DNA of 64,000 nucleotides, from contig DHEF01000053.1 in the NCBI GenBank assembly GCA_002399735.1, positions 24,828 to 88,827 on the forward strand. The letters run 5' to 3'. How positions within the stretch are numbered: position 1 is the stretch's first letter; every line of letters begins with the position of its first letter. This document shows, in pieces, positions 1 through 64,000 of this stretch. Origin of the DNA: Chitinophagaceae bacterium UBA4857. GTDB taxonomy: Bacteria > Bacteroidota > Bacteroidia > Chitinophagales > Chitinophagaceae. The notes beneath the pieces are model-generated. The model saw only the letters and a list, made by a program, of their open reading frames with translations. It did not search any database and was not told the origin of the DNA. A program made the translations under genes and the position numbers.

Positions 1-1152
1 AAACGTTCCGCCAACATGTATCGGGGCTGCAAATCTTAAAGTAATTATGTCGCTCAGTCCATCCGTACAATTACCGGTTGCACTAACAATATTAACCGGT
101 TCTGCACCGGTTATACTAAAATTAGTACCATTAGGAGCAATGGTGCTACAGTCTATTTTTTTACTAAAATGTAAGTTTATTTGTTGTGGCGCACAGCCAA
201 CTGTTGCTACACTGTCAATAGGTATAGGCTGTGGTACTGTATAGGTAAACGATACAGATTCGCCTGCCGGAATACTTCTATCACAGTTATCCAACATGGT
301 ATTACCATCGCTACCATTATTTATAATTAAACTATACGTTGCGGATGGTAATGCGTTACTTAAATTAATAATTATTTCTTCGGTATTAAAGCCGGTTGTA
401 CATCCAACTTTTGATACTGATTGGATGGTTGCATTGGCAGGTGATAAAGAGAACTCACTTCCATTTGTACTAAGACTACTACATTTCATTTCCTTATTTA
501 ATAGCAATCGTAATTGTGTGCCATCGCAACTGGTGGTAATGGATTGCAAATGAGGTTCTTTAGGGTCGGTAATTACTGCGGTACCACCACCAAATGAAAG
601 GTCGTAACCACTTTGCGAATCGGTGTAATGGCTTACTAATAAAATGTATTCATGTCCGGCAATTAGGTTAGGCGATCGGGCAAAGTTGGGACGGTTTTCT
701 TCAGGCGATGATGCACATTGGATGTAGGTTACACCCGAAGCAGAAGCACCAGTATTACCAGGTGTAGCAGCCCAGTTGCCGGTTACAATAATATTTCTGT
801 TGGTAAAAACCTCATCCGGGTTTAAACCTGTAATATCGTACAGCTGCCAGTCGTAATCATCGTTCATATTATCCGGTGAAATAACAAAACTTAATGTGCC
901 GGCAGTATAACAGGTAAACTTGTACCAGAACGGATTTTTATTTTCGTAATTAGCGCCATCTCCGCTACAGCCAGGTACAAACAAACTTCTTGTACTGCAT
1001 ATAGGCACATTGCTTTGATGAAAAGTACTGGTACCACAAACCGGGAAAGCGGTAGACGGGGTTTGCCCCAATGTGGTACATTGCTGAGCCCGGGTTACTG
1101 TAATATTACCTACTAATAAAAAAAGCAGTAAAAAGAAAAATTTAAACTTCAT
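1..1152 (-). CDS. Secreted Cys-rich protein with repeated Ig-like modules, probably a T9SS (gliding-motility CTD/PKD-type) cargo; 5' part only, runs off the window
   Basis: Missing from the ORF track because it has no stop. I translated it from ATG at 1152: MKFKFFFLLLFLLVGNITVTRAQQCTTLGQTPSTAFPVCGTSTF..., open for 384 codons to position 1. Signal peptide ends in AQ; two similar modules SCDGTQLRLLLNKEMKCSSL and GCAPQQINLHFSKKIDCSTI. T9SS assignment is by family resemblance; the C-terminus is not visible. Confidence 0.75.
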   Translation of the reverse strand, partial: MKFKFFFLLLFLLVGNITVTRAQQCTTLGQTPSTAFPVCGTSTFHQSNVPICSTRSLFVPGCSGDGANYENKNPFWYKFTCYTAGTLSFVISPDNMNDDYDWQLYDITGLNPDEVFTNRNIIVTGNWAATPGNTGASASGVTYIQCASSPEENRPNFARSPNLIAGHEYILLVSHYTDSQSGYDLSFGGGTAVITDPKEPHLQSITTSCDGTQLRLLLNKEMKCSSLSTNGSEFSLSPANATIQSVSKVGCTTGFNTEEIIINLSNALPSATYSLIINNGSDGNTMLDNCDRSIPAGESVSFTYTVPQPIPIDSVATVGCAPQQINLHFSKKIDCSTIAPNGTNFSITGAEPVNIVSATGNCTDGLSDIITLRFAAPIHVGGTF

Positions 1153-1254
1153 TTCGTTATAAAACTTACCGGTTTTACGGAGTATTTTTTCTGACAGCAA
1201 AGGTATAGTTTTCGCTGCCTGTGTAAAATGTTATATTTTATTAGTAGTTATTAT

Positions 1255-1325
1255 TATTTTACCGGCTGCATAAACCTGATTGAGCTGATGTTGCGACGCT
1301 CCGTTCATCGTTCCGTTCGCTAATC
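1255..1325 (+). repeat. Dispersed repeat superfamily copy (variant core ttgcgacgctccgttc)
   Basis: ttttaccggc start; ttgcgacgctccgttc...ttccgttcgct at 1291-1321 matches 6574-6604 and 60718-60750. Confidence 0.75.
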
Positions 1326-1532
1326 AGCAGCGGGAAGTTGGAAAGTCCGGAAGTCAGAAAGACCGTAAGATTGAATTGACAATGAACAAGTGACAGTTGA
1401 TAGAATTCACCCGATCAACAATCAACGATGAACCGTTAGCTAAAGTGCCGACAAATAATATGCAGCACAAGTGTAAGTATTTAATTCATCTCCACTGGAA
1501 ATAAATTAAATCCCGATTCTATCGGAACACTA

Positions 1533-1572
1533 CGGACGATGCTAGTAGCACTGCAGTTAGAAAAAAAAATAA
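1533..1572 (-). repeat. Isolated left arm of the dispersed repeat, directly after the dprA stop
   Basis: Reverse complement aactgcagtgctactagcatcgtccg resembles aactgcattactactagcatcgtctg at 12329-12354. Confidence 0.65.
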
Positions 1573-2685
1573 CTATACCAGTTTGTACATTTTCCCCGGA
1601 AGTGGGAGTACAATATTTTGTAACTCCAGGCTTAACATAGCGGCTGCAATGTTGCTATTGCTTAGTGTGGAAAGTGCCGTTATTTCATCAATATGAATGG
1701 AGTTATGATTGTTTAATAAATCCACAATTTTTTTTTCATCGGCAGTAAGTTCCAGCATCAAGGGTTGTTGTATAGCATTGGCTTTTTGCTTTGTATTGTT
1801 CTTATTGCTTTTCCAACCTAATGAATATAAAATATCGTCGGCATGTTGTAAAAGTTTGGCACTGCCATTTTGTATAAGCATATTACAACCCTTGCTTTTT
1901 ATATCGGTTGTTTTGCCGGGTAAAGCAAATAATTGCTTTTTATATTGCATGGCAAGTTGGGCTGTAATCATGCTGCCGCCTCTTTCCGATGTTTCTATAA
2001 TTACAGTAGCATCACTAATGCCTGCCACTATACGGTTACGCCGCGGAAAGTTGTAACGTTCGGGTAAAGATGCACTCATAAACTCTGTTAACAAACCGCC
2101 ACCTGTTTTCAATATTTCTTTAGCCAATGCAGTGTGTTGTGTAGGATAAATTCTATCTAAGCCATGCGCCAACACACCAACGGTTGGTGCCTTGTGTGCA
2201 ATGGATGATCTATGGGCAATAGCATCTATACCGGCTGCCATGCCACTGATAATATGAATATTTTCACCGGCTAAATCTTTTACCAATTCCTCGGTAACGT
2301 CGCGGCCATATTGCGAGTGGGAACGGGAGCCAACAATAGCAATATTTTTTTGATGATTTAAATCTGCATCACCTTTATAATACAATACCGTTGGCGAGTC
2401 GTGAAACTTTAATAAACGCTGCGGATAATTTTCGTTGGTATAAAGTAGCGGCGTTATTTTATATTTTTCTATAAATTTTAATTCCTTTTCTATACGGGAA
2501 AAATCGGTGAATTGTTTTATGCTTTCGGCCCTTGCATCGCCAATACCTTCAATTTTTTCAATGATAGTTTTCTTGGCTTTAAAAATATCTTCTACGGCAA
2601 AATGTTGCAATAATAATTTTGCTTGCACAGGTCCAATTAAAGGAACCTGCAATAATGCAAGGTGGTAAAATAAAGGAGTAAGCAT
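1573..2685 (-). CDS. dprA: DNA-processing protein DprA (Smf)
   Basis: N-terminal SAM-like region, IAIVGSR, IISGMAAGID, GVLAHGLD, NFPRRNRIVAG, C-terminal winged helix. Confidence 0.95.
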   Translation of the reverse strand: MLTPLFYHLALLQVPLIGPVQAKLLLQHFAVEDIFKAKKTIIEKIEGIGDARAESIKQFTDFSRIEKELKFIEKYKITPLLYTNENYPQRLLKFHDSPTVLYYKGDADLNHQKNIAIVGSRSHSQYGRDVTEELVKDLAGENIHIISGMAAGIDAIAHRSSIAHKAPTVGVLAHGLDRIYPTQHTALAKEILKTGGGLLTEFMSASLPERYNFPRRNRIVAGISDATVIIETSERGGSMITAQLAMQYKKQLFALPGKTTDIKSKGCNMLIQNGSAKLLQHADDILYSLGWKSNKNNTKQKANAIQQPLMLELTADEKKIVDLLNNHNSIHIDEITALSTLSNSNIAAAMLSLELQNIVLPLPGKMYKLV

Positions 2686-2736
2686 TTGGTGTTTTTCGGT
2701 TACAATAAAAATAAGGAAATAAGTAAAATGCTGCGT

Positions 2737-4671
2737 TTACTTATTAGTTATTCTTATTTCTGTGCGTCGGTTTAATGCTCTTCCTTCTTCGGTTTTATTA
2801 TCTGCTACAGGTTTTGTTTCTCCATAACCAACAAAACTTAAACGTTTAGGTGATATAAATTTATGTTGCAGGTAGGCTACAACACGTTTAGCCCTGTTTT
2901 CAGATAAAAGTTTATTATCAGCAGGTTTACCAACATTATCTGTATGTCCCGATATTTCAATTGTGACCTCCGGGTTGTCATTTAAAAACTGTATCAGTTT
3001 ATCCAGTTCAATGTAAGAGGCAGGTTTAATATCAAACTTGTTTACATCAAAAAACACATTATTTAAAACAATACTGGCGTTAGGCTCTATAGGCTGCAAG
3101 GCAATGTCTTTTTGGTAGGTAGAATCGGCCTCTGTGCCAGCTACAAGAAACCTGTCCGAAAAAAATAAATAGCCTTTTTTGTTTACATTAAAAACATAAT
3201 CGTTACCAACGGGCAGCGTAATTAAATAATCGCCATCTTCATCCGTTCGTACAATATTAACTACCTGATTATTGGAAAGGTTTATTAGCTCAACTGTTGA
3301 TGCGATGCCTTCGTTCGTTTTTTTGTCGTGTACTTGTCCTGTAATCCATAACGTTTTTTTCGGTTGCACCTCTTTTGGCAGATCAAAGCTATATATATCT
3401 AAACCGCCTTTACCTTCCGGCCTTTCACCTGAATAGTAAGCCGTTGCACCATCGGCAGTTATATACAATGTTCCTTCTTTGTTTATTGTATTAATAGGAT
3501 AGCCCAGGTTAACGGGTGCAGTGGTGAAATTTCCGGCACTATCTTTTTTGGTAAAAAACAAATCATCATCGCCGTAACCTTGCCAGGTGTTAGAGGTAAA
3601 ATACAAAGTCTGGTTATCGGCATGAATAAAGGGGCATTGTTCATCACCGGCTGTGTTTACCTGCGGGCCTAAGTTTTCAGGCTCGCTCCAAAAGCCTTTT
3701 TCGTTTAAACGAGTTACATAAATATCCATACCGCCATAACCGCCGGGGCGGCTACTGGTAAAATAAATTTCTCTTTTATCAGGCGATAAACTTGGTTGTG
3801 AATCCCATTGGTCGCTATTTACTTTACGGCCCATGTTGCGTGCTGCTGACCATGCACCATTTTGCAAATAAGCCATATATAAATCACAACTACCTAATCC
3901 ATCCGGACGATTACAACCGGTAAAGACAAGCCATTTGCCATCCTGCGAAATTTGTAAAGCACCTTCGTTATAACTGGTATTTATTTCGCCGGCTAAAGCC
4001 TTAGCTGTGTTCCATTCGCCGTTAATAAAATTGCTGGAATAAAAATCTTCATTACTCTGGTTAATACGTCTGGTAAAAGCCAATTCTTTTTTATCAATAG
4101 TAAGCGAAGGAAAGTATTCAGATTCTTTTGTATTAATAGATGGTCCGGCATTTACAGGATTAAAACTGTATCGTCTGTCCTTTAAAAAAGTACTGTCATA
4201 TGCAACGGCAAATTCATAGTTTTTTTTGCGTTGTAAGTAGGCTGCTAATTGTTTTTCATTTTTGGGTGGCGTAACAGTAAGTACATGATTTAGTGCAGCC
4301 AATGCTTTTTTAAATTCTCCCACCGATGCCAGCATGGTAGAATAGAGTAGTTTATCGGGTATAGTGTAAATACTGTCTATAGCAAATGCAGTTTCAAAAC
4401 TTTCAATACTTTTATTGTAGGTGTTTAATTTGCTGTAAATACTGGCCATAGCAATATGTGCATCTACATAGTTGTTATCAATGGCAACTGCCTGAGTAAG
4501 TAAGCCAATGGCGCTTACATAGTTATTGTCATTAGCTCTTTCGATAGCTTGCTGATAAAGCGTCACTGCCTTTTTATTCACTTTAGCAGGATTATAATTT
4601 TGTCCGTTTACACTATAAGTAAAAAAACAAAATGTAATCAGGAGCCAATATTTGAAAAATATGTTGACCAT
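2737..4671 (-). CDS. OmpA-family protein with TPR, PD40 beta-propeller and carboxypeptidase-regulatory-like domains (PorE-like architecture)
   Basis: Signal peptide, TPR-like helices, repeated DSQPSLSPD/EQCPFIHAD PD40 units, C-terminal IEISGHTDNVG...LSENRA...NRRTE OmpA motif. Confidence 0.85.
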   Translation of the reverse strand: MVNIFFKYWLLITFCFFTYSVNGQNYNPAKVNKKAVTLYQQAIERANDNNYVSAIGLLTQAVAIDNNYVDAHIAMASIYSKLNTYNKSIESFETAFAIDSIYTIPDKLLYSTMLASVGEFKKALAALNHVLTVTPPKNEKQLAAYLQRKKNYEFAVAYDSTFLKDRRYSFNPVNAGPSINTKESEYFPSLTIDKKELAFTRRINQSNEDFYSSNFINGEWNTAKALAGEINTSYNEGALQISQDGKWLVFTGCNRPDGLGSCDLYMAYLQNGAWSAARNMGRKVNSDQWDSQPSLSPDKREIYFTSSRPGGYGGMDIYVTRLNEKGFWSEPENLGPQVNTAGDEQCPFIHADNQTLYFTSNTWQGYGDDDLFFTKKDSAGNFTTAPVNLGYPINTINKEGTLYITADGATAYYSGERPEGKGGLDIYSFDLPKEVQPKKTLWITGQVHDKKTNEGIASTVELINLSNNQVVNIVRTDEDGDYLITLPVGNDYVFNVNKKGYLFFSDRFLVAGTEADSTYQKDIALQPIEPNASIVLNNVFFDVNKFDIKPASYIELDKLIQFLNDNPEVTIEISGHTDNVGKPADNKLLSENRAKRVVAYLQHKFISPKRLSFVGYGETKPVADNKTEEGRALNRRTEIRITNK

Positions 4672-4850
4672 AATATAGTAACGAATCTAAATATTATTTA
4701 TTTTTAGGGTGCTAGATGTTCTTAAAATTATTGTTGTCCTCTACAACCAAGCCCTCTTTACCACATTTTATTAGTTAAACGTATGTGAATTTCAGGGTTA
4801 TCAATACAATTGTATTCAATTAATAAATATTTGTGTAAAATATTTAAAAT

Positions 4851-4890
4851 AAAAGAAAACCGCACCAAAATATTGATGCGGTTTTCTTTT
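4851..4890. terminator. Intrinsic terminator downstream of folD-queE
   Basis: aaaagaaaaccgca-N12-tgcggttttctttt, perfect 14-bp inverted repeat with A/T tails. Confidence 0.8.
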
Positions 4891-4904
4891 ATGTTCATTT
4901 TTTA

Positions 4905-5549
4905 TTATGGCACATTAATATATTTATGCAATTGCAGGCTAAGCTCCCATTGCGGGTTGGCCTTAACATACTCAACAATTAACGGAACCATTACATCAGC
5001 CTTACTCCATTCAGGTTGTAAGTATAATTTACAATCGGCAGGTACTTGTGCCGCAAACTGCTCGCCAAAAGCAAAATCCGATTTATGGTAAATAATTACT
5101 TTTAATTCGTTAGCCGCAGCCACCACCTCGGGTAAAGGAGCTTTAAACTTTTTTGGCGATAAACATAACCAATCCCAGTTTCCTGATAATGGCGATGATC
5201 CCGATGTTTCAATATTTGTTTGTAAACCTGCTGCATGTAGTGCATCGGTTAACGCATCCAATGGGTGCATCAATGGCTCACCACCGGTAATAACTACAAT
5301 TTTAGATGGTGTTGCTTTTACTTCATCCACCAATTGTTGTATGGTAAAGTGCGGGTGCGCATCGGCGTCCCAGCTTTCTTTTACATCGCACCAAACACAG
5401 CCCACATCACAGCCGCCCAAACGTATAAAGTAAGCAGCATGACCCTGATAAAACCCCTCACCCTGAATGGTATAAAAATGCTCCATTACCGGCAACGTAC
5501 TTGTAGCCGTTAAAAGGGGAGTATCTATATTTTCAGTAGTTGCTGTCAT
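4905..5549 (-). CDS. queE: 7-carboxy-7-deazaguanine synthase (radical SAM)
   Basis: FYTIQGEG, CxxxCxxC as CDVGCVWCD, VITGGEPL, IETSG, SLQLHKY. ATG at 5549 preferred over the upstream start in the track. Confidence 0.92.
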   Translation of the reverse strand: MTATTENIDTPLLTATSTLPVMEHFYTIQGEGFYQGHAAYFIRLGGCDVGCVWCDVKESWDADAHPHFTIQQLVDEVKATPSKIVVITGGEPLMHPLDALTDALHAAGLQTNIETSGSSPLSGNWDWLCLSPKKFKAPLPEVVAAANELKVIIYHKSDFAFGEQFAAQVPADCKLYLQPEWSKADVMVPLIVEYVKANPQWELSLQLHKYINVP

Positions 5550-5576
5550 ATTTTTCTTAAACAATCAAAAGCTTAT

Positions 5577-6452
5577 TTAGTTGTTTTCAACGCAAGCCTG
5601 ATAGGTATTTTTCATCAAAGCCGCAATGGTCATAGGGCCTACACCACCCGGTACAGGCGTTATCCAATCAGTTTTATCGGCAACTTCGGCATAAGCCACA
5701 TCGCCTTTTAGCCTAAAACCACTTTTACGGCTGCTGTCTTCCACTCTGGTAATGCCTACATCAATAATTATGGCACCTGGTTTTACCATGTCAGCAGTAA
5801 CAAACTCGGGTATGCCCAAAGCCGCTACAATTATATCGCCTTGCAGGCAAAGTTCTTTTAAGTTGGTAGTATGCGAGTGACAAATAGTTACCGTACAGTT
5901 TCCCGGGTTACTATTACCACTTAACAAAATACTCATAGGGCGTCCAACAATATTACTACGGCCAATAACAATAGCATGTTTTCCTTTTGTATCTATTTTG
6001 TAATGCTTTAACAGCAACATAATTCCGTATGGTGTTGCCGGAACAAAAGTTGGTAAGCCTTCTACCATTTTACCCACACTTTCAGGATGAAACCCGTCTA
6101 CGTCCTTCGCAGGCGATATAGCGTCAATTACCTTTTTAGCGTCAATATGTTTTGGTAATGGCAGTTGTACCAAAATACCATCAATATCCGGATCGTTGTT
6201 AAGGTTATCAATTTCTTCTAATAATTGCAGTTCATCTATAGTGCTTTCAAACCTAACTAAGGTCGATTTAAAGCCTGTTTCTTCGCATGATTTTACTTTT
6301 GCAGCTACATAAGTTTCGCTGGCTCCGTTGTTGCCTACTAAAATTGCGGCTAAATGCGGTATTTTTTTTCCTTCGTTTGCACGTTGGGCTACATCCAGTT
6401 TCAGTGCATCTTTAATAGCCTGAGCGGCTAATTTCCCGTCTAATATTTGCAT
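5577..6452 (-). CDS. folD: Bifunctional methylenetetrahydrofolate dehydrogenase/cyclohydrolase
   Basis: [40 protein letters not shown]. Confidence 0.97.
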
Positions 6453-6539
6453 GGCGCAAACCTACATAAACTTTCAATGTTTTTGGTTTTAAATCTGTAT
6501 TAACGGCTACATTTTCTCATTTTTATAGTAACATTTTTT

Positions 6540-6795
6540 GTTTACCGGCTTCGGTTCCCTGATTGATCGTCCCTTGCGACGCTCCGTTCGGAGTTCCGTT
6601 CGCTGTTCAGGAGAGAGAGTAGGGAAGTCGGGAAGTCGGAGAGTCCGTGAGTCGGGAAGTTCAGGGGCTTCTCCCTATTAACTATTAACAATGAACCATT
6701 AACTACCAACACCTCATGCCAAATGATGAATAGTATTACAGCAGTACAAGCGTGCGACGCAACGGAAGCTCAATCAAGGGAGGGACGCTGGGAGC
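6540..6795. repeat. Composite repeat: + strand variant copy, ggaagtc and ttaac 7-mer tracts, and a - strand full copy
   Basis: 6574-6604 matches 1291-1321. The reverse complement of 6741-6791 (ccagcgtccctcccttgattgagcttccgttgcgtcgcacgcttg) matches 19183-19227 and 25966-26010. The reverse complement of 6679-6705 is identical to 35221-35247. Confidence 0.85.
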
Positions 6796-6943
6796 AAAAT
6801 GCTCATGTCTAATATCAGAAAGAAAGCCTCTTAAGTGTTAACGCTCTATGTTACTTATAGCGCCTATCAAAAAACTTATTCCGCACATGATAATTGTATT
6901 CCAATAAAATACGTAAATTACGATAAGCTAACCTACCTGAGTT

Positions 6944-7771
6944 TTGAGAAACATTAAACTGCTTTTAATGGTTCTGCCATTTTGTGCAAGCCATAACCTG
7001 TATGCACAGTTGGTGCGTAAACCCGTAAGTTCATCTTATGCAGGTGTCGGGGCGTATTCCGCCACTCATTCCGATGTATTTTCTGTTTTGTCTAATACTG
7101 CTGCACTGACAAAAGTGAAACAGTTTAGTGCCGGTGTATATGGCGAACAGCGTTTTATGCTGAAGGAGCTTATGCATTATTTAGGTGCTTTTGCTTTGCC
7201 CACCCAATCGGGAAACTTTGCCGTAACAACTGCTTATCAGGGCGGTAGTTATATGAATGATTATCAGATAGGATTGGCTTATGCCCGAAGTCTGGGTAAA
7301 ACCATTGATATTGGTGTAAGGTTTAACTACAACGGATTAAAAGTAAATGGTTATGGCAATGCATCAGCAATTGGCATGGAGCTGGGTACTGTTTTACATT
7401 TTACCGAGAAGCTGCATGGCGGTTTACAAGTGGTAAACCCGGTAAGTTCAAAATTCGGGATAAATAAACAGGAAAAGTTTGCCTCTGTATATTCATTAGG
7501 TATAGGATACGAGGCGTCGGAGAAGTTTTTTGTAAGTACAGCCTTTGTAAAAGAAGAAGATAAGGCAAACATCGTACAGGCAGATGTACAATACAAAATT
7601 TTACCTTTTTTACAATTACGGGGTGGAGTAAGTACGGGTACAACCAGTTATTGGTTAGGAGTTGGTTTAGGTTGGAAAAATATACGATTAGATATTGTAA
7701 GCGGTTATCATAATCAGTTAGGGCTATCGCCGGGACTGATGATTATATATGAAAATAATCATCAGCCATGA
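6944..7771 (+). CDS. Hypothetical outer-membrane beta-barrel protein (FadL/PorV-like appearance)
   Basis: TTG start, signal peptide ending YAQ, alternating aromatic/Gly beta-strands (IGLAYAR, LGIGYE, LGVGLGW); overlaps the next gene by ATGA. Confidence 0.65.
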   Translation: MRNIKLLLMVLPFCASHNLYAQLVRKPVSSSYAGVGAYSATHSDVFSVLSNTAALTKVKQFSAGVYGEQRFMLKELMHYLGAFALPTQSGNFAVTTAYQGGSYMNDYQIGLAYARSLGKTIDIGVRFNYNGLKVNGYGNASAIGMELGTVLHFTEKLHGGLQVVNPVSSKFGINKQEKFASVYSLGIGYEASEKFFVSTAFVKEEDKANIVQADVQYKILPFLQLRGGVSTGTTSYWLGVGLGWKNIRLDIVSGYHNQLGLSPGLMIIYENNHQP

Positions 7772-9819
7772 AGAAATATGTTTATTATATATGTATACTA
7801 ATTTTATGTTGTCGGTTTCAATTGGCTGCACAAACGGTACCGCCTGTAACCGAGCAACAGTTAGAAAGTATGACTGCTGCTGAAGAAGCCGAAACAGAAG
7901 ATGATAGTTATTTACAACAATTAAGTTATTACAAAAGACATCCCTTACATATAAATACCGCATCGGCAGATGAGCTTCAGGGATTATTGTTGCTGACCGA
8001 TTTGCAAATACAAAACCTGCTTATTTATCGTAAGTTATTGGGTAAGCTGGTAAATGTGTATGAGTTGCAGGCGGTACCGGGCTGGGATATTTTTACTATA
8101 CGAAAACTATTGCCTTTTATAACTATTGCTGATGATATAAGTTTAATAAACTCAATAAAAGACCGGTTGAAAGGTGGTGAACATAGTATTATTATACGGG
8201 CGTCGCAAATAATGGAGCAAGCCAAAGGGTTTGATAAAACTACAGCCGGCACAAAATACCTGGGAAGTAAACAACGTTACTTTTTGCGGTACAGGTATAT
8301 GTATAAAAATATACTACAGTACGGTGTGACAGCCGATAAAGATGCTGGTGAACAATTTTTTAAAGGAGTACAGCAATATGGTTTTGATTTTTATTCTGTA
8401 CATGCATTTGCACGCAACATAGGTGTGATAAAAGCGTTGGCACTTGGTGATTTTACTGTAAATATGGGCCAGGGTTTAATACAATGGCAAAGCCTTGCTT
8501 TTAAAAAGAGTGTAGAAATAAGTGCTATAAAAAGACAATCAACGGTTTTAAGGCCATATACTTCGGCCGGTGAATATAATTTTAACCGTGGAGTTGGTAT
8601 TACACTGCAAAAGAAAAATATTGAACTTACTTTGTTTGCATCCGCTAGAAGGCTAAGTGCTAATATGATACAAAGCGCTGATAGTGTAGATGCGGAAGAT
8701 TATTTTTCTTCTTTTGTTACTTCGGGTTATCACAGAACTGCATCGGAAGCAGCTGATAAAAATAAACTTAGGCAAATAAGTTATGGAGGGAATTTGAGAT
8801 ACTCTTTGGGTAAAGGGTACATAGGTATAAATACAATAAGCTATCATTTTTCAGCAGCTTTACAAAAGCGGGATTTACCCTATAATTATTTTGCTATAAC
8901 AGGAAAAACATGGTTTAATGCCAGCATTGATTATGGCTACACACATAAAAACGTTCACTTTTTTGGTGAAGCGGCTATTGATAAAAAAATGAACAGGGCT
9001 TTTGTAAACGGCCTTATGATAAGTGTTGACAGAACAGTAGACATTGCTTTGTTGCAAAGAAGTATAGGTAAGGGTTATCAGGCTGTAAACGGTAATGCAT
9101 TTACAGAAAATACTTTCCCTACAAATGAAACCGGTTATTACATTGGGTTAACCATGAGGCCAACGAGTAATTTACGATTAGATGGGTATGCCGATTTATT
9201 TAAATTTCCTTTTATAAAATACCTGGTAGATGCACCAGCCAGTGGAAGCGAATATGCCGCCCAGTTAACTTATACTCCAAATAAAGCAAGTGAATTGTAT
9301 CTGCGTTTTAGAAAAGAGTCAAAACAACTTAATCAACCGGATAATGTAACCAGTTTAAATTATCTGGTTTATCAAAATAAGGTCAACTGGCGTATGCATG
9401 TAAGCCATAAATTAAATACAATCATTACGGTGCGCAGCAGGGTAGAATGGTTACAGTTTGACCGGGAAAGGAATGATAAAGAACAAGGTATACTATATTT
9501 TGCCGATATAATATATAAACCGATGACGAAACCTTTAGCTGCCGGGGTAAGGTTACAGTATTTTGAAACAGATAGTTATTATTCAAGGGTTTATGCTTTT
9601 GAAAACGATGTATTGTATAGTTATAGTATTCCAGTGTTTTATGATAAAGGTTTTCGTTATTATTTAAATCTTAATTATGATATAAACAGAAATATTACGG
9701 TATGGCTTCGTTGGGCACAGATGATTTATAATAACAGGCAAACGATAGGTAGTGGGTTGGATGAGATAAATGGGAATAAAAAGTCGGAGATAAAGGCGCA
9801 GATAAGAATGATTATATAA
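7768..9819 (+). CDS. Helix-hairpin-helix (ComEA-like) domain protein with a large predicted C-terminal beta-barrel
   Basis: Signal peptide; HPLHINTASADELQGL...YRKLLGKLVNVYELQAVPGWD is a ComEA/HHH_3-type segment; the rest is rich in amphipathic aromatic strands and ends EIKAQIRMII. Confidence 0.75.
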   Translation: MKKYVYYICILILCCRFQLAAQTVPPVTEQQLESMTAAEEAETEDDSYLQQLSYYKRHPLHINTASADELQGLLLLTDLQIQNLLIYRKLLGKLVNVYELQAVPGWDIFTIRKLLPFITIADDISLINSIKDRLKGGEHSIIIRASQIMEQAKGFDKTTAGTKYLGSKQRYFLRYRYMYKNILQYGVTADKDAGEQFFKGVQQYGFDFYSVHAFARNIGVIKALALGDFTVNMGQGLIQWQSLAFKKSVEISAIKRQSTVLRPYTSAGEYNFNRGVGITLQKKNIELTLFASARRLSANMIQSADSVDAEDYFSSFVTSGYHRTASEAADKNKLRQISYGGNLRYSLGKGYIGINTISYHFSAALQKRDLPYNYFAITGKTWFNASIDYGYTHKNVHFFGEAAIDKKMNRAFVNGLMISVDRTVDIALLQRSIGKGYQAVNGNAFTENTFPTNETGYYIGLTMRPTSNLRLDGYADLFKFPFIKYLVDAPASGSEYAAQLTYTPNKASELYLRFRKESKQLNQPDNVTSLNYLVYQNKVNWRMHVSHKLNTIITVRSRVEWLQFDRERNDKEQGILYFADIIYKPMTKPLAAGVRLQYFETDSYYSRVYAFENDVLYSYSIPVFYDKGFRYYLNLNYDINRNITVWLRWAQMIYNNRQTIGSGLDEINGNKKSEIKAQIRMII

Positions 9820-9882
9820 TCAATTGTGAAGCAAATGCTTACTAACTTCCCTTTTCCCTACCTTCGCTATAAATCAACTCAC

Positions 9883-10194
9883 ATGACGGATCAGCAACAG
9901 CCTAACCAGTTAAACATAGAAATATCAGAAGAAGTAGCAGAAGGTAACTACGCCAATCTGGCCATTATTACACATTCGCATGCCGAGTTTGTGGTAGACT
10001 TTGTAAACGTAATGCCGGGTACGCCAAAGAGCAAGGTAAAATCGCGTATTATACTTACACCGCAGCATGCCAAACGTTTAATGAAGGCACTGATAGACAA
10101 TGTAGAAAAATTTGAAGCAAGTAACGGCGTAATTAAAGATCTGGACGAAGTACAGATTCCTTTAAACTTTGGTGGTCCTAATGCCCAGGCTTAA
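9883..10194 (+). CDS. DUF3467 family protein
   Basis: LNIEISEEVAEGNYANLAIITHSHAEFVVDFV...KSRIILTPQHAKRL. ATG at 9883 follows a TACCTTCG -7-like motif. Confidence 0.85.
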   Translation: MTDQQQPNQLNIEISEEVAEGNYANLAIITHSHAEFVVDFVNVMPGTPKSKVKSRIILTPQHAKRLMKALIDNVEKFEASNGVIKDLDEVQIPLNFGGPNAQA

Positions 10195-10887
10195 TTACAT
10201 TAAACCTTGCTCTACAAAACTATAGTAGCCTGTTTCACTAACAATAATGTGATCCAGTACTTTTATATCCAGGTAACCTGCAGCCTCGTACAATTTGTTA
10301 GTTAAACGTTTATCTGCTTCGCTGGGGTTAAGGTTGCCAGAGGGATGGTTATGGCTAATAATAATATTAACGGCATTGTGTTCCAAAGCCTTTTTTAATA
10401 TAATCTTCGGGTCGGCTACAGTACCTGTAACACCTCCTTCGCTGACAATTTCAAAGTGATTTATTTTATTAGCCTGGTTTAAGTACATAACTGCAAAAAC
10501 CTCATGCTTAAAATCGCCAAGTTTTAGCTGCAGCCATTTGGCACAATCACTAGTACTGGTAATGAAAGGTTTAGCCAGCAATTCTGCAGCTTGCCGTCGT
10601 TTTCCTAACTCCAATGCGGCCACCAATAATACCGCCTTGGCTTCGCCAATTCCTTTTATTTTAGTAAGGTCTTTAACGGTAAGTTTTGCTAACTCTTGCA
10701 AATTATCTTTTCCCAGGCGTAGTATTTCCTGCGCTACATCCAGCGCCGATTTATTACGGGGTCCATTACGTATCAAAATGGCCAAAAGCTCAGAGTTGCT
10801 TAATCCTTTGGCTCCGGACAATAGTAGTTTTTCTCGGGGCCTATCGTCTTTTGCCCATTGTTTTATCGGGTACTTTTGCTCTTGCAT
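10195..10887 (-). CDS. radC: RadC/JAB-domain protein
   Basis: DRPREKL, LSNSELLAILIR, IKGIGEAKA, HNHPSG...SEAD, VLDHII. Confidence 0.95.
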   Translation of the reverse strand: MQEQKYPIKQWAKDDRPREKLLLSGAKGLSNSELLAILIRNGPRNKSALDVAQEILRLGKDNLQELAKLTVKDLTKIKGIGEAKAVLLVAALELGKRRQAAELLAKPFITSTSDCAKWLQLKLGDFKHEVFAVMYLNQANKINHFEIVSEGGVTGTVADPKIILKKALEHNAVNIIISHNHPSGNLNPSEADKRLTNKLYEAAGYLDIKVLDHIIVSETGYYSFVEQGLM

Positions 10888-10978
10888 GATATCAATTTAA
10901 CAAATAATTTTATCCCGTTAATTAATTACAAAAAAGTTATATGTGATTAATTAGCGGAAAACCATAAAATCTAATATC

Positions 10979-11209
10979 ATGAAGCCTAGTAACCTGACTA
11001 CCGTAGGTGCATTGCATCCCATTCTTTTCTTTGCAACCGTTTACATTGTTGCTTTACTTCTTTCTGTGTTTATCTGCACATCCATATTTAAAAGTTTAAA
11101 TAGTAGTACTGCCAGCCAATACAATAAAGAGTCACAACCTGCTACAGTAGCCGTTTCTACGAAAAGTATACCCAATACCACAATTGGCGCAGTAGTAGCT
11201 TTGCGTTAA
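10979..11209 (+). CDS. Small single-TM hypothetical membrane protein
   Basis: 76 aa with one hydrophobic segment (ILFFATVYIVALLLSVFIC); fills the gap before prs in the same orientation. Confidence 0.55.
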   Translation: MKPSNLTTVGALHPILFFATVYIVALLLSVFICTSIFKSLNSSTASQYNKESQPATVAVSTKSIPNTTIGAVVALR

Positions 11210-11285
11210 TTATTTTCAGTTTTTATAGCTAGTTGTCTGGGTTCATTGGCCCTATATTTATATCTTCGCCACTCATTCCACAACC

Positions 11286-12236
11286 ATGCAATCAGCTAAA
11301 ATATTCTCAGGTACAGGTTCACAGGACTTATCAGCAGAAATCTGTAAACGGTACGGAACACAACCCGGACGTATTAATGTTCAAAAGTTTAGTGATGGTG
11401 AAATTTCACCCAACTTTTTGGAAAGTGTTCGTGGCGATTACGTTTTTTTAGTACAAAGTACTTTTGCCCCTTCCGAAAATTTTATGGAATTACTGTTAAT
11501 GATTGATGCAGCCCGCAGAGCATCAGCCTATAAAGTAATTGCCGTTATTCCCTATTATGGCTATGCCCGCCAGGATCGTAAGGATCGTCCCCGTGTTGCC
11601 ATTGGCAGTAAACTTGTAGCCAATATGTTAACCGCAGCCGGTGCTGATAGGGTGATAACCATGGATTTACATGCTCCGCAAATTCAGGGTTACTTCGATA
11701 TTCCCGTTGACCACCTTGACAGCCACGCTGTTTTTATTCCCTATATTGAAAATTTACGCTTAGAAAACCTTACCTTTGCCGCCCCCGACGTAGGAGCAAC
11801 CAACCGTATACGCGAAATTGCCAACTATTTTGGGGCCGAAATGGTTATTTGCGACAAACATCGCAAACGTGCCAACGAGATAGCGAGCATGGTGGTAATT
11901 GGTGATGTTACCGGTAAAGACATTGTTATTATAGATGACATTTGTGATACCGGCGGAACACTTGCAAAAAGTGCAGCTCTTTTAAAAGAAAAAGGTGCCC
12001 GTAGCGTTAGGGCCATGATTACCCATCCGGTATTGAGTGGCAAAGCCTACGAAAACATCGAAAACAGTGTGCTGGAAGAGCTAATTGTATGCGATACTAT
12101 TCCTATCCGCAAACAAAGCGAAAAAATAAAAGTAATCTCAGTAGCCGAATTATTTGCTGTAGCCATACGCAATGCGTTCGAAAACAAAAGTATTACCAGT
12201 TTATTTGTTCACTCGCAACGCCGCACTAGCCTGTAA
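11286..12236 (+). CDS. prs: Ribose-phosphate pyrophosphokinase
   Basis: KFSDGE, PYYGYARQDRK, MDLHAPQIQG, IIDDICDTGGT. Confidence 0.97.
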   Translation: MQSAKIFSGTGSQDLSAEICKRYGTQPGRINVQKFSDGEISPNFLESVRGDYVFLVQSTFAPSENFMELLLMIDAARRASAYKVIAVIPYYGYARQDRKDRPRVAIGSKLVANMLTAAGADRVITMDLHAPQIQGYFDIPVDHLDSHAVFIPYIENLRLENLTFAAPDVGATNRIREIANYFGAEMVICDKHRKRANEIASMVVIGDVTGKDIVIIDDICDTGGTLAKSAALLKEKGARSVRAMITHPVLSGKAYENIENSVLEELIVCDTIPIRKQSEKIKVISVAELFAVAIRNAFENKSITSLFVHSQRRTSL

Positions 12237-12321
12237 GGGTGTAGGGTAGTAAGGTTGGGGTTTAAGGTTTACGTGTTTTATTCTGTATACTAGTATACTG
12301 AATATTAATGACTAATAATTA

Positions 12322-12400
12322 TTTTACCAACTGCATTACTACTAGCATCGTCTGTTGCGTCGCACTCTTGTACTGTAGTAATTCTATTGAACATTGTGCA
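12322..12400 (+). repeat. Dispersed repeat superfamily copy
   Basis: 12322-12374 is 50/53 identical to the reverse complement of 35290-35343; the right arm gtaattctattgaacattgtgca matches 19236-19258. Confidence 0.9.
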
Positions 12401-12521
12401 GGTAACGGAATAATAGGATAAACTAAAAAAGCAGGTTATTAAAATGGCAGTTAACCAATAACTGTTAGCTAATAACCGCTTTAAAAAACAGAGAATTTTT
12501 TATTCATATAAACAAACAAAA

Positions 12522-13100
12522 ATGAGAACAATTACAATCGAAGGGAACTTGAGGACCGATTTTGGCAAGTCAGCCACCCGCCAAATTCGCTCTCAGGGTC
12601 ATGTGCCTGGTGTAATTTACGGGGGTGCTCAGGAAATTAGTTTTTATGCTCCTGCTGCGGCTTTCAAACACTTTGTGTACACACCAAGCTTTCAAATTGC
12701 TGAAGTTAAATTAGATGGTAAAACTTACCGTACTATCTTAAAAGACTTACAATTTGATAAAGTAACCGACGCTTTAACACATATTGATTTGTTAGAGTTA
12801 GTGGAAGATAAAAAAGTTATTGCAACTATTCCTTTGAAATTTACAGGTACATCTGTAGGTGTAAAAGAAGGTGGTCGCTTTGTAGCTAAATTTAAATCAC
12901 TTAAAGTGAAAACTTTACCGAAGGATTTAAAAGAGCAAATTGAAGTGCCTATTGACACTTTAAAAATTAACGAAAACATTCGTGTAGAAGATGTGAAAGA
13001 ACCAAATTTTGAAATTTTGAATTCTCCACGTATTCCTATTGCATCAGTAGTTATGACTCGTCAGCTTAAACAAGAAGAAGCTGCTGCTGCTAAAAAATAA
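12522..13100 (+). CDS. rplY: 50S ribosomal protein L25/Ctc
   Basis: GHVPGVIYG, KDLQFDKV...HIDLLEL, IPLKFTGTSVGVKEGG; canonical prs-rplY-pth order. Confidence 0.95.
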   Translation: MRTITIEGNLRTDFGKSATRQIRSQGHVPGVIYGGAQEISFYAPAAAFKHFVYTPSFQIAEVKLDGKTYRTILKDLQFDKVTDALTHIDLLELVEDKKVIATIPLKFTGTSVGVKEGGRFVAKFKSLKVKTLPKDLKEQIEVPIDTLKINENIRVEDVKEPNFEILNSPRIPIASVVMTRQLKQEEAAAAKK

Positions 13101-13121
13101 TCAACGTAACTTGATTGATAT

Positions 13122-13155
13122 AAAAAGTACCTGCAAACATGCAGGTATTTTTTTT
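13122..13155 (+). terminator. Intrinsic terminator after rplY
   Basis: aaaaagtacctgc-aaacat-gcaggtattttttt. Confidence 0.8.
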
Positions 13156-13190
13156 AGGCGTAAGCTGTTGCTAAAAGTTATAAAGATGAT

Positions 13191-13315
13191 GGGCTGCACT
13201 GCTTAGCCGTAAATACTTTGCCACGTGTAATTGCAGGTTTGTGCCGGGCTGGCAAAGATTGAAGGCGGGCAGTGAGCTGTAGCTGAATATTGTTGTTAGA
13301 GCCGAAAGCCCCAAA
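13191..13315 (+). repeat. GGCTG...AGCCCCAAA element (125 nt)
   Basis: Shares ggctgcactgcttag.cgtaaat..tttg, cgggcagtg and agccccaaat with 29162-29276; same termini as 20873-20990 and 46370-46487 (-). Confidence 0.8.
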
Positions 13316-13356
13316 TTTGTTTTATTGTTACATATATTGATAATTATTTTTGTGTT

Positions 13357-13944
13357 ATGAAATGTTTAATTGTAGGCCTTGGAAATGTAGGTAATGAGTA
13401 TGCTCATACAAGACATAATATTGGTTTTGATGTGGTAAATGCTTTTGTGATGAAACATGGGGGGCAGTTTAAGGTAGACAGGCTGGCTTATATGGCAGAG
13501 GTAAAATGGAAAGGGAAAATATTTATTTGTATATGTCCTACAACATATATGAATTTAAGTGGTAAGGCTGTTAAGTACTGGATGGATAAAGAAAAAATAG
13601 CTATAGAAAATGTATTTGTTATTTTAGATGATCTGGCATTGCCATTAAATAAGCTGCGTATACGCCCCGAAGGCAGTGACGCAGGGCATAACGGATTGAG
13701 AAGTATACAGACTTTGTTAAACAGTACCAATTATCCCAGGCTAAGGTTTGGTATTGGTAACGATTTTCCCAAGGGTATGCAGGCCGAATTTGTTTTGGGA
13801 AAATGGATGGAAAATGAATTACCTTTAGTGAAGAAGAAAATTGATGTTTCGGTTGATATAATTGAAAAATTTGCGACTATTGGCGTAACCCGAGTTATGA
13901 ATGAAATAAATAATAAGATATTTTCATTATGTGATATGAGTTAG
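13357..13944 (+). CDS. pth: Peptidyl-tRNA hydrolase
   Basis: LIVGLGN, TRHNIGF, PTTYMNLSG, GHNGL, RLRFGIG. Confidence 0.97.
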   Translation: MKCLIVGLGNVGNEYAHTRHNIGFDVVNAFVMKHGGQFKVDRLAYMAEVKWKGKIFICICPTTYMNLSGKAVKYWMDKEKIAIENVFVILDDLALPLNKLRIRPEGSDAGHNGLRSIQTLLNSTNYPRLRFGIGNDFPKGMQAEFVLGKWMENELPLVKKKIDVSVDIIEKFATIGVTRVMNEINNKIFSLCDMS

Positions 13945-14072
13945 ATTACTTATTTTAGCGTCCCCGTCCAACCAAAATCCAGTTGATACATGATTGCCTT
14001 ATTGGGATAATACCTGAGTAGCACAGCTATCATGGTATACATCTTTATATTTAATCATCAACAACCTCTAAA

Positions 14073-14684
14073 ATGAAAATTTTTTGTGTAGGCCGTAATT
14101 ATACCGAGCACGCAAAAGAGTTAAACAATGCAGTTCCAGACGAGCCGGTTATTTTTATGAAACCGAAAAATGCATTGCTGCAATCTCATACTCCTTTTTA
14201 TTATCCCGAATTTACAAACGAACTGCATTATGAATGTGAGATAGTATTGCGTGTTTGTAAAAACGGTAAATACATTCAGGACAGACATGCAGGTAAATAC
14301 TATGACGCCATTACAACCGGTATTGATTTTACTGCAAGGGATGTGCAAAACGAACTAAAAGCAAAAGGCTTGCCTTGGGAAAGAGCCAAAGCATGGGACA
14401 ACTCGGCTGTAGTAGGTAGTTGGATTCCGTTGGCAGAAGTAAAGAATAAGAACGATATAAACTTTAGCCTGCAAAAGAACAAAGAGCAGGTACAAAAAGG
14501 CAATACCAAGGATATGATTTTTGCCTTTGATGAAATTGTATCATTTATATCCAACTATTTTTCTATTAATATTGGTGACCTGATATTTACCGGCACACCT
14601 GCAGGTGTTGGCGAAGCAGTAGTGGGTGATGTGTTGGAGGGGTTTGTAGATGACAAGAATCTTTTTAGCCTGGAAGTAAAATAA
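14073..14684 (+). CDS. Fumarylacetoacetate hydrolase family protein
   Basis: CVGRNYTEH, IFMKP, HYECE, DFTARD, GDLIFTGTPAGVG. Confidence 0.92.
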   Translation: MKIFCVGRNYTEHAKELNNAVPDEPVIFMKPKNALLQSHTPFYYPEFTNELHYECEIVLRVCKNGKYIQDRHAGKYYDAITTGIDFTARDVQNELKAKGLPWERAKAWDNSAVVGSWIPLAEVKNKNDINFSLQKNKEQVQKGNTKDMIFAFDEIVSFISNYFSINIGDLIFTGTPAGVGEAVVGDVLEGFVDDKNLFSLEVK

Positions 14685-14710
14685 GTATTGCCAGTTAATT
14701 GTTATAACAC

Positions 14711-14738
14711 AAAGCCCCGTTATTGCTAACGGGGCTTT
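14711..14738. terminator. Bidirectional intrinsic terminator between convergent FAH and pckA
   Basis: aaagccccgtta-ttgc-taacggggcttt, perfect 12-bp stem. Confidence 0.88.
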
Positions 14739-14764
14739 TATAGTTGTGCCTCATGTGTGTAAGC

Positions 14765-16375
14765 TTATTGTTTAGGCGTTGGTGCTGCAGCAATAATAGC
14801 AGCATCTACACCATCTTCGTATTTTTTAAAGTTGCTTATAAACAAGTTGGCTAAGTAATTAGCCTTTTTGTCGTAAGCGGCTTTGTCCTTCCATGTGTTA
14901 CGGGGTACCAAAACTTCATCGGGTACATTGGGGCAACTATTGGGTATGGCAAAACCAAAAATTGCATCAGGCATAGTAGTTACGTTATTTAAACTACCGT
15001 CCAATGCTGCGCTAATCATGGCACGTGTGTATTTCAATTTCATACGGCTACCTTCACCATAAGCACCACCGCTCCAGCCGGTATTAATTAACCAAACATT
15101 TACCTGGTTTTCCTGCATTTTTTTACCTAACATGGCTGCATATTTTCCCGGATGCAATGGTAAAAAAGGTGCACCAAAACAAGCGCTAAAAGTTGGTTTA
15201 GGTTCTGTTACTCCGGCTTCGGTACCGGCAACTTTTGCTGTGTAACCTGAGATGAACTGGTACATAGCCTGACCAGGTGTTAATCTAGAAATAGGAGGTA
15301 ATACACCAAAAGCATCGCAGGTTAAAAAGAATATATTTTTTGGTAAACCGCCAACCGAGGGCTCCATGGCATTACTAATAAAATGTAAGGGGTAAGATAC
15401 ACGTGTGTTTTCCGTTATACTGGCATCATCAAAATTAATGGTGTTGGTGTTGGGGAAAAATGTAGTGTTTTCTACCAATGCGCCGGGGCGAATAGCGTTA
15501 AAAATTTCCGGTTCTTTTTCTTCGCTAAGATTAATAGTTTTAGCATAACAACCGCCTTCAAAATTAAAGATGTTGTCATCGGTCCAGGCGTGTTCATCAT
15601 CACCTATCAGCTTGCGATTAGGATCAGCACTCAGGGTTGTTTTACCCGTACCGCTTAAGCCAAAGAAAATAGCCGTATCACCATCATTACCCATGTTAGC
15701 ACTGCAATGCATACTCAGCACATCTTTATCCTGCGGCAGTATATAGTTTAAGATGGTAAAAATGCCTTTTTTAATTTCGCCGGTATAACCTGTGCCGGCT
15801 ATTAAAATAGTTTTATTTTTAAATGAAACAATGGCTGCATTCGCTTGTCTGGTACCACATTCCTGCGGATCTAATTTTAATGAAGGGGCAGATAAAATAT
15901 GCCATTCAGGTGTAAATGTTTCCAGTTCAGCCTCGGTAGGGCGCAGGAACATATTATAAGCAAACAGGTTGTTCCATGGTTTTTCGTTTACTACTCTTAT
16001 ATTGGTTTGGTATCTTTTATCGGCACAGGCATAACAATCACGCACCCATATTTCAGGTGCCTGATCTAAATGCTGCATTATTTTTTTACGAACAATGTCA
16101 TAATATTTTTCATCAATGGAAATGTTAAAGTCGTTCCAGTTTACAGTGTCTGTGGTAATAGCATCTTTTACAATAAACTTATCTTTTGGCGACCGGCCGG
16201 TAAATTCACCGGTTTGTATTACTAAAGCTCCGGTATCATTTAATACTCCTTCACCGGTTCTTAATGTGTCCTGAATTAATTCATCGGCAGATAGTTGGTA
16301 ATGTACGTTTGGGGTGTTTTGTAATCCAAGTTTTACAAGCGCCTGTACAGGCAATGAAATAGTCGGGTATGACAT
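14765..16375 (-). CDS. pckA: Phosphoenolpyruvate carboxykinase (ATP)
   Basis: TGRSPKDK, GTGYTGEIKK, FFGLSGTGKTTLS, IGDDEH, FEGGCYAK. ATG at 16375 preferred. Confidence 0.97.
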   Translation of the reverse strand: MSYPTISLPVQALVKLGLQNTPNVHYQLSADELIQDTLRTGEGVLNDTGALVIQTGEFTGRSPKDKFIVKDAITTDTVNWNDFNISIDEKYYDIVRKKIMQHLDQAPEIWVRDCYACADKRYQTNIRVVNEKPWNNLFAYNMFLRPTEAELETFTPEWHILSAPSLKLDPQECGTRQANAAIVSFKNKTILIAGTGYTGEIKKGIFTILNYILPQDKDVLSMHCSANMGNDGDTAIFFGLSGTGKTTLSADPNRKLIGDDEHAWTDDNIFNFEGGCYAKTINLSEEKEPEIFNAIRPGALVENTTFFPNTNTINFDDASITENTRVSYPLHFISNAMEPSVGGLPKNIFFLTCDAFGVLPPISRLTPGQAMYQFISGYTAKVAGTEAGVTEPKPTFSACFGAPFLPLHPGKYAAMLGKKMQENQVNVWLINTGWSGGAYGEGSRMKLKYTRAMISAALDGSLNNVTTMPDAIFGFAIPNSCPNVPDEVLVPRNTWKDKAAYDKKANYLANLFISNFKKYEDGVDAAIIAAAPTPKQ

Positions 16376-16787
16376 ATAACTAGCAAGTTTGTTAAGCAGC
16401 AAAACTACAGAAAGATTTTATATTTAACGAACAAGTGTTAGTTGTACACATTGAACAAATTATTGTTATTATGTAGAAAGGTTAGTTTTTATTTAAAAAA
16501 GTACAGCTTTATTATAACATATTTGTAAAAAAATAATTTTAGGTGTGTTTATTTATAAAGTTTAGGCAACAAAAAATTATTTAAAAAATAGTATGATTAG
16601 TAATTGCGGGTTATTTTAAAACTACCTACTTAAATATATTTTAACCCAAACCAACCGTTTCTTTACCGGTTATAGTATAAATGAATTTTGGTTGCTTATT
16701 TTGTTATCATTTAACAGCTTAACACTTAGCTTGCATTGTCAATTCAACAAGCCTGTTTATCTTTAACCTCTTTTTAAAATAGTAATA

Positions 16788-18080
16788 ATGAGAAACTTAC
16801 CCATAGATTCTAAATTGTTCTCGCAAAACAGAAAGCGTTTTATAAGTAAAATGGAAAAAAATAGCATTGCTATTTTTTTAAGTAATGATGAAATGCCTAC
16901 CAATGGTGATGCATTGTATAAGTTTAAACAAAACAGTAACCTGTATTGGTTAAGTGGCGTAACTCAGGAAGATAGTATGGTTATTCTTTTTCCTGACAAC
17001 CCCGATCCTAAATACCGTGAAGTATTGGTATTGGTTAGGCCTAATGAATTAAAAGAAAAATGGGATGGTAAAAGATTAAGAGTAAACGAAGCAACTGCTT
17101 TAAGTGGCATACAAACTATTGTTTGGGCCGATACTTTAGACGGTTTATTACAACCCTGGATACACCTGGCCGATAATATTTATTTAGACAGTAATGAGAA
17201 TGATAGAAAAGGTTCGTTATTACAAACAAGAGATTATCGTTTTATACAGGAAACCAAAGCCCGTTACCCATTACATAATTACCTGCGTGCTGCTAAAATA
17301 ACCAAAGAGCTACGCGCCATTAAAACACCCGAAGAAGTTGCTGTATTACAAAAAGCAATGGATATTACAGAAATTACATTCAGACGTTTGTTACAATTTA
17401 TCAAACCCGGTGTAATGGAGTATGAAATTGAAGCCGAAATATTTCATTCCTTCTTATCACAACGCTCCGAAGGTCCTGCCTACAACAGCATTATTGCCAG
17501 TGGCGATAATGCAAGGGTTTTACATTACCTGTTTAACAACCAGGAGTGTAAAGATGGCGATTTAGTATTAATGGATTTTGGTGCAGAGTATGGCGGTTAT
17601 TGTGCCGATCTTACCCGTACAGTTCCTGTTAACGGTAAGTTTAGTAAACGCCAGAAAGAAGTGTACAATGCTTGTTTAGCTATTCATGATTATTGCAAAA
17701 GCATTTTAAAACCAGGTATCAGCATAAATAACTATACCGATAAAGTAGGTGATGAAGCCACCAAACAGTTTCTTAAAATTGGTTTAATAACTAAAGCCGA
17801 TGTTAAAAACGAAGATCCGGCTAACCGTGCTTACCGCAAATATTTATACCATGGTATTTCTCACCATTTGGGTATAGATGTACATGACCTTGGTACTAAA
17901 ACCGAACCTATCAAACAAGGCATGGTATTTACCATTGAGCCGGGTATTTATATTGAAGAAGAAAAAATGGGTGTACGTATCGAAAACAACTTCTGGATTA
18001 CCAAAACCGGTAATAAAGATTTAATGAAAAATATACCTATTACCGCCGAGGAAATAGAAACTTTAATGAAAAGGAAATAA
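16788..18080 (+). CDS. pepP: Xaa-Pro aminopeptidase (M24)
   Basis: MDFGAE, ADLTRT, HGISHHLGIDVHD, TIEPGIY, GVRIEN. Confidence 0.9.
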   Translation: MRNLPIDSKLFSQNRKRFISKMEKNSIAIFLSNDEMPTNGDALYKFKQNSNLYWLSGVTQEDSMVILFPDNPDPKYREVLVLVRPNELKEKWDGKRLRVNEATALSGIQTIVWADTLDGLLQPWIHLADNIYLDSNENDRKGSLLQTRDYRFIQETKARYPLHNYLRAAKITKELRAIKTPEEVAVLQKAMDITEITFRRLLQFIKPGVMEYEIEAEIFHSFLSQRSEGPAYNSIIASGDNARVLHYLFNNQECKDGDLVLMDFGAEYGGYCADLTRTVPVNGKFSKRQKEVYNACLAIHDYCKSILKPGISINNYTDKVGDEATKQFLKIGLITKADVKNEDPANRAYRKYLYHGISHHLGIDVHDLGTKTEPIKQGMVFTIEPGIYIEEEKMGVRIENNFWITKTGNKDLMKNIPITAEEIETLMKRK

Positions 18081-18105
18081 AACAATTTAACTACAGCCAC
18101 TCTAC

Positions 18106-18873
18106 ATGAAACAGGTTCCCAATTATTTTACGCTGCTTAATCTGGTATTTGGCTGTATAGCCATTATTGTAACACTGCAAAACGGATTTATTGTTTACAA
18201 TGATCCACAAAGCGGGCAACAATTTTTAAGGGTTCCTGAGAGTATAGCGTTGGCATCTGTGTTTATTGGTTTAGCAGCCGTGGTCGATTTTTTAGATGGA
18301 TTTTTAGCCCGCCTGTTAAAAGCCGATTCGGAAATGGGTAAACAGTTAGATTCATTAGCCGATTTAGTAAGTTTTGGTGTTGCTCCCGGGTTAATCATGT
18401 ATCAGTTTCTTAGGTTGGCCATTGCTGCCGAACCTGATGGATTAGATAGCTCGGTTATCTGGTTATTGCCTGCATTATTTTTACCGGTGGCTGCTGCCTG
18501 GCGTTTAGCAAGATTTAATATTGATACCGATCAGAAATTTTATTTCAAAGGTTTACCGGCACCTGCTGGTGGTTTGTTAATAGCCTCTTTGCCATTAATT
18601 TACTGGCATGGCAATGTAGATGCGGCGGTTACCTTATTGCAAAACAAATGGGTGTTATATGCCATCATTGCTTTTACCGCAATAATCACGGTAAGCAAAT
18701 TGCCCTTACTTAGCCTTAAGTTTAAAGACTTTACCCTTAAAAATAACCTACCCAAAGTAATTTTATTAGTTATAGCTATTGTAGCAGGATTATTCACCGG
18801 TTGGTTAGCAATTCCTCTTGTAATAATCGCTTACATACTCTTATCTTTGGGCTTTAAAAATAGTATAGCATGA
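18106..18873 (+). CDS. pssA: CDP-alcohol phosphatidyltransferase (phosphatidylserine synthase-like)
   Basis: DFLDGFLARLL...GKQLDSLADLVSFGVAP, RLARFN. Confidence 0.85.
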   Translation: MKQVPNYFTLLNLVFGCIAIIVTLQNGFIVYNDPQSGQQFLRVPESIALASVFIGLAAVVDFLDGFLARLLKADSEMGKQLDSLADLVSFGVAPGLIMYQFLRLAIAAEPDGLDSSVIWLLPALFLPVAAAWRLARFNIDTDQKFYFKGLPAPAGGLLIASLPLIYWHGNVDAAVTLLQNKWVLYAIIAFTAIITVSKLPLLSLKFKDFTLKNNLPKVILLVIAIVAGLFTGWLAIPLVIIAYILLSLGFKNSIA

Positions 18874-19115
18874 CATATTCGGTAGAAGTAAAAGTAATGC
18901 CGTTAAAAGAGTTATTAGATCCTCAAGGTAAAGCGGTAATTGGTGGATTAAAAAATTTAGGTTTACAAAGCGTAGAAGATGTGCGCATTGGCCGTAACAT
19001 CACTTTACAAATCAACGCATCATCTCCCGAAGAAGCCAAAGCCATCGCCGAAGAAGCCAGCAAAAAATTATTGGCCAATCCGGTAATGGAATATTTCGAA
19101 GCATCGGTAATATAA
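18870..19115 (+). CDS. purS: Phosphoribosylformylglycinamidine synthase subunit PurS
   Basis: LDPQGKAV, VRIGR, LLANPVME. Confidence 0.93.
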   Translation: MTYSVEVKVMPLKELLDPQGKAVIGGLKNLGLQSVEDVRIGRNITLQINASSPEEAKAIAEEASKKLLANPVMEYFEASVI

Positions 19116-19127
19116 TTTCAATTAATA

Positions 19128-19169
19128 AAACCGTACAACTAAATATACATTTATTTGGTTGTACGGTTT
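19128..19169 (+). terminator. Intrinsic terminator after purS
   Basis: aaaccgtacaactaaata-N6-tatttggttgtacggttt, 18-bp stem with one G-U pair. Confidence 0.75.
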
Positions 19170-19180
19170 ATTTATTTGGT

Positions 19181-19260
19181 TACCAGCGTCCCTCCCTTGA
19201 TTGGGCTTCGGTTGTGTCACTCACTTGTACGTTCGGTAATTCTATTGAGCATTGTGCAAA
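19181..19260 (+). repeat. Dispersed repeat superfamily copy (TTGTGTCACTCACTTG core)
   Basis: Left arm taccagcgtccctcccttgattgggctt matches 25964-25991; core plus right arm match the reverse complement of 55845-55895. Confidence 0.9.
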
Positions 19261-19335
19261 AGCAAGCTTGTAATTCAAAGTAGTTTTAGCTTAACAAAAG
19301 CAAACGTTTTGAAACCTATAAAATTTCGGAGTCTT

Positions 19336-19395
19336 TGTCGTCCTGAGCTTGACGAAGGACAACTTTAATAGGGCTTCGTCAAGCTCAGCCTGACA
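19336..19395. repeat. REP-like palindromic doublet
   Basis: Perfect 15-bp inverted repeat CTGAGCTTGACGAAG / CTTCGTCAAGCTCAG framed by TGTC...GACA. Confidence 0.8.
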
Positions 19396-19470
19396 GATGC
19401 TTTAGCCAAAGTGTTTACTTTAACATTGGTACTATTAACAAATAACCAATAACAATTAACATCAAACGGA

Positions 19471-20169
19471 GTGTCAGAAAATAACAATCAACCATCGCAA
19501 GGGCGTTTATACTTAGTGCCCACACCCATTGGCAACCTAAAAGATCTTACTTTTCGTGCCCTGGAAATATTGCAACAGGTTGATTTAATTTTAGCCGAAG
19601 ACACCCGCACCAGCTCTCATTTATTAAGACATTATCAGGTTAATAAACCTGTTACTCCGTACCATCAGCATAACGAGCATAAAGTATTACAGCATTTGGT
19701 AAGCCAATTAGCCGAAGGCAAAACCATGGCCATGGTTACTGATGCCGGGACACCCGGTATTTCTGATCCCGCATTTTTGCTGGTGAGGGAATGTGTAAAA
19801 GCCGGCGTGCCTGTTGAATGTTTGCCCGGCGCCACTGCTTTTGTCCCTGCTTTAGTTAACAGCGGTATACCCACCAACCGTTTTGTGTTTGAAGGTTTTA
19901 TCCCCGTAAAAAAAGGTCGCCAAACTTTATTAAAAGAATTACAAACCGAAGAACGCACCATGATATTTTACGAGTCGCCCATGCGGTTGGTAAAAACATT
20001 ACTAGACTTTATTGAATATTTTGGTGCCGACCGTAAAGTAAGTGTAAGCCGTGAGCTTACTAAAATGTTTGAAGAAAATAAACGCGGCACTTTACAGGAA
20101 GTGCATGATTATTTTGCCGCCAAAACCGTTAAAGGCGAAATAGTGATTGTGTTGGAAGGGAAGGAGTAG
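19471..20169 (+). CDS. rsmI: 16S rRNA (cytidine-1402-2'-O)-methyltransferase
   Basis: LYLVPTPIGNL, AEDTR, TDAGTPGISDPA, FYESP, RELTKMFEE. GTG start. Confidence 0.95.
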   Translation: MSENNNQPSQGRLYLVPTPIGNLKDLTFRALEILQQVDLILAEDTRTSSHLLRHYQVNKPVTPYHQHNEHKVLQHLVSQLAEGKTMAMVTDAGTPGISDPAFLLVRECVKAGVPVECLPGATAFVPALVNSGIPTNRFVFEGFIPVKKGRQTLLKELQTEERTMIFYESPMRLVKTLLDFIEYFGADRKVSVSRELTKMFEENKRGTLQEVHDYFAAKTVKGEIVIVLEGKE

Positions 20170-20184
20170 GGTTACTAAATAGTA

Positions 20185-20817
20185 TTATTTCCCTTGTGAG
20201 ATTTCTGGGTATCTTGTTCTGATACGTCTTTCCCAGTTTTTTCTCCCAATAAAATATTTTACACGAAATGCAACTCCGTGTTTGTATATATTACTTTCGT
20301 GATTGCTGCCAATTTTAAATGAGTAATTGTAAGTAATATCACAGAACAGTAGATTAAAACCAATGCTTGGTCTTAAGTAATGCTGTTTTGCAGAAAAATC
20401 ATGCAGATACTCACCCCTTAATGTGTAGTTTCCTATTAGAAGAAAAGGCAAAAAATTATATTCATAAAAGATACCCGCTAAATGATGAGGTTTGTGTTTC
20501 AATTTTGATATATTATAACTTACTCCCCAACTTGTCATATCATAGGATCCCATTCCTCTATCATGAATAGAGGCAAGACCATTAGTTCTACCAAGGCTAA
20601 CACCTAATTCCGCATTTCTGGCGAGTAATAAGTGGGACGCAATGTAAGTGGAGTTACCCCAAAATTTATTCTTTGTTTTGTTCTTCACATAATTGTAAAT
20701 AGAATCTGATGAATAAGTGTTCGTCGCAGGAGTATCTGAGCTGTCTTTTATTATTGTTTGTGCATAGCTGCTGTATGTAAACAGCATAAACGTTAATATA
20801 GTAAATGGTAAATGCAT
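20185..20817 (-). CDS. Hypothetical secreted/outer-membrane protein
   Basis: Signal peptide MHLPFTILTFMLFTYSSYAQ from ATG 20817; aromatic beta-strand-like C-terminal half; no recognised family. Confidence 0.6.
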   Translation of the reverse strand: MHLPFTILTFMLFTYSSYAQTIIKDSSDTPATNTYSSDSIYNYVKNKTKNKFWGNSTYIASHLLLARNAELGVSLGRTNGLASIHDRGMGSYDMTSWGVSYNISKLKHKPHHLAGIFYEYNFLPFLLIGNYTLRGEYLHDFSAKQHYLRPSIGFNLLFCDITYNYSFKIGSNHESNIYKHGVAFRVKYFIGRKNWERRIRTRYPEISQGK

Positions 20818-20872
20818 AATTATTATGAGAAATAAAGATAGCAATATGAAGGGATTTGTTATACAAATCAAA

Positions 20873-20990
20873 GGCTGCCGGACTGACAGCAGTAGCTGCA
20901 ATGGTGCGTAGGGGAGGAGCGTAGGCATTGCACTACTGCAAAAGGCCGGAACAAAAGTTGACCGGAGTTACTATAGCTGATAGCCCCAAA
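20873..20990 (+). repeat. GGCTG...AGCCCCAAA element (118 nt, diverged)
   Basis: Starts ggctgc, ends gctgatagccccaaa; same length and termini as the other three copies. Confidence 0.6.
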
Positions 20991-21121
20991 ACAATTGAAA
21001 ATGAACAATGCACAAGTGACAATTCTCTATTCTGACCTTCCGCCAGCATTAACATATTTTCTAGCGATACCGCACCAATAATTTTGTATTTTCGGCCATT
21101 GTATAGTTTAAAATAAGGCAT

Positions 21122-22963
21122 ATGATTAAAGCAATTGGCGTTTTTGTATTTACAGCCATATGTGGTGTAGCATCGGCACAAGCTGACAGGTGGCAGCAAA
21201 AGGTGAAATACACGATGGATATTGATGTAAATGTGGAAACAAATCAGTTTACCGGAAAGCAAAAACTGGAATACTGGAACAACTCTCCCGATACATTGAA
21301 AAGAGTTTTTTACCATTTGTACTGGAATGCTTTTCAGCCCGGAAGTATGATGGATAACAGAAGCCAAAGACAAGGTACTATTACGGTAGGCCGTGGTGCC
21401 GATTGGGATGCCCGTGTAAAAGACCGTATTGCCAACCTTAAGCCCGATGAAATTGGCTACCAGAAAATTATTTCGCTTACCATGAACGGAGTTGCTCAAA
21501 AATTTGAGATTCACGAAACCATTTTAGAAGTTACGTTAAGCAAACCTATTTTGCCTAAAAGCAAAGTGGTGTTTGATATGAACTTTGAAGCACAAGTGCC
21601 TTTGCAAATTCGTAGAAGCGGTAGAGATAACCCAAGTACTGGTGTTAGATATTCCATGAGCCAATGGTATCCAAAAATGAGTGAGTATGATTACGATGGT
21701 TGGCACCCCAACCCTTATGTGGGGCGTGAGTTTTATGGTGTGTGGGGCGATTTTGATGTAAATATTACTATTGATAAAAGTTATGTACTTGGTGGTACAG
21801 GGTATTTACAAAATGCAGCGCAAATAGGGTACGGTTACGAGAAAGAAGGAACGAAGGTTACACAACCTGCCGGTAAAAAACTAACCTGGAAATTTAATGC
21901 ACCTAATGTGCATGATTTTATGTGGGCCGCCGATCCGGATTTTAAACACTTAACCCGTAAAGTGGGTAATGATATTACTTTACATTTACTGTATCGTCCG
22001 CAAACTGGTAATCCAAAAACATGGGAAAAAATTCTGGATGATGCGGAAAAAGTATATCCGTTTATTACCAAAACATTTGGGCCTTACGATTATAAACAAT
22101 ACTCCTTTATACATGGTGGCGATGGTGGTATGGAGTACCCAATGGCTACTTTATTAGCAAGTCCGGGTGCATGGTTACACGAATGGATGCATAATTGGTA
22201 CCAGGGCGTATTGGCTACAGATGAAGCACAATACCCTTGGATGGATGAAGGTTTTACCAGTTATGCCGAAAGTAGGGCCGATGCTTTTTTAAGTGGTAAA
22301 ACAGGGTTTGCTTATAAAGGAGATTATGATGGTTACTTTACTTTAGCTAAAGGCGGACTGGAAGAACCCTTAATGACACATGCCGATCACTACAATACTA
22401 ACAGAGCATATTCAAGCGCTTCGTATTCAAAAGGAGCTGTGTTTTTAGAGCAGTTGGGTTATATAGTGGGTGCTGATGTTAGGGACCAGATTTTACTTTC
22501 GTATTATAATACTTGGAAGTTTAAACACCCGAATGTAAACGATTTTATTCGTCTGAGCGAAAAGATTAGCGGTATTGAGCTGGATTGGTACAAAGACTAC
22601 TGGGTAAATAGTACTAAAAAGATTGACTACGCTTTTGATAGTTTATGGGAAGATGGTGGCAAAACCAATATTCGTTTACGCCGCGATGGTTTAGTGCCTA
22701 TGCCTATTGACGTAGAAATAATTTATGCCGATGGCAGTAAAGAACTTCATTATGTTCCGTTAGATTTAATGTATGGGCAAAAACCTAACGAAAATGAAAC
22801 GGTTAAACGTAAAGTGTACCCGGCCTGGAAATGGACAAATGGGACCTACACTATTCAATTGGATAAACGCTTGCTGGATATTGCTGTAGCAGAAATAGAT
22901 CCTTCGCAACGTATGGCAGATGTTGAGCGGAAAAATAATAAGCTGGAATTAAAACGGCCTTAA
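21122..22963 (+). CDS. M1 family zinc metallopeptidase
   Basis: Signal peptide, GGMEYPM, HEWMH-x18-E (WMDEG). Confidence 0.92.
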   Translation: MIKAIGVFVFTAICGVASAQADRWQQKVKYTMDIDVNVETNQFTGKQKLEYWNNSPDTLKRVFYHLYWNAFQPGSMMDNRSQRQGTITVGRGADWDARVKDRIANLKPDEIGYQKIISLTMNGVAQKFEIHETILEVTLSKPILPKSKVVFDMNFEAQVPLQIRRSGRDNPSTGVRYSMSQWYPKMSEYDYDGWHPNPYVGREFYGVWGDFDVNITIDKSYVLGGTGYLQNAAQIGYGYEKEGTKVTQPAGKKLTWKFNAPNVHDFMWAADPDFKHLTRKVGNDITLHLLYRPQTGNPKTWEKILDDAEKVYPFITKTFGPYDYKQYSFIHGGDGGMEYPMATLLASPGAWLHEWMHNWYQGVLATDEAQYPWMDEGFTSYAESRADAFLSGKTGFAYKGDYDGYFTLAKGGLEEPLMTHADHYNTNRAYSSASYSKGAVFLEQLGYIVGADVRDQILLSYYNTWKFKHPNVNDFIRLSEKISGIELDWYKDYWVNSTKKIDYAFDSLWEDGGKTNIRLRRDGLVPMPIDVEIIYADGSKELHYVPLDLMYGQKPNENETVKRKVYPAWKWTNGTYTIQLDKRLLDIAVAEIDPSQRMADVERKNNKLELKRP

Positions 22964-22984
22964 TATTTTAAGCAAGTAATAATG

Positions 22985-23012
22985 CAAAAGGCTACCATTG
23001 GGTAGCCTTTTG
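22985..23012. terminator. Bidirectional intrinsic terminator
   Basis: caaaaggctacc-attg-ggtagccttttg, perfect 12-bp stem. Confidence 0.88.
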
Positions 23013-23140
23013 TGGTATTTGATTAAAACCCCTGTATTAAAAATGGATAAAGTGCATGCTATGGTTAATGGTTAAGTATAATGCGTTTGCAGGGGCTACA
23101 ATGGTAGTGCTAAAGTAGTGCTGTTTACTGTTCCCTACAA

Positions 23141-23156
23141 TACCACAAAAGTGGTA
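23141..23156. promoter_or_regulatory. NarL-type 7-2-7 operator downstream of the response regulator
   Basis: TACCACA-AA-AGTGGTA; half-sites fit the NarL heptamer TACYNMT; near-identical site at 23903-23917. Confidence 0.65.
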
Positions 23157-23222
23157 TTTTTAGGTAATTGCTATGTGGAAAACCATAAAAGCCTCCGCTT
23201 CTTAATGTAAAATTAATGTGAA

Positions 23223-23867
23223 TTAACGTCCGTAATACTTATTAACTGCTTCTACACGGTTGTTTACATGCAGCTTTTCGTAAATATGGTATACGTGTTT
23301 ACGTACTGTTTCCGGACTTAAAAAAATAGATGCGGCAATTTCTTTATAGCTTAATCCTTTTGAAAGCCATTCCAGTATTTCCTTTTCACGAACAGTAAGT
23401 TTATTAATTTGCTGTTCAGTTTCTGTATTAACCGGCTGTTGGTTTTGAAATGCGGCTACTACTTTTCTGGCAATCTGGCTACTCATAGGGGCACCACCTT
23501 CATACAATTCTCTGATGGCAGATAGTAATAAAAAAGGACTGGTCTTTTTTAGAATGTATCCACTGGCACCGGCACTTAGAGCCTCAAATATTTTTTCATC
23601 TTCTTCGTACACGGTACACATCATAAAGTTTGTGTTGGCAAGCAATGGTTTAAGTACACGTACACAGTCAATGCCGCTTTCAATACTGCCAAGGTTTATG
23701 TCCATTAAAACCACATCGGGGCGAAGGGTAGGGATTTCAGTTACTGCTTCTTCGGCAGTAGCTAAAGTACCAATGCAAACATAACCGTCAGACATTTCGA
23801 TAATATCCCTTAATGTATTTCTTAATTGGCTATTATCGTCTACTATACATACCTTAATATCGTTCAT
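23223..23867 (-). CDS. NarL/LuxR-family response regulator (no adjacent kinase)
   Basis: IVDD, VVLMDI, GASGYILK, LTVREKEIL...GLSYKEIA...TVRKHVYHIYEKL. Confidence 0.93.
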   Translation of the reverse strand: MNDIKVCIVDDNSQLRNTLRDIIEMSDGYVCIGTLATAEEAVTEIPTLRPDVVLMDINLGSIESGIDCVRVLKPLLANTNFMMCTVYEEDEKIFEALSAGASGYILKKTSPFLLLSAIRELYEGGAPMSSQIARKVVAAFQNQQPVNTETEQQINKLTVREKEILEWLSKGLSYKEIAASIFLSPETVRKHVYHIYEKLHVNNRVEAVNKYYGR

Positions 23868-23902
23868 AATGCAAATTTCATTATTTGCTTATTTACCAAC
23901 AA

Positions 23903-23917
23903 TACCACAAAGTGGTA
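23903..23917. promoter_or_regulatory. Probable autoregulatory operator of the 23223-23867 regulator
   Basis: TACCACA-A-AGTGGTA, 23 nt upstream of a GAAATTTG -7-like motif that lies 4 nt before the ATG. Confidence 0.6.
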
Positions 23918-23946
23918 GTTATTTAACCTTTTTTGTGGGTAATTGG

Positions 23947-24576
23947 TTAACGGGTTACGTATATAATAAACTTTTCTTTAAAGTAATCTTCTGAGTATAA
24001 GCCTGTTATGTCAATAATCTTGGGTTTTGTCTGGCTTTCTTGTATTTCAACGTTCAAATCGCCGCCTTTCAGACAAATTAAACCCGGTGCATGGTTTAGG
24101 GTTTGGGTGGGCTGAGTGGTAATTAATGGGCGGCTCCAGTGCCAGAGATCTTTTAGTGGTGCTACCGCACGGGATACTACATAATCAAATTTTCTGTTTT
24201 TTACATCTTCAACACGGGAGTGTTGAGTAGATACATTTGTTAATCCAAGTTCATCGGCAATAGCTTGTACAACTTTTAGTTTTTTGGCAATACTATCCAC
24301 TAAATGAAAATTTACTTCCGGAAAAAAAATAGCCAACGGTATACCCGGAAAACCTCCACCGGTCCCTAAATCTAAAATCTTTGCTCCGTCATTAAATTCA
24401 AAAATGGCTGCTATGCTTAGTGAGTGTAGTATATGTTTTTCGTAAAGGCTGTCTATATCTTTTCGGGAAATAACATTTATTTTCTCATTCCAATCTGTGT
24501 ATAAAGCCTTCAATTGTTGTAGTTGCTGCAATTGTTTATCCGTAAACTCCGTAAAATATTTTGTTACAATTTCCAT
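23947..24576 (-). CDS. rsmG: 16S rRNA (guanine-527-N7)-methyltransferase
   Basis: WNEKINVISR, HILHSL, LDLGTGGGFPGIPLAI, VVSRAVA, LKGGD. Confidence 0.96.
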   Translation of the reverse strand: MEIVTKYFTEFTDKQLQQLQQLKALYTDWNEKINVISRKDIDSLYEKHILHSLSIAAIFEFNDGAKILDLGTGGGFPGIPLAIFFPEVNFHLVDSIAKKLKVVQAIADELGLTNVSTQHSRVEDVKNRKFDYVVSRAVAPLKDLWHWSRPLITTQPTQTLNHAPGLICLKGGDLNVEIQESQTKPKIIDITGLYSEDYFKEKFIIYVTR

Positions 24577-24680
24577 GTTGTAAATTTTGTTAATAGTTAA
24601 TCGTTCATGGTTAATAGGATTTCAACATAATTGTATCAAACATTGAACTTCTTGAACATTGAACCTTTTGAACCTCCGAC

Positions 24681-25799
24681 TTACCATGTCTTTTTTGCTT
24701 TCCTGAATAAGGATGGTGCAAAAAGCAAATAGTAAAAAAATAACCAAAGATCAAAAAATAATAACCAACCAAACAAGTCGCCTTCACCTAGTTTTTTTAG
24801 TGGTCTATAAAAAACAAAAAACTGTGTAACTAAGCGTAATGCAACAATACCAACAGCCATGCGCCAGTCAAACCAAATAGCAGTGGCAGCAGCTAAGGGA
24901 TAAAAAATAAATTGACTGCCTGCGTACAAGCTTAATAAAAACTTGTGAACAGGTTTGTAATATTTAGCAGTAGTATAATGTCGGCGTTTTTGTTTGCGCC
25001 ATTCTTTCCATGTTTTTTTAGGTACCGATAAAGTGCTTGCCTCCGCATCAAACACAATAGCCGTATTATGTTTGTTAGCCACTTTATTAATAAACAAATC
25101 ATCATCGCCACCCGGTAGGTGGTTAATAGATGAAAAGCCTTTGTTATTTAAAAACAAACTTTTTTTGTACGATAAGTTACGCCCAACACCCATATAAGGC
25201 AAGCCCGCCATCGCATAAGAAAAATACTGAATAGCCGAGTGTACCGTTTCAAAACGAATTAATTTATTAAGCAACCCCGGTTTTTTATGATAAGCCCCAT
25301 AACCAATCACCACTTCAATGCCGTTAGCATAACCATCCTGCATTTTATCAATCCAGTTTTCGGTAGCGGGTACACAGTCGGCATCCGTTAACAACAAAAC
25401 TTCGTGTTTGGCTTCTCTAATACCTATTGATAACGGATACTTTTTTCCCGCAATTAATTTAGCTTCCTGTGTTAACTCAACAATATGCAGGTTTTTAAAA
25501 GTTTTACGTAGTTCTTCTAAAATATACTTCGAGTCGTCCAGCGAGTTATCGTTTACTACAAGTACTTCATAACTGGTATGGTATTGTTGTACCAAAACGC
25601 CGGGCAGGTTTCGGGCCAGGTTTTCGTCTTCATCCCGGGCACAAATAATTACCGACACAGGGTGTGTTTGCGATTGTGTTTTTTCCCGGGGTTTAAAAAA
25701 CGATAAACGGGCAAAAAAATATAAATAGTAAAACAATTGCACAGCGGTGGTAGCAATAAGCAGGTAGAAAAGGATGTCTTCCCAATGAATTAGTGGCAT
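24681..25799 (-). CDS. Membrane-bound GT2 glycosyltransferase
   Basis: SVIICARDE, VNDNSLD, GKKYPL, LLTDADC, GDDDL, QKRRH; N- and C-terminal TM segments. Confidence 0.9.
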   Translation of the reverse strand: MPLIHWEDILFYLLIATTAVQLFYYLYFFARLSFFKPREKTQSQTHPVSVIICARDEDENLARNLPGVLVQQYHTSYEVLVVNDNSLDDSKYILEELRKTFKNLHIVELTQEAKLIAGKKYPLSIGIREAKHEVLLLTDADCVPATENWIDKMQDGYANGIEVVIGYGAYHKKPGLLNKLIRFETVHSAIQYFSYAMAGLPYMGVGRNLSYKKSLFLNNKGFSSINHLPGGDDDLFINKVANKHNTAIVFDAEASTLSVPKKTWKEWRKQKRRHYTTAKYYKPVHKFLLSLYAGSQFIFYPLAAATAIWFDWRMAVGIVALRLVTQFFVFYRPLKKLGEGDLFGWLLFFDLWLFFYYLLFAPSLFRKAKKTW

Positions 25800-25904
25800 A
25801 AGTGGGCAAAGATAATACAGTTTGTTATCTGAAGTTTACGCTAAGTACTTAACTTGCCGCCGATTTGCAGCGTTTTTTGTATTAAACCGGCTGCATTGCT
25901 ACTA

Positions 25905-26017
25905 TCAACCCTAAATCCCTAAAGGGACTTTAAAGCCTAGGTTGGCATAATGTTTTTTTATGTTACCGGCGTCCCTCCCTTGATTGGGCTTTTGTTGCGT
26001 CGCACTCTTCAACTGCA
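25905..26017 (+). repeat. Short REP-like hairpin (ccctaaatccctaaagggactt) followed by a dispersed repeat copy
   Basis: 25963-26017 ttaccggcgtccctcccttgattgggcttttgttgcgtcgcactcttcaactgcag matches 19181-19227 and 34034-34056. Confidence 0.85.
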
Positions 26018-26073
26018 GGAATACGGATGAGCAATGGGCTGGTGTACAATAGAAAAGATAAAACATAATTTTC

Positions 26074-27213
26074 ATGGCGGCATTAAGTTTTCAGTTACAA
26101 CACAACGATAAAGAATCAAAAGCCAGGGCAGGGCTTATTACCACCGATCATGGGCAAATACAAACGCCTATTTTTATGCCGGTAGGTACGGTAGGTAGCG
26201 TAAAAGCAGTTAGTCAGCAATTATTACATAGCGATGTAAAAGCCCAGATCATTTTAGGCAATACCTATCATTTATACCTGCGTCCCGGTTTAGAGGTTTT
26301 AGAAAAGGCAGGAGGCCTGCATACATTTAACGGCTGGCATAAACCTATACTTACAGATAGCGGTGGTTACCAGGTTTTTTCGTTGGCCGGTACCCGTAAA
26401 ATAAAAGAAGAAGGTGTAACCTTTCAATCGCATATTGATGGTAGTAAACACTTATTTACTCCCGAAGGAGTAATGGATATACAACGCTCCATTGGCGGCG
26501 ATATTATTATGGCTTTTGACGAATGCCCTCCCGGGGGAAGCGAATATACCTATGCCAGGAAAAGTTTAGAATTAACCCATCGTTGGTTAGACAGATGTGT
26601 AGAACGATTTAATAGCACCCCAGATAAATATGGTTATACGCAAAACCTCTTTCCTATTATACAAGGGGGTATGTACAAAGATTTACGTAAACAGTCCTGC
26701 GAATTTATTGCCGAAAAAAATGCAACAGGTAATGCCATTGGCGGTTTAAGCGTAGGTGAACCCGAGCCGGTTATGTACGAAATATGCGACTGGTGCTGCG
26801 ATCATTTACCGCAGGAAAAACCCCGTTACCTGATGGGCGTAGGTACACCATGGAATATACTGGAGTGTATTAGTATGGGTGTAGATATGTTTGACTGTGT
26901 AATGCCCACCCGAAACGGACGTAATGCCATGTTATTTACCACCAAAGGGGTAATAAATATTGATAATAAAAAATGGGAGTTTGACTATTCGCCTATTGAT
27001 GATGGTATGGATAGCGAAATAAGCAATTATTACAGCAAAGCCTACTTGCGACATTTATTAAAAGCCAAAGAAATATTAGGACTAACCATTGCCAGTACTC
27101 ATAACCTGGCTTTTTATTTGTGGTTGGTAACAAAAGCAAGGGAACATATTATTGCCGGTACTTTTCAAAGCTGGAAAAACGAGATTATACCCGTACTTAA
27201 ACAACGTTTATAA
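26074..27213 (+). CDS. tgt: tRNA-guanine transglycosylase
   Basis: TPIFMPVGT, GNTYHL, LTDSGGYQVFSL, AFDEC, GGLSVGE, YLMGVG, DMFDCVMPTR. Confidence 0.97.
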   Translation: MAALSFQLQHNDKESKARAGLITTDHGQIQTPIFMPVGTVGSVKAVSQQLLHSDVKAQIILGNTYHLYLRPGLEVLEKAGGLHTFNGWHKPILTDSGGYQVFSLAGTRKIKEEGVTFQSHIDGSKHLFTPEGVMDIQRSIGGDIIMAFDECPPGGSEYTYARKSLELTHRWLDRCVERFNSTPDKYGYTQNLFPIIQGGMYKDLRKQSCEFIAEKNATGNAIGGLSVGEPEPVMYEICDWCCDHLPQEKPRYLMGVGTPWNILECISMGVDMFDCVMPTRNGRNAMLFTTKGVINIDNKKWEFDYSPIDDGMDSEISNYYSKAYLRHLLKAKEILGLTIASTHNLAFYLWLVTKAREHIIAGTFQSWKNEIIPVLKQRL

Positions 27214-27495
27214 GTTTTACTTACTCCCAAAAACAAATTAAGTATTTCACCTGATTAAAATTGGTGTTGTTTTTATGCACTTTTTTACCAACATTCCTGT
27301 TTTTTCCATTTTTTACAGCAAACAGCCGTTTTAAATGGTAAATGGGTGATATGTGAATAACTCAGACGGGTGTAACAGAAACATATTATTAAGTGCGTAA
27401 AAACACTAAAAATATCAGCGTTTTTAACGTAAGTTTGATTATCGATTTTTTACCCCTCTAACCCAACAGGCATAAACCTGTATAAAACCAAACTA

Positions 27496-28155
27496 ATGGC
27501 TGCTGTTCAGGAAATAAAAGTTGCTATTGCCGATGACCACAAAATTTTTCGTGATGGCATTCGTATGTCTTTGAAAGACAGGGAGTACCTGCGAATTTTA
27601 TGGGAAGCTGAAGATGGCAAAGATTTAATGCATAAACTAAAATTGAAGGAACCGGATGTTTTACTAATGGACATACGAATGCCTGAAATTGATGGCATAA
27701 ACGCAATAGGTTTAATAAGAAAAGAGTATGAATCCATTAAAATCATTGTACTGACCATGTACGATGATCAGGAAATGATTACCAAGATGATGGAAATGGG
27801 CGCTAATGCCTACCTGACAAAAACCACCGACCCCGACGAAATTTACCAGGCCATTATTACTTGTATGAATGATGATTTTTACTTTAATGAGCTGGTAAAT
27901 AAAGCAGTACTACTTAAACTACAACATAAAAAAACGGTTCGCCAGTTTTATCCCAATCCCGTAAAATTCTCCGAAAAAGAACTAAAGATTTTAAAACTCA
28001 TAGCCGAGGATAAAACAACTGAAGAAATATCGAAGGTGGTTTTTTTAAGCCCGCGTACAATAGAAACCATACGACAAAACATGAAGCAAAAAGCAGGTGC
28101 TAAAACAATTGCCGGTTTGGTAATGTTTGCTATGCGTAACAAGTTGCTTGAATAA
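27496..28155 (+). CDS. Orphan NarL/LuxR-family response regulator
   Basis: IADDH, LLMDIRMP, GANAYLTK, C-terminal HTH (LSPRTIETIR); paralogue of 29832-30503. Confidence 0.92.
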   Translation: MAAVQEIKVAIADDHKIFRDGIRMSLKDREYLRILWEAEDGKDLMHKLKLKEPDVLLMDIRMPEIDGINAIGLIRKEYESIKIIVLTMYDDQEMITKMMEMGANAYLTKTTDPDEIYQAIITCMNDDFYFNELVNKAVLLKLQHKKTVRQFYPNPVKFSEKELKILKLIAEDKTTEEISKVVFLSPRTIETIRQNMKQKAGAKTIAGLVMFAMRNKLLE

Positions 28156-28210
28156 TACTTGTTGTTTAACTACCGGTGGCTTTGTTATTTGTTTACTTTA
28201 ATATACCTGC

Positions 28211-28954
28211 ATGGCAAATATTAACGATATTTATTTTGATGGACATTATAAAGATATATGGCGTGAAATAAATCCGCCGGAGATAACCAAAGTTGAAGTT
28301 GATTTTATGATTAGCCATTTTGGCTTAACCAAGGATAGCGCTGTGTTGGATATGATGTGTGGCTTTGGCCGCCATGCTTTGGCGTTAGGGCGGCAAGGAA
28401 TAACCGTTACTGCGGTTGATAACCTGAAAGCTTATACCGACGAAATAGCGGAAACTGCTACAAAAGAAAATCTGCCTGTAACTACGGTGCAGGATAATAT
28501 TTTTACCTATATACCTTCACAACAATATGACCTGGCTATTTGTATGGGAAATAGCTTAAACTTTTTTCCGGAGGAAGAACTACTGGTTATTTTAAAAACA
28601 ATAGTTGGTAGTTTAAAACAAGGTGGATCCTTACTGATACATAGTTATTCTTTAGCAGAAACTGTTATTAAGCATTTTATAGCCCGTACCTGGACAGATA
28701 TTGGTGAGTTGCGTATTTTAAGCAAAAGCCGATACTTATTTTTTCCTACACGTTTAGATACCGAAACCATGATGATAACAGCTGGTGGCGAAATTGAAGT
28801 GAAACAAGCGGTTGATTATATTTTTTCCTTAAGCGAAATGAATAAAATACTGGCATCGGTAGGGTTAAGCTTAAAGGATGTTTACACTATACCCGGCCGT
28901 AAAAAGTTTGCTTTGGGCGACCCTTATGCTTACATGATTGCTACTAAAGCGTAA
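28211..28954 (+). CDS. Class I SAM-dependent methyltransferase
   Basis: VLDMMCGFGRH motif I, VTAVD, YDLAICMGNS. Confidence 0.88.
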   Translation: MANINDIYFDGHYKDIWREINPPEITKVEVDFMISHFGLTKDSAVLDMMCGFGRHALALGRQGITVTAVDNLKAYTDEIAETATKENLPVTTVQDNIFTYIPSQQYDLAICMGNSLNFFPEEELLVILKTIVGSLKQGGSLLIHSYSLAETVIKHFIARTWTDIGELRILSKSRYLFFPTRLDTETMMITAGGEIEVKQAVDYIFSLSEMNKILASVGLSLKDVYTIPGRKKFALGDPYAYMIATKA

Positions 28955-29161
28955 TGAATATATAATAATATACAAAAACTGCTTTTTATTTTACCCGCTG
29001 ATGGTGCTGATTTGATGTGCAGATTTTCGCAAATCGAAATCTTTTTTTACAAAATTCAGGAGTGGTTTTATCTGCGTAATCTTCAGGACGCTATTTAGTT
29101 AGGATATACGTATTTATAATTAAGTTTTTGCAAAATGTTGATAACTGATATGCTGATGACT

Positions 29162-29276
29162 GGCTGCACTGCTTAGGCGTAAATGTTTTGGTGCAATGGC
29201 CGGGCAGCTTGGCTAAAACATTGCAGACGGGCAGTGGACTGAAGATGATAGTAGTACTGCTGCTGACAGCCCCAAA
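29162..29276 (+). repeat. GGCTG...AGCCCCAAA element (115 nt)
   Basis: Homologous to 13191-13315; its 3' part gatgatagtagtactgctgctgacagc resembles the arm of the main repeat at 45060-45085. Confidence 0.8.
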
Positions 29277-29300
29277 TATTGCTAACTGGTATATAAATAG

Positions 29301-29321
29301 AAAAAGTCCCCCGAAGAGGAC
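29301..29321 (-). terminator. Intrinsic terminator with a cUUCGg tetraloop, on the minus strand with no annotated upstream gene
   Basis: Minus strand reads GTCCTC-TTCG-GGGGAC-TTTTT. Confidence 0.75.
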
Positions 29322-29412
29322 CGTTTCATTTGTTACTGTTACGAAAAAAAGTTTTGACCATTTGGGGTCAACCTTTCAGAAGGCTTAACTGGTTCTTTAA
29401 AGGTATAATGAC

Positions 29413-29475
29413 TTAACGGATAATATTATAAAATAGAAAGTTGATGTAGACGGGTTCTTGTTTTGGTTTTGTCAT
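29413..29475 (-). CDS. Candidate 20-aa small protein MTKPKQEPVYINFLFYNIIR
   Basis: ATG to TAA ORF between a predicted promoter (29550-29581) and terminator (29301-29321); below the ORF-track length cut-off; no homology evidence. Confidence 0.35.
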   Translation of the reverse strand: MTKPKQEPVYINFLFYNIIR

Positions 29476-29549
29476 TGGATTTGGAAAGAACTTTTCTGGA
29501 CGGCTTTGGATATTGGATAACAAGTATCGTTTTCACCAACTTTCTGATA

Positions 29550-29581
29550 CAAAAATATATCCACATAGGCATGTGCACAAG
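29550..29581 (-). promoter_or_regulatory. Bacteroidota sigma70-type promoter on the minus strand
   Basis: CTTG-N20-TATTTTTG versus consensus TTTG-N19-21-TAnnTTTG. Confidence 0.5.
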
Positions 29582-29650
29582 AGCACTATTCCTCCATTTA
29601 ATTTTTATGGTTTTTACTAGGTGTATCGTATTTTTCAGGGGAAAATACTT

Positions 29651-29694
29651 ACTTATAGTATAAGTGTAAACTATTATACGTTGACTATTGTCAA
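29651..29694. promoter_or_regulatory. Two palindromes in the divergent promoter region, one FNR/CRP-like
   Basis: ACTTATA-G-TATAAGT at 29651-29665 and TTGAC-TATT-GTCAA at 29681-29694. Confidence 0.45.
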
Positions 29695-29831
29695 CCTGTA
29701 CTTTCCGCAAGGTATAAATCAAGTACTTCTACTATGGTTTATGTCGCGGGATTTTTCCACCTTGTGGTCGAATTTTACCGAATCCAATTTTTTTGAGTAA
29801 TTACATTTAAGTAAAACCAATTTTAGTCCCA

Positions 29832-30503
29832 ATGAGAAACGACGCAAACACTGCAATTAAAGTAGCTATTGCCGATGACCACACACTGTTTCGTACCGGT
29901 GTTAAAACATCTTTATCCAGCCGAAAGGATATACAGATGGTGGCAGAAGCGGAGAATGGTATGCAACTGCTTAATTTGTTAAAACATATACAGCCGGACG
30001 TTGTATTGTTAGACATTCAAATGCCCATTATGGATGGGTTAACTACACTTCCTGAAATTAAAAAGTTATATCCTGATGTTAAGGTAATTATGCTATCCAT
30101 GCATAATGACCACTCGGTTATATCTAAGATGATGGAAATAGGCGCCAACTCCTATTTAACCAAAGAATCGGGATCGGAAATGATTTACGAAGCTATTAAA
30201 CAAGTGTACGAGCAGGATTTTTATTTTAACGATCTTACCAACAAAGCACTGTTAAGTGGTTTACGTACCAAACGTGTGGTAGAAGCATCGGCACCTCCGG
30301 AAGTGAGCCTTACCGACAAAGAGGTAACCATTTTGCGTTTAATGTGCGACGAAAAAAGCACAAAAGAAATTGCTGATATTGTTGACCTTAGTCCACGTAC
30401 GGTAGAAGCCATCCGTGATAAACTAAAAACAAAAACAGGTACTAAATCAATGGCAGGTTTAGTAATGTATGCTGTTAAAGCCGGTTTAATAGAGCAGGCT
30501 TAA
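29832..30503 (+). CDS. Orphan NarL/LuxR-family response regulator
   Basis: IADDH, VLLDIQMP, GANSYLTK, LSPRTVEAIR. Confidence 0.92.
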   Translation: MRNDANTAIKVAIADDHTLFRTGVKTSLSSRKDIQMVAEAENGMQLLNLLKHIQPDVVLLDIQMPIMDGLTTLPEIKKLYPDVKVIMLSMHNDHSVISKMMEIGANSYLTKESGSEMIYEAIKQVYEQDFYFNDLTNKALLSGLRTKRVVEASAPPEVSLTDKEVTILRLMCDEKSTKEIADIVDLSPRTVEAIRDKLKTKTGTKSMAGLVMYAVKAGLIEQA

Positions 30504-30528
30504 TTAGTTACTGTTAATAAAATATTGT

Positions 30529-30553
30529 ACAACCACCTTTTAAGGGTGGTTGT
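30529..30553. terminator. Intrinsic terminator between convergent genes
   Basis: acaaccacc-N7-ggtggttgt followed by tttgtttt. Confidence 0.75.
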
Positions 30554-30609
30554 TTTGTTTTGGGGTGTAGTTTTAGTAGTAAAACCTAAATAACACCTTT
30601 AATGAATAA

Positions 30610-31116
30610 TCAGGTAAGGTTGTGAACAAGAAATACAAAGAAATTCCAGATAGCATGAATAATACTAACCATGTAAAATTTATTAATTTTTTTTCCTTGC
30701 CATAAATGATAAGCGGTTATTAAAATACACCCAACCATTACCCCGTAAAAAATATAGTCAATACTTTGGTAATGCATTGCGCCAAAAAGTAAGGCGGAAA
30801 TTGGTAAAATGAAATAGAAAGGAACTCTTTTTTTTGATAAAAAATTATATGGTATATGTTGCAGAAAGTATGTTTCAATAAGCGGCGCAACAATACAAGC
30901 TAGTATAAACTGTTCCCACAGGTTCATATTTGAAATATCATTTTTTAGCGTTGCTTTATAATTAAACAGTATTTCTAATAGGGAAAGAAGTTGGCCAAAA
31001 GCCAAACTGCCTAATAAAGAGATAAAGAAAAATAATGGTATAAATTTGAATGGATTTGTATATAAATCTTTAGGTAACTTCAATTTTAGCATCATAGTTT
31101 GGGTTAGCACATTCAA
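30610..31116 (-). CDS. CPBP/Abi (CAAX protease-like) intramembrane metalloprotease family
   Basis: IVAPLIETYFLQ, SALLFGAMHY, IIHAIWN; multiple TM segments; very AT-rich. Exact start uncertain. Confidence 0.75.
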   Translation of the reverse strand: MNVLTQTMMLKLKLPKDLYTNPFKFIPLFFFISLLGSLAFGQLLSLLEILFNYKATLKNDISNMNLWEQFILACIVAPLIETYFLQHIPYNFLSKKRVPFYFILPISALLFGAMHYQSIDYIFYGVMVGCILITAYHLWQGKKINKFYMVSIIHAIWNFFVFLVHNLT

Positions 31117-31214
31117 ATGTATGAAGAATCATTAAACAGAATTATGGGAAAAAATATGTTTTGATTAGTAGTTATATTAAATTCTCCATTTAAGAATAAG
31201 AATACTTTGATTGT

Positions 31215-32012
31215 ATGAATTATGTAAATATTAATAACTCATTGGTACCGGCTGTAAACCCGCAATTGTTTCATAACAATAAAGCGTACAGGTATGGCGA
31301 TGGTTTGTTTGAAACCATGAAAGCAACCAACGGCGAGATAGCATTATTTAACTATCACATTAATCGCTTGCAGGCGGGTATTAAACAACTAAAATATATA
31401 ATGCCAACCTATTTTAGTGAAACATGGTTGGCTGATACTATAACACAAGTATGTATTGCTAATAACCATACAAATATGGCCAGGGTGCGGTTATCATTGT
31501 ATCGTGGTGATGGTGATTTGCAAACCAATACTGAAGCCGGTATTATTATAGAAACATATGAGTTGCAGGAAACGCAATTACAACATCCGTTAACTATTGG
31601 TGTATATAACGAGGGTTGTAAAAATTGCGACAGCTTTAGTAATTTAAAAACGGCTAATGCTTTGTTGTACAGCATGGCGGCCATTTATGCAGGCGAGCAG
31701 CAATGGCAGGATTGTATAATTTTAAATAATCACCGACGTGTGGCCGAAACTACTATTGCTAATATTTTTTGGATAAAAAAAGGAATAGTGTTTACGCCTC
31801 CGCTGTCAGAAGGCTTTGTAGCAGGCGTTATGCGCCAATATATATTGGATAATACTGCGGTGACTTTGCAAATTTGCACCCTAGATGATTTATTAACTGC
31901 CGATGAAATTTTTTTAACTAATGCTATACGTGGTATAAGGCCTGTTACCGTTTTTGAACATAAAAATTACGTATCTTCACTAGGTTTGCAACTGGCAGCA
32001 ACACTTTTGTAA
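31215..32012 (+). CDS. Aminotransferase class IV (4-amino-4-deoxychorismate lyase PabC-like)
   Basis: YGDGLFETMK, catalytic Lys in NLKTAN, ETTIANIFW, GVMR, IFLTNAIRGI. Confidence 0.85.
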   Translation: MNYVNINNSLVPAVNPQLFHNNKAYRYGDGLFETMKATNGEIALFNYHINRLQAGIKQLKYIMPTYFSETWLADTITQVCIANNHTNMARVRLSLYRGDGDLQTNTEAGIIIETYELQETQLQHPLTIGVYNEGCKNCDSFSNLKTANALLYSMAAIYAGEQQWQDCIILNNHRRVAETTIANIFWIKKGIVFTPPLSEGFVAGVMRQYILDNTAVTLQICTLDDLLTADEIFLTNAIRGIRPVTVFEHKNYVSSLGLQLAATLL

Positions 32013-32101
32013 ATTTTTAGCCTTCTCCGTTTAATATGTGTTGTACGCATAATTTTTAGCTGCCGTTTTTGTAAGTAAACTTATAACCGAAAATTTGTCA
32101 C

Positions 32102-32440
32102 ATGCATAGTAAAAATATTTTTGTTGTAGATAGTGATATGGACTGGGAAGAACTTGATGCTGGCATTAAAAGAAAAGTAATGGTGTGGAACAATGACCTG
32201 ATGCTAGTTAAAGTAGCTTTTGAAACGGATAGCATTGGTGTATTGCATCAACACCCGCATACACAAATTACACATATTGAAAGTGGTGTTTTTGAAGTAG
32301 AAATAAGCGGAATAAAAAAACTACTTAAATCCGGCGATGCTTTTTGCGTGCCACCAAATGAAATACATGGTGTGGTTTGTTTACAGGAGGGTGTGCTGAT
32401 TGATACCTTCAATCCCATGCGGGAAGATTTTATTAAATAA
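32102..32440 (+). CDS. Cupin domain protein (KdgF-like)
   Basis: HQHPHTQITHIESG and PPNEIHG cupin motifs; ends DTFNPMREDF. Confidence 0.85.
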   Translation: MHSKNIFVVDSDMDWEELDAGIKRKVMVWNNDLMLVKVAFETDSIGVLHQHPHTQITHIESGVFEVEISGIKKLLKSGDAFCVPPNEIHGVVCLQEGVLIDTFNPMREDFIK

Positions 32441-32445
32441 ACGAA

Positions 32446-33288
32446 TCAGGCTTCAATAATTAAACCGGCAGTATTGTTTTTTTGTATGCCGTTGTTGTTG
32501 GTAAATACATCATACAAAGTATCAATCGCTTTTATTCCTTCGCTGCCTAAATCAAGACTGTACTGGTTTACATATAAATCAATATGTTTACGCATAACGG
32601 CTTCTTCCATGGCTTGTGCATGTTGTTTTACATAATCACTCACCTGCGGATAATTTGTAAAAGCATATTCCAAACTTTGTTTAATTAATGCATTTACAGT
32701 ACTAATAACAGTTGTATCGAGGTTTCTTTTTATAGCAATACCACCTAATGGTATGGGTACATGCATTTTGCTTTCCCAATGTTCGCCAAGGTCCGTTACT
32801 TTATACAAACCTTTTTGCTCATAAGTAAAACGGTTTTCGTGTATAATAACACCCAGCGAATCATTGTTATTAAGTACACTGTCTTCTATTGCCGAAAATA
32901 AAGTATAGGTTTTATTAACGGCATTAGGGTAAGCAAAACTGAATAGCAAATTAGCCGTGGTATTTTCACCGGGCAGGTTAACCTGCATTTTTTCAACATC
33001 TTCCTTTTGTAATATTGCATCATTAGCTTGTACCAGTAATGGTCCCACACCTTTGCCCAATGCACTGCCCGATCTAAGCAAAATGTATGCTGCGGTTGAT
33101 TTAAAAAAAGCAGGAAAACTTAGTTTAGTAATATCCAGTTTTCCTTTTAACGCATATTCATTCAGGGTTTCCACATCTTCCAGCACGGTTTCAAATTCAA
33201 AACCTTTGGTATCAATTTTATTATTTACCAGCGCATCAAAAATAAAAGTATCGTTAGGGCAGGGACTAAAACCTAATGTCAGTTTCAT
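32446..33288 (-). CDS. mqnD: 1,4-dihydroxy-6-naphthoate synthase (futalosine pathway)
   Basis: LGFSPCPNDTFIFDAL, DVETLNE, GSALG...GPLL, IIHENRFTY, PIPLGGI, HIDLYVN. Confidence 0.93.
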   Translation of the reverse strand: MKLTLGFSPCPNDTFIFDALVNNKIDTKGFEFETVLEDVETLNEYALKGKLDITKLSFPAFFKSTAAYILLRSGSALGKGVGPLLVQANDAILQKEDVEKMQVNLPGENTTANLLFSFAYPNAVNKTYTLFSAIEDSVLNNNDSLGVIIHENRFTYEQKGLYKVTDLGEHWESKMHVPIPLGGIAIKRNLDTTVISTVNALIKQSLEYAFTNYPQVSDYVKQHAQAMEEAVMRKHIDLYVNQYSLDLGSEGIKAIDTLYDVFTNNNGIQKNNTAGLIIEA

Positions 33289-33946
33289 GTTTTGTACTTA
33301 AAGTTTGTAACAGCTCAATTAATTCGTTATTCAAATTGGTAATGGCAGCTGCAATTTTCCATTTCTTTTTATTGCGTACACCCACCAGGTTTGATACGGA
33401 GCGTATTTGTAAAAAAGCCACATTTTCCATCAAACAAACATAATGTAAAGCAGCACCTTCCATACTTTCTATTGCAGGGGTCATTTTTTCTTTATACCAT
33501 TCAATTTGTTTGGGCCTTGTGCTTATTTCATTAACAGTAACAGCAGTAACCGCCTTTAGTTTGGTTAACCCCAATAAATTTTTATAGGGGTTGGTAAGTC
33601 TGCTTTTTTTATAAGGTTTTTCATTTTGCTTAAGCAGGTTTAACGCAAATAAGTCTTTAAATTCACCATCTTCCCAAACCCCTGCATCTACAAAATTGTC
33701 GTGTCTAACAGCAAATACTTTTTCTATATCGGTTTCGGTAAAACTGCCCGCAATACCCGCTTGCAACACTAACGAAAACCTGCTTTTTTGCAAGGCTTTG
33801 GTAAGTGCATAGGTAGCAGCGTTGCTACCCACACCGGTAATCAATACGCTAATTTTTAATTGCTTAAACTTTCTTTTATGTTCTTTCCACCATTGCAATG
33901 CCGCATCTATTTCAAGAGTTGTGGCGGCTGTTAACAAAATATCCAT
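33266..33946 (-). CDS. mqnB: Futalosine hydrolase
   Basis: PNP/MTAN fold: LITGVG, AGIAGSF, ESMEGAA, IRSVSNLVG; overlaps mqnD. Confidence 0.85.
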   Translation of the reverse strand: MDILLTAATTLEIDAALQWWKEHKRKFKQLKISVLITGVGSNAATYALTKALQKSRFSLVLQAGIAGSFTETDIEKVFAVRHDNFVDAGVWEDGEFKDLFALNLLKQNEKPYKKSRLTNPYKNLLGLTKLKAVTAVTVNEISTRPKQIEWYKEKMTPAIESMEGAALHYVCLMENVAFLQIRSVSNLVGVRNKKKWKIAAAITNLNNELIELLQTLSTKHETDIRF

Positions 33947-34004
33947 GCTGCAAATATCGTGTATTGATAAGATTGAAGCCGTTGTAAATGCGAATGTTAT
34001 TTAT

Positions 34005-34117
34005 GTTATCAGCTGCAGTACTACGATCATCCCTTGCGTCGCACTCTTCAACTGCAACAACGCGGAGCATCAATGAGGCTAATCCAATAACTAATATCGA
34101 ATTAATTCTATTGAGCA
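34005..34117 (+). repeat. Long dispersed repeat copy (about 113 nt)
   Basis: Aligns end to end with the reverse complement of 44970-45085; shared ctgcaacaacgc..agc.tcaatgaggctaat.caataactaat.tcgaattaattctattgagca. Confidence 0.9.
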
Positions 34118-34343
34118 ATTATACATAGTGGTTTAGATTGTAGTAAGAGATAAGCAAACCGGTATTTTCGAATAAATGTTTATTAGTTAATTGATAGTTA
34201 GATAGTTGTGATTTTTTATTGGTTTCATCAATGAATAAACCCATCTGTAAAGAGCTGCTAATCCACCTTTAAAACTGTATTATTCTTAACGGGTTATATA
34301 TTAACTTTGCAGCCCGCTTTGACGGAATTTAATTTTTCAAAAA

Positions 34344-34754
34344 ATGGTGTATTTAACAAGGGTTGAGCATTTTAATGCGGCCCATAAGCTATACAACCCT
34401 AATTGGGACGAAGCTAAAAATGAAGCTGTGTTTGGCAAATGTGCCAACGAAAACTGGCATGGCCATAACTACGAACTGTATGTTACCGTAAAAGGACAAC
34501 CCGATGCGGATACCGGTTTTGTATTTGACGTAAAACGTTTAAGTACCATTATTCAGGAACATGTAATAGAAAAAGTGGACCACCGCAACCTGAATATGGA
34601 TGTTGATTTTATGAAGGACAAGTTTTGCAGTACTGAAAATCTGGCCATTGGTATTTGGAATGAGTTAACGCCACATTTACCGGAAACTGTAAAATTACAT
34701 GCCATAAAATTGTACGAAACACCCAAGATATATGTTGAGTATTTTGGCGAATAA
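34344..34754 (+). CDS. 6-pyruvoyl-tetrahydropterin/6-carboxytetrahydropterin synthase family, paralogue 1
   Basis: FNAAH, GKCANENWHGHNY, DHRNLN, STENLA, LYET. A TAACTTTG -7 motif lies at 34302-34309. Confidence 0.9.
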   Translation: MVYLTRVEHFNAAHKLYNPNWDEAKNEAVFGKCANENWHGHNYELYVTVKGQPDADTGFVFDVKRLSTIIQEHVIEKVDHRNLNMDVDFMKDKFCSTENLAIGIWNELTPHLPETVKLHAIKLYETPKIYVEYFGE

Positions 34755-34802
34755 TTATTCACCGGCTTTAAGCTTTAGGCTTTAAGCGTTTTGCTTAAAA
34801 AA

Positions 34803-35216
34803 ATGAATAAAGTAGCCGTATTTAGAAAGGAACAGTTTAATGCTGCACACCGGTTGTATAACCCGGCTTGGGATGATGCAACCAATGAAAAAGTGTTTGG
34901 TAAATGTGCTTTACCGCATTATCATGGGCATAATTATGAATTGGTGGTTAAAGTGGTAGGAGTGCCCGATGCTACAACCGGTTATGTAATTGATTTAAAA
35001 ATTTTAAGCGATATCATTCAGCGGGAAATACACGAAAGATTTGATCACCGTAATTTAAATTTAGATACGGTTGAATTTAAAAACCTGAACCCTACTGCCG
35101 AAAATATTGCCGTAGTTATTTACAATTTATTACGACCGCATATTGACAGTGATAAGGATTTACAAATTCGCTTATACGAAACACCAAGAAATTTTGTGGA
35201 GTATCCGGTGACGTAG
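34803..35216 (+). CDS. 6-pyruvoyl-tetrahydropterin/6-carboxytetrahydropterin synthase family, paralogue 2
   Basis: FNAAH, GKCALPHYHGHNY, DHRNLN, PTAENIA, LYET. ATG at 34803 preferred. Confidence 0.9.
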   Translation: MNKVAVFRKEQFNAAHRLYNPAWDDATNEKVFGKCALPHYHGHNYELVVKVVGVPDATTGYVIDLKILSDIIQREIHERFDHRNLNLDTVEFKNLNPTAENIAVVIYNLLRPHIDSDKDLQIRLYETPRNFVEYPVT

Positions 35217-35220
35217 TTCA

Positions 35221-35490
35221 TAGTTAATGGTTCATTGTTAATAGTTAGTAATAAGCATTAAGCTTTTAGCTGTTGATTAGTGAACAGAAAGCACAAGAGT
35301 GCGACGCAACAGACGATGATAGTAGTAATGCAGTTGGCAAAATAAAAAAGTATATAGTATTAAGTATTTAGTTTTGAGAAAGAAATTTTGTTGTATCACG
35401 ATAACATTGAACCTCTGGAACTTCTTGAACATTGAACCTTTGAAACTTTTTACCACGATAACGTTGAACTTTGGAACGTTGAACTTTAAA
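35221..35490. repeat. Composite repeat between PTPS2 and folE: 7-mer tract, - strand repeat copy (35290-35343), ttgaac tract
   Basis: Matches 6679-6705 (reverse complement), 12322-12374 (reverse complement), and the ttgaac tracts at 24641-24676, 45135-45188 and 46623-46654. Confidence 0.85.
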
Positions 35491-35501
35491 CATAAATAGC
35501 A

Positions 35502-36098
35502 ATGGCATATAAAAAGATTGAGCAGTACGACGAGGAAACCACACAGGGTTTAATGAAAAATTATAAAAATGTGTTGGGTTATTTGGGCGAAGATGCAGAG
35601 CGTGAGGGTTTGATAAAAACCCCTGAGCGTTTGGCAAAAGCCATGCAATATTTAACGCAAGGGTATCAGCAGGATGCGCATGCTATTATTAACTCGGCCA
35701 AGTTTCATGAAGATGTAAGTGAGATGGTGATTGTAAAAGACATTGAAATTTTTAGCATGTGCGAACATCATATGTTACCTTTTTTTGGTAAAGCGCATGT
35801 GGCTTATATACCTAATGGTTGGATAACTGGCCTTAGTAAAATTGCAAGGGTAGTGGATGTGTATGCCCGTCGTTTACAAGTACAGGAAAGGCTTACGGTT
35901 GATATTATGAATGCCATTAAAGAAACATTAAACCCGATTGGTGTGGCCGTTGTAATTGAAGCCAAACACCTTTGTATGATGATGCGTGGTGTAGGGAAAC
36001 AAAACTCTGTTACGACCACTTCGGCTTTTGACGGTGAGTTTCATAAGGATTCAACCCGCAGTGAGTTTGTAAAATTAATAGGAGCAGATTTACACTAA
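35502..36098 (+). CDS. folE: GTP cyclohydrolase I
   Basis: [43 protein letters not shown]. Confidence 0.97.
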
Positions 36099-36122
36099 AA
36101 AACGTAGGTTTGCCACAATATT

Positions 36123-36161
36123 AAAGTTTGGTTGGAGGATTAATCCGGTCAGACTTTTTTT
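36123..36161 (+). terminator. Possible terminator between folE and fabD
   Basis: aaagtttggttgga-N7-tccggtcagacttt, 14 bp including 4 G-U pairs, followed by a T run. Confidence 0.5.
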
Positions 36162-36191
36162 GTCACCATAAGTATAAAAAAATAGCAACGC

Positions 36192-37082
36192 ATGAAACAT
36201 GCATATGTATTTCCGGGCCAGGGTTCACAGTTTTCGGGTATGGGTAAAGGGCATTATGATAACAGTGCTTTTGCCAAAAAACTGTTTGAACAGGCGAATG
36301 AAATTTTAGGTTTTCGTATTTCCGATATTATGTTTACCGGAACGGATGAAGATTTAAAACGTACCGATGTAACACAGCCTGCTGTGTTTTTACATTCGGT
36401 AATTGCATTTAAAAGTATTGATAACGCCAAACCTGAAATGGTGGCCGGGCATTCACTGGGCGAGTTTTCGGCATTGGTAGCTAACGGAACTTTAAGTTTT
36501 GAAAGTGCTTTACAGTTAGTGTCTATACGTGCCAATGCTATGCAAAAAGCTTGCGAGTTGGTACCATCTACCATGGCTGCTGTATTAGCTTTAGCCGATG
36601 AAAAAGTAGAAGAAATTTGTAAAGAAGTATCGGCAGAAACTGGTGAAGTAGTTGTACCTGCCAATTATAACTGCCCGGGTCAATTAGTTATTAGCGGCTC
36701 GTTAAAAGGTATTGAAATTGCTTGCGAACGCATGAAAGCTGCCGGTGCAAAACGTGCCTTGGTATTGCCGGTTGGTGGTGCTTTTCATTCACCATTAATG
36801 GCACCTGCTAAAGAAGAATTGAAAGCTGCTATTGAAGCTACAACGTTTCATGCACCATCATGTGCTGTGTACCAAAATGTAGCAGCCAAAGCGGTGTTGG
36901 ATAAAGAAGAAATAAAACAAAACCTGATTGATCAATTAACCGGCCCTGTGCGTTGGACACAAAGTGTACAGGCCATGGTTGCCGATGGTGCCAGGTTATT
37001 TACCGAAGCTGGTCCGGGTAAAGTGTTACAAGGCCTGGTACAAAAAATTGATAAGACAATGGAAGTAAATGGTGTAAACTAA
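36192..37082 (+). CDS. fabD: Malonyl-CoA:ACP transacylase
   Basis: FPGQGSQ, GHSLGE, ANYNCPGQ, GGAFHS, PVRW. Confidence 0.97.
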   Translation: MKHAYVFPGQGSQFSGMGKGHYDNSAFAKKLFEQANEILGFRISDIMFTGTDEDLKRTDVTQPAVFLHSVIAFKSIDNAKPEMVAGHSLGEFSALVANGTLSFESALQLVSIRANAMQKACELVPSTMAAVLALADEKVEEICKEVSAETGEVVVPANYNCPGQLVISGSLKGIEIACERMKAAGAKRALVLPVGGAFHSPLMAPAKEELKAAIEATTFHAPSCAVYQNVAAKAVLDKEEIKQNLIDQLTGPVRWTQSVQAMVADGARLFTEAGPGKVLQGLVQKIDKTMEVNGVN

Positions 37083-37096
37083 ACTACTTTTATAAA

Positions 37097-37130
37097 AATA
37101 AAGCCGCTGTAGAAACAGCGGTTTTTTATT
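37097..37130. terminator. Bidirectional terminator between convergent fabD and serine hydrolase
   Basis: aataaagccgctgt-agaa-acagcggttttttatt. Confidence 0.82.
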
Positions 37131-37146
37131 TGTATAAGAAAAATTA

Positions 37147-38313
37147 TTAAAACTGATCTATATCCTGCCAGACAATACTATTGTCGGTTACAATGCTGAT
37201 AAGCATACTCGCAAAAGCGTTCTGACTGGTATTGGCATTAGTAAAACGGGTATTTATGGTAAAGGCTACACTCCATCCCGTTGATGTTCTGAATACAAGT
37301 GCCTGTGTGCCGGGTAAACTTCCAAAGTGATACCAGTTGCTGGGAGTCCAGCTTTCGGCGCCTACATATATACCACTTGCATAGGCATTGTTAATTGTAT
37401 TGGGTGTACGCATAAGTTTTAATGTGGCACCGGTTAAAATATCAGGACGGGTGTTGCTGCTGTCAATAGCAGTAAGTAAACGTACCAAATCTGTCGGTGT
37501 GGTAATCCAGCCGGCTGCGGCATCGTTACGTTTCCAGGGGTCTGTGTATACATAAGTCACTTCACTGCCTTGTCCGTAATATTTTACTTCATTAGTTTTT
37601 CTTTCTGCTAAAGTATTGCCTGCTATCTCAGTATTGGTAGCTTTTATGGGTGCAAGTATGTCTTGTTTTACATATTGCTCATAATTTTTCCCCGATACTT
37701 TTTCAATGATACGGCCTAGTATTAAGTAACCCAGATTAGAGTACTGAAAAGTTGTGCCGGGGTCGTTGGTTAAAGTCCTGTTGTTTAATGTCCATGTAAT
37801 TAATTCTTTTGCAGTAGCATCGGGTTGCTGAAAAGCAGGATCCTGCGGCCATGCGTTATTCCAACCGCCGGTTGTGTGGTGTAATAGATCTTTTACTGTA
37901 ATATTGGCTACACGTGTGGTATAAGGTGAGGTACCATATTCGGTACCTAATATGGCACCTGTACCAAATACTTTCTGGTCCATGGTTAATTTGCCGTCCT
38001 GAATAAGTTTCATAATAGCAACCGCCGTAATGGTTTTAGAAACGCTGGCTACTCTAAAACGATCATTTATCGTAACTTTTTGGTTCGTTTCTTTGTCTGC
38101 AAATCCGTAACCTTTGCGGTAAACTAATTTACCATTTTTACTAATGGCCAGTGAAGCACCGGGCACATTATAACTAGTCATAAAACTGGCAACTTTATTA
38201 TCAATCGTTGCAATATCGTCTTGTGTAATAACCGGAGCCGGTTTATCACTTTTGGAACAAGCAGTAAAGAATAATATGCACAATAGTCCTAGAAAATGAT
38301 TCTTTTTTAACAT
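37147..38313 (-). CDS. Lipoprotein serine hydrolase (class C beta-lactamase/PBP-like)
   Basis: Lipobox FTAC, SxxK (ASVSK), YSN, LLHHTTGG, HFGSLPG. Confidence 0.88.
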   Translation of the reverse strand: MLKKNHFLGLLCILFFTACSKSDKPAPVITQDDIATIDNKVASFMTSYNVPGASLAISKNGKLVYRKGYGFADKETNQKVTINDRFRVASVSKTITAVAIMKLIQDGKLTMDQKVFGTGAILGTEYGTSPYTTRVANITVKDLLHHTTGGWNNAWPQDPAFQQPDATAKELITWTLNNRTLTNDPGTTFQYSNLGYLILGRIIEKVSGKNYEQYVKQDILAPIKATNTEIAGNTLAERKTNEVKYYGQGSEVTYVYTDPWKRNDAAAGWITTPTDLVRLLTAIDSSNTRPDILTGATLKLMRTPNTINNAYASGIYVGAESWTPSNWYHFGSLPGTQALVFRTSTGWSVAFTINTRFTNANTSQNAFASMLISIVTDNSIVWQDIDQF

Positions 38314-38381
38314 AACGAGGTTTTAAGGCTGAATGAGTGATTTATGAATGTAAAGCTGCTATAATACTCAGTTCCGATAAA

Positions 38382-38397
38382 TACTTAATTTGTAGTA
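38382..38397. promoter_or_regulatory. NarL-type 7-2-7 operator between divergent hydrolase and kinase
   Basis: TACTTAA-TT-TGTAGTA; its reverse complement is 14/16 identical to 40408-40423. Confidence 0.65.
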
Positions 38398-38459
38398 GTG
38401 ACAGGGTTATTATGGTTGAAGCTTTTATATTTGGTAAAATTAAACCAACCGCTATCTGT

Positions 38460-40394
38460 ATGTATTGGCTGCGTTATATGATAATCTTTGTTTTGCTGCT
38501 ATTATCAGTTTCGCGTTTAACGGCGCAAACATCAAAAATTGACAGTCTGAAACTGTTAATTCGTGCAGAGAAAGAAAAAAGAAAGTTATTACCCCTGCTT
38601 CAACAGTTGGGCAACGAACAATATTCCATGAATATTGATACGGCAATGTGGTATGCCCGGCAAACACAAACCCTCGCAAAGGAAACAGGTAGTGAGTCTG
38701 ATAAAGAAATGGCCGCTTATATACTGGCTACGGCTTACTGGCGAAGTGAGGTTAATGATACCGCAATGTATCTGATTAATCAACATTTACAAAAAGCAAT
38801 ACCGGAACAGCTTGTTGATAGGGAGTGGTATTTTAAATGGTTGGTGTTACGTATAAGGTTGTACACTACGAGTGCCATGTTAAATGAAGCAACGGAAGAT
38901 GTGTACAGGTTAATGGCCGATGCAGAGCAGTATAATGATACGGTGAACCGTATTATTGCTTACAATGCTGTTGGGTTGCTGAAACGGAGGTCGGAGAAAA
39001 GTGCTACTGAGTCTTTAAACTGGTTTTTAAAAGCGTCAGCTTTAATAAGGGCCAATAAAAAGTTTGATAACTATCCTATCGTGTACGGTAACCTGGCCAG
39101 GGCCTACTTGAAAATGGGGAAAAAAGATTCGGCGGTATGGTATGCCGATAAAGCGGTTGTGAATGCGAGGACAACGGGAAATCTTTCATTTTTACAAACT
39201 ATCCTGTCCATTCAAACAGATGTGTTAAGTGGTGCCGGTAATTATGATGGTGCCGAAAGCGCCTTGATGGAATCTATCTCTATATCCAATAAAGTTAGTG
39301 CCGATACTTTGTATGCAGATGACATTCACCGGCTGGCAAACTTTTACAATGTTACGGGACAATTTGATAAGACAATAACCCTTTGTAAAAAGTACCTGGA
39401 AACAGATACGGTACCGGAATACCAGGTAATGTATTTAGAGCCATTGGCTGAGGCTTACAAATTAAGCGGGCAGCAACAATTATATACCAGAACAATGGAA
39501 GAATTGCTGGTAGCCAAAGAGCTTTTTTACAAGGCCGATTTTGCCAAAACATCGATGGAGATGGAAACAAGGTATGAGGCCCAGAAGAAAGAGAATACCA
39601 TTATACAGCAGCAGTTAGATCTTTACCGAAAGGATTTGTTTTTTTATGGTTTATTGGCACTGTTGTTTATAATAGTTGTGATAGCTTTAATGAGCTTTTA
39701 CAATTACAAAAAAAGAGAAAAATTAAAACTGCGGATGTTGCTGCAGCAGGAAAAAGATGCGTCACTACTGGCAGTAACGCAGGCGCAGGAAAGCGAACGT
39801 AAACGTATTGCAACTGATCTGCATGATAACCTGGGTGCTTATGCAGCATCAATAGTATCTAACCTGGAGTTTATTAAAACAGAACAGGATAATGAGCAAA
39901 GTAAAACGGCTATGCAGCAATTAAGGCATAACTCATTGTCAATAGTTGCCGAACTTAGCGATACTATATGGGTATTAAAAAAAGATGTTTTATCCTTAAC
40001 GGCCATCAGTGACAGGGTGAAGTTGTTTGTAAAAAGAATGCAACCCAGTTTTCCTGATACAGAAATTCAGGTGGCAGAGGATATTAGTTTTGATCGTGAT
40101 TTTTCTCCCGCAGGAGCCTATCATTTATTTCAGATTATACAGGAGATTGTAACCAATGCATTAAGGCATAGCAGCTCCCGGCATGTGGATATATTTCTGG
40201 AGTCTGATGATAAAGACTGGAAAGTACAGGTGGCAGATGATGGCATTGGCATGCCGGCTATAGCGGCTACTGATAAAAGTGAAGGAGGAAACGGACTTAC
40301 TAATGTGCAGGCGAGAGCAGGTGAAGCAGGTTGCCGGGTAAACTGGCTACCGGGTATAGACGGTGGAACCGTAGTAGTTATAAAGGCGAAATAA
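38460..40394 (+). CDS. Sensor histidine kinase: periplasmic TPR repeats, TM, HisKA_3, HATPase
   Basis: Signal peptide from ATG 38460 (TATATTTG upstream), ERKRIATDLHDNLG, QEIVTNALRH, DDGIG, GNGL. Confidence 0.92.
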   Translation: MYWLRYMIIFVLLLLSVSRLTAQTSKIDSLKLLIRAEKEKRKLLPLLQQLGNEQYSMNIDTAMWYARQTQTLAKETGSESDKEMAAYILATAYWRSEVNDTAMYLINQHLQKAIPEQLVDREWYFKWLVLRIRLYTTSAMLNEATEDVYRLMADAEQYNDTVNRIIAYNAVGLLKRRSEKSATESLNWFLKASALIRANKKFDNYPIVYGNLARAYLKMGKKDSAVWYADKAVVNARTTGNLSFLQTILSIQTDVLSGAGNYDGAESALMESISISNKVSADTLYADDIHRLANFYNVTGQFDKTITLCKKYLETDTVPEYQVMYLEPLAEAYKLSGQQQLYTRTMEELLVAKELFYKADFAKTSMEMETRYEAQKKENTIIQQQLDLYRKDLFFYGLLALLFIIVVIALMSFYNYKKREKLKLRMLLQQEKDASLLAVTQAQESERKRIATDLHDNLGAYAASIVSNLEFIKTEQDNEQSKTAMQQLRHNSLSIVAELSDTIWVLKKDVLSLTAISDRVKLFVKRMQPSFPDTEIQVAEDISFDRDFSPAGAYHLFQIIQEIVTNALRHSSSRHVDIFLESDDKDWKVQVADDGIGMPAIAATDKSEGGNGLTNVQARAGEAGCRVNWLPGIDGGTVVVIKAK

Positions 40395-40407
40395 TGTTTT
40401 TGAATAA

Positions 40408-40423
40408 TACTACAAATTGGGTA
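40408..40423. promoter_or_regulatory. NarL-type 7-2-7 operator upstream of the cognate response regulator
   Basis: TACTACA-AA-TTGGGTA, 23 nt before CAACTTTA, which lies 4 nt before the ATG. Confidence 0.65.
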
Positions 40424-40458
40424 TTGTATCTTAATGGGATATTAAACAACTTTACAGC

Positions 40459-41151
40459 ATGGCAACAAATTTTACCATTGCGTTTGTAGATGATAATAAA
40501 GTGAACAGGAATACTTTTATGCAAAAAATAAAACTGTTGCCTGAACTGGATTTGTTGTTTATGGCCGAAAATGGTCATCAGTGTTTAGAAGAATTACGGG
40601 GTTTGCCGCATCAGAAAATTCCGCAGGTAATTTTCATGGACCTTGAAATGCCGGAAATGGATGGCGTAGAAGCAATACGATTGGCAAAAGCCCTGTACCC
40701 TTCGGCACATTTTATTGTACTGACAGTTTTTGATGATGATGAAAAAATATTTGAAGCAATCAAAGCAGGGGCATCAGGTTACTTATTAAAACATGAGCCG
40801 GCGCAGGTATTGTATGAATCTGTAGTGAATGTAATTGAATTTGGTGGTGCGCCTATGAGCCCGGCAATTGCCCGTAAGTCGCTGCAACTATTAAGCCGTT
40901 TACAGGCAACAGAGATTAATACCGAAACAGGGGCAACCAAAAATACTTTGCCGCAGGCAATTACCCAGCGTGAAAAAGAAATTTTACAGCATATGGTCAA
41001 TGGCTGGGATGCCAAACATATAGCCTCCGTAGTGGACTTAAGTGTACTTACTGTCCGTAAACATATTGCTAATATTTACGATAAACTTCATATTAACTCA
41101 AAGGCGCAGGCTATCAGCCTGGCACATCAGCAAAAATGGTTTGACAAGTAA
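40459..41151 (+). CDS. NarL/LuxR-family response regulator, cognate to the 38460 kinase
   Basis: FVDD, IFMDLEMP, GASGYLLK, TQREKEIL, TVRKHIANIYDKL. Confidence 0.93.
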   Translation: MATNFTIAFVDDNKVNRNTFMQKIKLLPELDLLFMAENGHQCLEELRGLPHQKIPQVIFMDLEMPEMDGVEAIRLAKALYPSAHFIVLTVFDDDEKIFEAIKAGASGYLLKHEPAQVLYESVVNVIEFGGAPMSPAIARKSLQLLSRLQATEINTETGATKNTLPQAITQREKEILQHMVNGWDAKHIASVVDLSVLTVRKHIANIYDKLHINSKAQAISLAHQQKWFDK

Positions 41152-41220
41152 TAATAGTATATAGTATCAAGTATTTAGTATGTAGAATAAGTTATTCAAA
41201 TACATACTAAATACTAAAAT

Positions 41221-41670
41221 CTAAAAATTCAATGAACAGTTAATCCACTCGCCATCTAAATTTGCATTGTATTTTTTGTAAAAGTTAATGGCGGGTTCGT
41301 TCCAGTCTAATACCTGCCACATCATACCGCTAAACTTTTTTTCTTTACACTCTTCAATTAATGTGTCCATTAGCTTAGCGCCAATACCTTGTCCACGCAT
41401 AGCTTCGTTTACAATAATATCTTCTAAATACATACGTTGTCCTTTCCAGGTACTGTAACGTATATAGTATAAAGCCATGCCTACAATTTTACCTTCTAAC
41501 TCCGCCACAAATGCCCACCATATGGGGCTAGGGCCAAAACCGCTTTCGGTAAAATGTTCAAGGCTAACAGTAACTTGTTCCGGTGCTTTTTCGTATAAAG
41601 CCAGTTCATTTATTAATGTTAACATAGCCGGACAATCGTCGGCTACTGCTCTTCTGATTTGTGTGTTCAT
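41221..41670 (-). CDS. GNAT acetyltransferase (diamine acetyltransferase-like)
   Basis: ELALYEK, YSTWKG, YLEDIIV, RGQGIG, VLDWNEPAINFY. Confidence 0.9.
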   Translation of the reverse strand: MNTQIRRAVADDCPAMLTLINELALYEKAPEQVTVSLEHFTESGFGPSPIWWAFVAELEGKIVGMALYYIRYSTWKGQRMYLEDIIVNEAMRGQGIGAKLMDTLIEECKEKKFSGMMWQVLDWNEPAINFYKKYNANLDGEWINCSLNF

Positions 41671-43472
41671 TTTTTTCTTTTGGCTTTAAATGTGCCATTG
41701 GGTTGTATAAAACTTAATCCGGTAGCTTCTTGTTTATCGTTCATATCAAACTTAATACTATATCCTTTGGCAATAGTCAGGTTAAATACATGGTCTGATG
41801 CCGGTGCTAATTCATAATCAGGTTGGCCGGGTACTAACACCATTAAGGTTTTATTATTACGTATGTAAACATTAACAGTTGCTCCCTCCAAATCATATTC
41901 ACCCGTGTACTTTTTCAGGTCGGTTTCTTTTACATCAATACTAGGTGCCAGTTTGCTGAATTTTATTGCGGCTACACTTGGCTCTATTACACAGGAGAGG
42001 TAATCTATATTTCCCATTACATCTAAATGAAACTGTATTTTAGTCGCATCTTTAACCTCGTTAGGTTTTTTTTCAGTTGATAATATCCTGAATACATCAT
42101 AATGATAATGCACTAAATAGGAAGTTGTTTTTTTACCTGCTTCGTTATAATCAATCCAAAGCGTATCGTTTTCTATAAATGTTTTTACGATGCCATAACC
42201 TTTGTTTTCAAAGTTGCCTGCATACGCAGTCAGTGCTAATGATGGGCGGGTGTTTGGTTTTTTATTAATACTATCTGTATTAGGCAGCGTATTACTTAAT
42301 GAGTCGGCTTTTTGGCGTGCTTCCAAATCTCTTTTACCCCAACTTCTATCAGTTAATTTCAGCATTTTATCTGCTATAAAGTTTCTTACAGCAGTAGTTA
42401 CTTCCGATTGACTGCTGACTACAAAAATGCCAATACTATCCGATGGAAAAAAACCAGTGGAGCTGATGAATCCATCAATACCACCACCATGTTCAACACG
42501 GTAATGACCACGATAACTGGCCATGCTCCATGCTAAACCATAAGTGCCAAAATGTATATCAGGGTTTATAGTGCCGGGTACGCCACCTCCTGTTGTAATT
42601 TGTGGCGTAATGGCTTGTGCATAATAACTTTTAGGAATAATTTCTTTGTCGTTATACTTGCCTCCATTAATCCAGGTGATTAACCATTTAGCCATATCAT
42701 TTGCACTACTGTTAATAGATCCCGCGGGGCCAATTGCATCAATATTACGATAAGGAATGGCTTTGGTTTGTTTATTCTCTAAAGAGTAAGCAAGTGAACG
42801 GTCATCCGATTTTTCTAAGTCTAATACAGAAGTGTTACTAACACTCATACCTAATGGAGCAAATATGCGTTCCTTAACATTTTGCTCCCAGCTTTTGCCG
42901 GTTAGTTTTTCTATTACAACACCTTGTGCCATAAACATAAAGTTGTTGTACTGGTAGCCCTGTCTTAATTCTAAAGAAGGCTCTAAAAATTCAATTCTGC
43001 TTAGCAACTCTTTACGGGTAGCGGTACTGCCATACCAGGATGCATCATGCCTGGGTAAACCACTGCGATGCGTCATCATATCACGTAGGGTGATATGTTT
43101 ATTGGTATAATCGTTTTTAAACTTTAACTCCGGTAAATAATCTCGTACCGGTTTATCAATATCTACCAATCCTTCTTTTTGTAACATGCCCACTAAAGAA
43201 GCCGTGAACGCCTTACTACAAGAGCCAATGGCAAATAGGGTATTGGCTGTTACCGGTAACTTTTTTTCTACATCACGAAAGCCAAATCCACCAGTGTACA
43301 CCACTTTATTTTTTTCAATAACAGCTATAGATACACCTGGTGCCTGAAAATCCTTCAGTATTTTTTCAGCAAATACATCCAGACCTTTTAAGCGGCCATC
43401 AGTAGGTTTTTGGGCAATGGTAGTAAGGCTTAAAAAGCCAATACTAATACCGGTTAAAATGAGTTTGTGCAT
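41667..43472 (-). CDS. Secreted serine hydrolase (beta-lactamase family) with DUF3471-like C-terminal repeats
   Basis: IGSCSK (SxxK), MTHRSG, YNN, HGGGIDGF; two C-terminal YAGNF/YTGEY modules. Confidence 0.88.
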   Translation of the reverse strand: MHKLILTGISIGFLSLTTIAQKPTDGRLKGLDVFAEKILKDFQAPGVSIAVIEKNKVVYTGGFGFRDVEKKLPVTANTLFAIGSCSKAFTASLVGMLQKEGLVDIDKPVRDYLPELKFKNDYTNKHITLRDMMTHRSGLPRHDASWYGSTATRKELLSRIEFLEPSLELRQGYQYNNFMFMAQGVVIEKLTGKSWEQNVKERIFAPLGMSVSNTSVLDLEKSDDRSLAYSLENKQTKAIPYRNIDAIGPAGSINSSANDMAKWLITWINGGKYNDKEIIPKSYYAQAITPQITTGGGVPGTINPDIHFGTYGLAWSMASYRGHYRVEHGGGIDGFISSTGFFPSDSIGIFVVSSQSEVTTAVRNFIADKMLKLTDRSWGKRDLEARQKADSLSNTLPNTDSINKKPNTRPSLALTAYAGNFENKGYGIVKTFIENDTLWIDYNEAGKKTTSYLVHYHYDVFRILSTEKKPNEVKDATKIQFHLDVMGNIDYLSCVIEPSVAAIKFSKLAPSIDVKETDLKKYTGEYDLEGATVNVYIRNNKTLMVLVPGQPDYELAPASDHVFNLTIAKGYSIKFDMNDKQEATGLSFIQPNGTFKAKRKK

Positions 43473-43519
43473 AATAGAAATTATAGTTGATTGCAAAGTG
43501 AAATAATAAAGCGTTTTAT

Positions 43520-44746
43520 TTATTGTAAAGCCTGTTTTAAATCTTGTATAATATCCTGCACATTTTCAATACCTACACTCATACGAATCAATCCATCGGT
43601 AATGCCATACTTAATACGTTCCTCACGTGGTACACTGTAATGCGTCATAGATGCAGGATGCGATAACAAGGTATCACAAGTTCCTAGTGATACGGTACGG
43701 GTACACATTTGCAGTTTATTCATAAAATCAATGCCAGCTTGTAAACCATTTTTTAATTCAAAGCTTAACATAGCACCCGGGTGACGCATTTGTTTTTTGG
43801 CAATAGCATAATCGGGGTGGTTACTTAAACCGTTATAGTTAACTTTTGCAATGGCAGGATGTTGTTGTAAAAACTCGGCAACCTGTGTTGCATTATTACA
43901 ATGGCGCTCCATACGCAGCTCCAATGTTTTCATGCCATTGATTAATAAAAAAGCGTCAAACGGATTGGCATTGCCACCTAATGTTTTTGCCATTGTTCTT
44001 ACTCGCTTTTTCATTGTTTCTGTATCGGTACCTAATAATATGCCACCAATGGCAGTACCATGTCCGTTTAAAAACTTAGTGGTGGAATGTACAATATAAT
44101 CCACCCCAAACTTAAATGGTTGTTGTAAATATGGTGTAGCAAAGGTATTATCACAAGCGGTTATTAATCCATATTGCTTAGCGGTATTTACCAGTACTTC
44201 AATGTCCACACATTGTATGGTAGGGTTGGCGGGTGTTTCTATATACACCATTTTAATAGCCGGATCGTTTTTAATGATATCCGGAGCAATTGACGCATCC
44301 CGCAAGTCGGCAATAACTGCTGTAATACCCAAGGGGGGTAAAACGTTTTTCATTATTTGTTCGGTACCACCGTATAAAGAAAAATGGGATAAAATTTTAT
44401 CGCCGGGTTTTAAGGTAGATAATAATAAAGTGGTAATAGCTGCCATACCCGATGCATGTAAAATGCCTTCGGCTTGTAAAGCATTACCTTCTTTATCCTG
44501 CAAACCAAAACATTCCAGTGCGGCAATTTTTTCTTCTGCTTCTCTAAAAGTAGGATTCCCCCAGCGGCTATAAATATAACCATCTTCCTGTCCGCTAAAA
44601 CGGCGCATGCCTTGTTCTGCATCATCATATACAAATGTGCTACTGGCATAAATGGGTACTAAGTGAGCATAGTTTGGGTCTTGCGTATGACCGGCATGTA
44701 CACAGGCCGAACTGAAACCGTCGAAGGGTAAAATATTAGTATTCAA
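43520..44746 (-). CDS. PLP-dependent Cys/Met metabolism enzyme (methionine gamma-lyase-like)
   Basis: YSRWGNPT, SGMAAI, ETPANP, DNTFATP, HSTTKFLNGHG, SLG, HPASMTH, RMSVGIE. TTG start. Confidence 0.9.
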   Translation of the reverse strand: MNTNILPFDGFSSACVHAGHTQDPNYAHLVPIYASSTFVYDDAEQGMRRFSGQEDGYIYSRWGNPTFREAEEKIAALECFGLQDKEGNALQAEGILHASGMAAITTLLLSTLKPGDKILSHFSLYGGTEQIMKNVLPPLGITAVIADLRDASIAPDIIKNDPAIKMVYIETPANPTIQCVDIEVLVNTAKQYGLITACDNTFATPYLQQPFKFGVDYIVHSTTKFLNGHGTAIGGILLGTDTETMKKRVRTMAKTLGGNANPFDAFLLINGMKTLELRMERHCNNATQVAEFLQQHPAIAKVNYNGLSNHPDYAIAKKQMRHPGAMLSFELKNGLQAGIDFMNKLQMCTRTVSLGTCDTLLSHPASMTHYSVPREERIKYGITDGLIRMSVGIENVQDIIQDLKQALQ

Positions 44747-44969
44747 GAACTATAAATTGAGGGGTTGAAAATGAGTGGAAAGATAAAACAAAATCGTAAG
44801 TATAAGTGACAATTGACAATGGACAAGTGAAAATTTGAATACGCCTAAATGCTGAAAGCTGAATGCTTAACGCTAAATGCAAAGAAATGAACATACTGCT
44901 GATTAGCATTACCGAACACCCCGATTAAAATACCCCGAACAACGGGGTTAGAAACGGGGTACTGCACAG

Positions 44970-45085
44970 TGCTCAATAGAATTAATTCGACATTAGTTAT
45001 TGTATTAGCCTCATTGAGGCTTTGCGTTGTTGCAGCACAAGTGAGTGACACAACAGACGATGATAGTAGTAATGCAGCTGATAAC
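44970..45085 (-). repeat. Long dispersed repeat copy
   Basis: Reverse complement aligns with 34005-34117; carries the TTGTGTCACTCACTTG core. Confidence 0.9.
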
Positions 45086-45259
45086 AAAAGAAAGTATTTA
45101 GTATGTAGAAAGGGGCGCCTACATGATTACTATAACCTTGAACTTTTGAACATTGAACTGCTGGAACTTCTTAAACCTTTGGAACTTAATAATCTTACAT
45201 AAAAAAGTACGCAACACTACAGTGCTGCGTACTTAAAACTTATTACTTATAACTTACTA

Positions 45260-46261
45260 CTACTTACTGTCGTAAGCCCACTTTAACCAGGTAGCTCCCC
45301 AGGTAAAGCCACCACCAAAGGCAGCTAACACAATGTTGTCGCCTTTTTTAAGTTTGCTTTCCCACTCCCATAAGCAAAGCGGAATAGTTGCTGCGGTAGT
45401 GTTGCCAAATTTTTCAATGTTAATCATTACTTTTTCTTTGGGCATACCAATGCGGTCGGCAGTAGCATCTATAATACGCAGATTAGCCTGGTGTGGCACC
45501 AGCCAGCTAATATCATCGCCTGTAAGGTTGTTTCGTTCCAATAGTTCGGCACTAACATCCGCCATGCCTTTAACCGCAAATTTAAATACCGTTTTACCTT
45601 CCTGAAAAGCAAAATGCTCACGTGCTGCTACTGTTTCAGCAGTTGCCGGATAAGCCGATCCTCCGGCTTTCATACGCAAAAATTCTGCACCGCTACCATC
45701 ACTTTTTAAAATACTGTCTTGTATACCCAAATCTTCTTCGCTGGGTTCCAATAAAACCGCCGCAGCACCGTCGCCAAAAATAATACAGGTAGCACGGTCC
45801 GTGTAATCAATAATGGCACTCATTTTATCGGCACCTACTACCACTACTTTTTTGTAGCGGCCACTTTCAATAAGCGATGCGCCTAATGTTAGCGAGTATA
45901 AAAAGCCCGAGCAGGCCGCCGACAAATCAAAGCCCCAGGCATTTTTTGCGCCTATTTTATTACAAACTACATTGGCAGTAGCCGGAAAAACCATGTCGGG
46001 GGTAACAGTACCCACAATCATGCAATCAATTTCCAGGGGGTCAATGCCACGTTTTTCCAATAGCTGTTGTACAGCAGGAACAATCATTTCCGATACGCCT
46101 TTTCCTTCGCCTTTTAAAATGCGACGCTCCGAAATACCGGTACGGGTCCTGATCCACTCGTCATTGGTATCAACCAGTTTCTCCAGGTCAAAATTGGTTA
46201 ATTTATCTTCCGGAACATAGCCTCCAACCGCAGTTATAGCGGCTTTAATAGTACTGCTCAT
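45260..46261 (-). CDS. fabH: 3-oxoacyl-ACP synthase III
   Basis: [45 protein letters not shown]. True start ATG 46261; the ORF-track extension reads through a repeat. Confidence 0.96.
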
Positions 46262-46369
46262 GCAACAAATTATTGTTAGTCTTAAAAAATTGGGTACGAA
46301 GATAAGGCAAGCAGCATGAACAAAAATTAACTGCCCCCAAAACTTGTTTAAACAAATGGTTGTTAGGTG

Positions 46370-46487
46370 TTTGGGGCTGTCATCGTCCCGTTCATCTATC
46401 AGCAGCAGTACCCGCTTTGCGCTACAAATCCGGCACAGCCCCTCAGCACCCATCCTCACCGGGTTTTTCGCTGCAATCGGGCAGCCC
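46370..46487 (-). repeat. GGCTG...AGCCCCAAA element (118 nt)
   Basis: Minus strand starts gggctgc, contains gtgccgg, gcggg and gctgctgatag, and ends gatgacagccccaaa. Confidence 0.7.
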
Positions 46488-46662
46488 GTGAAATGCAGGA
46501 TTGCTGATATCTGATTTGCTGATGTCTGATTTGATCTGTGATCTAATATTTTTTGATGTAAGATCTTTTAGTCTTCATTGTTAAAGAGTATTAGGAACAA
46601 AATCCAGTGTACTCATGACAATCTTGAACTTTTGAACATTGAACCCTTGAACTTCCTTCTTC

Positions 46663-46676
46663 CTGATTAAAATCAT
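46663..46676. promoter_or_regulatory. FNR-like box upstream of ccoI
   Basis: CTGAT-TAAA-ATCAT versus FNR consensus TTGAT-N4-ATCAA. Confidence 0.55.
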
Positions 46677-46773
46677 ATTTCCGTCATTACCACGTCATTA
46701 ATTAACCTGTACCAATACAGGAGGTTTGCATAGGAAAGGATAATACATCTGGTAATACATAATACCAACTATT

Positions 46774-49188
46774 TTGAAAGACGCAATACATAAAGTAAAG
46801 CAAACCTGTTACCACTGTGGTGAGGACTGCGCAAAAACAGTTATAAAACTACAGGATAAGGTTTTTTGCTGCGATGGCTGCAAACTGGTTTACGAAATAT
46901 TAAACCAAAGCGAGTTGTGTGCTTATTACGATATGAATGCTCATCCCGGACTTACACAAAAAATAAAAGTAAGAACCAATAAGTTTAGTTTTCTGGATGA
47001 TGAAAAGATTGCACAAAAATTGATTCAATATACCGACGGTAAACAAACCCATGTAACTTTTTATTTACCACAAATGCATTGCAGCAGTTGTTTGTGGCTG
47101 TTGGAAAACCTGCATAAAATAAATGCAGGTGTTATTTCCTCCCGGGTAAATTTTAATACCAAAGAAGCTTTTATTGTTTTTGATAATGATAAAACAACTT
47201 TACGTAAAGTTGTGGAAACGCTTACTGCTATTGGTTATGAGCCGCATATTAGTTTACACGATATTGGCGGCGTAAAAACAAACCATTACAATAAAACCCG
47301 TTTATATAAAATGGGTATTGCCGGCTTTTGTTTTGTGAATATCATGATGATGAGCCTGCCGGAATATTTTGCTGTGGATGAAAGCATGCAGTTAGACATT
47401 GGAACTGTTTTTAAATACATTACCCTGGTATTGTCCATACCGGTTTTATTGTATTGTGCATCTGAGTTTTTTATAAGTGCGTGGAAAGGGCTTAAAAACA
47501 AATACCTGAACATTGATGCACCCATTGCTTTAGCCATTGCTATTACGTTTGGCAGAAGTTTGTACGAGTTTTTTATAGTGGGTGGCAATATGTACCTGGA
47601 TAGTATGAGCGGCATCGTATTTTTCATGCTCATTGGTCGTTGGGCACAGGAAAAAACACAACAATCACTTTCGTTTGACAGGGATTTTAAATCGTTTTTC
47701 CCTATTGCCGTAAATGTAAAAACAGATAATGGGTTTATGCCGGCCCCCATTGAGCAAATTGGCGAAAACGATATCATAGAAATTTACAACAACGAACTTA
47801 TTCCGGCTGATGCCATTATTTCCAAAGGGAAAGCTGTTATTGACTACAGCTTTGTAACCGGAGAAAGTGTTTTAATTACCAAAGAGGTGGGTGAAATTGT
47901 GTACGCAGGCGGTAAACAATGTGCCGAAAAATTGGAGTTGTTGGTGGTTAAAAAGTCATCACAAAGTTACCTTACCAATTTATGGAATAAGGATGTGTTT
48001 AAGGAAGAAAAGAAAGAATCATTTTTTATACATGCATTAAGTAATTACTTTACCGTAATTGTATTTATAATAAGTGGTATAGCAGCGGCTTACTGGTTAT
48101 GGCAGGGCCAAACACAAACCATGTGGGATGTATTAACTACTGTGTTGATTATTGCATGTCCCTGTGCTTTATTATTATCCTCCACCTTTACCAACGGTAA
48201 TGTATTACGTATTTTAAGTAAAAACAAATTGTACTTGCGTCACCCGGATGTAATACAACAAATGGCCGAAGCCGACCATATTGTATTTGATAAAACCGGT
48301 ACACTTACTCAGGGCAATAAATTAAAAGTAAGTTATGAGGGTGTAGCACTAAACGCAGGGCAACAAAAACTGGTGGCGTCGTTACTGGCTCAATCTAATC
48401 ATCCGCTTAGTCAATCGGTTTTACAATATCTGGATATAGCTGATTTATATGAGGTAAAAGACTTTAAAAATCATACAGGTTCCGGTATAGAAGGCTGGAT
48501 TAACGAAACCTATATAAAAGTAGGTAACGCCACTTTTGTAGGTATAGTACAAGAACGTGAAAAGCAATCCGGCTCCGCTGTATTTGTAAAAATTGAAAAT
48601 GAAGTGTTAGGCCGTTATAATGTAAAAGGTGTTTACCGTTTGGGCTTTGCTCAACTAATGGCCGAGTTACAAACAAAATACCATGTTTCCATCCTTAGCG
48701 GCGATAATGATGCAGAAGCGGCAACGTTGGAAAAAGTAATAGGCCCTAACTGTGAAATGTTATTTCATCAATCACCCGAGGATAAACTGGCTTATATAAA
48801 ATACCTGCAAGATGTAAAAAAACGAAAAGTGGTAATGGTTGGCGATGGTTTAAACGATGCGGGTGCTTTAAAACAGAGTAATGTAGGTATTGCACTTGCC
48901 GAGCAAAAAAACAATTTTACGCCGGCTTCCGACGGTATTATGGAAGCCTCCGTTTTTGCCAACTTCAACAAGTTTATGCAGTATGCCAATAGTGGTAAAC
49001 GTATTATCATTTTTAGCTTTATAATATCTATCATCTATAATATCATCGGTTTATTCTTTGCCGTACAGGGCATGTTAGCGCCGGTAATTGCGGCTATTTT
49101 AATGCCGGCCTCTTCTATCAGCATCATATTGGTTACCTACGGATTAAGTGAATGGCGGGCCCGATCATTCCGCCTTACAATGCCATGA
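46774..49188 (+). CDS. ccoI: Heavy-metal (Cu) P1B-type ATPase for cbb3 assembly
   Basis: N-terminal CYHCG...CCDGC, MHCSSC metal-binding site, TGES, CPC, DKTGT, GDGLND. TTG start uncertain. Confidence 0.92.
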   Translation: MKDAIHKVKQTCYHCGEDCAKTVIKLQDKVFCCDGCKLVYEILNQSELCAYYDMNAHPGLTQKIKVRTNKFSFLDDEKIAQKLIQYTDGKQTHVTFYLPQMHCSSCLWLLENLHKINAGVISSRVNFNTKEAFIVFDNDKTTLRKVVETLTAIGYEPHISLHDIGGVKTNHYNKTRLYKMGIAGFCFVNIMMMSLPEYFAVDESMQLDIGTVFKYITLVLSIPVLLYCASEFFISAWKGLKNKYLNIDAPIALAIAITFGRSLYEFFIVGGNMYLDSMSGIVFFMLIGRWAQEKTQQSLSFDRDFKSFFPIAVNVKTDNGFMPAPIEQIGENDIIEIYNNELIPADAIISKGKAVIDYSFVTGESVLITKEVGEIVYAGGKQCAEKLELLVVKKSSQSYLTNLWNKDVFKEEKKESFFIHALSNYFTVIVFIISGIAAAYWLWQGQTQTMWDVLTTVLIIACPCALLLSSTFTNGNVLRILSKNKLYLRHPDVIQQMAEADHIVFDKTGTLTQGNKLKVSYEGVALNAGQQKLVASLLAQSNHPLSQSVLQYLDIADLYEVKDFKNHTGSGIEGWINETYIKVGNATFVGIVQEREKQSGSAVFVKIENEVLGRYNVKGVYRLGFAQLMAELQTKYHVSILSGDNDAEAATLEKVIGPNCEMLFHQSPEDKLAYIKYLQDVKKRKVVMVGDGLNDAGALKQSNVGIALAEQKNNFTPASDGIMEASVFANFNKFMQYANSGKRIIIFSFIISIIYNIIGLFFAVQGMLAPVIAAILMPASSISIILVTYGLSEWRARSFRLTMP

Positions 49189-49198
49189 CAAAAATCAT
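49185..49198. promoter_or_regulatory. Second FNR-like box overlapping the ccoI stop, upstream of ccoS-ccoNO
   Basis: ATGAC-AAAA-ATCAT. Confidence 0.55.
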
Positions 49199-49257
49199 AT
49201 TAAGGTATGACGCAGGGTAATCTTACTTAACAAAACTTAAACAAATTTTGTCCTTCC

Positions 49258-49422
49258 ATGAGCATAATAATTATAACCGCATTAGTAAGCCTTTTTATAG
49301 CCATTTTTTTCCTGGGAGGATTGATTTGGAGTGTAAAAGACGGCCAGTACGAGGACGATTATTCTCCGGCTAACAGAATATTATTTGATAACGAAACAAG
49401 CACCAAAACCAGTAAAAAATAA
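49258..49422 (+). CDS. ccoS: cbb3-type oxidase maturation protein
   Basis: Not in the ORF track; my translation MSIIIITALVSLFIAIFFLGGLIWSVKDGQYEDDYSPANRILFDNETSTKTSKK carries the W...GQY.D...RIL.D signature. Confidence 0.9.
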   Translation: MSIIIITALVSLFIAIFFLGGLIWSVKDGQYEDDYSPANRILFDNETSTKTSKK

Positions 49423-49430
49423 AGTAAGGT

Positions 49431-51545
49431 ATGGAATTACAAAAGTTTTCTTACGACAACAAATTGCCTAAGTTGTTTGCTATTGCCACCATTATTTGGG
49501 GGGCAGTAGGTATGTTAGTAGGGGTGCTGGCTGCATTTCAGCTGGCGTTTCCGGCATTAAATTTTAGTTCGGAGTTTACCACTTTTGGTAGAACAAGACC
49601 TGTACACACCAATGCAGTGATTTTTGCATTTGTGGGTAATGGTATTTTCACCGCTGTATATTATTCTTTGCCCAGATTACTAAAAACACCCATGTGGAGT
49701 CCTAAGTTGGGCAAAATACATTTCTGGGGTTGGCAGTTAATCATCGTATCGGCAGCCATTACTTTATTGGCGGGTTTTACTTCCGGTAAAGAATATGCCG
49801 AACTGGAGTGGCCCATTGATATTGCTATTACTTTAGTGTGGGTTGTATTTGGCATAAATATGTTTGGTACTATACTTACCCGCCGCGAAAGACATTTATA
49901 TGTTGCTATCTGGTTCTTTATTGGTTCGTGGGTTACTGTGGCCATGTTACATATTGTAAACTCTTTTGCTATACCTATTTCATTTATGAAAAGTTATTCA
50001 TGGTATGCTGGGGTGCAGGATGCGCTGGTACAATGGTGGTATGGTCATAATGCGGTGGCATTCTTCCTTACTACACCTTATTTGGGTTTAATGTATTATT
50101 TCTTACCTAAGGCGGCAAACCGTCCTATTTACTCATATAGGTTGAGTATTGTTCACTTCTGGAGTTTGATCTTCATTTATATATGGGCAGGCCCGCATCA
50201 CTTGTTATATACTGCGCTGCCCGAGTGGGCACAGTCTTTAGGTGTTGCTTTATCCGTTATGTTATTACTCCCCAGTTGGGGCGGTATGATGAATGGGTTA
50301 TTTACCCTACGCGGTGCCTGGGATAAAGTACGTGAAGATCCTGTTTTAAAATTTTTCGTAGTAGCCATAATCTGTTATGGTATGGCCACTTTTGAAGGCC
50401 CGATGCTTTCTTTAAAAAATGTAAATGCTATTTCTCACTATAGTGACTGGACTGTAGCACACGTTCACGTTGGTGCCTTGGGTTGGAACGGCTTTTTAAC
50501 TTTTGGTATGTTATACTGGTTGTTCCCTCGTTTTTATAACACCAAATTGTATTCAACCAAACTGGCAAGTACACACTTTTTAATAGGTACATTGGGTATA
50601 GTGTTGTATGCAGTTCCTATGTATTGGTCAGCTTTCCGTTCATATTTTATGATGAGTTCTTTTACTCCCGAAGGACAGTTGCAATACCAGTTTATGAATG
50701 TGGTTCAGGAAATAGTTCCGTTCTATATTCTTCGTGGCGTGGGTGGTTCGCTGTTTTTTATAGGTGTAATTATTATGATGTACAACCTGTACAAAACTGC
50801 TAAACAAGGTGAGTTTGTTGCTACTAATGATGCCGAAGCACCTGCATTGGCTAAAAATTATGTGGCTCCCCAAAAAGCATTCTGGCACTCGTTTATTGAA
50901 AGAAAACCTTTGCTATTGTTAAGTCTTAGTCTGGTAGTTGTGGCCATTGGTGGTTTAATAGAGATGGTGCCTACGTTCCTGATAAAAGAAAACGTACCAA
51001 CTATTGCCAGTGTTAAACCATACACACCTTTAGAGTTGCAAGGCCGTGATATTTATATTAAGGAAGGCTGTTATAACTGTCACTCACAAATGATACGACC
51101 TTTCCGTTACGAAGTGGAGCGTTATGGTGAATATTCCAAAGCAGGGGAGTTTGTATATGACCATCCTTTCCAATGGGGTAGTAAACGTACCGGTCCCGAT
51201 TTAGCTCGTATCGGTGGTAAGTATCCAGATAGCTGGCATTTTAATCACATGTTAGATCCTACATCCATGGCTGAAGGATCGGTAATGCCTCCTTATCCTT
51301 GGTTATTTAAAAAGAAAATTGATCTGGGTACTACCAATTCTAAAATTCACGCCATGCGCAAATTAGGTGTGCCATATCCGGAAGGTTATGAAGCAAAAGC
51401 GAATGATGACCTGAAAGCGCAGGCGGAGGGAATTGTGCAGAATTTGAAAAAGGAAAAAATTGAGATTAGCAGCGATAAGGAAATTATAGCACTGATTGCC
51501 TATTTGCAAAGAATGGGTAGAGATATTAAAGCAGAAAAGAAATAA
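49431..51545 (+). CDS. ccoNO: Fused cbb3-type cytochrome c oxidase subunits I/II
   Basis: RPVHTN, QWWYGHN, WAGPHH, HVHVG heme/CuB ligands; C-terminal EGCYNCH and WGSKRTGPDL. Confidence 0.96.
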   Translation: MELQKFSYDNKLPKLFAIATIIWGAVGMLVGVLAAFQLAFPALNFSSEFTTFGRTRPVHTNAVIFAFVGNGIFTAVYYSLPRLLKTPMWSPKLGKIHFWGWQLIIVSAAITLLAGFTSGKEYAELEWPIDIAITLVWVVFGINMFGTILTRRERHLYVAIWFFIGSWVTVAMLHIVNSFAIPISFMKSYSWYAGVQDALVQWWYGHNAVAFFLTTPYLGLMYYFLPKAANRPIYSYRLSIVHFWSLIFIYIWAGPHHLLYTALPEWAQSLGVALSVMLLLPSWGGMMNGLFTLRGAWDKVREDPVLKFFVVAIICYGMATFEGPMLSLKNVNAISHYSDWTVAHVHVGALGWNGFLTFGMLYWLFPRFYNTKLYSTKLASTHFLIGTLGIVLYAVPMYWSAFRSYFMMSSFTPEGQLQYQFMNVVQEIVPFYILRGVGGSLFFIGVIIMMYNLYKTAKQGEFVATNDAEAPALAKNYVAPQKAFWHSFIERKPLLLLSLSLVVVAIGGLIEMVPTFLIKENVPTIASVKPYTPLELQGRDIYIKEGCYNCHSQMIRPFRYEVERYGEYSKAGEFVYDHPFQWGSKRTGPDLARIGGKYPDSWHFNHMLDPTSMAEGSVMPPYPWLFKKKIDLGTTNSKIHAMRKLGVPYPEGYEAKANDDLKAQAEGIVQNLKKEKIEISSDKEIIALIAYLQRMGRDIKAEKK

Positions 51546-51570
51546 CCCTTACAACAAAAAAATATACGTT

Positions 51571-51732
51571 ATGAAATTTGTGAATTATCTGGAAAAAATA
51601 ACCGGTGTAAGTGTTTATCCCATGATATCGCTGCTATTATTCACCACCGTTTTTATACTGGTAGTAATATATGCTTTTAAAGCAAGCGATAAAACGATTA
51701 AGAATATGGAAAACCTGCCTTTAGATCAATAA
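51571..51732 (+). CDS. ccoQ: cbb3 oxidase small subunit CcoQ-like
   Basis: MKFVNYLEKITGVSVYPMISLLLF...MENLPLD, one TM, between ccoO and ccoP. Confidence 0.82.
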   Translation: MKFVNYLEKITGVSVYPMISLLLFTTVFILVVIYAFKASDKTIKNMENLPLDQ

Positions 51733-51751
51733 AAATAACAACCAACTAACA

Positions 51752-51798
51752 GGCAAAGCCGGACAGTAAAACAACTGTTTAATGTTCCCGGCTTTGCC
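51752..51798 (+). other. Intra-operon stem-loop between ccoQ and ccoP
   Basis: GGCAAAGCCGG-N25-CCGGCTTTGCC, perfect 11-bp stem with no U tail. Confidence 0.6.
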
Positions 51799-51831
51799 AA
51801 CACCATCAACTATAAAAGCAATAAAATAAAG

Positions 51832-52998
51832 ATGAAAAAGTTTGCTTCATATTTTTTAAAACCTGCCGGTGTATTGGCACTGCTAATTTTTATGATGGCT
51901 ACTGCAAATGCGCAGGCAGTTACACAAGCAGAGCCGGGCTTTACACTGAATGTAAATACCGTATTGGCATTTGTTGTGATACTGTTGTTTGTATTGATAG
52001 CTGTGTTGGGCTTAACGGTACGTTCCTCCATGGATATTCATCGTAAAAGAAAGGCGGCTGAAAAAGCAACAAATGATGGCGGTGTAAAAACATTATTGAT
52101 GATATTGTTTTTCTCTATGCTTTCTATTACTGTTTTTGCACAGGAAGTTCCTGAAGTTGCTACATCTGCAAAAGTTGATTTAAGCGAAAATACTATCCTG
52201 CGTAACCTGCTGTTATTTATTATAGTATTAGAAGTAATTACTATCCTGTTTTTTGTAAAATGGATAACCTTCTTTACCGGAATAGATGAGTTGCGTCGCA
52301 GTAAAGGGAAAAAGGGATTATTCAATATCGACTTTAAAAAATTCTGGATTAAAGCCAATAAACTTAAACCTATTGAAGAGGAAGACTCTTTAGATGTTGG
52401 ACATGAATATGATGGTATCAGAGAACTGGATAATGCTACGCCACCATGGTTTACCATTGCCTTCCTTGCTTCTATTGTATTTGGTATAGGTTATTTGTGG
52501 CGTTATCATGTTGCTGAATCTGCTCCTAACCAGATTAAGGAATATGAAATGGAAGTGGCTGCGGCAAAAGTGAAGATAGCCGAGCACATGAAAAACCAGA
52601 AAGACCTGGTAGATGAAAATACGGTTACCATGATGGCCGGAGCTGATATTGATAACGGTAAAGTATTATATGCTAATAACTGTGCAGTTTGTCATGGTGC
52701 AGCAGGTGAAGGTAAAGTAGGCCCCAACTTAACCGACGAGTATTGGTTACATGGCGGTGATATAAAAGATGTTTTTAAAGTAATCAAGTTTGGTGCTATT
52801 GAAAAAGGTATGATGAGTTGGAAAGGTGTTTTCTCTGCTACCGAAATTGCCCAGATAAGTAGTTATATAAAAAGTATTGCCGGTACAAAACCTGCAGGTG
52901 CTAAAGAAGCACAAGGCGAATTGTATAAAGAGACGGCACCTGCTACCATTGCTGCTGATAGTAGTGCGGCAAAACCTCAGCCTGAGGTAAAAAAGTAA
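51832..52998 (+). CDS. ccoP: cbb3 oxidase subunit III, monoheme, with a long N-terminal membrane extension
   Basis: GHEYDGIRELDN..PPW FixP N-terminal motif, single NCAVCH, VGPNLTD.YW.HGG. Confidence 0.93.
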   Translation: MKKFASYFLKPAGVLALLIFMMATANAQAVTQAEPGFTLNVNTVLAFVVILLFVLIAVLGLTVRSSMDIHRKRKAAEKATNDGGVKTLLMILFFSMLSITVFAQEVPEVATSAKVDLSENTILRNLLLFIIVLEVITILFFVKWITFFTGIDELRRSKGKKGLFNIDFKKFWIKANKLKPIEEEDSLDVGHEYDGIRELDNATPPWFTIAFLASIVFGIGYLWRYHVAESAPNQIKEYEMEVAAAKVKIAEHMKNQKDLVDENTVTMMAGADIDNGKVLYANNCAVCHGAAGEGKVGPNLTDEYWLHGGDIKDVFKVIKFGAIEKGMMSWKGVFSATEIAQISSYIKSIAGTKPAGAKEAQGELYKETAPATIAADSSAAKPQPEVKK

Positions 52999-53005
52999 TT
53001 TGATA

Positions 53006-54421
53006 ATGAGTATGAAAGAAACAATTGGCCCGGATAAAGTTGGTGATAGTTTTAGAGACAGGCACAGCAATACCTCTGCTAAAGGAAAACGTAATTGGGT
53101 GTATGCGTTAAAGCCTAATGGCAAATTGTATAACTATCGCAAATATTTATCCTGGTTTTACTTTCTTTTATTTTTTGCCTTACCACTGATTAAAGTAAAC
53201 AATATGCCTTTGGTGATGTTCAACTTCACCGAAGGCAAGTTTATTTTATTCAGTAAAATATTCTGGCCAAACGACTTTTTCATTTTTGCGGTGGGTATGG
53301 TGGCGCTGATTATTTTTATAGCCCTGTTCACTGTTATTTACGGTCGCGTGTTTTGTGGGTGGGTTTGTCCGCAAACGGTATTTTTAGAGTTTTTATTCCG
53401 CCCGATTGAATGGGCTATAGAAGGCTCTCCCGCCAAACAAAAAAAACTGAACAACGGCCCATGGACTACCGATAAAATTTTAAAAAAGAGCTTAAAACAT
53501 TTTATCTATTTCATTATATCGTTTCTTATTTCGCATACTTTTTTATCCTACATATTGGGTATTGATGAAGTAATTAAAATAATCAGAGAACCACTGGCCG
53601 ATCATTTACCTATGTTTTTTGGTCTGTTGTTTTTTACGGGTTTATTTTATTTAGTGTTTGCATTTGTAAGGGATATTGTTTGTACTACTATTTGTCCCTA
53701 TGGCCGTTTGCAAGGTGTATTGTTTGATAAAGATACCATGCAGGTTTCCTATGATTACAGCAGGGGCGAGCCTCGCGGTAAGATGATGAAAAATAAGCAA
53801 CAGGATTTTGGTGATTGTATTGACTGTAAATTATGCGTACAGGTTTGCCCAACGGGTATTGATATACGTAATGGTGTACAAATGGAATGTGTGGGTTGTA
53901 CTGCTTGTATAGATGCGTGTAACGATGTGATGGAAAAAATTAAACGTCCGTTGGGGTTAATTCGGCTGGCATCGGAAAATGAAATAGCACTTAAAAAGAA
54001 ATTCAGGTTTAATGGTAAGGTTAAAGCATACACAGGCATCTTAATTGTGCTAACCGTTTTAATGATATTTTTAACCATTACCCGAAAAAGCATTGATGTT
54101 TCTATGTATCGGGTTAAGGGGCAGTTATACCAGGAAATTGGAACAGATAGTTTGGGCAATTTATTTGAAGCCAAGTTTATTAATAAAACCCGTGACAACC
54201 TGCCGTTTGAATTAAAGCTGGAAGGTATAGCCGGACAAATCAGAATGATTAATGCACATAAAATGATTCTGGAAGCTGAGTCATTAAGCGATGCTTCGTT
54301 TTTTGTAGATATACCCCGTAGTGAAATAAAAGACCGCACAACCATTATTCAGGTAGGCGTATATAGCAATGGTAAAAAAATACAAACAGTAAAGGCTAAA
54401 TTTTTAGGGCCATTTATTTAG
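53006..54421 (+). CDS. ccoG: cbb3 accessory ferredoxin-like protein
   Basis: CGWVCPQT, CPYGRLQ, CIDCKLCVQVCPTGIDIR, ECVGCTACIDAC. Confidence 0.94.
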   Translation: MSMKETIGPDKVGDSFRDRHSNTSAKGKRNWVYALKPNGKLYNYRKYLSWFYFLLFFALPLIKVNNMPLVMFNFTEGKFILFSKIFWPNDFFIFAVGMVALIIFIALFTVIYGRVFCGWVCPQTVFLEFLFRPIEWAIEGSPAKQKKLNNGPWTTDKILKKSLKHFIYFIISFLISHTFLSYILGIDEVIKIIREPLADHLPMFFGLLFFTGLFYLVFAFVRDIVCTTICPYGRLQGVLFDKDTMQVSYDYSRGEPRGKMMKNKQQDFGDCIDCKLCVQVCPTGIDIRNGVQMECVGCTACIDACNDVMEKIKRPLGLIRLASENEIALKKKFRFNGKVKAYTGILIVLTVLMIFLTITRKSIDVSMYRVKGQLYQEIGTDSLGNLFEAKFINKTRDNLPFELKLEGIAGQIRMINAHKMILEAESLSDASFFVDIPRSEIKDRTTIIQVGVYSNGKKIQTVKAKFLGPFI

Positions 54422-54443
54422 TTCAATATTTTAATTTAAAAAT

Positions 54444-54881
54444 ATGAGTTGGAAATATATTATTATACTGGTGTTAACAGCATTTGTAGCCGGTGTTGTT
54501 TTTATGGTCATTACAGCCTCTAAACAAACCATCGATATGGTTGATGCTAATTATTACGAGAAAGAATTAAAGTATCAAGGAGTCATTGATGCCCAGGAAA
54601 AACTATTGGCAGTTGGCGATTCAATATTGGTTAAAGATTCTGCTGATTTAGTAATGGTGCATATTCCTGTAGAAGCAACCGGCAATATATCAGAAGGGTA
54701 TTTAGAGTTTTTGCGTAACTCCGATAAATCAATGGATACTACTTTTCCTATTCGTGTAAACTTACAAGGGGTACAGTATATACAAAAGCAAGCTTTTGCA
54801 AAAGGCCATTATAAATTACGTGCAAAATGGATTAACAGCGGCAGTACTTATTACGACGAAAGAAATGTTTTCTTTCAGTAA
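54444..54881 (+). CDS. ccoH: FixH/CcoH family protein
   Basis: N-terminal TM, D.V...YYEKELKYQ; position in the cluster. Confidence 0.82.
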   Translation: MSWKYIIILVLTAFVAGVVFMVITASKQTIDMVDANYYEKELKYQGVIDAQEKLLAVGDSILVKDSADLVMVHIPVEATGNISEGYLEFLRNSDKSMDTTFPIRVNLQGVQYIQKQAFAKGHYKLRAKWINSGSTYYDERNVFFQ

Positions 54882-54893
54882 AACTGTTTTACC

Positions 54894-55634
54894 ATGCAGG
54901 CATTTTTTTTAACAGGTTTAACCATCGGCATTATAGGTAGTTTTCACTGCGTTGGCATGTGTGGCCCTTTGGCTTTGTCGTTGCCTGTAAATAAAGCCGG
55001 TAGCGGGTTTAAACAAATTGCGGCTATTATGGCTTACAACCTTGGCCGTGTAACTACCTATTTTAGTTTGGGTGTATTGTTTGGTGCCATTGGTAAATCA
55101 TTCGCCTTGGTTGGTTTCCAACAAGCCCTATCTATTGCTACCGGTGTTATATTGTTATTGGTTTTATTGTTGGGTAATAAATTGCAAACAAAAATTCCCA
55201 TTGTTGCAAGGTTTCATCAGTGGATAAAGCAAACACTTTTTGCGCTGCTAAAAAAACCACAGAACACCGGCGTATTTTTCTTAACCGGTGTTATTAATGG
55301 CTTATTGCCTTGCGGTTTAGTGTACCTGGCTATTGCGTCGGCCGTAACCACCGGTAGTGCGTTAAATGGAGGCATTGTAATGGCCGCATTTGGCTTGGGT
55401 ACCATTCCCTTAATGGCCATACTAATGGTAATGGGCACATTTATCTCTCTTACCTTTCGCTCAAAAGTTAAGCGTGTAATTCCTTATTTTGTTGGTCTGG
55501 TTGCCTGTGTTTTAATATTGCGTGGTCTTAATTTAGGCATACCTTATGTTAGCCCTGTAATGCCAGGCACTACTAAGGTTGATGTAATTAGCTGTCATCC
55601 TGATAGCATCATTATAAGCACTATCCGACATTAA
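54894..55634 (+). CDS. DsbD_2 / TauE-SafE-like membrane protein of cbb3 clusters
   Basis: GSFHCVGMCGP, YNLGR, LLPCGLVY, FGLGTIP. Confidence 0.88.
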   Translation: MQAFFLTGLTIGIIGSFHCVGMCGPLALSLPVNKAGSGFKQIAAIMAYNLGRVTTYFSLGVLFGAIGKSFALVGFQQALSIATGVILLLVLLLGNKLQTKIPIVARFHQWIKQTLFALLKKPQNTGVFFLTGVINGLLPCGLVYLAIASAVTTGSALNGGIVMAAFGLGTIPLMAILMVMGTFISLTFRSKVKRVIPYFVGLVACVLILRGLNLGIPYVSPVMPGTTKVDVISCHPDSIIISTIRH

Positions 55635-55639
55635 TTTTT

Positions 55640-56158
55640 TTGTGTTACCAGCTTCAGTAATACTAATCATAGTCCCTTGCGTCGCACTCTTCAACAGTAT
55701 TAATTCTAATCATCATCTTGTTATGCGAAGAGTAGCACAGAGTTTTTTCACAGAGGTACACAGAGGAGAACAGGATTTTGTTAAATGTACTAAAACGATT
55801 ACGAGCTTACTGTTGAATGATAAGATAGGAACAATTGTTTTGCTATTGCACATTGCTGAATAGAATTACCGAAAGCACAAGTGAGTGACACAACAAAAAA
55901 CAATTAAACAATTAGTTAATTTGAAAATTTGGAAATGAGGGTTTCCAATAGAATAGGAAACTCACTTAAAGCCCAATAGAATTACTGAACGTTGAAGAGT
56001 GCGACGCAAGGAACGATGACAGTAGTAATGCCGCTGACAAAACAAAAAAGTAAAAAATAAAAACGCTACATTCAACTTGTATAAGCTGTGTTTAACAGGA
56101 ATACAAAGCCCCTCCTTCGGAGGTTCACGTTAGGGAAGTAACGAAGTTAGGGGGAGGC
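55640..56158. repeat. Cluster of three dispersed repeat copies, a cacagag tract and a cccctcc...ggagg hairpin between convergent operons
   Basis: Cores at 55677-55692 (+), 55878-55893 (-) and 55994-56009 (-); ctaatcatcatc.tgttatgc...cacagag at 55696-55765 is shared with 60744-60804. Confidence 0.88.
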
Positions 56159-56446
56159 CTATTTCACATGCAGATACTGCTGCAATGCCTTTACATATTG
56201 TTCAAAAGCTTTAATGCCTTGCGATGTAATTTTACAAGTAGTTAGCGGGTAGTTGTCTTTAAATTGTTTTTCAACAGTTATATAACCGGCGTCTTTTAAT
56301 TTTTGTATTTGCACACTAAGGTTACCGGCAGTGGATTTTGTTTTTTCTTTTATATAGGTAAATTCGGCCTCTTTTAATCCAATAAGAAGGCTCATCACGG
56401 CAAGGCGAAGCTGGGAGTGTAATATGGGGTCAAGATCTTTAAACAC
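56159..56446 (-). CDS. Small winged-helix transcriptional regulator (ArsR/MarR-like, HTH_34 type)
   Basis: FKDLDPILHSQLRLAVMSLL, GNLSVQIQKLKDAGYI, T..KIT..G..AF..Y. GTG start at 56446 overlaps the upstream stop. Confidence 0.88.
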   Translation of the reverse strand: MFKDLDPILHSQLRLAVMSLLIGLKEAEFTYIKEKTKSTAGNLSVQIQKLKDAGYITVEKQFKDNYPLTTCKITSQGIKAFEQYVKALQQYLHVK

Positions 56447-57044
56447 TACTATGTTGTTTGTATGCTTTATTGGCCATATGCCCTGGAATAATATAACCAA
56501 TTAATGCTGCTGCCGCTTGTATATACATAATCATTTCAACGCTGGTAACAAATAAACCTGCAAAGGCAAGGCCCCAGGTTATAAAGGCCGCTATAATGGA
56601 TGGTTTAAAATTACTGGCAGCACCATAAATTAACATCCAGAAAGCATATAGGTTTATAAGTAAGGCAAAACCAAATACAATACCTACACCTTTGTTAATA
56701 GCAATAATGATAAACGACAAACTTATAAAAAATCCAATGTTTAATAGCTTAAACAAGTCATTATAATATGTCTGTACATCGTTTTTCTTTTTTGAGTAAT
56801 ATTTTTTAATAACGCCGGCAATTAATAACAGAATTGAGCAAATGCCAAATGCGTTCCAAAAGGCAAATGTTTGAAACCATGAAAAGCGTATGTTTAGTAC
56901 AGTAAGTATGCTTACTGTAAAAAGCATCCAGCCCCAAATAATCCAACCCATGCCATTATCTTTCTGCTCTTGTTTGGCAGCGTTAATCATTCGTTGAATA
57001 ATGGAAAAACTTTCCTGTTCCGTCATTACTTGTTCGGGTTTCAT
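56439..57044 (-). CDS. Hypothetical multi-TM membrane protein (paralogue B)
   Basis: ESFSIIQRMINAAK..., WGW, C-terminal GYIIPGHM; six TM-like segments. Confidence 0.8.
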   Translation of the reverse strand: MKPEQVMTEQESFSIIQRMINAAKQEQKDNGMGWIIWGWMLFTVSILTVLNIRFSWFQTFAFWNAFGICSILLLIAGVIKKYYSKKKNDVQTYYNDLFKLLNIGFFISLSFIIIAINKGVGIVFGFALLINLYAFWMLIYGAASNFKPSIIAAFITWGLAFAGLFVTSVEMIMYIQAAAALIGYIIPGHMANKAYKQHSSV

Positions 57045-57631
57045 TTGTTTTCTTTTTTATATTTTGCTTGCAACATATAACCGGGAATAAGCCATGCTAC
57101 TATAATGGCAATTACTAATAATAATAAATGGTATTGTGCACTTATTAAACTGGCTACAATGGCTAATAACCAACATACAATACCACCTGCTTTTAATGGT
57201 ATAAATCGTAAAATAATACCGCTTAAAAAAACAGGCATACCATATAATGCCAGTATTTGCGGATATAAAAAATCCCAGTTGCCTTTTATGCTTGTTATAA
57301 TAATGGCTATTATTAGTAAAACACCAAAGGTTAACCAGATGTAACCATACAGTAAATCGGTATATGATTTTGTAGCACGGTTGGTTTTGTGTTTTAGTAT
57401 ATAAAAAAATTGGTAAACACCGGCTGCAGCGGTAAGCCACCAAACCTGGTAAGGTTTATCATACAAATTAAAATATGCTAAAACAAAATTTGCAGCGCTG
57501 CAAAAAAGAATAACCCAGCCCCAAAACAAATACAAGTGACCGTTTTCACTGTATTTGTTTCGGGCCTCTTTAATCATGCTATCAATTAATCGGAGACTTT
57601 CTTGTGGCGAAAAGCCGGTATTGTCTTGCAT
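57041..57631 (-). CDS. Hypothetical multi-TM membrane protein (paralogue A)
   Basis: ESLRLIDSMIKEAR..., WGW, C-terminal AWLIPGYM; ATGA overlap with paralogue B. Confidence 0.8.
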   Translation of the reverse strand: MQDNTGFSPQESLRLIDSMIKEARNKYSENGHLYLFWGWVILFCSAANFVLAYFNLYDKPYQVWWLTAAAGVYQFFYILKHKTNRATKSYTDLLYGYIWLTFGVLLIIAIIITSIKGNWDFLYPQILALYGMPVFLSGIILRFIPLKAGGIVCWLLAIVASLISAQYHLLLLVIAIIVAWLIPGYMLQAKYKKENK

Positions 57632-57654
57632 ATTATTACTGTTTTAGTATATGG

Positions 57655-58293
57655 TTACTGGCAATCTTTTACCACTTTTTCTGCACTCTCTTTACCCCAA
57701 GTAGGTGCAATAGTACTAGCAGCTTTAAATTTTTCGTACAGCTCTACCGCTTTTTGTGCAAGAGGTTTTGCTGTTGCGCAGCCACCGCCAAATTGCTCGG
57801 GAGTATTTTTTAAGCTGTTTGCTTCCAGCATATACGGACGCGGGTTTGTTGGGTCAGCTTTTTTTGCTGCAGCCAGATAGTTAGCTGATAATTCGCCATA
57901 TTCCTGCCAGCGACTCATAGGATCAACCATTAGCTTGGCCATGGCATTAAAACTTTTTATACAAAGTATTTCACTGTTGTCTTTACTAATGGCTTCTGCT
58001 TTCGCTATAAAAGCATCTGCCTCATTGGCTAATTTATCTTTATCGCCCTGGCCAGCCATACTCATTCTGGTTTTTACTAAAGCTGCATAATAGTAAGGCA
58101 ACCATTGTGTTTTTTCGGCATCGCCAATACGTTCAAATTTTGCTGCCAGTGCAGCTTCTTCTTCGGCTGTTTTAGCCTGTTCCATACCTTGCAAGGTAGC
58201 CGTCATTGTTTGCACATATTTTTCACTTTGCGCAACGGCCATCATGGCAATAGATAACATGAAAAGGGTAAATACAATTTTTAAAGATTTCAT
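57655..58293 (-). CDS. Hypothetical secreted alpha-helical (TPR-like) protein
   Basis: Signal peptide MKSLKIVFTLFMLSIAMMAVAQ from ATG 58293; WLPYYYAA, NPRPY, FGGG. Confidence 0.8.
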   Translation of the reverse strand: MKSLKIVFTLFMLSIAMMAVAQSEKYVQTMTATLQGMEQAKTAEEEAALAAKFERIGDAEKTQWLPYYYAALVKTRMSMAGQGDKDKLANEADAFIAKAEAISKDNSEILCIKSFNAMAKLMVDPMSRWQEYGELSANYLAAAKKADPTNPRPYMLEANSLKNTPEQFGGGCATAKPLAQKAVELYEKFKAASTIAPTWGKESAEKVVKDCQ

Positions 58294-58321
58294 TGTTGTT
58301 GTTTTATGGTTTAATAATATT

Positions 58322-60538
58322 TTACAAATTGTTATTAATAGCATCCTGAGTACGGTTAACACCCCAGCTTAAAAAGCAACCGATAAAAAAGAAACGCTGT
58401 GCCGGCGGATTAATAGCTTGTTTAAATGTACCATCATGGTTATAATTATAGCCAAACACTTGTTTTGAGTTTAATACATTGGTTACACTGGCCATAATAA
58501 CTAAAAAAGTTTTTGCTTTGGCGTTACCTGCTTGTGGTACATAATTTACACTAAAGCCAAGGTTATTGTAAGGTATAGTTTTGCCGTTGTCCTTAATCTC
58601 AAATTTATTACCCGTGTTTTGCATAAAGTAATAAGGACGGCCGGTAGCAAACGTGTAAGTGAAATTAAAGCCCGTTTTCCATTTCATGACAAACTTTTTA
58701 GTAACTAAGTTGGCTGTGTGGTTGGAGGCAAAATTAGGTTGTAATTTTTGCGGGTAATATAAAAAATCACGTTTGGTGTCAAGGTATGAGTAGCTAATCC
58801 AATAGTCTAATTCTTTAATTGTTTTTTTATCACGCCAGAAAACTTCAAAACCCTGGGCGTAACCGGTACCATCGGTATTAATGGCCGGAAAAGTTTTAAC
58901 CAAAGCATTGTATTTTTTGTAAAATGCTTCTACCCTAAAAATTTGCAGATCGGTCATACGTTGCCAGTTAACAATATAGTGGGTAGCTTTTGTGTAATTA
59001 ATATCGCGGGTAAATTGTAAAATATCGTTTTCCGGTTTTTGGTAAAACATACCGTAAGCAAAACTCATTTGCGATGCTTTACCTGTTTTATAAGCCATAG
59101 ATAAACGTGGGGCAATATTTGCTTTTTGTATAATGGACGAGTATTCAAATCTTGCACCCAATTTAAGTGCTAAATCATTAGTAGCATGTATATCCGTTTC
59201 GGCAAAAACACTGGTCAACTGATCTTTTAAAGAAAAATCAAAAGCATTGTATTTTATGCGGGTATCATTATACCAATGTTCTGTACCAAAACGTAACATA
59301 TTTATGCCCACCATTCTTTTTTCAAAAACTACTTTCACTTGCGAAAATTGCTCCAGTCTGTTTAAGGCAAAGTTGGTGGTATCAATATAATTAATGCCGG
59401 TAGTGGTTGGTTTGTTATCAGCATCTAACACTTGCAAATCAATTAAATCTTTATTGGTACTGTAAGTAGCACCCAATTGCATTTTCCAACCATTTTTTAA
59501 TGTTTCCCGCCAGCTAAGGTTATTATACCAGTTGGTATTGTTTACATCAAAAGCATTTTTAATGGTAGCGTTGTTTATGTTAGGGCGTCTTAATCCCATT
59601 TTACCTGCCGAAAAAGTGGTGTAATATTTTACCATGCCCTTTTTTGTTTTAAAACGGGCATTGGCGTCGGCATTGTAAAAAGCAGGTTTTTTAAAATAGT
59701 CAGGCTTTTGTTTTACAATAGCAAAATAGGCCGATAAATCTGTGTAACCCGCATTAATACCAATTGACGATTTTTTTGTTTTATCAACATGCTGAAAACC
59801 GGCACCCAAAAACACTGAAGAAATAGAGGCACTTGCTTCCGATCTGTTTGGGATGTCAATACTCTCCAGAATAAGTGCCGATGATAAAGCCTGACCATAC
59901 AATGCTGAGTAACCACCGGTGCTAAAAACAGTTCCTTTAAATAAGTTGGGCGAAAATCTTCCTCTTGATGCAATGTCCGGTACGCTGGTACCAAAGGGAT
60001 TGTTCACCAACATACCATCAATAAATTGTTTGGTTTCGTAACCCGCACCACCGCGTACAAACAAACCCTCCTGTTCGCCAACCTGTTGTGCACCGGGTAA
60101 GGTTTTTGCAGCCGATGTAATATCTGCATTGGCGCCACCAACCGTTAATACATCTAAAGTGGTTAAAACTGTAGCTGCTCTTTTTCTGTCACTGGCTTCA
60201 AACGATCCGGCAGTAATGGTTACAGCCGATAGCTCCGTTACTTCTTCTTTTAATGTAAAATTTATATTGATGTCTTCAGCAGCGAGTGTAATATTTTGTT
60301 CGGCAGTTTTATAACCCACATTTCTGGCTTCCAGTATAAAATTTCCTTTCTCGGTAGTGGTAAAACTAAATTTGCCCGATGAGTCGGTAATGCCGCCATC
60401 GTAGGTGTCTTTTACCGTAATGCTGGCACCAATTATTGGTTTGCCTTTTGCCGCTACAGTACCGGTTATTTTAACCTGCGCCTGCACAACAGCACAAAGG
60501 CATAAAATACTAAAACAGAAGGTAAACAGTGATTTCAT
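58322..60538 (-). CDS. TonB-dependent receptor with N-terminal carboxypeptidase-regulatory-like domain
   Basis: Signal peptide, ITGTV...GASI...DGGITDSSGKF, plug LFVRGG...FIDG, GGYSALYGQALS, barrel LGARFEYS and FRVEAFYK. Confidence 0.92.
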   Translation of the reverse strand: MKSLFTFCFSILCLCAVVQAQVKITGTVAAKGKPIIGASITVKDTYDGGITDSSGKFSFTTTEKGNFILEARNVGYKTAEQNITLAAEDININFTLKEEVTELSAVTITAGSFEASDRKRAATVLTTLDVLTVGGANADITSAAKTLPGAQQVGEQEGLFVRGGAGYETKQFIDGMLVNNPFGTSVPDIASRGRFSPNLFKGTVFSTGGYSALYGQALSSALILESIDIPNRSEASASISSVFLGAGFQHVDKTKKSSIGINAGYTDLSAYFAIVKQKPDYFKKPAFYNADANARFKTKKGMVKYYTTFSAGKMGLRRPNINNATIKNAFDVNNTNWYNNLSWRETLKNGWKMQLGATYSTNKDLIDLQVLDADNKPTTTGINYIDTTNFALNRLEQFSQVKVVFEKRMVGINMLRFGTEHWYNDTRIKYNAFDFSLKDQLTSVFAETDIHATNDLALKLGARFEYSSIIQKANIAPRLSMAYKTGKASQMSFAYGMFYQKPENDILQFTRDINYTKATHYIVNWQRMTDLQIFRVEAFYKKYNALVKTFPAINTDGTGYAQGFEVFWRDKKTIKELDYWISYSYLDTKRDFLYYPQKLQPNFASNHTANLVTKKFVMKWKTGFNFTYTFATGRPYYFMQNTGNKFEIKDNGKTIPYNNLGFSVNYVPQAGNAKAKTFLVIMASVTNVLNSKQVFGYNYNHDGTFKQAINPPAQRFFFIGCFLSWGVNRTQDAINNNL

Positions 60539-60554
60539 TTGACTAAATATAAAT

Positions 60555-60586
60555 CAAATGTAAACTGGTTTATATTATAAACCAAA
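60555..60586 (-). promoter_or_regulatory. Promoter of the TBDR operon overlapped by a perfect palindromic operator
   Basis: Minus strand TTTG-N20-TACATTTG; TGGTTTATA-T-TATAAACCA at 60566-60584. Confidence 0.72.
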
Positions 60587-60639
60587 TTTTATTCTAGGAC
60601 CAATTTCTGTTTGTAGAGCTAATAAAAGCGGGTTTATTT

Positions 60640-60850
60640 TTGTTAATCAGCTGCAGAAATACTATTGATCGTCCCTTGCTTTTTAACCCCGAGTTGGCCT
60701 TGTGCGTTTGATTCGGGGCGACGCTCCGTTCGACAGCATCTCGCTAATCATCATCGTGTTATGCAAGTTGTACCACAGAGTTGCCAGGAGTTTTTTTCAC
60801 AGAGTGACACAAAGTTTTTCTCCGTGCCCCTCTGTGAAAAGCCTCTGTGT
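60640..60850. repeat. Composite repeat: left arm, variant core, nested cacagag/ctctgtg inverted repeat
   Basis: gatcgtcccttgc shared with 6566-6578; gcgacgctccgttc; TTTTCACAGAG (60794-60804) / CTCTGTGAAAA (60830-60840). Confidence 0.82.
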
Positions 60851-60867
60851 TACGCTGTAGTTATCTT

Positions 60868-61869
60868 CTACAAAATTTTCAACAACCAACTTCGCAAATC
60901 TTCGCCATATACATCTTTCGCAATGATAGTTCCTGTTTTATCAATTAAAAAATTTGTAGGGTAGGCAGATACGCTATAAATCATGGCAGCTTTATTATCA
61001 CTGCCTTGTAAATCGGTAACATTTACCCAGGGTAAGCGATCCGTTTCAATGCCTTTTATCCATTGTGCTTTATTCGTTTCGGCTGCTACACCCAATATTT
61101 CAAAGCCTTTATTTTTATGGTCGTTATAAATTTTAATCAGTGTCGGATTTTCTTCTCTGCATGGTTCGCACCACGACCCCCAGAATTCTAACAGAATAAC
61201 TTTGTCTTTTATATCGGACAAGGATATGTTTTTACTGCTACTATCTTTTTGTGTGAAATCCACAAACTTATCGCCAATTTTAAGGTTGCGATTTAGGGTA
61301 ATAAAATTGTTGATTTTTGTTCCGTAACTCGTGGATTTAACATCAGCAGAAAAAGATTTGTATAAAGCTGTAACGGTATCCTTACCCCAACTATTAATGT
61401 ATACACTTAAATTATGTGCAGCTATTATTGAAGCAGGGTTGTTCTTTATAAACCAATAAGTGGCTGCATCTTCGTTATTTGCCTTGGTTAATATATTCAT
61501 ATACTCGCTCCACTTTTTTTGATTTGCTCCACCCATGATAACAGCTTTATTAAAACTGCCTTTATCGGCATTAAAAGAAGTTACGCCCTTTTCTAGCCAT
61601 AGTATTACCCGGTCGGCATAATCAGCCGTGCTGATGCTTGCTTTTAAATAATCGTTTATTAAGCTGCCATTAAAACTAAACCGGTTATTAAAGATTATAA
61701 CAGAATCTATTTTTTTATAGCTACCATCAGTAACATCGTTTAAGTATAGTTTGGTGCCATTGGTAAAACCTTGTACTTGCCCTACAATTTTAAATGCCTT
61801 ACCAGGGTTTTGTGCATGTAAAAATTTTAAGATAAAAAGAAATATGAGCGTAACAATTGATTTGATCAT
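60868..61869 (-). CDS. TlpA/AhpC-TSA family thioredoxin-like protein with N-terminal DUF4369-like domain
   Basis: Signal peptide from ATG 61869, FWGSWCEPC (CxxC), PTNFLIDK.G.I. Confidence 0.88.
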   Translation of the reverse strand: MIKSIVTLIFLFILKFLHAQNPGKAFKIVGQVQGFTNGTKLYLNDVTDGSYKKIDSVIIFNNRFSFNGSLINDYLKASISTADYADRVILWLEKGVTSFNADKGSFNKAVIMGGANQKKWSEYMNILTKANNEDAATYWFIKNNPASIIAAHNLSVYINSWGKDTVTALYKSFSADVKSTSYGTKINNFITLNRNLKIGDKFVDFTQKDSSSKNISLSDIKDKVILLEFWGSWCEPCREENPTLIKIYNDHKNKGFEILGVAAETNKAQWIKGIETDRLPWVNVTDLQGSDNKAAMIYSVSAYPTNFLIDKTGTIIAKDVYGEDLRSWLLKIL

Positions 61870-61900
61870 TTTTTGATAGTTGAGTGAATAGGAAAAAGCG

Positions 61901-61989
61901 AACGTCACCTCGACGAAGGAGAGGTCTCCTAAACCTTAAAGTAGTTTTGTATATTGGCAGGAGTTGCCTCCTAACGTCGGCATGACGTT
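61901..61989. repeat. GTCA-type REP-like doublet overlapping the vanZ stop
   Basis: AACGTCA...TGACGTT termini; internal cgacgaaggagaggtctcc / ggagttgcctcctaacgtcg imperfect inverted repeat. Confidence 0.65.
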
Positions 61990-62502
61990 ATCCTTATGTG
62001 GACAATACCGAAAGGTTCGAATAGCTAATGTCGTTTTTTTTCTTTTTGGTATTACATATTGTATCAGTCGCCACACCCCCCAAGCTAAAGCACCTATTGT
62101 ACCACCTAAACTGTTTAATATAATATCATCTATATCAAAAACGCCGCAGCCGGTGTATAGCTGTATATATTCAAAGCCACAACTGATTAAGCAAACGGTT
62201 ATTATTGATAGTATAAAACCAAAGCGACGAAAAGCAAGGAAAGGGAGTAAAAAACCAAGTGGCATAAAGCCTATAATATTGCCCGCAATGTTTTTAAATT
62301 TATAAGTGGTGCTTTTGTTGCTGTAATATATTTTTTTAACGGATGCAAACGGAATGGTGTTGATGCCACTTTGCCTTTTGTTGTTGGAGTGCTGTTGCAC
62401 ACGAAATGTGCCGGGCTCGTTTTTTAGTAAAATAAAATGACAAAGTACCGCCATATTGAGTAATAAAACTAACCAACCTGTTTTGTGTAGTATTTGTTTC
62501 AT
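61936..62502 (-). CDS. VanZ-family membrane protein
   Basis: NTIPF, NIAGNIIGFMPLG, FEYIQL..G.GVFDIDDIILNSLGG. ATG 62502 preferred. Confidence 0.88.
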   Translation of the reverse strand: MKQILHKTGWLVLLLNMAVLCHFILLKNEPGTFRVQQHSNNKRQSGINTIPFASVKKIYYSNKSTTYKFKNIAGNIIGFMPLGFLLPFLAFRRFGFILSIITVCLISCGFEYIQLYTGCGVFDIDDIILNSLGGTIGALAWGVWRLIQYVIPKRKKTTLAIRTFRYCPHKDNVMPTLGGNSCQYTKLL

Positions 62503-62567
62503 CTGTGTAGTTTTGAGTGCTTGTATGTAACAAAATTGTATTGCGGTATATTTTTTAGCAATTTGTT

Positions 62568-62597
62568 TCTGCAAACGGGCAAAATTTGTCTGCAAAC
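62568..62597 (-). promoter_or_regulatory. LytTR-type direct-repeat operator
   Basis: Two identical 9-mers (TCTGCAAAC, minus strand GTTTGCAGA) with a 12-bp spacer, between divergent vanZ and the LytS/LytTR genes. Confidence 0.72.
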
Positions 62598-62643
62598 AAA
62601 AGAGTAGGTCTGTGTAGTATCGGCTATAATTGTAGATTTGCAT

Positions 62644-63660
62644 ATGCGTAGCCGGTATTTGCTTTTTGCGGTTTGTTTTGTTGTTTATTATTTACTGTTA
62701 CATATTGCTTTTGGTTTTCCTACGCTAATGCAGTATGGCTTAACCCGTCGTGTTTTTGAAAATATTACTGTACTGGATTTTGTTTTTTCTTTACTCACGG
62801 CTTTTGTTCCTTATGTCGTTTTATTACGTTGTTACCCTGCAAAAAAATGGCTGCATTGTATTGGCTGGGTAATAATTGGGGTGGGGCTTCTGTTTCTCAT
62901 GCGCTATGGTATTACAGAAGTAATCTCAGTAAAAGGCAGCGAAGCTGCTTATCGTAATCCCGTACGATTGCGTACTTTTTTTAATCGTTACATTTTATAC
63001 ATCATTGTTTATACCATTTACGGCATTGGTTTTTATTTTATCCGGTATGCTTATTTTCAGGAGTTGCAACAAAAAGAGCTGGAATTGCAAAGCCGGCAGG
63101 CGGAATTATCTTTTTTACGATCGCAGGTTAACCCCCATTTTTTGTTTAATACCTTAAATAATATTTATTCCTTGGTGTATTTGCAATCGCCAAAAGCGTT
63201 GGAAACCATTACGGGTTTTTCTGATATTATGCGGTATATGCTGTACGACAGTACCAAAGATGTACCATTGGCGATGGAAATAACCTACATAGAAAAGTAT
63301 ATTGATTTGCAGCAATTAAAAAATGCCCAGCCGTCAACCATAGTATTTACAAAAAAAGGTGATATGGAACATACTTATCTGCCACCATTATTATTAATTC
63401 CCTTTGTAGAAAATGCGTTTAAACATGGTGAATTATCCGAAGCAACAGATAAGTTGGAATTAGCCATTACCAATGCAGATAAACAAACTGTTTTTTATTG
63501 CCATAATAAAATTGCCAATATTAAAAAAGATGCAACGGGTGGTATTGGATTAAAAAATGTACAGCGCAGGTTGGAATTATTGTTTCCCGGTAAACATGTA
63601 TTGGAAATAATAAACGGCCCTATTTATTTTACCGTAAAACTAAAATTAATACATGATTGA
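62644..63660 (+). CDS. LytS/YehU-type membrane sensor histidine kinase
   Basis: TM N-terminus, LRSQVNPHFLFNTLNNIYSL, LIPFVENAFKHG, GIGLKNVQRRLELLFP. ATG 62644 follows TAGATTTG. Confidence 0.92.
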   Translation: MRSRYLLFAVCFVVYYLLLHIAFGFPTLMQYGLTRRVFENITVLDFVFSLLTAFVPYVVLLRCYPAKKWLHCIGWVIIGVGLLFLMRYGITEVISVKGSEAAYRNPVRLRTFFNRYILYIIVYTIYGIGFYFIRYAYFQELQQKELELQSRQAELSFLRSQVNPHFLFNTLNNIYSLVYLQSPKALETITGFSDIMRYMLYDSTKDVPLAMEITYIEKYIDLQQLKNAQPSTIVFTKKGDMEHTYLPPLLLIPFVENAFKHGELSEATDKLELAITNADKQTVFYCHNKIANIKKDATGGIGLKNVQRRLELLFPGKHVLEIINGPIYFTVKLKLIHD

Positions 63661-64000
63661 GGCATCGGTTATACGTTGTGCAGTAATTGATGATGAGTTT
63701 TTGTCGGTAGAACTGATAGCTAACTACATACGACAAACACCCGGCCTGCAATTAGTATTGGCTACTACCAAACCCGGTGAGGTATTGCAGCTGCTGGCAC
63801 AAGATGCGATTGATTTACTTTTTGTGGATATACAAATGCCCGAATTGACAGGTATAGAAATAACCCGGTTAATTGGTAAAAAAGTAAAAGTAATATTTAC
63901 TACGGCTTATGCAAATTATGCAGTGGATGGATTTGAACTGGATATAACCGATTTTTTATTGAAGCCGGTTGCTTATGATAGATTTTTGACAGCAGTTGAT
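63653..64000 (+). CDS. LytTR-family response regulator, 5' part only
   Basis: Not in the ORF track because it has no stop; MIEASVIRCAVIDDE...LLFVDIQMPELTG...IFTTAY..YAVDGF.LD..DFLLKP. The LytTR output domain is beyond the window and inferred from the partner kinase. Confidence 0.88.
   Translation, partial: MIEASVIRCAVIDDEFLSVELIANYIRQTPGLQLVLATTKPGEVLQLLAQDAIDLLFVDIQMPELTGIEITRLIGKKVKVIFTTAYANYAVDGFELDITDFLLKPVAYDRFLTAVD

Follow-up and report, generated by a model that had tools for sequence, protein, structure and literature searches.

The window, that is, the whole stretch of 64,000 nucleotides that was analysed, contains 13 copies of a short modular repeat, and we confirmed that the repeat is real. 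On balance, it is probably a family of selfish DNA repeats, non-autonomous and lineage-restricted, which would occupy the genomic role of REP/BIME, BOX, and MITE sequences with a different build; our verdict is REP/BIME-like selfish DNA with a new architecture. Short interspersed repeats make up a major and poorly understood share of bacterial genomes, and for most repeat families besides REP/RAYT we know of no enzyme that spreads them. A search of the full-text literature returned no published description of the present family, which is apparently undescribed.

The 13 cores were all found at the positions given in the initial annotation, which were accurate within 1-2 nt, and their number is well over the chance expectation. 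Core A (TTGCGTCGCACTCTT, at most one mismatch) was located at 6748-6762 (minus), 12355, 25995, 34034, 35295 (minus), 55677, and 55995 (minus); after shuffling of the window the mean was 1.07 matches and none of 100 shuffles reached 9. Core B (TTGTGTCACTCACTT) was present at 19212, 45039 (minus), and 55879 (minus), with an expected number of 0.06, and GCGACGCTCCGTTC at 1293, 6576, and 60718, with an expected number of 0.02. The latter sites had been described as a variant; they stand as sites, while the rank of mere variant does not, since they belong to a full third class (C) of about 200 copies. The features are listed below with their occupancy, where compared, in the sister species G002 and in a further species, G003.

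1245-1339, plus strand: full copy, class C (core 1291-1305); nhmmer profile score 65.2 and core match
6528-6615, plus strand: full copy, class C (core 6574-6588); not in G002 or G003
6707-6800, minus strand: full copy, class A with one mismatch (core 6748-6762); not in G002 or G003
12311-12404, plus strand: full copy, class A (core 12355-12369); core match and profile
19163-19279, plus strand: full copy, class B (core 19212-19226); same site occupied in G002 and G003
25951-26049, plus strand: full copy, class A (core 25995-26009); not in G002 or G003
33991-34117, plus strand: long-form copy, class A (core 34034-34048), extended right arm; not in G002 or G003
35269-35350, minus strand: copy, class A (core 35295-35309); in G002, not in G003
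44970-45094, minus strand: long-form copy, class B (core 45039-45053); 83% complementary to 34019-34117
55631-55725, plus strand: full copy, class A (core 55677-55691); core match and profile
55835-55898, minus strand: partial copy with T run, class B core (55879-55893), and right arm
55949-56049, minus strand: full copy, class A (core 55995-56009); core match and profile
60624-60768, plus strand: one class C copy in two parts; adjoining profile matches hmm 6-61 and 56-106
60679-60718, plus strand: nested 40-nt T-led hairpin module, CTTTTTAA-CCCCGAG...TTCGGGG, between the TTG and the CG of the core

The near identity initially noted between 12322-12374 and 35290-35343 was recovered as a pair of 56 nt (12319-12374 and 35290-35345) with 95% complementarity. 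The copy at 55835-55898 has no left arm, which corrects the earlier account. Both genes that neighbour the first copy are on the minus strand, the copy at 6707-6800 faces that at 6528-6615, and a solitary left-arm-like unit (about 25885-25910) lies immediately upstream of the copy at 25951.

The unit is 85-90 bases long (about 87 nt), has a single polarity, and is ordered as a T-rich run, a left arm of 31-32 nt, an almost invariant core of 15 nt, and a right arm of 33 nt, the two arms being modules of the same type in direct orientation. The T run at the left end, followed by TT(A/G)(C/T)C(A/G)(G/A)C, was confirmed (anchored consensus ttttTTTTTtgtTAcC); of 788 copies genome-wide, 349 have the exact motif 31 or 32 nt upstream of the core. 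Core classes and left-arm types were seen in all possible combinations (15 of 15 cells), and 21 of 24 cells were filled for the right arms, which agrees with the combinatorial joining of modules proposed at the outset; the association between core and arm is moderate (Cramér's V 0.35-0.37).

The only dyad of the element is a 3+1+3 dyad carried by the core, whose positions 3 and 7 are C-G in 591 copies, T-A in 170, and something else in 9. The paired C>T and G>A change is real; since it co-occurs with two more linked core changes, it mostly marks two subfamilies. Some independent support for a constraint on the dyad is given by the hybrid core TTGTGTCACACTCTT (dyad of B, tail of A), found in two other genera. 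Terminal inverted repeats are absent, as the T run plus GTTACCAGC and the reverse-complemented right end TTGCACAATG have only TTG in common. Conservation is highest in the middle of the element and not at its ends, an uncommon pattern among transposons and a point against the selfish reading.

A small hairpin module occupies fixed points inside the element. The supposed variant copy at 60718 does exist at that site, as a single element interrupted by the hairpin module: the left part (60624-60678) ends in TTG and the right part (60719-60768) begins with CGACGCTCCGTT. Throughout the genome, 12 copies of the T-led module directly precede CG(T/A)CGC, that is, the same bond of the core. Considering this fixed bond together with the invariance of the core sequence across genera, the core may well be an enzyme site.

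A scan of the 4.8-Mb genome with a profile HMM, as initially suggested, detected 979 copies, which amount to 1.8% of the DNA. The intergenic location on both strands, first noted in the window, applies to the genome at large: 951 of these matches (97%) fall outside ORFs of at least 100 aa, and both strands are used. Core 11-mers are the most frequent non-homopolymer 11-mers in the genome. Several copies adjoin runs of N in the assembly. Beyond this genome, 342-492 copies of core A were counted in each of three other genera of the family; among the congeners, two have 109 and 54 copies and two others 0 and 1, and 24 other families of the order that were sampled have 0. Copies were also seen in viral contigs, which may carry the repeat from one genus to another; the cultured-phage and plasmid collections gave no match to the repeat.

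Copies are gained and lost between species. Fixation at orthologous positions, with no empty alleles, had been named as the outcome that would speak against mobility; instead, 63 of 89 orthologous spacers occupied here (71%) are empty in G002. Inside the window, five spacers account for eight copies and have none in either G002 or G003; a further copy is common to the three species, and another is common with G002 only. The spacer that holds the copy at 12311-12404 is 285 nt long here, whereas in four of four congeners it lacks the element and measures 31-53 nt. The one clean filled and empty pair is nested, in which the insert is 87 nt long (TTTTTT...GTAACAA), includes its own T run, and generates no target duplication; this absence rests on a single base-exact case, and a relaxed search for further nested empty sites still left one clean case. 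Copies also trade arms and cores in cassette fashion, at orthologous sites too: orthologous copies retain their arms yet differ in core class, and the core class differs in 9 of 26 shared spacers. The turnover between species, the nested insertion, and this switching of core class all fit the initial picture of a dispersed, REP-like family that is not autonomous and whose modules are shuffled.

The placement of the copies looks non-random in ways that selfish DNA need not be. Taking this into account, we weighed a host-selected cis element, either a polar 3'-end module (a U-tract for terminator hairpins, a gene-end mark) or a site for a nucleoid or transcription protein, with mobility only as the way in which it spread; we regard this as a possible, rather improbable explanation. 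Between tandem genes the sense orientation prevails (285 copies versus 187), yet 40% of those copies are antisense, and many are found next to the start of a gene. There is a sharp peak of 89 sense copies that begin 0-8 nt past a stop codon, with no matching peak for the other end of the element or the opposite orientation; for instance, the TAA stop of a DsbD_2-family gene (54894-55634) runs directly into the T run of the copy at 55631-55725, and in G002 and G003 the gene stops at the same codon without the element. Among the stops at these abutting copies, TAG is roughly two times as frequent as in the genome at large and TGA is seldom seen, although the numbers are small. The bases that precede the T run are A/T-rich yet variable, and a fixed flanking target was rejected on this variation.

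Among the more distant sense copies, 33% have a strong hairpin immediately ahead of the T run, versus 6% in shuffles. The copy at 19163-19279 is an example: its T run is the U-tract of a terminator-like hairpin at 19128-19169, the best terminator-like site within 1-20000, which abuts the copy at 19163. The element supplies the T run; against the cis explanation, it has no hairpin of its own ahead of that run. The 89 stop-abutting copies leave no space for a hairpin. Nor does the element resemble a Rho loading site, which was rejected as the composition is only mildly C-rich (C 0.23, G 0.18). Conservation is likewise two-sided. The core is unchanged across genera, copies are retained in tightly packed viral contigs, and the copy with its core at 19212 persists in three species though the surrounding spacer is not alignable; about 11 of the 89 sites hold copies seemingly truly orthologous after about 20% sequence divergence, which could reflect selection for a host function. 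In contrast, the core class can switch at an orthologous site, and the high proportion of empty sites, together with the two congeners without the repeat, implies that no gene depends on the element.

Under the selfish-repeat reading that we prefer, the sense copies after stops and terminator hairpins would reflect where insertions are made or tolerated, and their T run may act as a terminator U-tract. A trans-acting protein confined to the carrier lineages would recognize the core, probably cut at or near TTG^CG, drive copying, and keep the core uniform. We tentatively extend this to a more specific proposal, to which we assign a rather low probability: the core would be the recognition and cleavage site of a DNA enzyme restricted to Chitinophagaceae, different from RAYT, Y2, and reverse transcriptases, which would perform a duplication-free, T-led copy-and-paste of several small modules with exchange of cores and arms. 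If true, this would be a new way to move and homogenize bacterial repeats, and the module bond at TTG^CG and the in situ switching among three core classes would be the footprints of the enzyme.

As initially annotated, no mobilizing gene is found within the window. No mobilizing protein was found elsewhere either, and the distribution of Y1, Y2, and reverse-transcriptase genes across genomes does not match that of the repeat. A Y2 rolling-circle transposase was ruled out by its distribution; a reverse transcriptase, and with it retroposition with the T run read as an opposite-strand poly(A), was rejected on the lack of an RVT_1 match in the carriers G003, G006, and G019. A parent IS with the same ends was not found by self-megablast of the draft assembly: the genome is almost without multi-copy DNA above 400 bp, the few repeats of at least 400 bp are not bounded by the element, and no multi-copy IS was detected, although a collapsed IS could be hidden in a draft.

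Mobilization of the IS200/IS605 or RAYT type, with a Y1 HUH transposase that cleaves a single strand beside a TTAC target, is unlikely. The absence of a target duplication in the one exact case, the CGTC within the core, and the strong Y1_Tnp match in six of six genomes with at least 54 core A copies, weak in the two repeat-free congeners, speak for it; the family-level Y1 profile agrees only in part with the distribution of the repeat. The IS608-type TTAC target suggested by the initial annotation fails because TTAC is internal to the element, inside the inserted DNA and behind a T run with which the insert begins. There are no subterminal hairpins. The search for RAYT or TnpA(Y1) genes with the same ends, also suggested there, showed that the Y1 genes (on C15, C21, and C44, and also in G002) are flanked by their own unrelated hairpin REPs. 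The best Y1 orthologue of this genome does not follow the repeat, as it is missing from G019, only 38% identical in G002, and present outside the family, and several genomes with strong Y1 matches hold no copies. Finally, the bias of orientation with respect to the replication strand is weak (394 versus 329), below that of the genes.

An RNA reading, with the repeat as a structured gene or motif (an sRNA, a leader, or a 3'UTR element), is very unlikely. The polarity of the family is clear and single copies have modest folding energies; however, the single folds are inconsistent, the own left and right arms of a copy pair no better than permuted arms, and mutual information is confined within arms, where it reflects subfamilies. 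One-nucleotide indels are frequent (arms of 31 and 32 nt), the roughly 980 copies occur in both orientations relative to genes, and no Rfam family was matched at gathering score, nor any copy at E up to 1. The initial preference for a protein site or cleavage signal over an RNA hairpin fits the lack of arm pairing and of Rfam matches, as well as the module at a fixed bond.

The coding of small hydrophobic peptides or lipoprotein signal peptides is highly improbable. In its favour, the forward strand can be read as an open, hydrophobic frame (FFVTSCITTIIVCCVALLYCSNS), and some viral contigs have lipoprotein-like ORFs whose signal peptide consists of a related sequence; in L173, L211, and L166 the core is inside real-looking lipoprotein signal peptides, the ORFs being 193 aa and 184 aa long. 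Against it, 1-nt length variants that break the frame are common (224 versus 125 copies), the spacing to upstream stops lacks 3-nt periodicity, the three core classes encode unrelated residues in all frames, and no copy in this genome gives a credible N-terminus, the real starts being downstream. The sense-strand ORFs over copies were rejected as spurious N-terminal extensions, and antisense coding (VQECDATDDDSSNA...) for its inconsistent frames and stops.

The interest of the family lies in its abundance (about 1,000 copies here, hundreds in other genera) without the hairpin, inverted ends, or target duplication that explain the movement of known families. Congeners with hundreds of copies and congeners with none provide a natural contrast, which should help comparative genomics or pull-down to find the responsible protein. 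In practice, the repeat inflates and reshapes spacers beside housekeeping genes, breaks assemblies, and can mislead gene callers into N-terminal extensions.

By comparison with known systems, the family shares with IS200/IS605-derived elements the strand polarity and, in the single case, insertion without target duplication; it differs in that it has no subterminal hairpins, TTAC is internal and not flanking, and the replication-strand bias is weak. Like the MITEs (Correia of Neisseria, RUP of pneumococcus) it is small, high-copy, gained and lost between close species, and nested in repeats, while it has no terminal inverted repeats, no parent IS with matching ends, and, in the single base-exact case, no duplicated target. 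BOX of Streptococcus pneumoniae (boxA-boxB-boxC, about 100-200 nt) is also modular, with interchangeable boxes, intergenic, and without its own transposase, although its sequence is unrelated and its host belongs to a different phylum. BOX can form a long stem-loop via its end modules, whereas in the present element the arms do not pair and the centre is invariant rather than the ends. REP/REPIN sequences differ in their hairpin of 20-40 nt, in place of which there is only the 3+1+3-bp dyad with no consistent fold; here, moreover, the arms are direct and not inverted, conservation is highest in the centre, copies of the element flank no RAYT gene, and no Y1 gene tracks its distribution. Classical hairpin REPs exist separately in this genome, beside the Y1 genes. 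Nevertheless, it is the REP/REPIN/BIME sequences of Enterobacteria and Pseudomonas that the family resembles in being short, intergenic, and present in hundreds of copies of either orientation, often at the 3' ends of genes, in its non-autonomous nature and patchy presence among related species, and, as in BIMEs, in the mosaic joining with other small modules.

All 13 core positions of the initial annotation were recovered in the window by core pattern matching, with offsets of at most 1-2 nt. Core A (TTGCGTCGCACTCTT) was present seven times at ≤1 mismatch (a shuffle control at the 3-mismatch setting gave a mean of 1.07 matches), core B (TTGTGTCACTCACTT) three times versus 0.06 expected, and a third core (GCGACGCTCCGTTC) three times versus 0.02 expected. 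The near-identity of 12319-12374 and 35290-35345 was also found again, with a 95% match over 56 nt. The modular core-bearing repeat family of the window is a real finding.

The genome has 4.8 Mb and 37.9% G+C. Its fused CcoNO protein has its closest named relative in a Niabella sp. (83% identity), by which the genome falls within or close to the Chitinophagaceae. Genome-wide, the three cores have 375, 167, and 197 copies with at most one mismatch, and their 11-mers are the most frequent non-homopolymer 11-mers. A repeat profile trained on 300 copies was scanned against the whole genome and gave 979 matches with a combined length of 86.6 kb (1.8% of the genome); 951 of them lay outside ORFs of at least 100 aa, in agreement with the intergenic placement first described. 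The 14 profile matches of the window correspond to 13 element copies, because one copy was split in two.

In the core-anchored alignment the element starts at 5′ with a T-rich run of 3-18 nt, followed by gTTAcCaGC and then the left arm, 31 or 32 nt from start to end, the 15-nt core, and a right arm of ~33 nt with the 3′ end ...AATTCTATTsrGCAttnTGCAA, TGCAA being the limit of conservation on the right side. No terminal inverted repeats were found in the element. Left and right arms are one kind of module in direct orientation, and the arm types ACTACTA, CCCTGAT, AACACAGAT, and others were found on both sides of the core. All 15 combinations of core and left arm were seen and 21 of the 24 of core and right arm, with moderate association (Cramer's V of 0.35-0.37 between core and arm, 0.21 between left and right arm). 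Taking into account that the arms are interchangeable and nearly all combinations exist, the earlier description of the family as modular and combinatorial holds. Pairing between the arms of one copy was no better than between permuted arms, mutual information was restricted to positions inside arms, the folds of single copies were mutually inconsistent with no common fold, and the Rfam search of every copy gave no match. Related units were also seen: at 55900-55960 a GTTTCC..GGAAACCCTCATTTCCAAATTTTCAAA module, genome-wide often located 3′ of the right arm, bridges two copies, and lone arm-like units without canonical core lie at 1513-1583 (-) and 29238-29268, the A run of the former on the plus strand making it a minus-strand, T-led unit.

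The pair at core positions 3 and 7 is C-G in 591 copies and T-A in 170, with 9 copies showing other combinations, and a hybrid core (TTGTGTCACACTCTT) with the dyad of B and the tail of A occurs in two other genera, which gives modest independent support to a paired constraint on the dyad. To this extent the proposed paired C>T and G>A change stands; within the genome carrying the window, however, it is mostly a subfamily marker, because classes A and B are set apart by two further linked differences as well. In class C the centre of the dyad goes from T to A, and the tail is also different. Considering that a 3-bp stem with a 1-nt loop is impossible as an RNA hairpin, the natural reading of the core is a putative DNA site.

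The ends of the insert were seen in a single case, a repeat of another family found both filled and empty for the element. Its sequence is ...TATAC / TTTTTTGGTTGCC...CATCGTAACAA / TGCGTAGC... where filled and ...TATAC / TGCGTAGC... where empty, so that the nested insert is 87 nt, T run included, with no target duplication (n = 1). A second module of 40 nt, TTT(T/C)TAA-CCCCGAG...TTCGGGG (40 pattern matches, ~38 genuine), occupies three fixed sites inside the element.

Sites of the second module within the element
Core site, between TTG and CG(T/A)CGC: 12 cases, in A and C cores
60679-60718: copy of the window, at the core site
Right-arm end, between TG and CAGTAC: ~18 cases
Left end, between GTTACCGG and CTGCAG: ~6 cases

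Every one of the three sites is a G^C bond, and the T-rich start is common to the second module and the main element; both features suggest one enzyme system that would cut at defined bonds, the core included.

Three other genera of the same family carry 342-492 copies of core A; two congeners have 109 and 54, two more have 0 and 1, and the 24 other families sampled from the order have none. The two congeners that carry the core, G002 and G003, are both empty at the syntenic positions of 6574/6748, 12355, 25995, 34034, and 55677-55995; the site of the 19212 copy is filled in all three species and that of the 35295 copy, among these two congeners, only in G002. In 862 kb of G002 there were 89 comparable orthologous spacers with a copy in the window genome, and the core was missing in 63 and present in 26, so the copies are not fixed everywhere; fixation throughout was the pattern that the initial annotation had set against mobility. 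Some 11 of the 26 shared spacers had similarity above that of unrelated same-class copies, and in 9 of the 26 the core class differs between species. In the aligned shared copies the position and the arms or flanks were kept with cores A versus C, B versus C, or B versus A; therefore, the core class was swapped in place, as a cassette.

Other features of the window were also recorded. At 25800-25880, upstream of the minus-strand gene 24681-25799, a stretch of ~33 nt (GCTAAGTACTTAACTTGCCGCCGATTTGCAGC) is near-identical in the three species and the remaining spacer is not. Arrays of degenerate 7-8-nt words (TTAACNA, TTGAAC.., GGRAGTCN; GAATGAT in G003) are located at 35217-35262, 35400-35490, 6620-6710, 24645-24673, 45134-45179, and 46620-46644; one base is often nearly missing, and the sequence varies across species at the equal site. 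A weak Flavo-1 RNA match at 46404-46490 (-) was below threshold (30.7 bits versus a gathering score of 42).

The main rival explanation, which we regard as less likely, is that the element serves the host at gene ends. In spacers separating tandem genes, sense copies outnumber antisense ones (285 versus 187), and in 89 sense copies the T run begins 0-8 nt past the upstream gene's stop codon, with no comparable peak at the other end of the element or in the other orientation. The 55631 copy, for instance, begins directly 3′ of the TAA that ends the DsbD_2-family gene 54894-55634; in two congeners with neither element nor T run there, the gene stops at the same codon. Farther from the gene, 33% of sense copies have a strong hairpin directly 5′ of the T run, versus 6% in shuffles and 6% in copies beside gene starts; the best terminator-like site in 1-20000, the hairpin 19128-19169, adjoins the copy at 19163. 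The leading-strand bias was weak (394 versus 329) and below that of genes. A repeated module, CCCCTCCTTCGGAGG..GGGAAGTAACGAAGTTAGGGGGAGG, was observed separately at convergent gene ends (56075-56130 and, in the window genome G000, C6 ~21440-21480 and C15 ~188760-188810). A coding reading is opposed by the frame-breaking left-arm lengths (32 nt in 224 copies, 31 nt in 125), and the ORFs overlapping copies had no credible N-terminus.

As first described, the window contains housekeeping genes only and no mobilising gene, and repeats of at least 400 bp are nearly absent from the genome. The speculative link to IS608-type transposases and RAYTs was left without support. The TTAC is within the insert and is therefore no flanking target; the Y1 genes, three in the window genome and one in G002, have classical hairpin REPs of their own on their flanks and not the ends of the element; and strong Y1 matches were found in all six genomes with at least 54 copies of core A and also in seven genomes with 0-1. 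A Y1 enzyme of the genome itself was rejected as mobiliser since its best orthologue, which also occurs outside the family, is distant or missing in carriers, as were a reverse transcriptase (none in three carriers) and a Y2 transposase (none in the window genome). The RAYT-like Y1 genes G002:C3:386041-386382 and G000:C21:82774-83118, the latter with an in-frame TAG, have the hairpin REPs inverted on their flanks (GGGCTTTAGCCC; TATAGCCCACGGTTTAAACCGTGGGCTATAG). The orthologues of window 20160 and 21048 flank the former; at this place the window has two ORFs, 20185-20928 and 20933-21514, with no Pfam match.

The exact core was found in 60 IMG/VR stretches, some probably by chance, and several viral contigs carried between three and six complete copies, placed in short spacers and oriented either way; the cultured-phage and plasmid collections gave no match. 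In the viral contigs L173, L211, L170, and L166, the signal peptide of lipoprotein-like ORFs (MNHSIKTLLIFSCVALLCACNS...) is made up of a sequence that can be aligned with core and right arm, and a repeat may have been recruited for this role. Signal peptide and lipobox belong to ORFs of 193 and 184 aa (L173 from 7268 (+), L211 from 710 (+), L166 (-)), with unrelated mature parts.

A full-text literature search gave no description of the element family. On balance, we lean towards a selfish DNA family of REP/BIME kind, whose polar build is unusual and lacks a hairpin, and whose parts are exchanged like cassettes. Its significance, moderate overall, would be mostly in the enzyme behind the element and in the clean contrast between carriers and noncarriers inside one genus.

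What the first reader, a model, noticed from the sequence alone, without database searches (positions are those of the whole stretch)
29301..29581. Unannotated minus-strand transcription unit (about 245 nt) with a 20-codon ORF, divergent from an orphan response regulator
Seen: in an 877-bp gap with no annotated gene, the minus strand has a near-consensus Bacteroidota promoter (CTTG-N20-TATTTTTG, 29550-29581). It is followed by an ORF MTKPKQEPVYINFLFYNIIR (29475-29413), two small hairpins (agcctt-ctga-aaggtt and ttgacc-ccaaat-ggtcaa) and a textbook terminator GTCCTC-TTCG-GGGGAC-TTTTT (29301-29321). A strong terminator facing away from every annotated gene needs a transcript to explain it. Inference: an sRNA, small protein or dual-function RNA co-regulated with the NarL-type regulator at 29832.
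Basis: partly seen in the sequence, partly recalled or inferred. Interest (0 to 1): 0.62.

Follow-up and report, generated by a model that had tools for sequence, protein, structure and literature searches.

The report
Regulator-linked small RNA gene of Chitinophagaceae
The "empty" gap holds a real, unannotated gene for a roughly 250-nucleotide non-coding RNA that sits back-to-back with the same response-regulator gene in over a hundred Chitinophagaceae genomes; it is in no RNA database, and the 20-codon reading frame inside it is not conserved.

Summary
The promoter match alone is no better than chance; conservation is what makes the unit real. Promoter, RNA body and terminator recur in 134 of 401 Chitinophagaceae genomes (52 of 151 genera), with 1-5 copies each. 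No genome from another family of the order matched, and Rfam 15 has no match.

A 12-bp stem joins the predicted 5' end to a segment about 100 nt downstream. It is paired in 98% of cells, and 8 of its 12 pairs show compensatory changes. Its many G-U pairs, with A-C mispairs rare or absent, fix the RNA on the window's minus strand. The terminator keeps its place while its stem sequence changes.

The 20-codon ORF shifts frame in the closest congeners and has no ATG further out, so the RNA is non-coding.

Almost every copy lies divergently, 235-290 nt from an ortholog of the NarL/LuxR-type regulator. A second copy accompanies the paralogous regulator in other genera. A TAC-N10-GTA site sits at about -77.5 in 106 of 115 promoters.

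Best reading: a regulator-driven trans-acting RNA. Targets are unknown.

The parts
29615..29630 (.). Candidate response-regulator operator TACGATACACCTAGTA (TAC-N10-GTA, NarL 7-2-7-like spacing), centred about -77.5 from the predicted RNA start
   Evidence: TAC-N10-GTA is present in 106 of 115 distinct copies within 3 nt of this position, 96 of them at exactly the same offset. It occurs 86 times in 56 intergenic regions against 5.7 +/- 2.5 in shuffles. Binding is inferred, not shown.
29581..29594 (.). Imperfect palindrome GAGGA-ATAG-TGCTC overlapping the -33 element (family consensus GrGCA-N4-TGCTC)
   Evidence: Conserved at 70-90% per position in the logo of 116 copies. Its function is inferred to be a second operator.
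29550..29581 (-). Bacteroidota sigma-A-type promoter: -33 CTTG (29581-29578), 20-nt spacer holding the palindrome CACAT-GCCT-ATGTG (29575-29562), -7 box TATTTTTG (29557-29550)
   Evidence: Sequence. TTG and TAnnTTTG are conserved at 80-99% in 116 copies at a fixed distance from the stem, and the variation falls on the nn positions. The pattern alone is not above chance.
29534..29545 (-). 5' strand of closing stem P1 (AGAAAGUUGGUG); predicted RNA start at A29545, 5 nt after the -7 box
   Evidence: RNAalifold predicts 12 pairs. On 95 distinct sequences, 98% of cells are paired, 8 of 12 pairs change on both sides, and 0 of 500 shuffles reach the observed values. The start site is inferred from promoter geometry.
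29473..29520 (-). Conserved, probably unpaired core UUAUCCAAUAUCCAAAGCCGUCCAGAAAAGUUCUUUCCAAAUCCAAUGA, with four UCCAA motifs
   Evidence: AUCCAAUrUCC and CCGUCCAGAAA are invariant or nearly so across genera. UCCAA occurs 3.0 times per RNA against 0.5 in shuffles, and four times in the window.
29435..29446 (-). 3' strand of P1 (CAUCAACUUUCU), followed by a U-rich tract (29434-29425)
   Evidence: In most family members a U-run follows directly, so early termination here is possible.
29413..29475 (-). 20-codon ORF MTKPKQEPVYINFLFYNIIR, judged not to be a gene
   Evidence: Translation. Congeners have a 1-nt indel that gives an unrelated 26-residue peptide, and three other relatives have no ATG.
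29344..29371 (-). Internal terminator-like hairpin UUGACC-CCAAAU-GGUCAA plus AACUUUUUUU
   Evidence: Shared only with close congeners.
29332..29343 (-). Conserved 3'-domain motif CGUAACAGUAAC (family consensus UUUUCAUAACAGUAAC) just before the terminator
   Evidence: AACAGTAAC lies 40-190 nt after P1 in 62 of 116 copies, each followed by a terminator hairpin. Also seen in alignment A1.
29297..29322 (-). Final intrinsic terminator GGUCCUC-UUCG-GGGGACU plus UUUUU; predicted 3' end of a roughly 249-nt RNA
   Evidence: The position is conserved while the stem sequence differs between lineages, and the U-run is always on the minus strand.
29698..29768 (.). Highly conserved block between the RNA promoter and the regulator gene. 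It includes TACTTCTACTATGGTT (29724-29739), which reads TAC-N10-GTA in most relatives
   Evidence: The intergenic alignment of 56 genomes shows 80-99% conservation. Site list. Its role, autoregulatory operator or regulator-gene promoter or leader, is inferred.
29832..30503 (+). NarL/LuxR-family response regulator (REC + GerE), the constant divergent partner of the RNA
   Evidence: Pfam. NCBIfam matches to MctR, UvrY/GacA and NarL are all below their cut-offs. Orthologs are 65-98% identical across the family.

Best explanation
Window 29545 to about 29297, minus strand, is a gene for a non-coding regulatory RNA of about 250 nt. It belongs to an undescribed RNA family confined to Chitinophagaceae; the window's genome is a Terrimonas.

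Anatomy. Transcription starts from a Bacteroidota sigma-A-type promoter (TTG-N20-TAnnTTTG). The first 12 nt pair with a segment about 100 nt downstream (stem P1). This closes a 5' domain whose interior is near-invariant in sequence and mostly unpaired, with repeated UCCAA(U) and GUCC motifs and the block CCGUCCAGAAA. A 3' domain carrying (U)5-CAUAACAGUAAC ends in an intrinsic terminator. A U-tract right after P1 may also yield a shorter form of about 115-130 nt.

Control. The RNA gene forms a fixed divergent module with an orphan NarL/LuxR-type response regulator. I infer that the phosphorylated regulator binds the TAC-N10-GTA site at about -77.5, and a related site before its own gene. It would then switch on the RNA as the post-transcriptional arm of its regulon.

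Action. The RNA would act in trans through its exposed conserved motifs, most likely by base-pairing with mRNAs.

Status of each step. Shown by comparison: the gene's boundaries, its strand, stem P1, its non-coding nature and its linkage to the regulator. Inferred: transcription itself, control by the regulator, and the mode of action.
For: Conservation: the region is 86-87% identical in two congeners and about 67% identical in blocks in other genera, always upstream of the orthologous regulator.

Distribution: covariance model R1 finds the RNA in 134 of 401 family genomes and 52 of 151 genera. In the order-wide sample all 15 matching genomes were Chitinophagaceae. An exact-pattern scan gave at least 119 loci, nearly all titled Chitinophagaceae.

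Structure and strand: P1 is paired in 98% of cells, 8 of 12 pairs change on both sides, and 0 of 500 shuffles reach the observed values. Slid controls are paired in only 23-52% of cells. There are about 49 G-U or U-G cells, and A-C mispairs are rare or absent, which fixes the strand.

Ends: the promoter logo from 116 copies sits at a fixed distance from P1. The terminator is conserved in place with different stems, and the U-run is always on this strand.

Non-coding: the ORF is frameshifted or absent in relatives, and indels that are not multiples of 3 lie inside the conserved core.

Link to the regulator: the RNA lies divergently 235-290 nt from RR2 orthologs. A second copy lies before RR1 orthologs in other genera. 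133 of 134 genomes with the RNA also have the regulator (Fisher p about 1e-67, not corrected for phylogeny). TAC-N10-GTA is at a fixed offset in 106 of 115 copies.

No Rfam match.
Against: The single-sequence fold is only slightly more stable than shuffles (z = -1.37). Internal helices show almost no covariation because the core hardly varies, so the interior structure is unknown. The promoter pattern alone is at chance frequency. The TAC-N10-GTA heptamers do not match the E. coli NarL consensus beyond TAC/GTA, and two other conserved palindromes over the promoter could belong to other regulators. No target was found: the only long complementary or identical matches in the genome are short and near chance. 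41 genomes have the regulator but no detectable RNA. One diverged copy in this genome has no regulator nearby.
Confidence: 0.72

Rival explanations
1. The same RNA gene, but it works as a protein sponge or as part of a ribonucleoprotein rather than by base-pairing. Its repeated UCCAA(U) and GUCC motifs would titrate an RNA-binding protein. This would be a Gac/Rsm-like cascade driven by a UvrY/GacA-like regulator, in a phylum that uses neither Hfq nor CsrA as a rule.
For: UCCAA occurs 3.0 times and GUCC 3.9 times per RNA, against 0.5 and 0.8 in shuffles. Sequence is conserved along almost the whole 250-300 nt, not in a single seed. The regulator's second-best NCBIfam match is UvrY/SirA/GacA, though below cut-off. 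No convincing complementary target was found.
Against: The motifs are not the GGA of CsrA/RsmA sponges. No candidate binding protein is linked to the locus. The motifs are not displayed in covarying hairpin loops. Base-pairing RNAs are the only class shown so far in Bacteroidota (background knowledge).
Confidence: 0.2
2. No RNA is made. The conserved 29430-29780 stretch is only an extended DNA control region of the regulator gene (operators and promoters), and the hairpin at 29301-29321 merely terminates the convergent methyltransferase gene.
For: The stretch lies upstream of the regulator gene and is full of palindromes. No expression data are available. The terminator faces a convergent gene and could act in both directions.
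Against: The stem covaries, and its G-U versus A-C asymmetry makes sense only for RNA of the minus strand. The terminator's U-run is on the minus strand in every lineage. The promoter is at a fixed distance from the stem in 116 copies. The conserved 3' domain extends away from the regulator gene. One copy exists with no regulator nearby.
Confidence: 0.05
3. The unit encodes the 20-residue peptide (small protein or dual-function RNA).
For: An ATG-initiated 20-codon frame lies inside the unit.
Against: Congeners at 86-87% DNA identity carry a 1-nt indel that gives an unrelated peptide, and other relatives lack the ATG. No other frame is kept across the family, because indels that are not multiples of 3 lie in the core.
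Confidence: 0.02
4. The element is a miniature mobile repeat whose 12-bp terminal inverted repeats happen to look like an RNA stem.
For: It has inverted termini and 1-5 copies per genome.
Against: Copies are syntenic across more than 50 genera and diverge in step with their host genes. They sit at a fixed distance from one gene family. They carry their own promoter and terminator. The stem tolerates G-U but shows few or no A-C mispairs. A true dispersed repeat lies next door and behaves quite differently, with at least 70 copies and none at the orthologous site of congeners.
Confidence: 0.01

Closest known systems
agr P2/P3 of Staphylococcus aureus: AgrA activating RNAIII, divergent from the regulator operon
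   Same: A regulatory RNA gene lies back-to-back with the gene of a two-component response regulator. Conserved repeats lie in the shared intergenic region. The RNA is presumed to be the main effector of the regulator.
   Different: AgrA is a LytTR-type regulator encoded with its kinase; here the regulator is an orphan NarL/LuxR type. RNAIII encodes delta-haemolysin; here the ORF is not conserved. There is no sequence or structural similarity.
GacA/UvrY (NarL-family) activating RsmY/RsmZ/CsrB
   Same: A NarL/FixJ-family regulator whose chief targets are small RNA genes, with a palindromic upstream site and repeated short motifs in the RNA. The regulator's second-best NCBIfam match is the UvrY/GacA model, below cut-off.
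   Different: The RNA motifs are UCCAA and GUCC, not GGA. The upstream site is TAC-N10-GTA, not TGTAAG-N6-CTTACA. The Gac/Csr RNA genes are not adjacent to the regulator gene. No CsrA partner was tested.
Divergent regulator/sRNA pairs of Enterobacteria (OxyR-OxyS, GcvA-GcvB, SgrR-SgrS)
   Same: The sRNA gene is transcribed divergently from the gene of its own transcription factor, and the two are inherited as a pair.
   Different: Those regulators are LysR-type or other one-component factors. Those RNAs are Hfq-dependent and 100-230 nt long. None is homologous to this RNA.
NarL/NarP 7-2-7 sites (E. coli)
   Same: A 16-bp inverted arrangement that starts with TAC and ends with GTA, upstream of a promoter controlled by a NarL-family regulator.
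   Different: The inner heptamer positions (TACGAnn and TACnGnn) do not fit TACYYMT. Binding is untested.
Known Bacteroidota sRNAs (GibS, MasB, RteR, DonS/FopS of Bacteroides) and Rfam Bacteroidota motifs
   Same: It has the same promoter type (TAnnTTTG) and is a stand-alone intergenic RNA ending in an intrinsic terminator.
   Different: No Rfam 15 family matches this locus or four other family members, even at E <= 10 or E <= 1. This family is restricted to Chitinophagaceae.

Membership tests
Any Rfam 15 RNA family | Covariance-model match at or near the gathering score | tested here: not met
   The best hits are eukaryotic miRNA or lncRNA models at E = 2.6-6.5. There were no hits at E <= 1 in five loci holding family members.
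Stand-alone bacterial sRNA gene | Own promoter at a conserved distance from the RNA body | tested here: met
   TTG-N19-21-TAnnTTTG is conserved in 116 copies and ends 4-5 nt before stem P1.
Stand-alone bacterial sRNA gene | Intrinsic terminator on the same strand, conserved by structure rather than by sequence | tested here: met
   Stems differ between lineages at the same position, and the U-run is on the minus strand.
Stand-alone bacterial sRNA gene | Detected transcript with defined ends | not testable with these tools
Structured RNA | Base pairs supported by compensatory changes | tested here: met
   For P1, 8 of 12 pairs change on both sides, 98% of cells are paired, and 0 of 500 shuffles reach the observed values. 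This holds for P1 and the terminator only; interior helices are invariant or unsupported.
Small protein or dual-function RNA | Reading frame and peptide conserved among relatives | tested here: not met
   The frame is shifted in G002 and G003, and G014, G025 and G004 have no ATG.
CsrB/RsmZ-type protein sponge | Many GGA motifs, mostly in hairpin loops | tested here: not met
   The recurrent words are UCCAA, GUCC and UGAAA, not GGA.
CsrB/RsmZ-type protein sponge | GacA box TGTAAG-N6-CTTACA upstream | tested here: not met
   The upstream consensus is TTTACGA-N6-CnGTAAA.
NarL 7-2-7 operator | Inverted heptamers TACYYMT separated by 2 bp | tested here: inconclusive
   The TAC-N10-GTA geometry is met in 106 of 115 copies, but the inner heptamer positions do not match. 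No binding assay was possible.
agr-like RR/RNA module | LytTR-type regulator with a cognate kinase in the divergent operon | tested here: not met
   The regulator is REC + GerE, and none of the eight neighbouring genes tested is a kinase.
MITE or dispersed repeat | Many near-identical copies at non-orthologous sites | tested here: not met
   This genome has two copies, scoring 141 and 38 bits. Copies elsewhere are syntenic with the regulator gene.

The most novel reading that the evidence does not exclude
The RNA is not an ordinary base-pairing sRNA. It would be a large, sequence-invariant RNA of 250-300 nt that works as a protein-binding partner of the two-component module. One option is a sponge for a still unknown Bacteroidota RNA-binding protein, which would be the first Gac/Rsm-like cascade in a phylum lacking CsrA/Hfq-type circuits. 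Another is direct feedback on the orphan regulator or its unknown kinase. This would explain why regulator and RNA are paired wherever either occurs and appear to have been duplicated together.
Probability: 0.15. Interest if true: 0.8.

Novelty: new member of a known kind. Interest (0 to 1): 0.55.

Why it matters
Little is known about post-transcriptional control in Bacteroidota outside Bacteroides, and nothing in the soil and freshwater family Chitinophagaceae. This work defines a family-wide RNA with a covariance model, boundaries, strand and promoter. The RNA is locked to one of the most conserved response regulators of the family, which is 85-98% identical across many genera. That gives a concrete, testable circuit: an unknown signal, an orphan NarL-type regulator, an RNA, and its targets. 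It also gives an annotation fix for hundreds of genomes. The kind of circuit, a regulator with an adjacent sRNA, is well known, so the value lies in a new, widespread and well-delimited family rather than in a new principle.

Tried and rejected
1. Rfam at permissive thresholds, on the window and on four other family members: nothing.
3. A 98-codon TTG ORF covering the promoter (29426-29722): the translation is low-complexity, and the region carries indels in relatives. Rejected.
4. Guide RNA of the dCas12f-sigmaE system (PMC13472631): those RNAs lie beside dCas12f genes. None is here, and the constant neighbour is a response regulator. Rejected.
5. RNAduplex between the RNA and the regulator's leader: it gave meaningless full-length duplexes. 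Abandoned.
6. Genome-wide search for long complementarity to the RNA: only short matches near chance.
7. Genome-wide scan for TTAC-N10-GTAA to define a regulon: 316 hits, too degenerate to use.
8. A remnant of the second RNA copy upstream of the first regulator gene (27214-27495): none found.
9. Interior helices P2 and the GAAA/UUUC hairpin from RNAalifold: almost no covariation, so they are not claimed.

Full report
**Observation.**
The gap 28955-29831 (877 bp) lies between a SAM-methyltransferase gene (28211-28954, +) and a REC+GerE response-regulator gene (29832-30503, +).
- CTTG (29581-29578), a 20-nt spacer and TATTTTTG (29557-29550);
- the ORF 29475-29413, which translates to MTKPKQEPVYINFLFYNIIR;
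- the two small hairpins;
- a terminator GGTCCTC-TTCG-GGGGACT plus T5 at 29322-29300, and a second terminator-like hairpin at 29371-29354 followed by T7.

The promoter pattern alone is not significant. It occurs 5 times in the window against 7.4 +/- 2.9 in shuffles. Terminator-like sites in 28000-31000 number 7 against 2.1 +/- 1.4 expected.

**Conservation.**
A DNA search of relatives found 29293-29824 at 86-87% identity in two congeners. It found about 67% identity in blocks in two further congeners and two other genera. In every case the match lies just upstream of the orthologous regulator, which is 87-98% identical at the protein level. Record titles identify the genus as Terrimonas and the family as Chitinophagaceae.

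The 7-sequence alignment shows four things:
- the -7 box TAnnTTTG is kept, and variation falls on the nn positions;
- the -33 TTG is kept;
- the segments AGAAAGTTGAT and ATCAACTTTCT are complementary and invariant;
- a hairpin with a U-run on the minus strand sits at the same position, but its stem sequence differs between lineages.

**Family.**
A covariance model built from the 5' domain (R1) finds the RNA in 134 of 401 family genomes, 52 of 151 genera, with 1-5 copies per genome. In a 301-genome sample of the order, all 15 genomes that matched belong to this family. Nearly all are titled Chitinophagaceae or one of its genera. Rfam 15 has no match for the window locus or for four other members. 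The window's genome has one further, diverged copy on another contig, scoring 37.7 bits.

**Structure and strand.**
The 12-bp stem P1 (29545-29534 with 29446-29435) was tested on 95 distinct sequences:
- 98% of cells are paired;
- 8 of the 12 pairs change on both sides;
- 0 of 500 shuffles reach the observed values;
- slid controls are paired in only 23-52% of cells.

About 49 cells are G-U or U-G, and A-C mispairs are rare or absent. This is expected only if the RNA is read from the window's minus strand. Interior helices proposed by RNAalifold barely covary because the interior is almost invariant. I therefore claim only P1 and the terminator.

The interior carries AUCCAAUrUCC, CCGUCCAGAAA and UUUCCAA. 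UCCAA recurs 3.0 times per RNA against 0.5 in shuffles, and four times in the window. GUCC recurs 3.9 times against 0.8.

**Ends.**
The logo of 116 distinct copies reads AAAT-GGGCAGTTATGCTCTTGT-nACAT-N5-ATGTGGATATAnTTTTGT-nTCAGAAAGTTG. The promoter therefore ends 4-5 nt before P1, and the predicted start is A29545.

In most copies a U-run directly follows P1. In 62 of 116 copies, a conserved UUUUCAUAACAGUAAC lies 40-190 nt further on and is followed by a terminator hairpin. The window has CGTAACAGTAAC at 29343-29332 and the terminator at 29322-29300. The full RNA is thus about 249 nt here and 220-380 nt across the family. Shorter forms ending after P1 or after the 29371-29354 hairpin are possible. 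The single-sequence fold closes P1, with z = -1.37.

**Coding.**
The 20-codon ORF is not conserved. The two closest congeners carry a 1-nt indel after the first codons, which gives MNKTKTGTRQHQLSYFLNIRFKSLYL. Three other relatives have no ATG at this position. Indels that are not multiples of 3 lie in the conserved core. The RNA is non-coding.

**Link to the regulator.**
- In 127 located copies, almost every one lies divergently 235-290 nt upstream of an ortholog of the 29832 regulator, here called RR2.
- In many genera a second, paralogous copy lies 180-470 nt upstream of the ortholog of the other regulator in the window (27496-28155, here RR1, 47% identical to RR2). The arrangement is RNA-b, RR1, methyltransferase, RNA-a, RR2.
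- The window's genus lacks RNA-b.
- 133 of 134 genomes with the RNA have an RR2-like gene at E <= 1e-60. The exception is an 80%-complete assembly. 41 genomes have the regulator only, and 226 have neither. This is strong, but it is not independent of phylogeny.
- A TAC-N10-GTA site with consensus TTTACGA-N6-CnGTAAA lies at a fixed offset, centred about -77.5, in 106 of 115 copies. In the window it is 29615-29630.
- The site occurs 86 times in 56 intergenic regions against 5.7 +/- 2.5 expected. A second occurrence lies in a roughly 70-nt, 80-99% conserved block before the regulator gene (window 29698-29768).
- Two further palindromes overlap the -33 element and the spacer.
- The regulator scores below cut-off for MctR, UvrY/GacA and NarL, so it is a generic NarL/FixJ-family member. 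None of the eight neighbouring genes tested is a kinase.

**Interpretation.**
The comparative data show a stand-alone non-coding RNA gene on the minus strand. It is physically and phyletically locked to an orphan NarL/LuxR-type regulator. I infer that the regulator activates the RNA promoter from the -77.5 site, and probably regulates itself. I also infer that the RNA acts in trans through its exposed conserved motifs. Base-pairing is my first choice. Protein titration is a serious second, given the repeated motifs and the conservation along the whole length.

The rival readings are contradicted by the strand asymmetry, the synteny and the frameshifts. Those rivals are a DNA-only control region, a peptide gene and a mobile repeat.

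This is probably the same or a sister module. I re-derived the site here independently but could not match the sequences.

**Limits.**
No targets were found. The interior structure is unresolved.

**Verdict.**
The sRNA part of the interpretation and the link to the regulator are supported; the peptide part is rejected. This is a new, widespread RNA family of a familiar kind.

Noticed in passing
window about 29155-29283 (minus strand): One copy of a roughly 130-nt dispersed repeat lies just beyond the RNA's terminator. This genome gives 72 blastn hits, the window's own copy included, and two congeners have many more. The consensus is TTTGGGGCTGTCAGCAGCAGTAATACTAATCAGCTGCAGTCCnCCGCCCGTCTGCAAT-(GC hairpin)-CATTTACGCCTAAGCGGnGCAGCCC. 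Compensatory changes are visible by eye (CACTG/CAGTG, CGCCG/CGGCG, CCCCG/CGGGG) inside a GGGCTG/CAGCCC closing stem. The repeat is absent from the orthologous site in the congeners, so it is an insertion. It is a structured, mobile, REP- or MITE-like element with no Rfam match.
   Followed up: partly
window 29698-29768: A roughly 70-nt block between the RNA promoter and the regulator's start codon is 80-99% conserved across genera (GGTACTTTCCGCAAA-N4-AAATCAAGTACTTCTACTATGGTATATGTTGCAGGAATTTTTCAACTTGCA). No clear TTG/TAnnTTTG promoter for the regulator gene could be placed. It may be an operator cluster or a structured leader.
   Followed up: partly
window 27214-27495: In many other Chitinophagaceae genera a paralogous copy of the RNA sits upstream of the ortholog of the first regulator gene (27496-28155). 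In the window's genus the gap is only 282 bp, directly after the tgt gene, and holds no copy.
   Followed up: yes
L051 1501-1653 (own genome, contig C55:150650-150802, minus strand): A second, diverged copy of the RNA (37.7 bits) has its own TAnnTTTG promoter, closing stem and U-run. It lies between a PALP+CBS enzyme gene and a periplasmic-binding-protein gene, with no response regulator within 1.5 kb.
   Followed up: partly
own genome C26 about 22815 (-) and C36 about 103663 (+): The 3'-domain word TTTTTTTCATAACAGTAACAAAT recurs at two other loci without the rest of the RNA. TAACAGTAAC occurs 33 times in the genome against about 9 expected. The meaning is unknown.
   Followed up: no
L074 and L085 (public records CAZPPM010000007.1 and QFQQ01000036.1): Two metagenome bins titled Citrobacter carry this Chitinophagaceae RNA, and one also carries the regulator at 90% identity. 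The bins are probably misnamed or contaminated.
   Followed up: no
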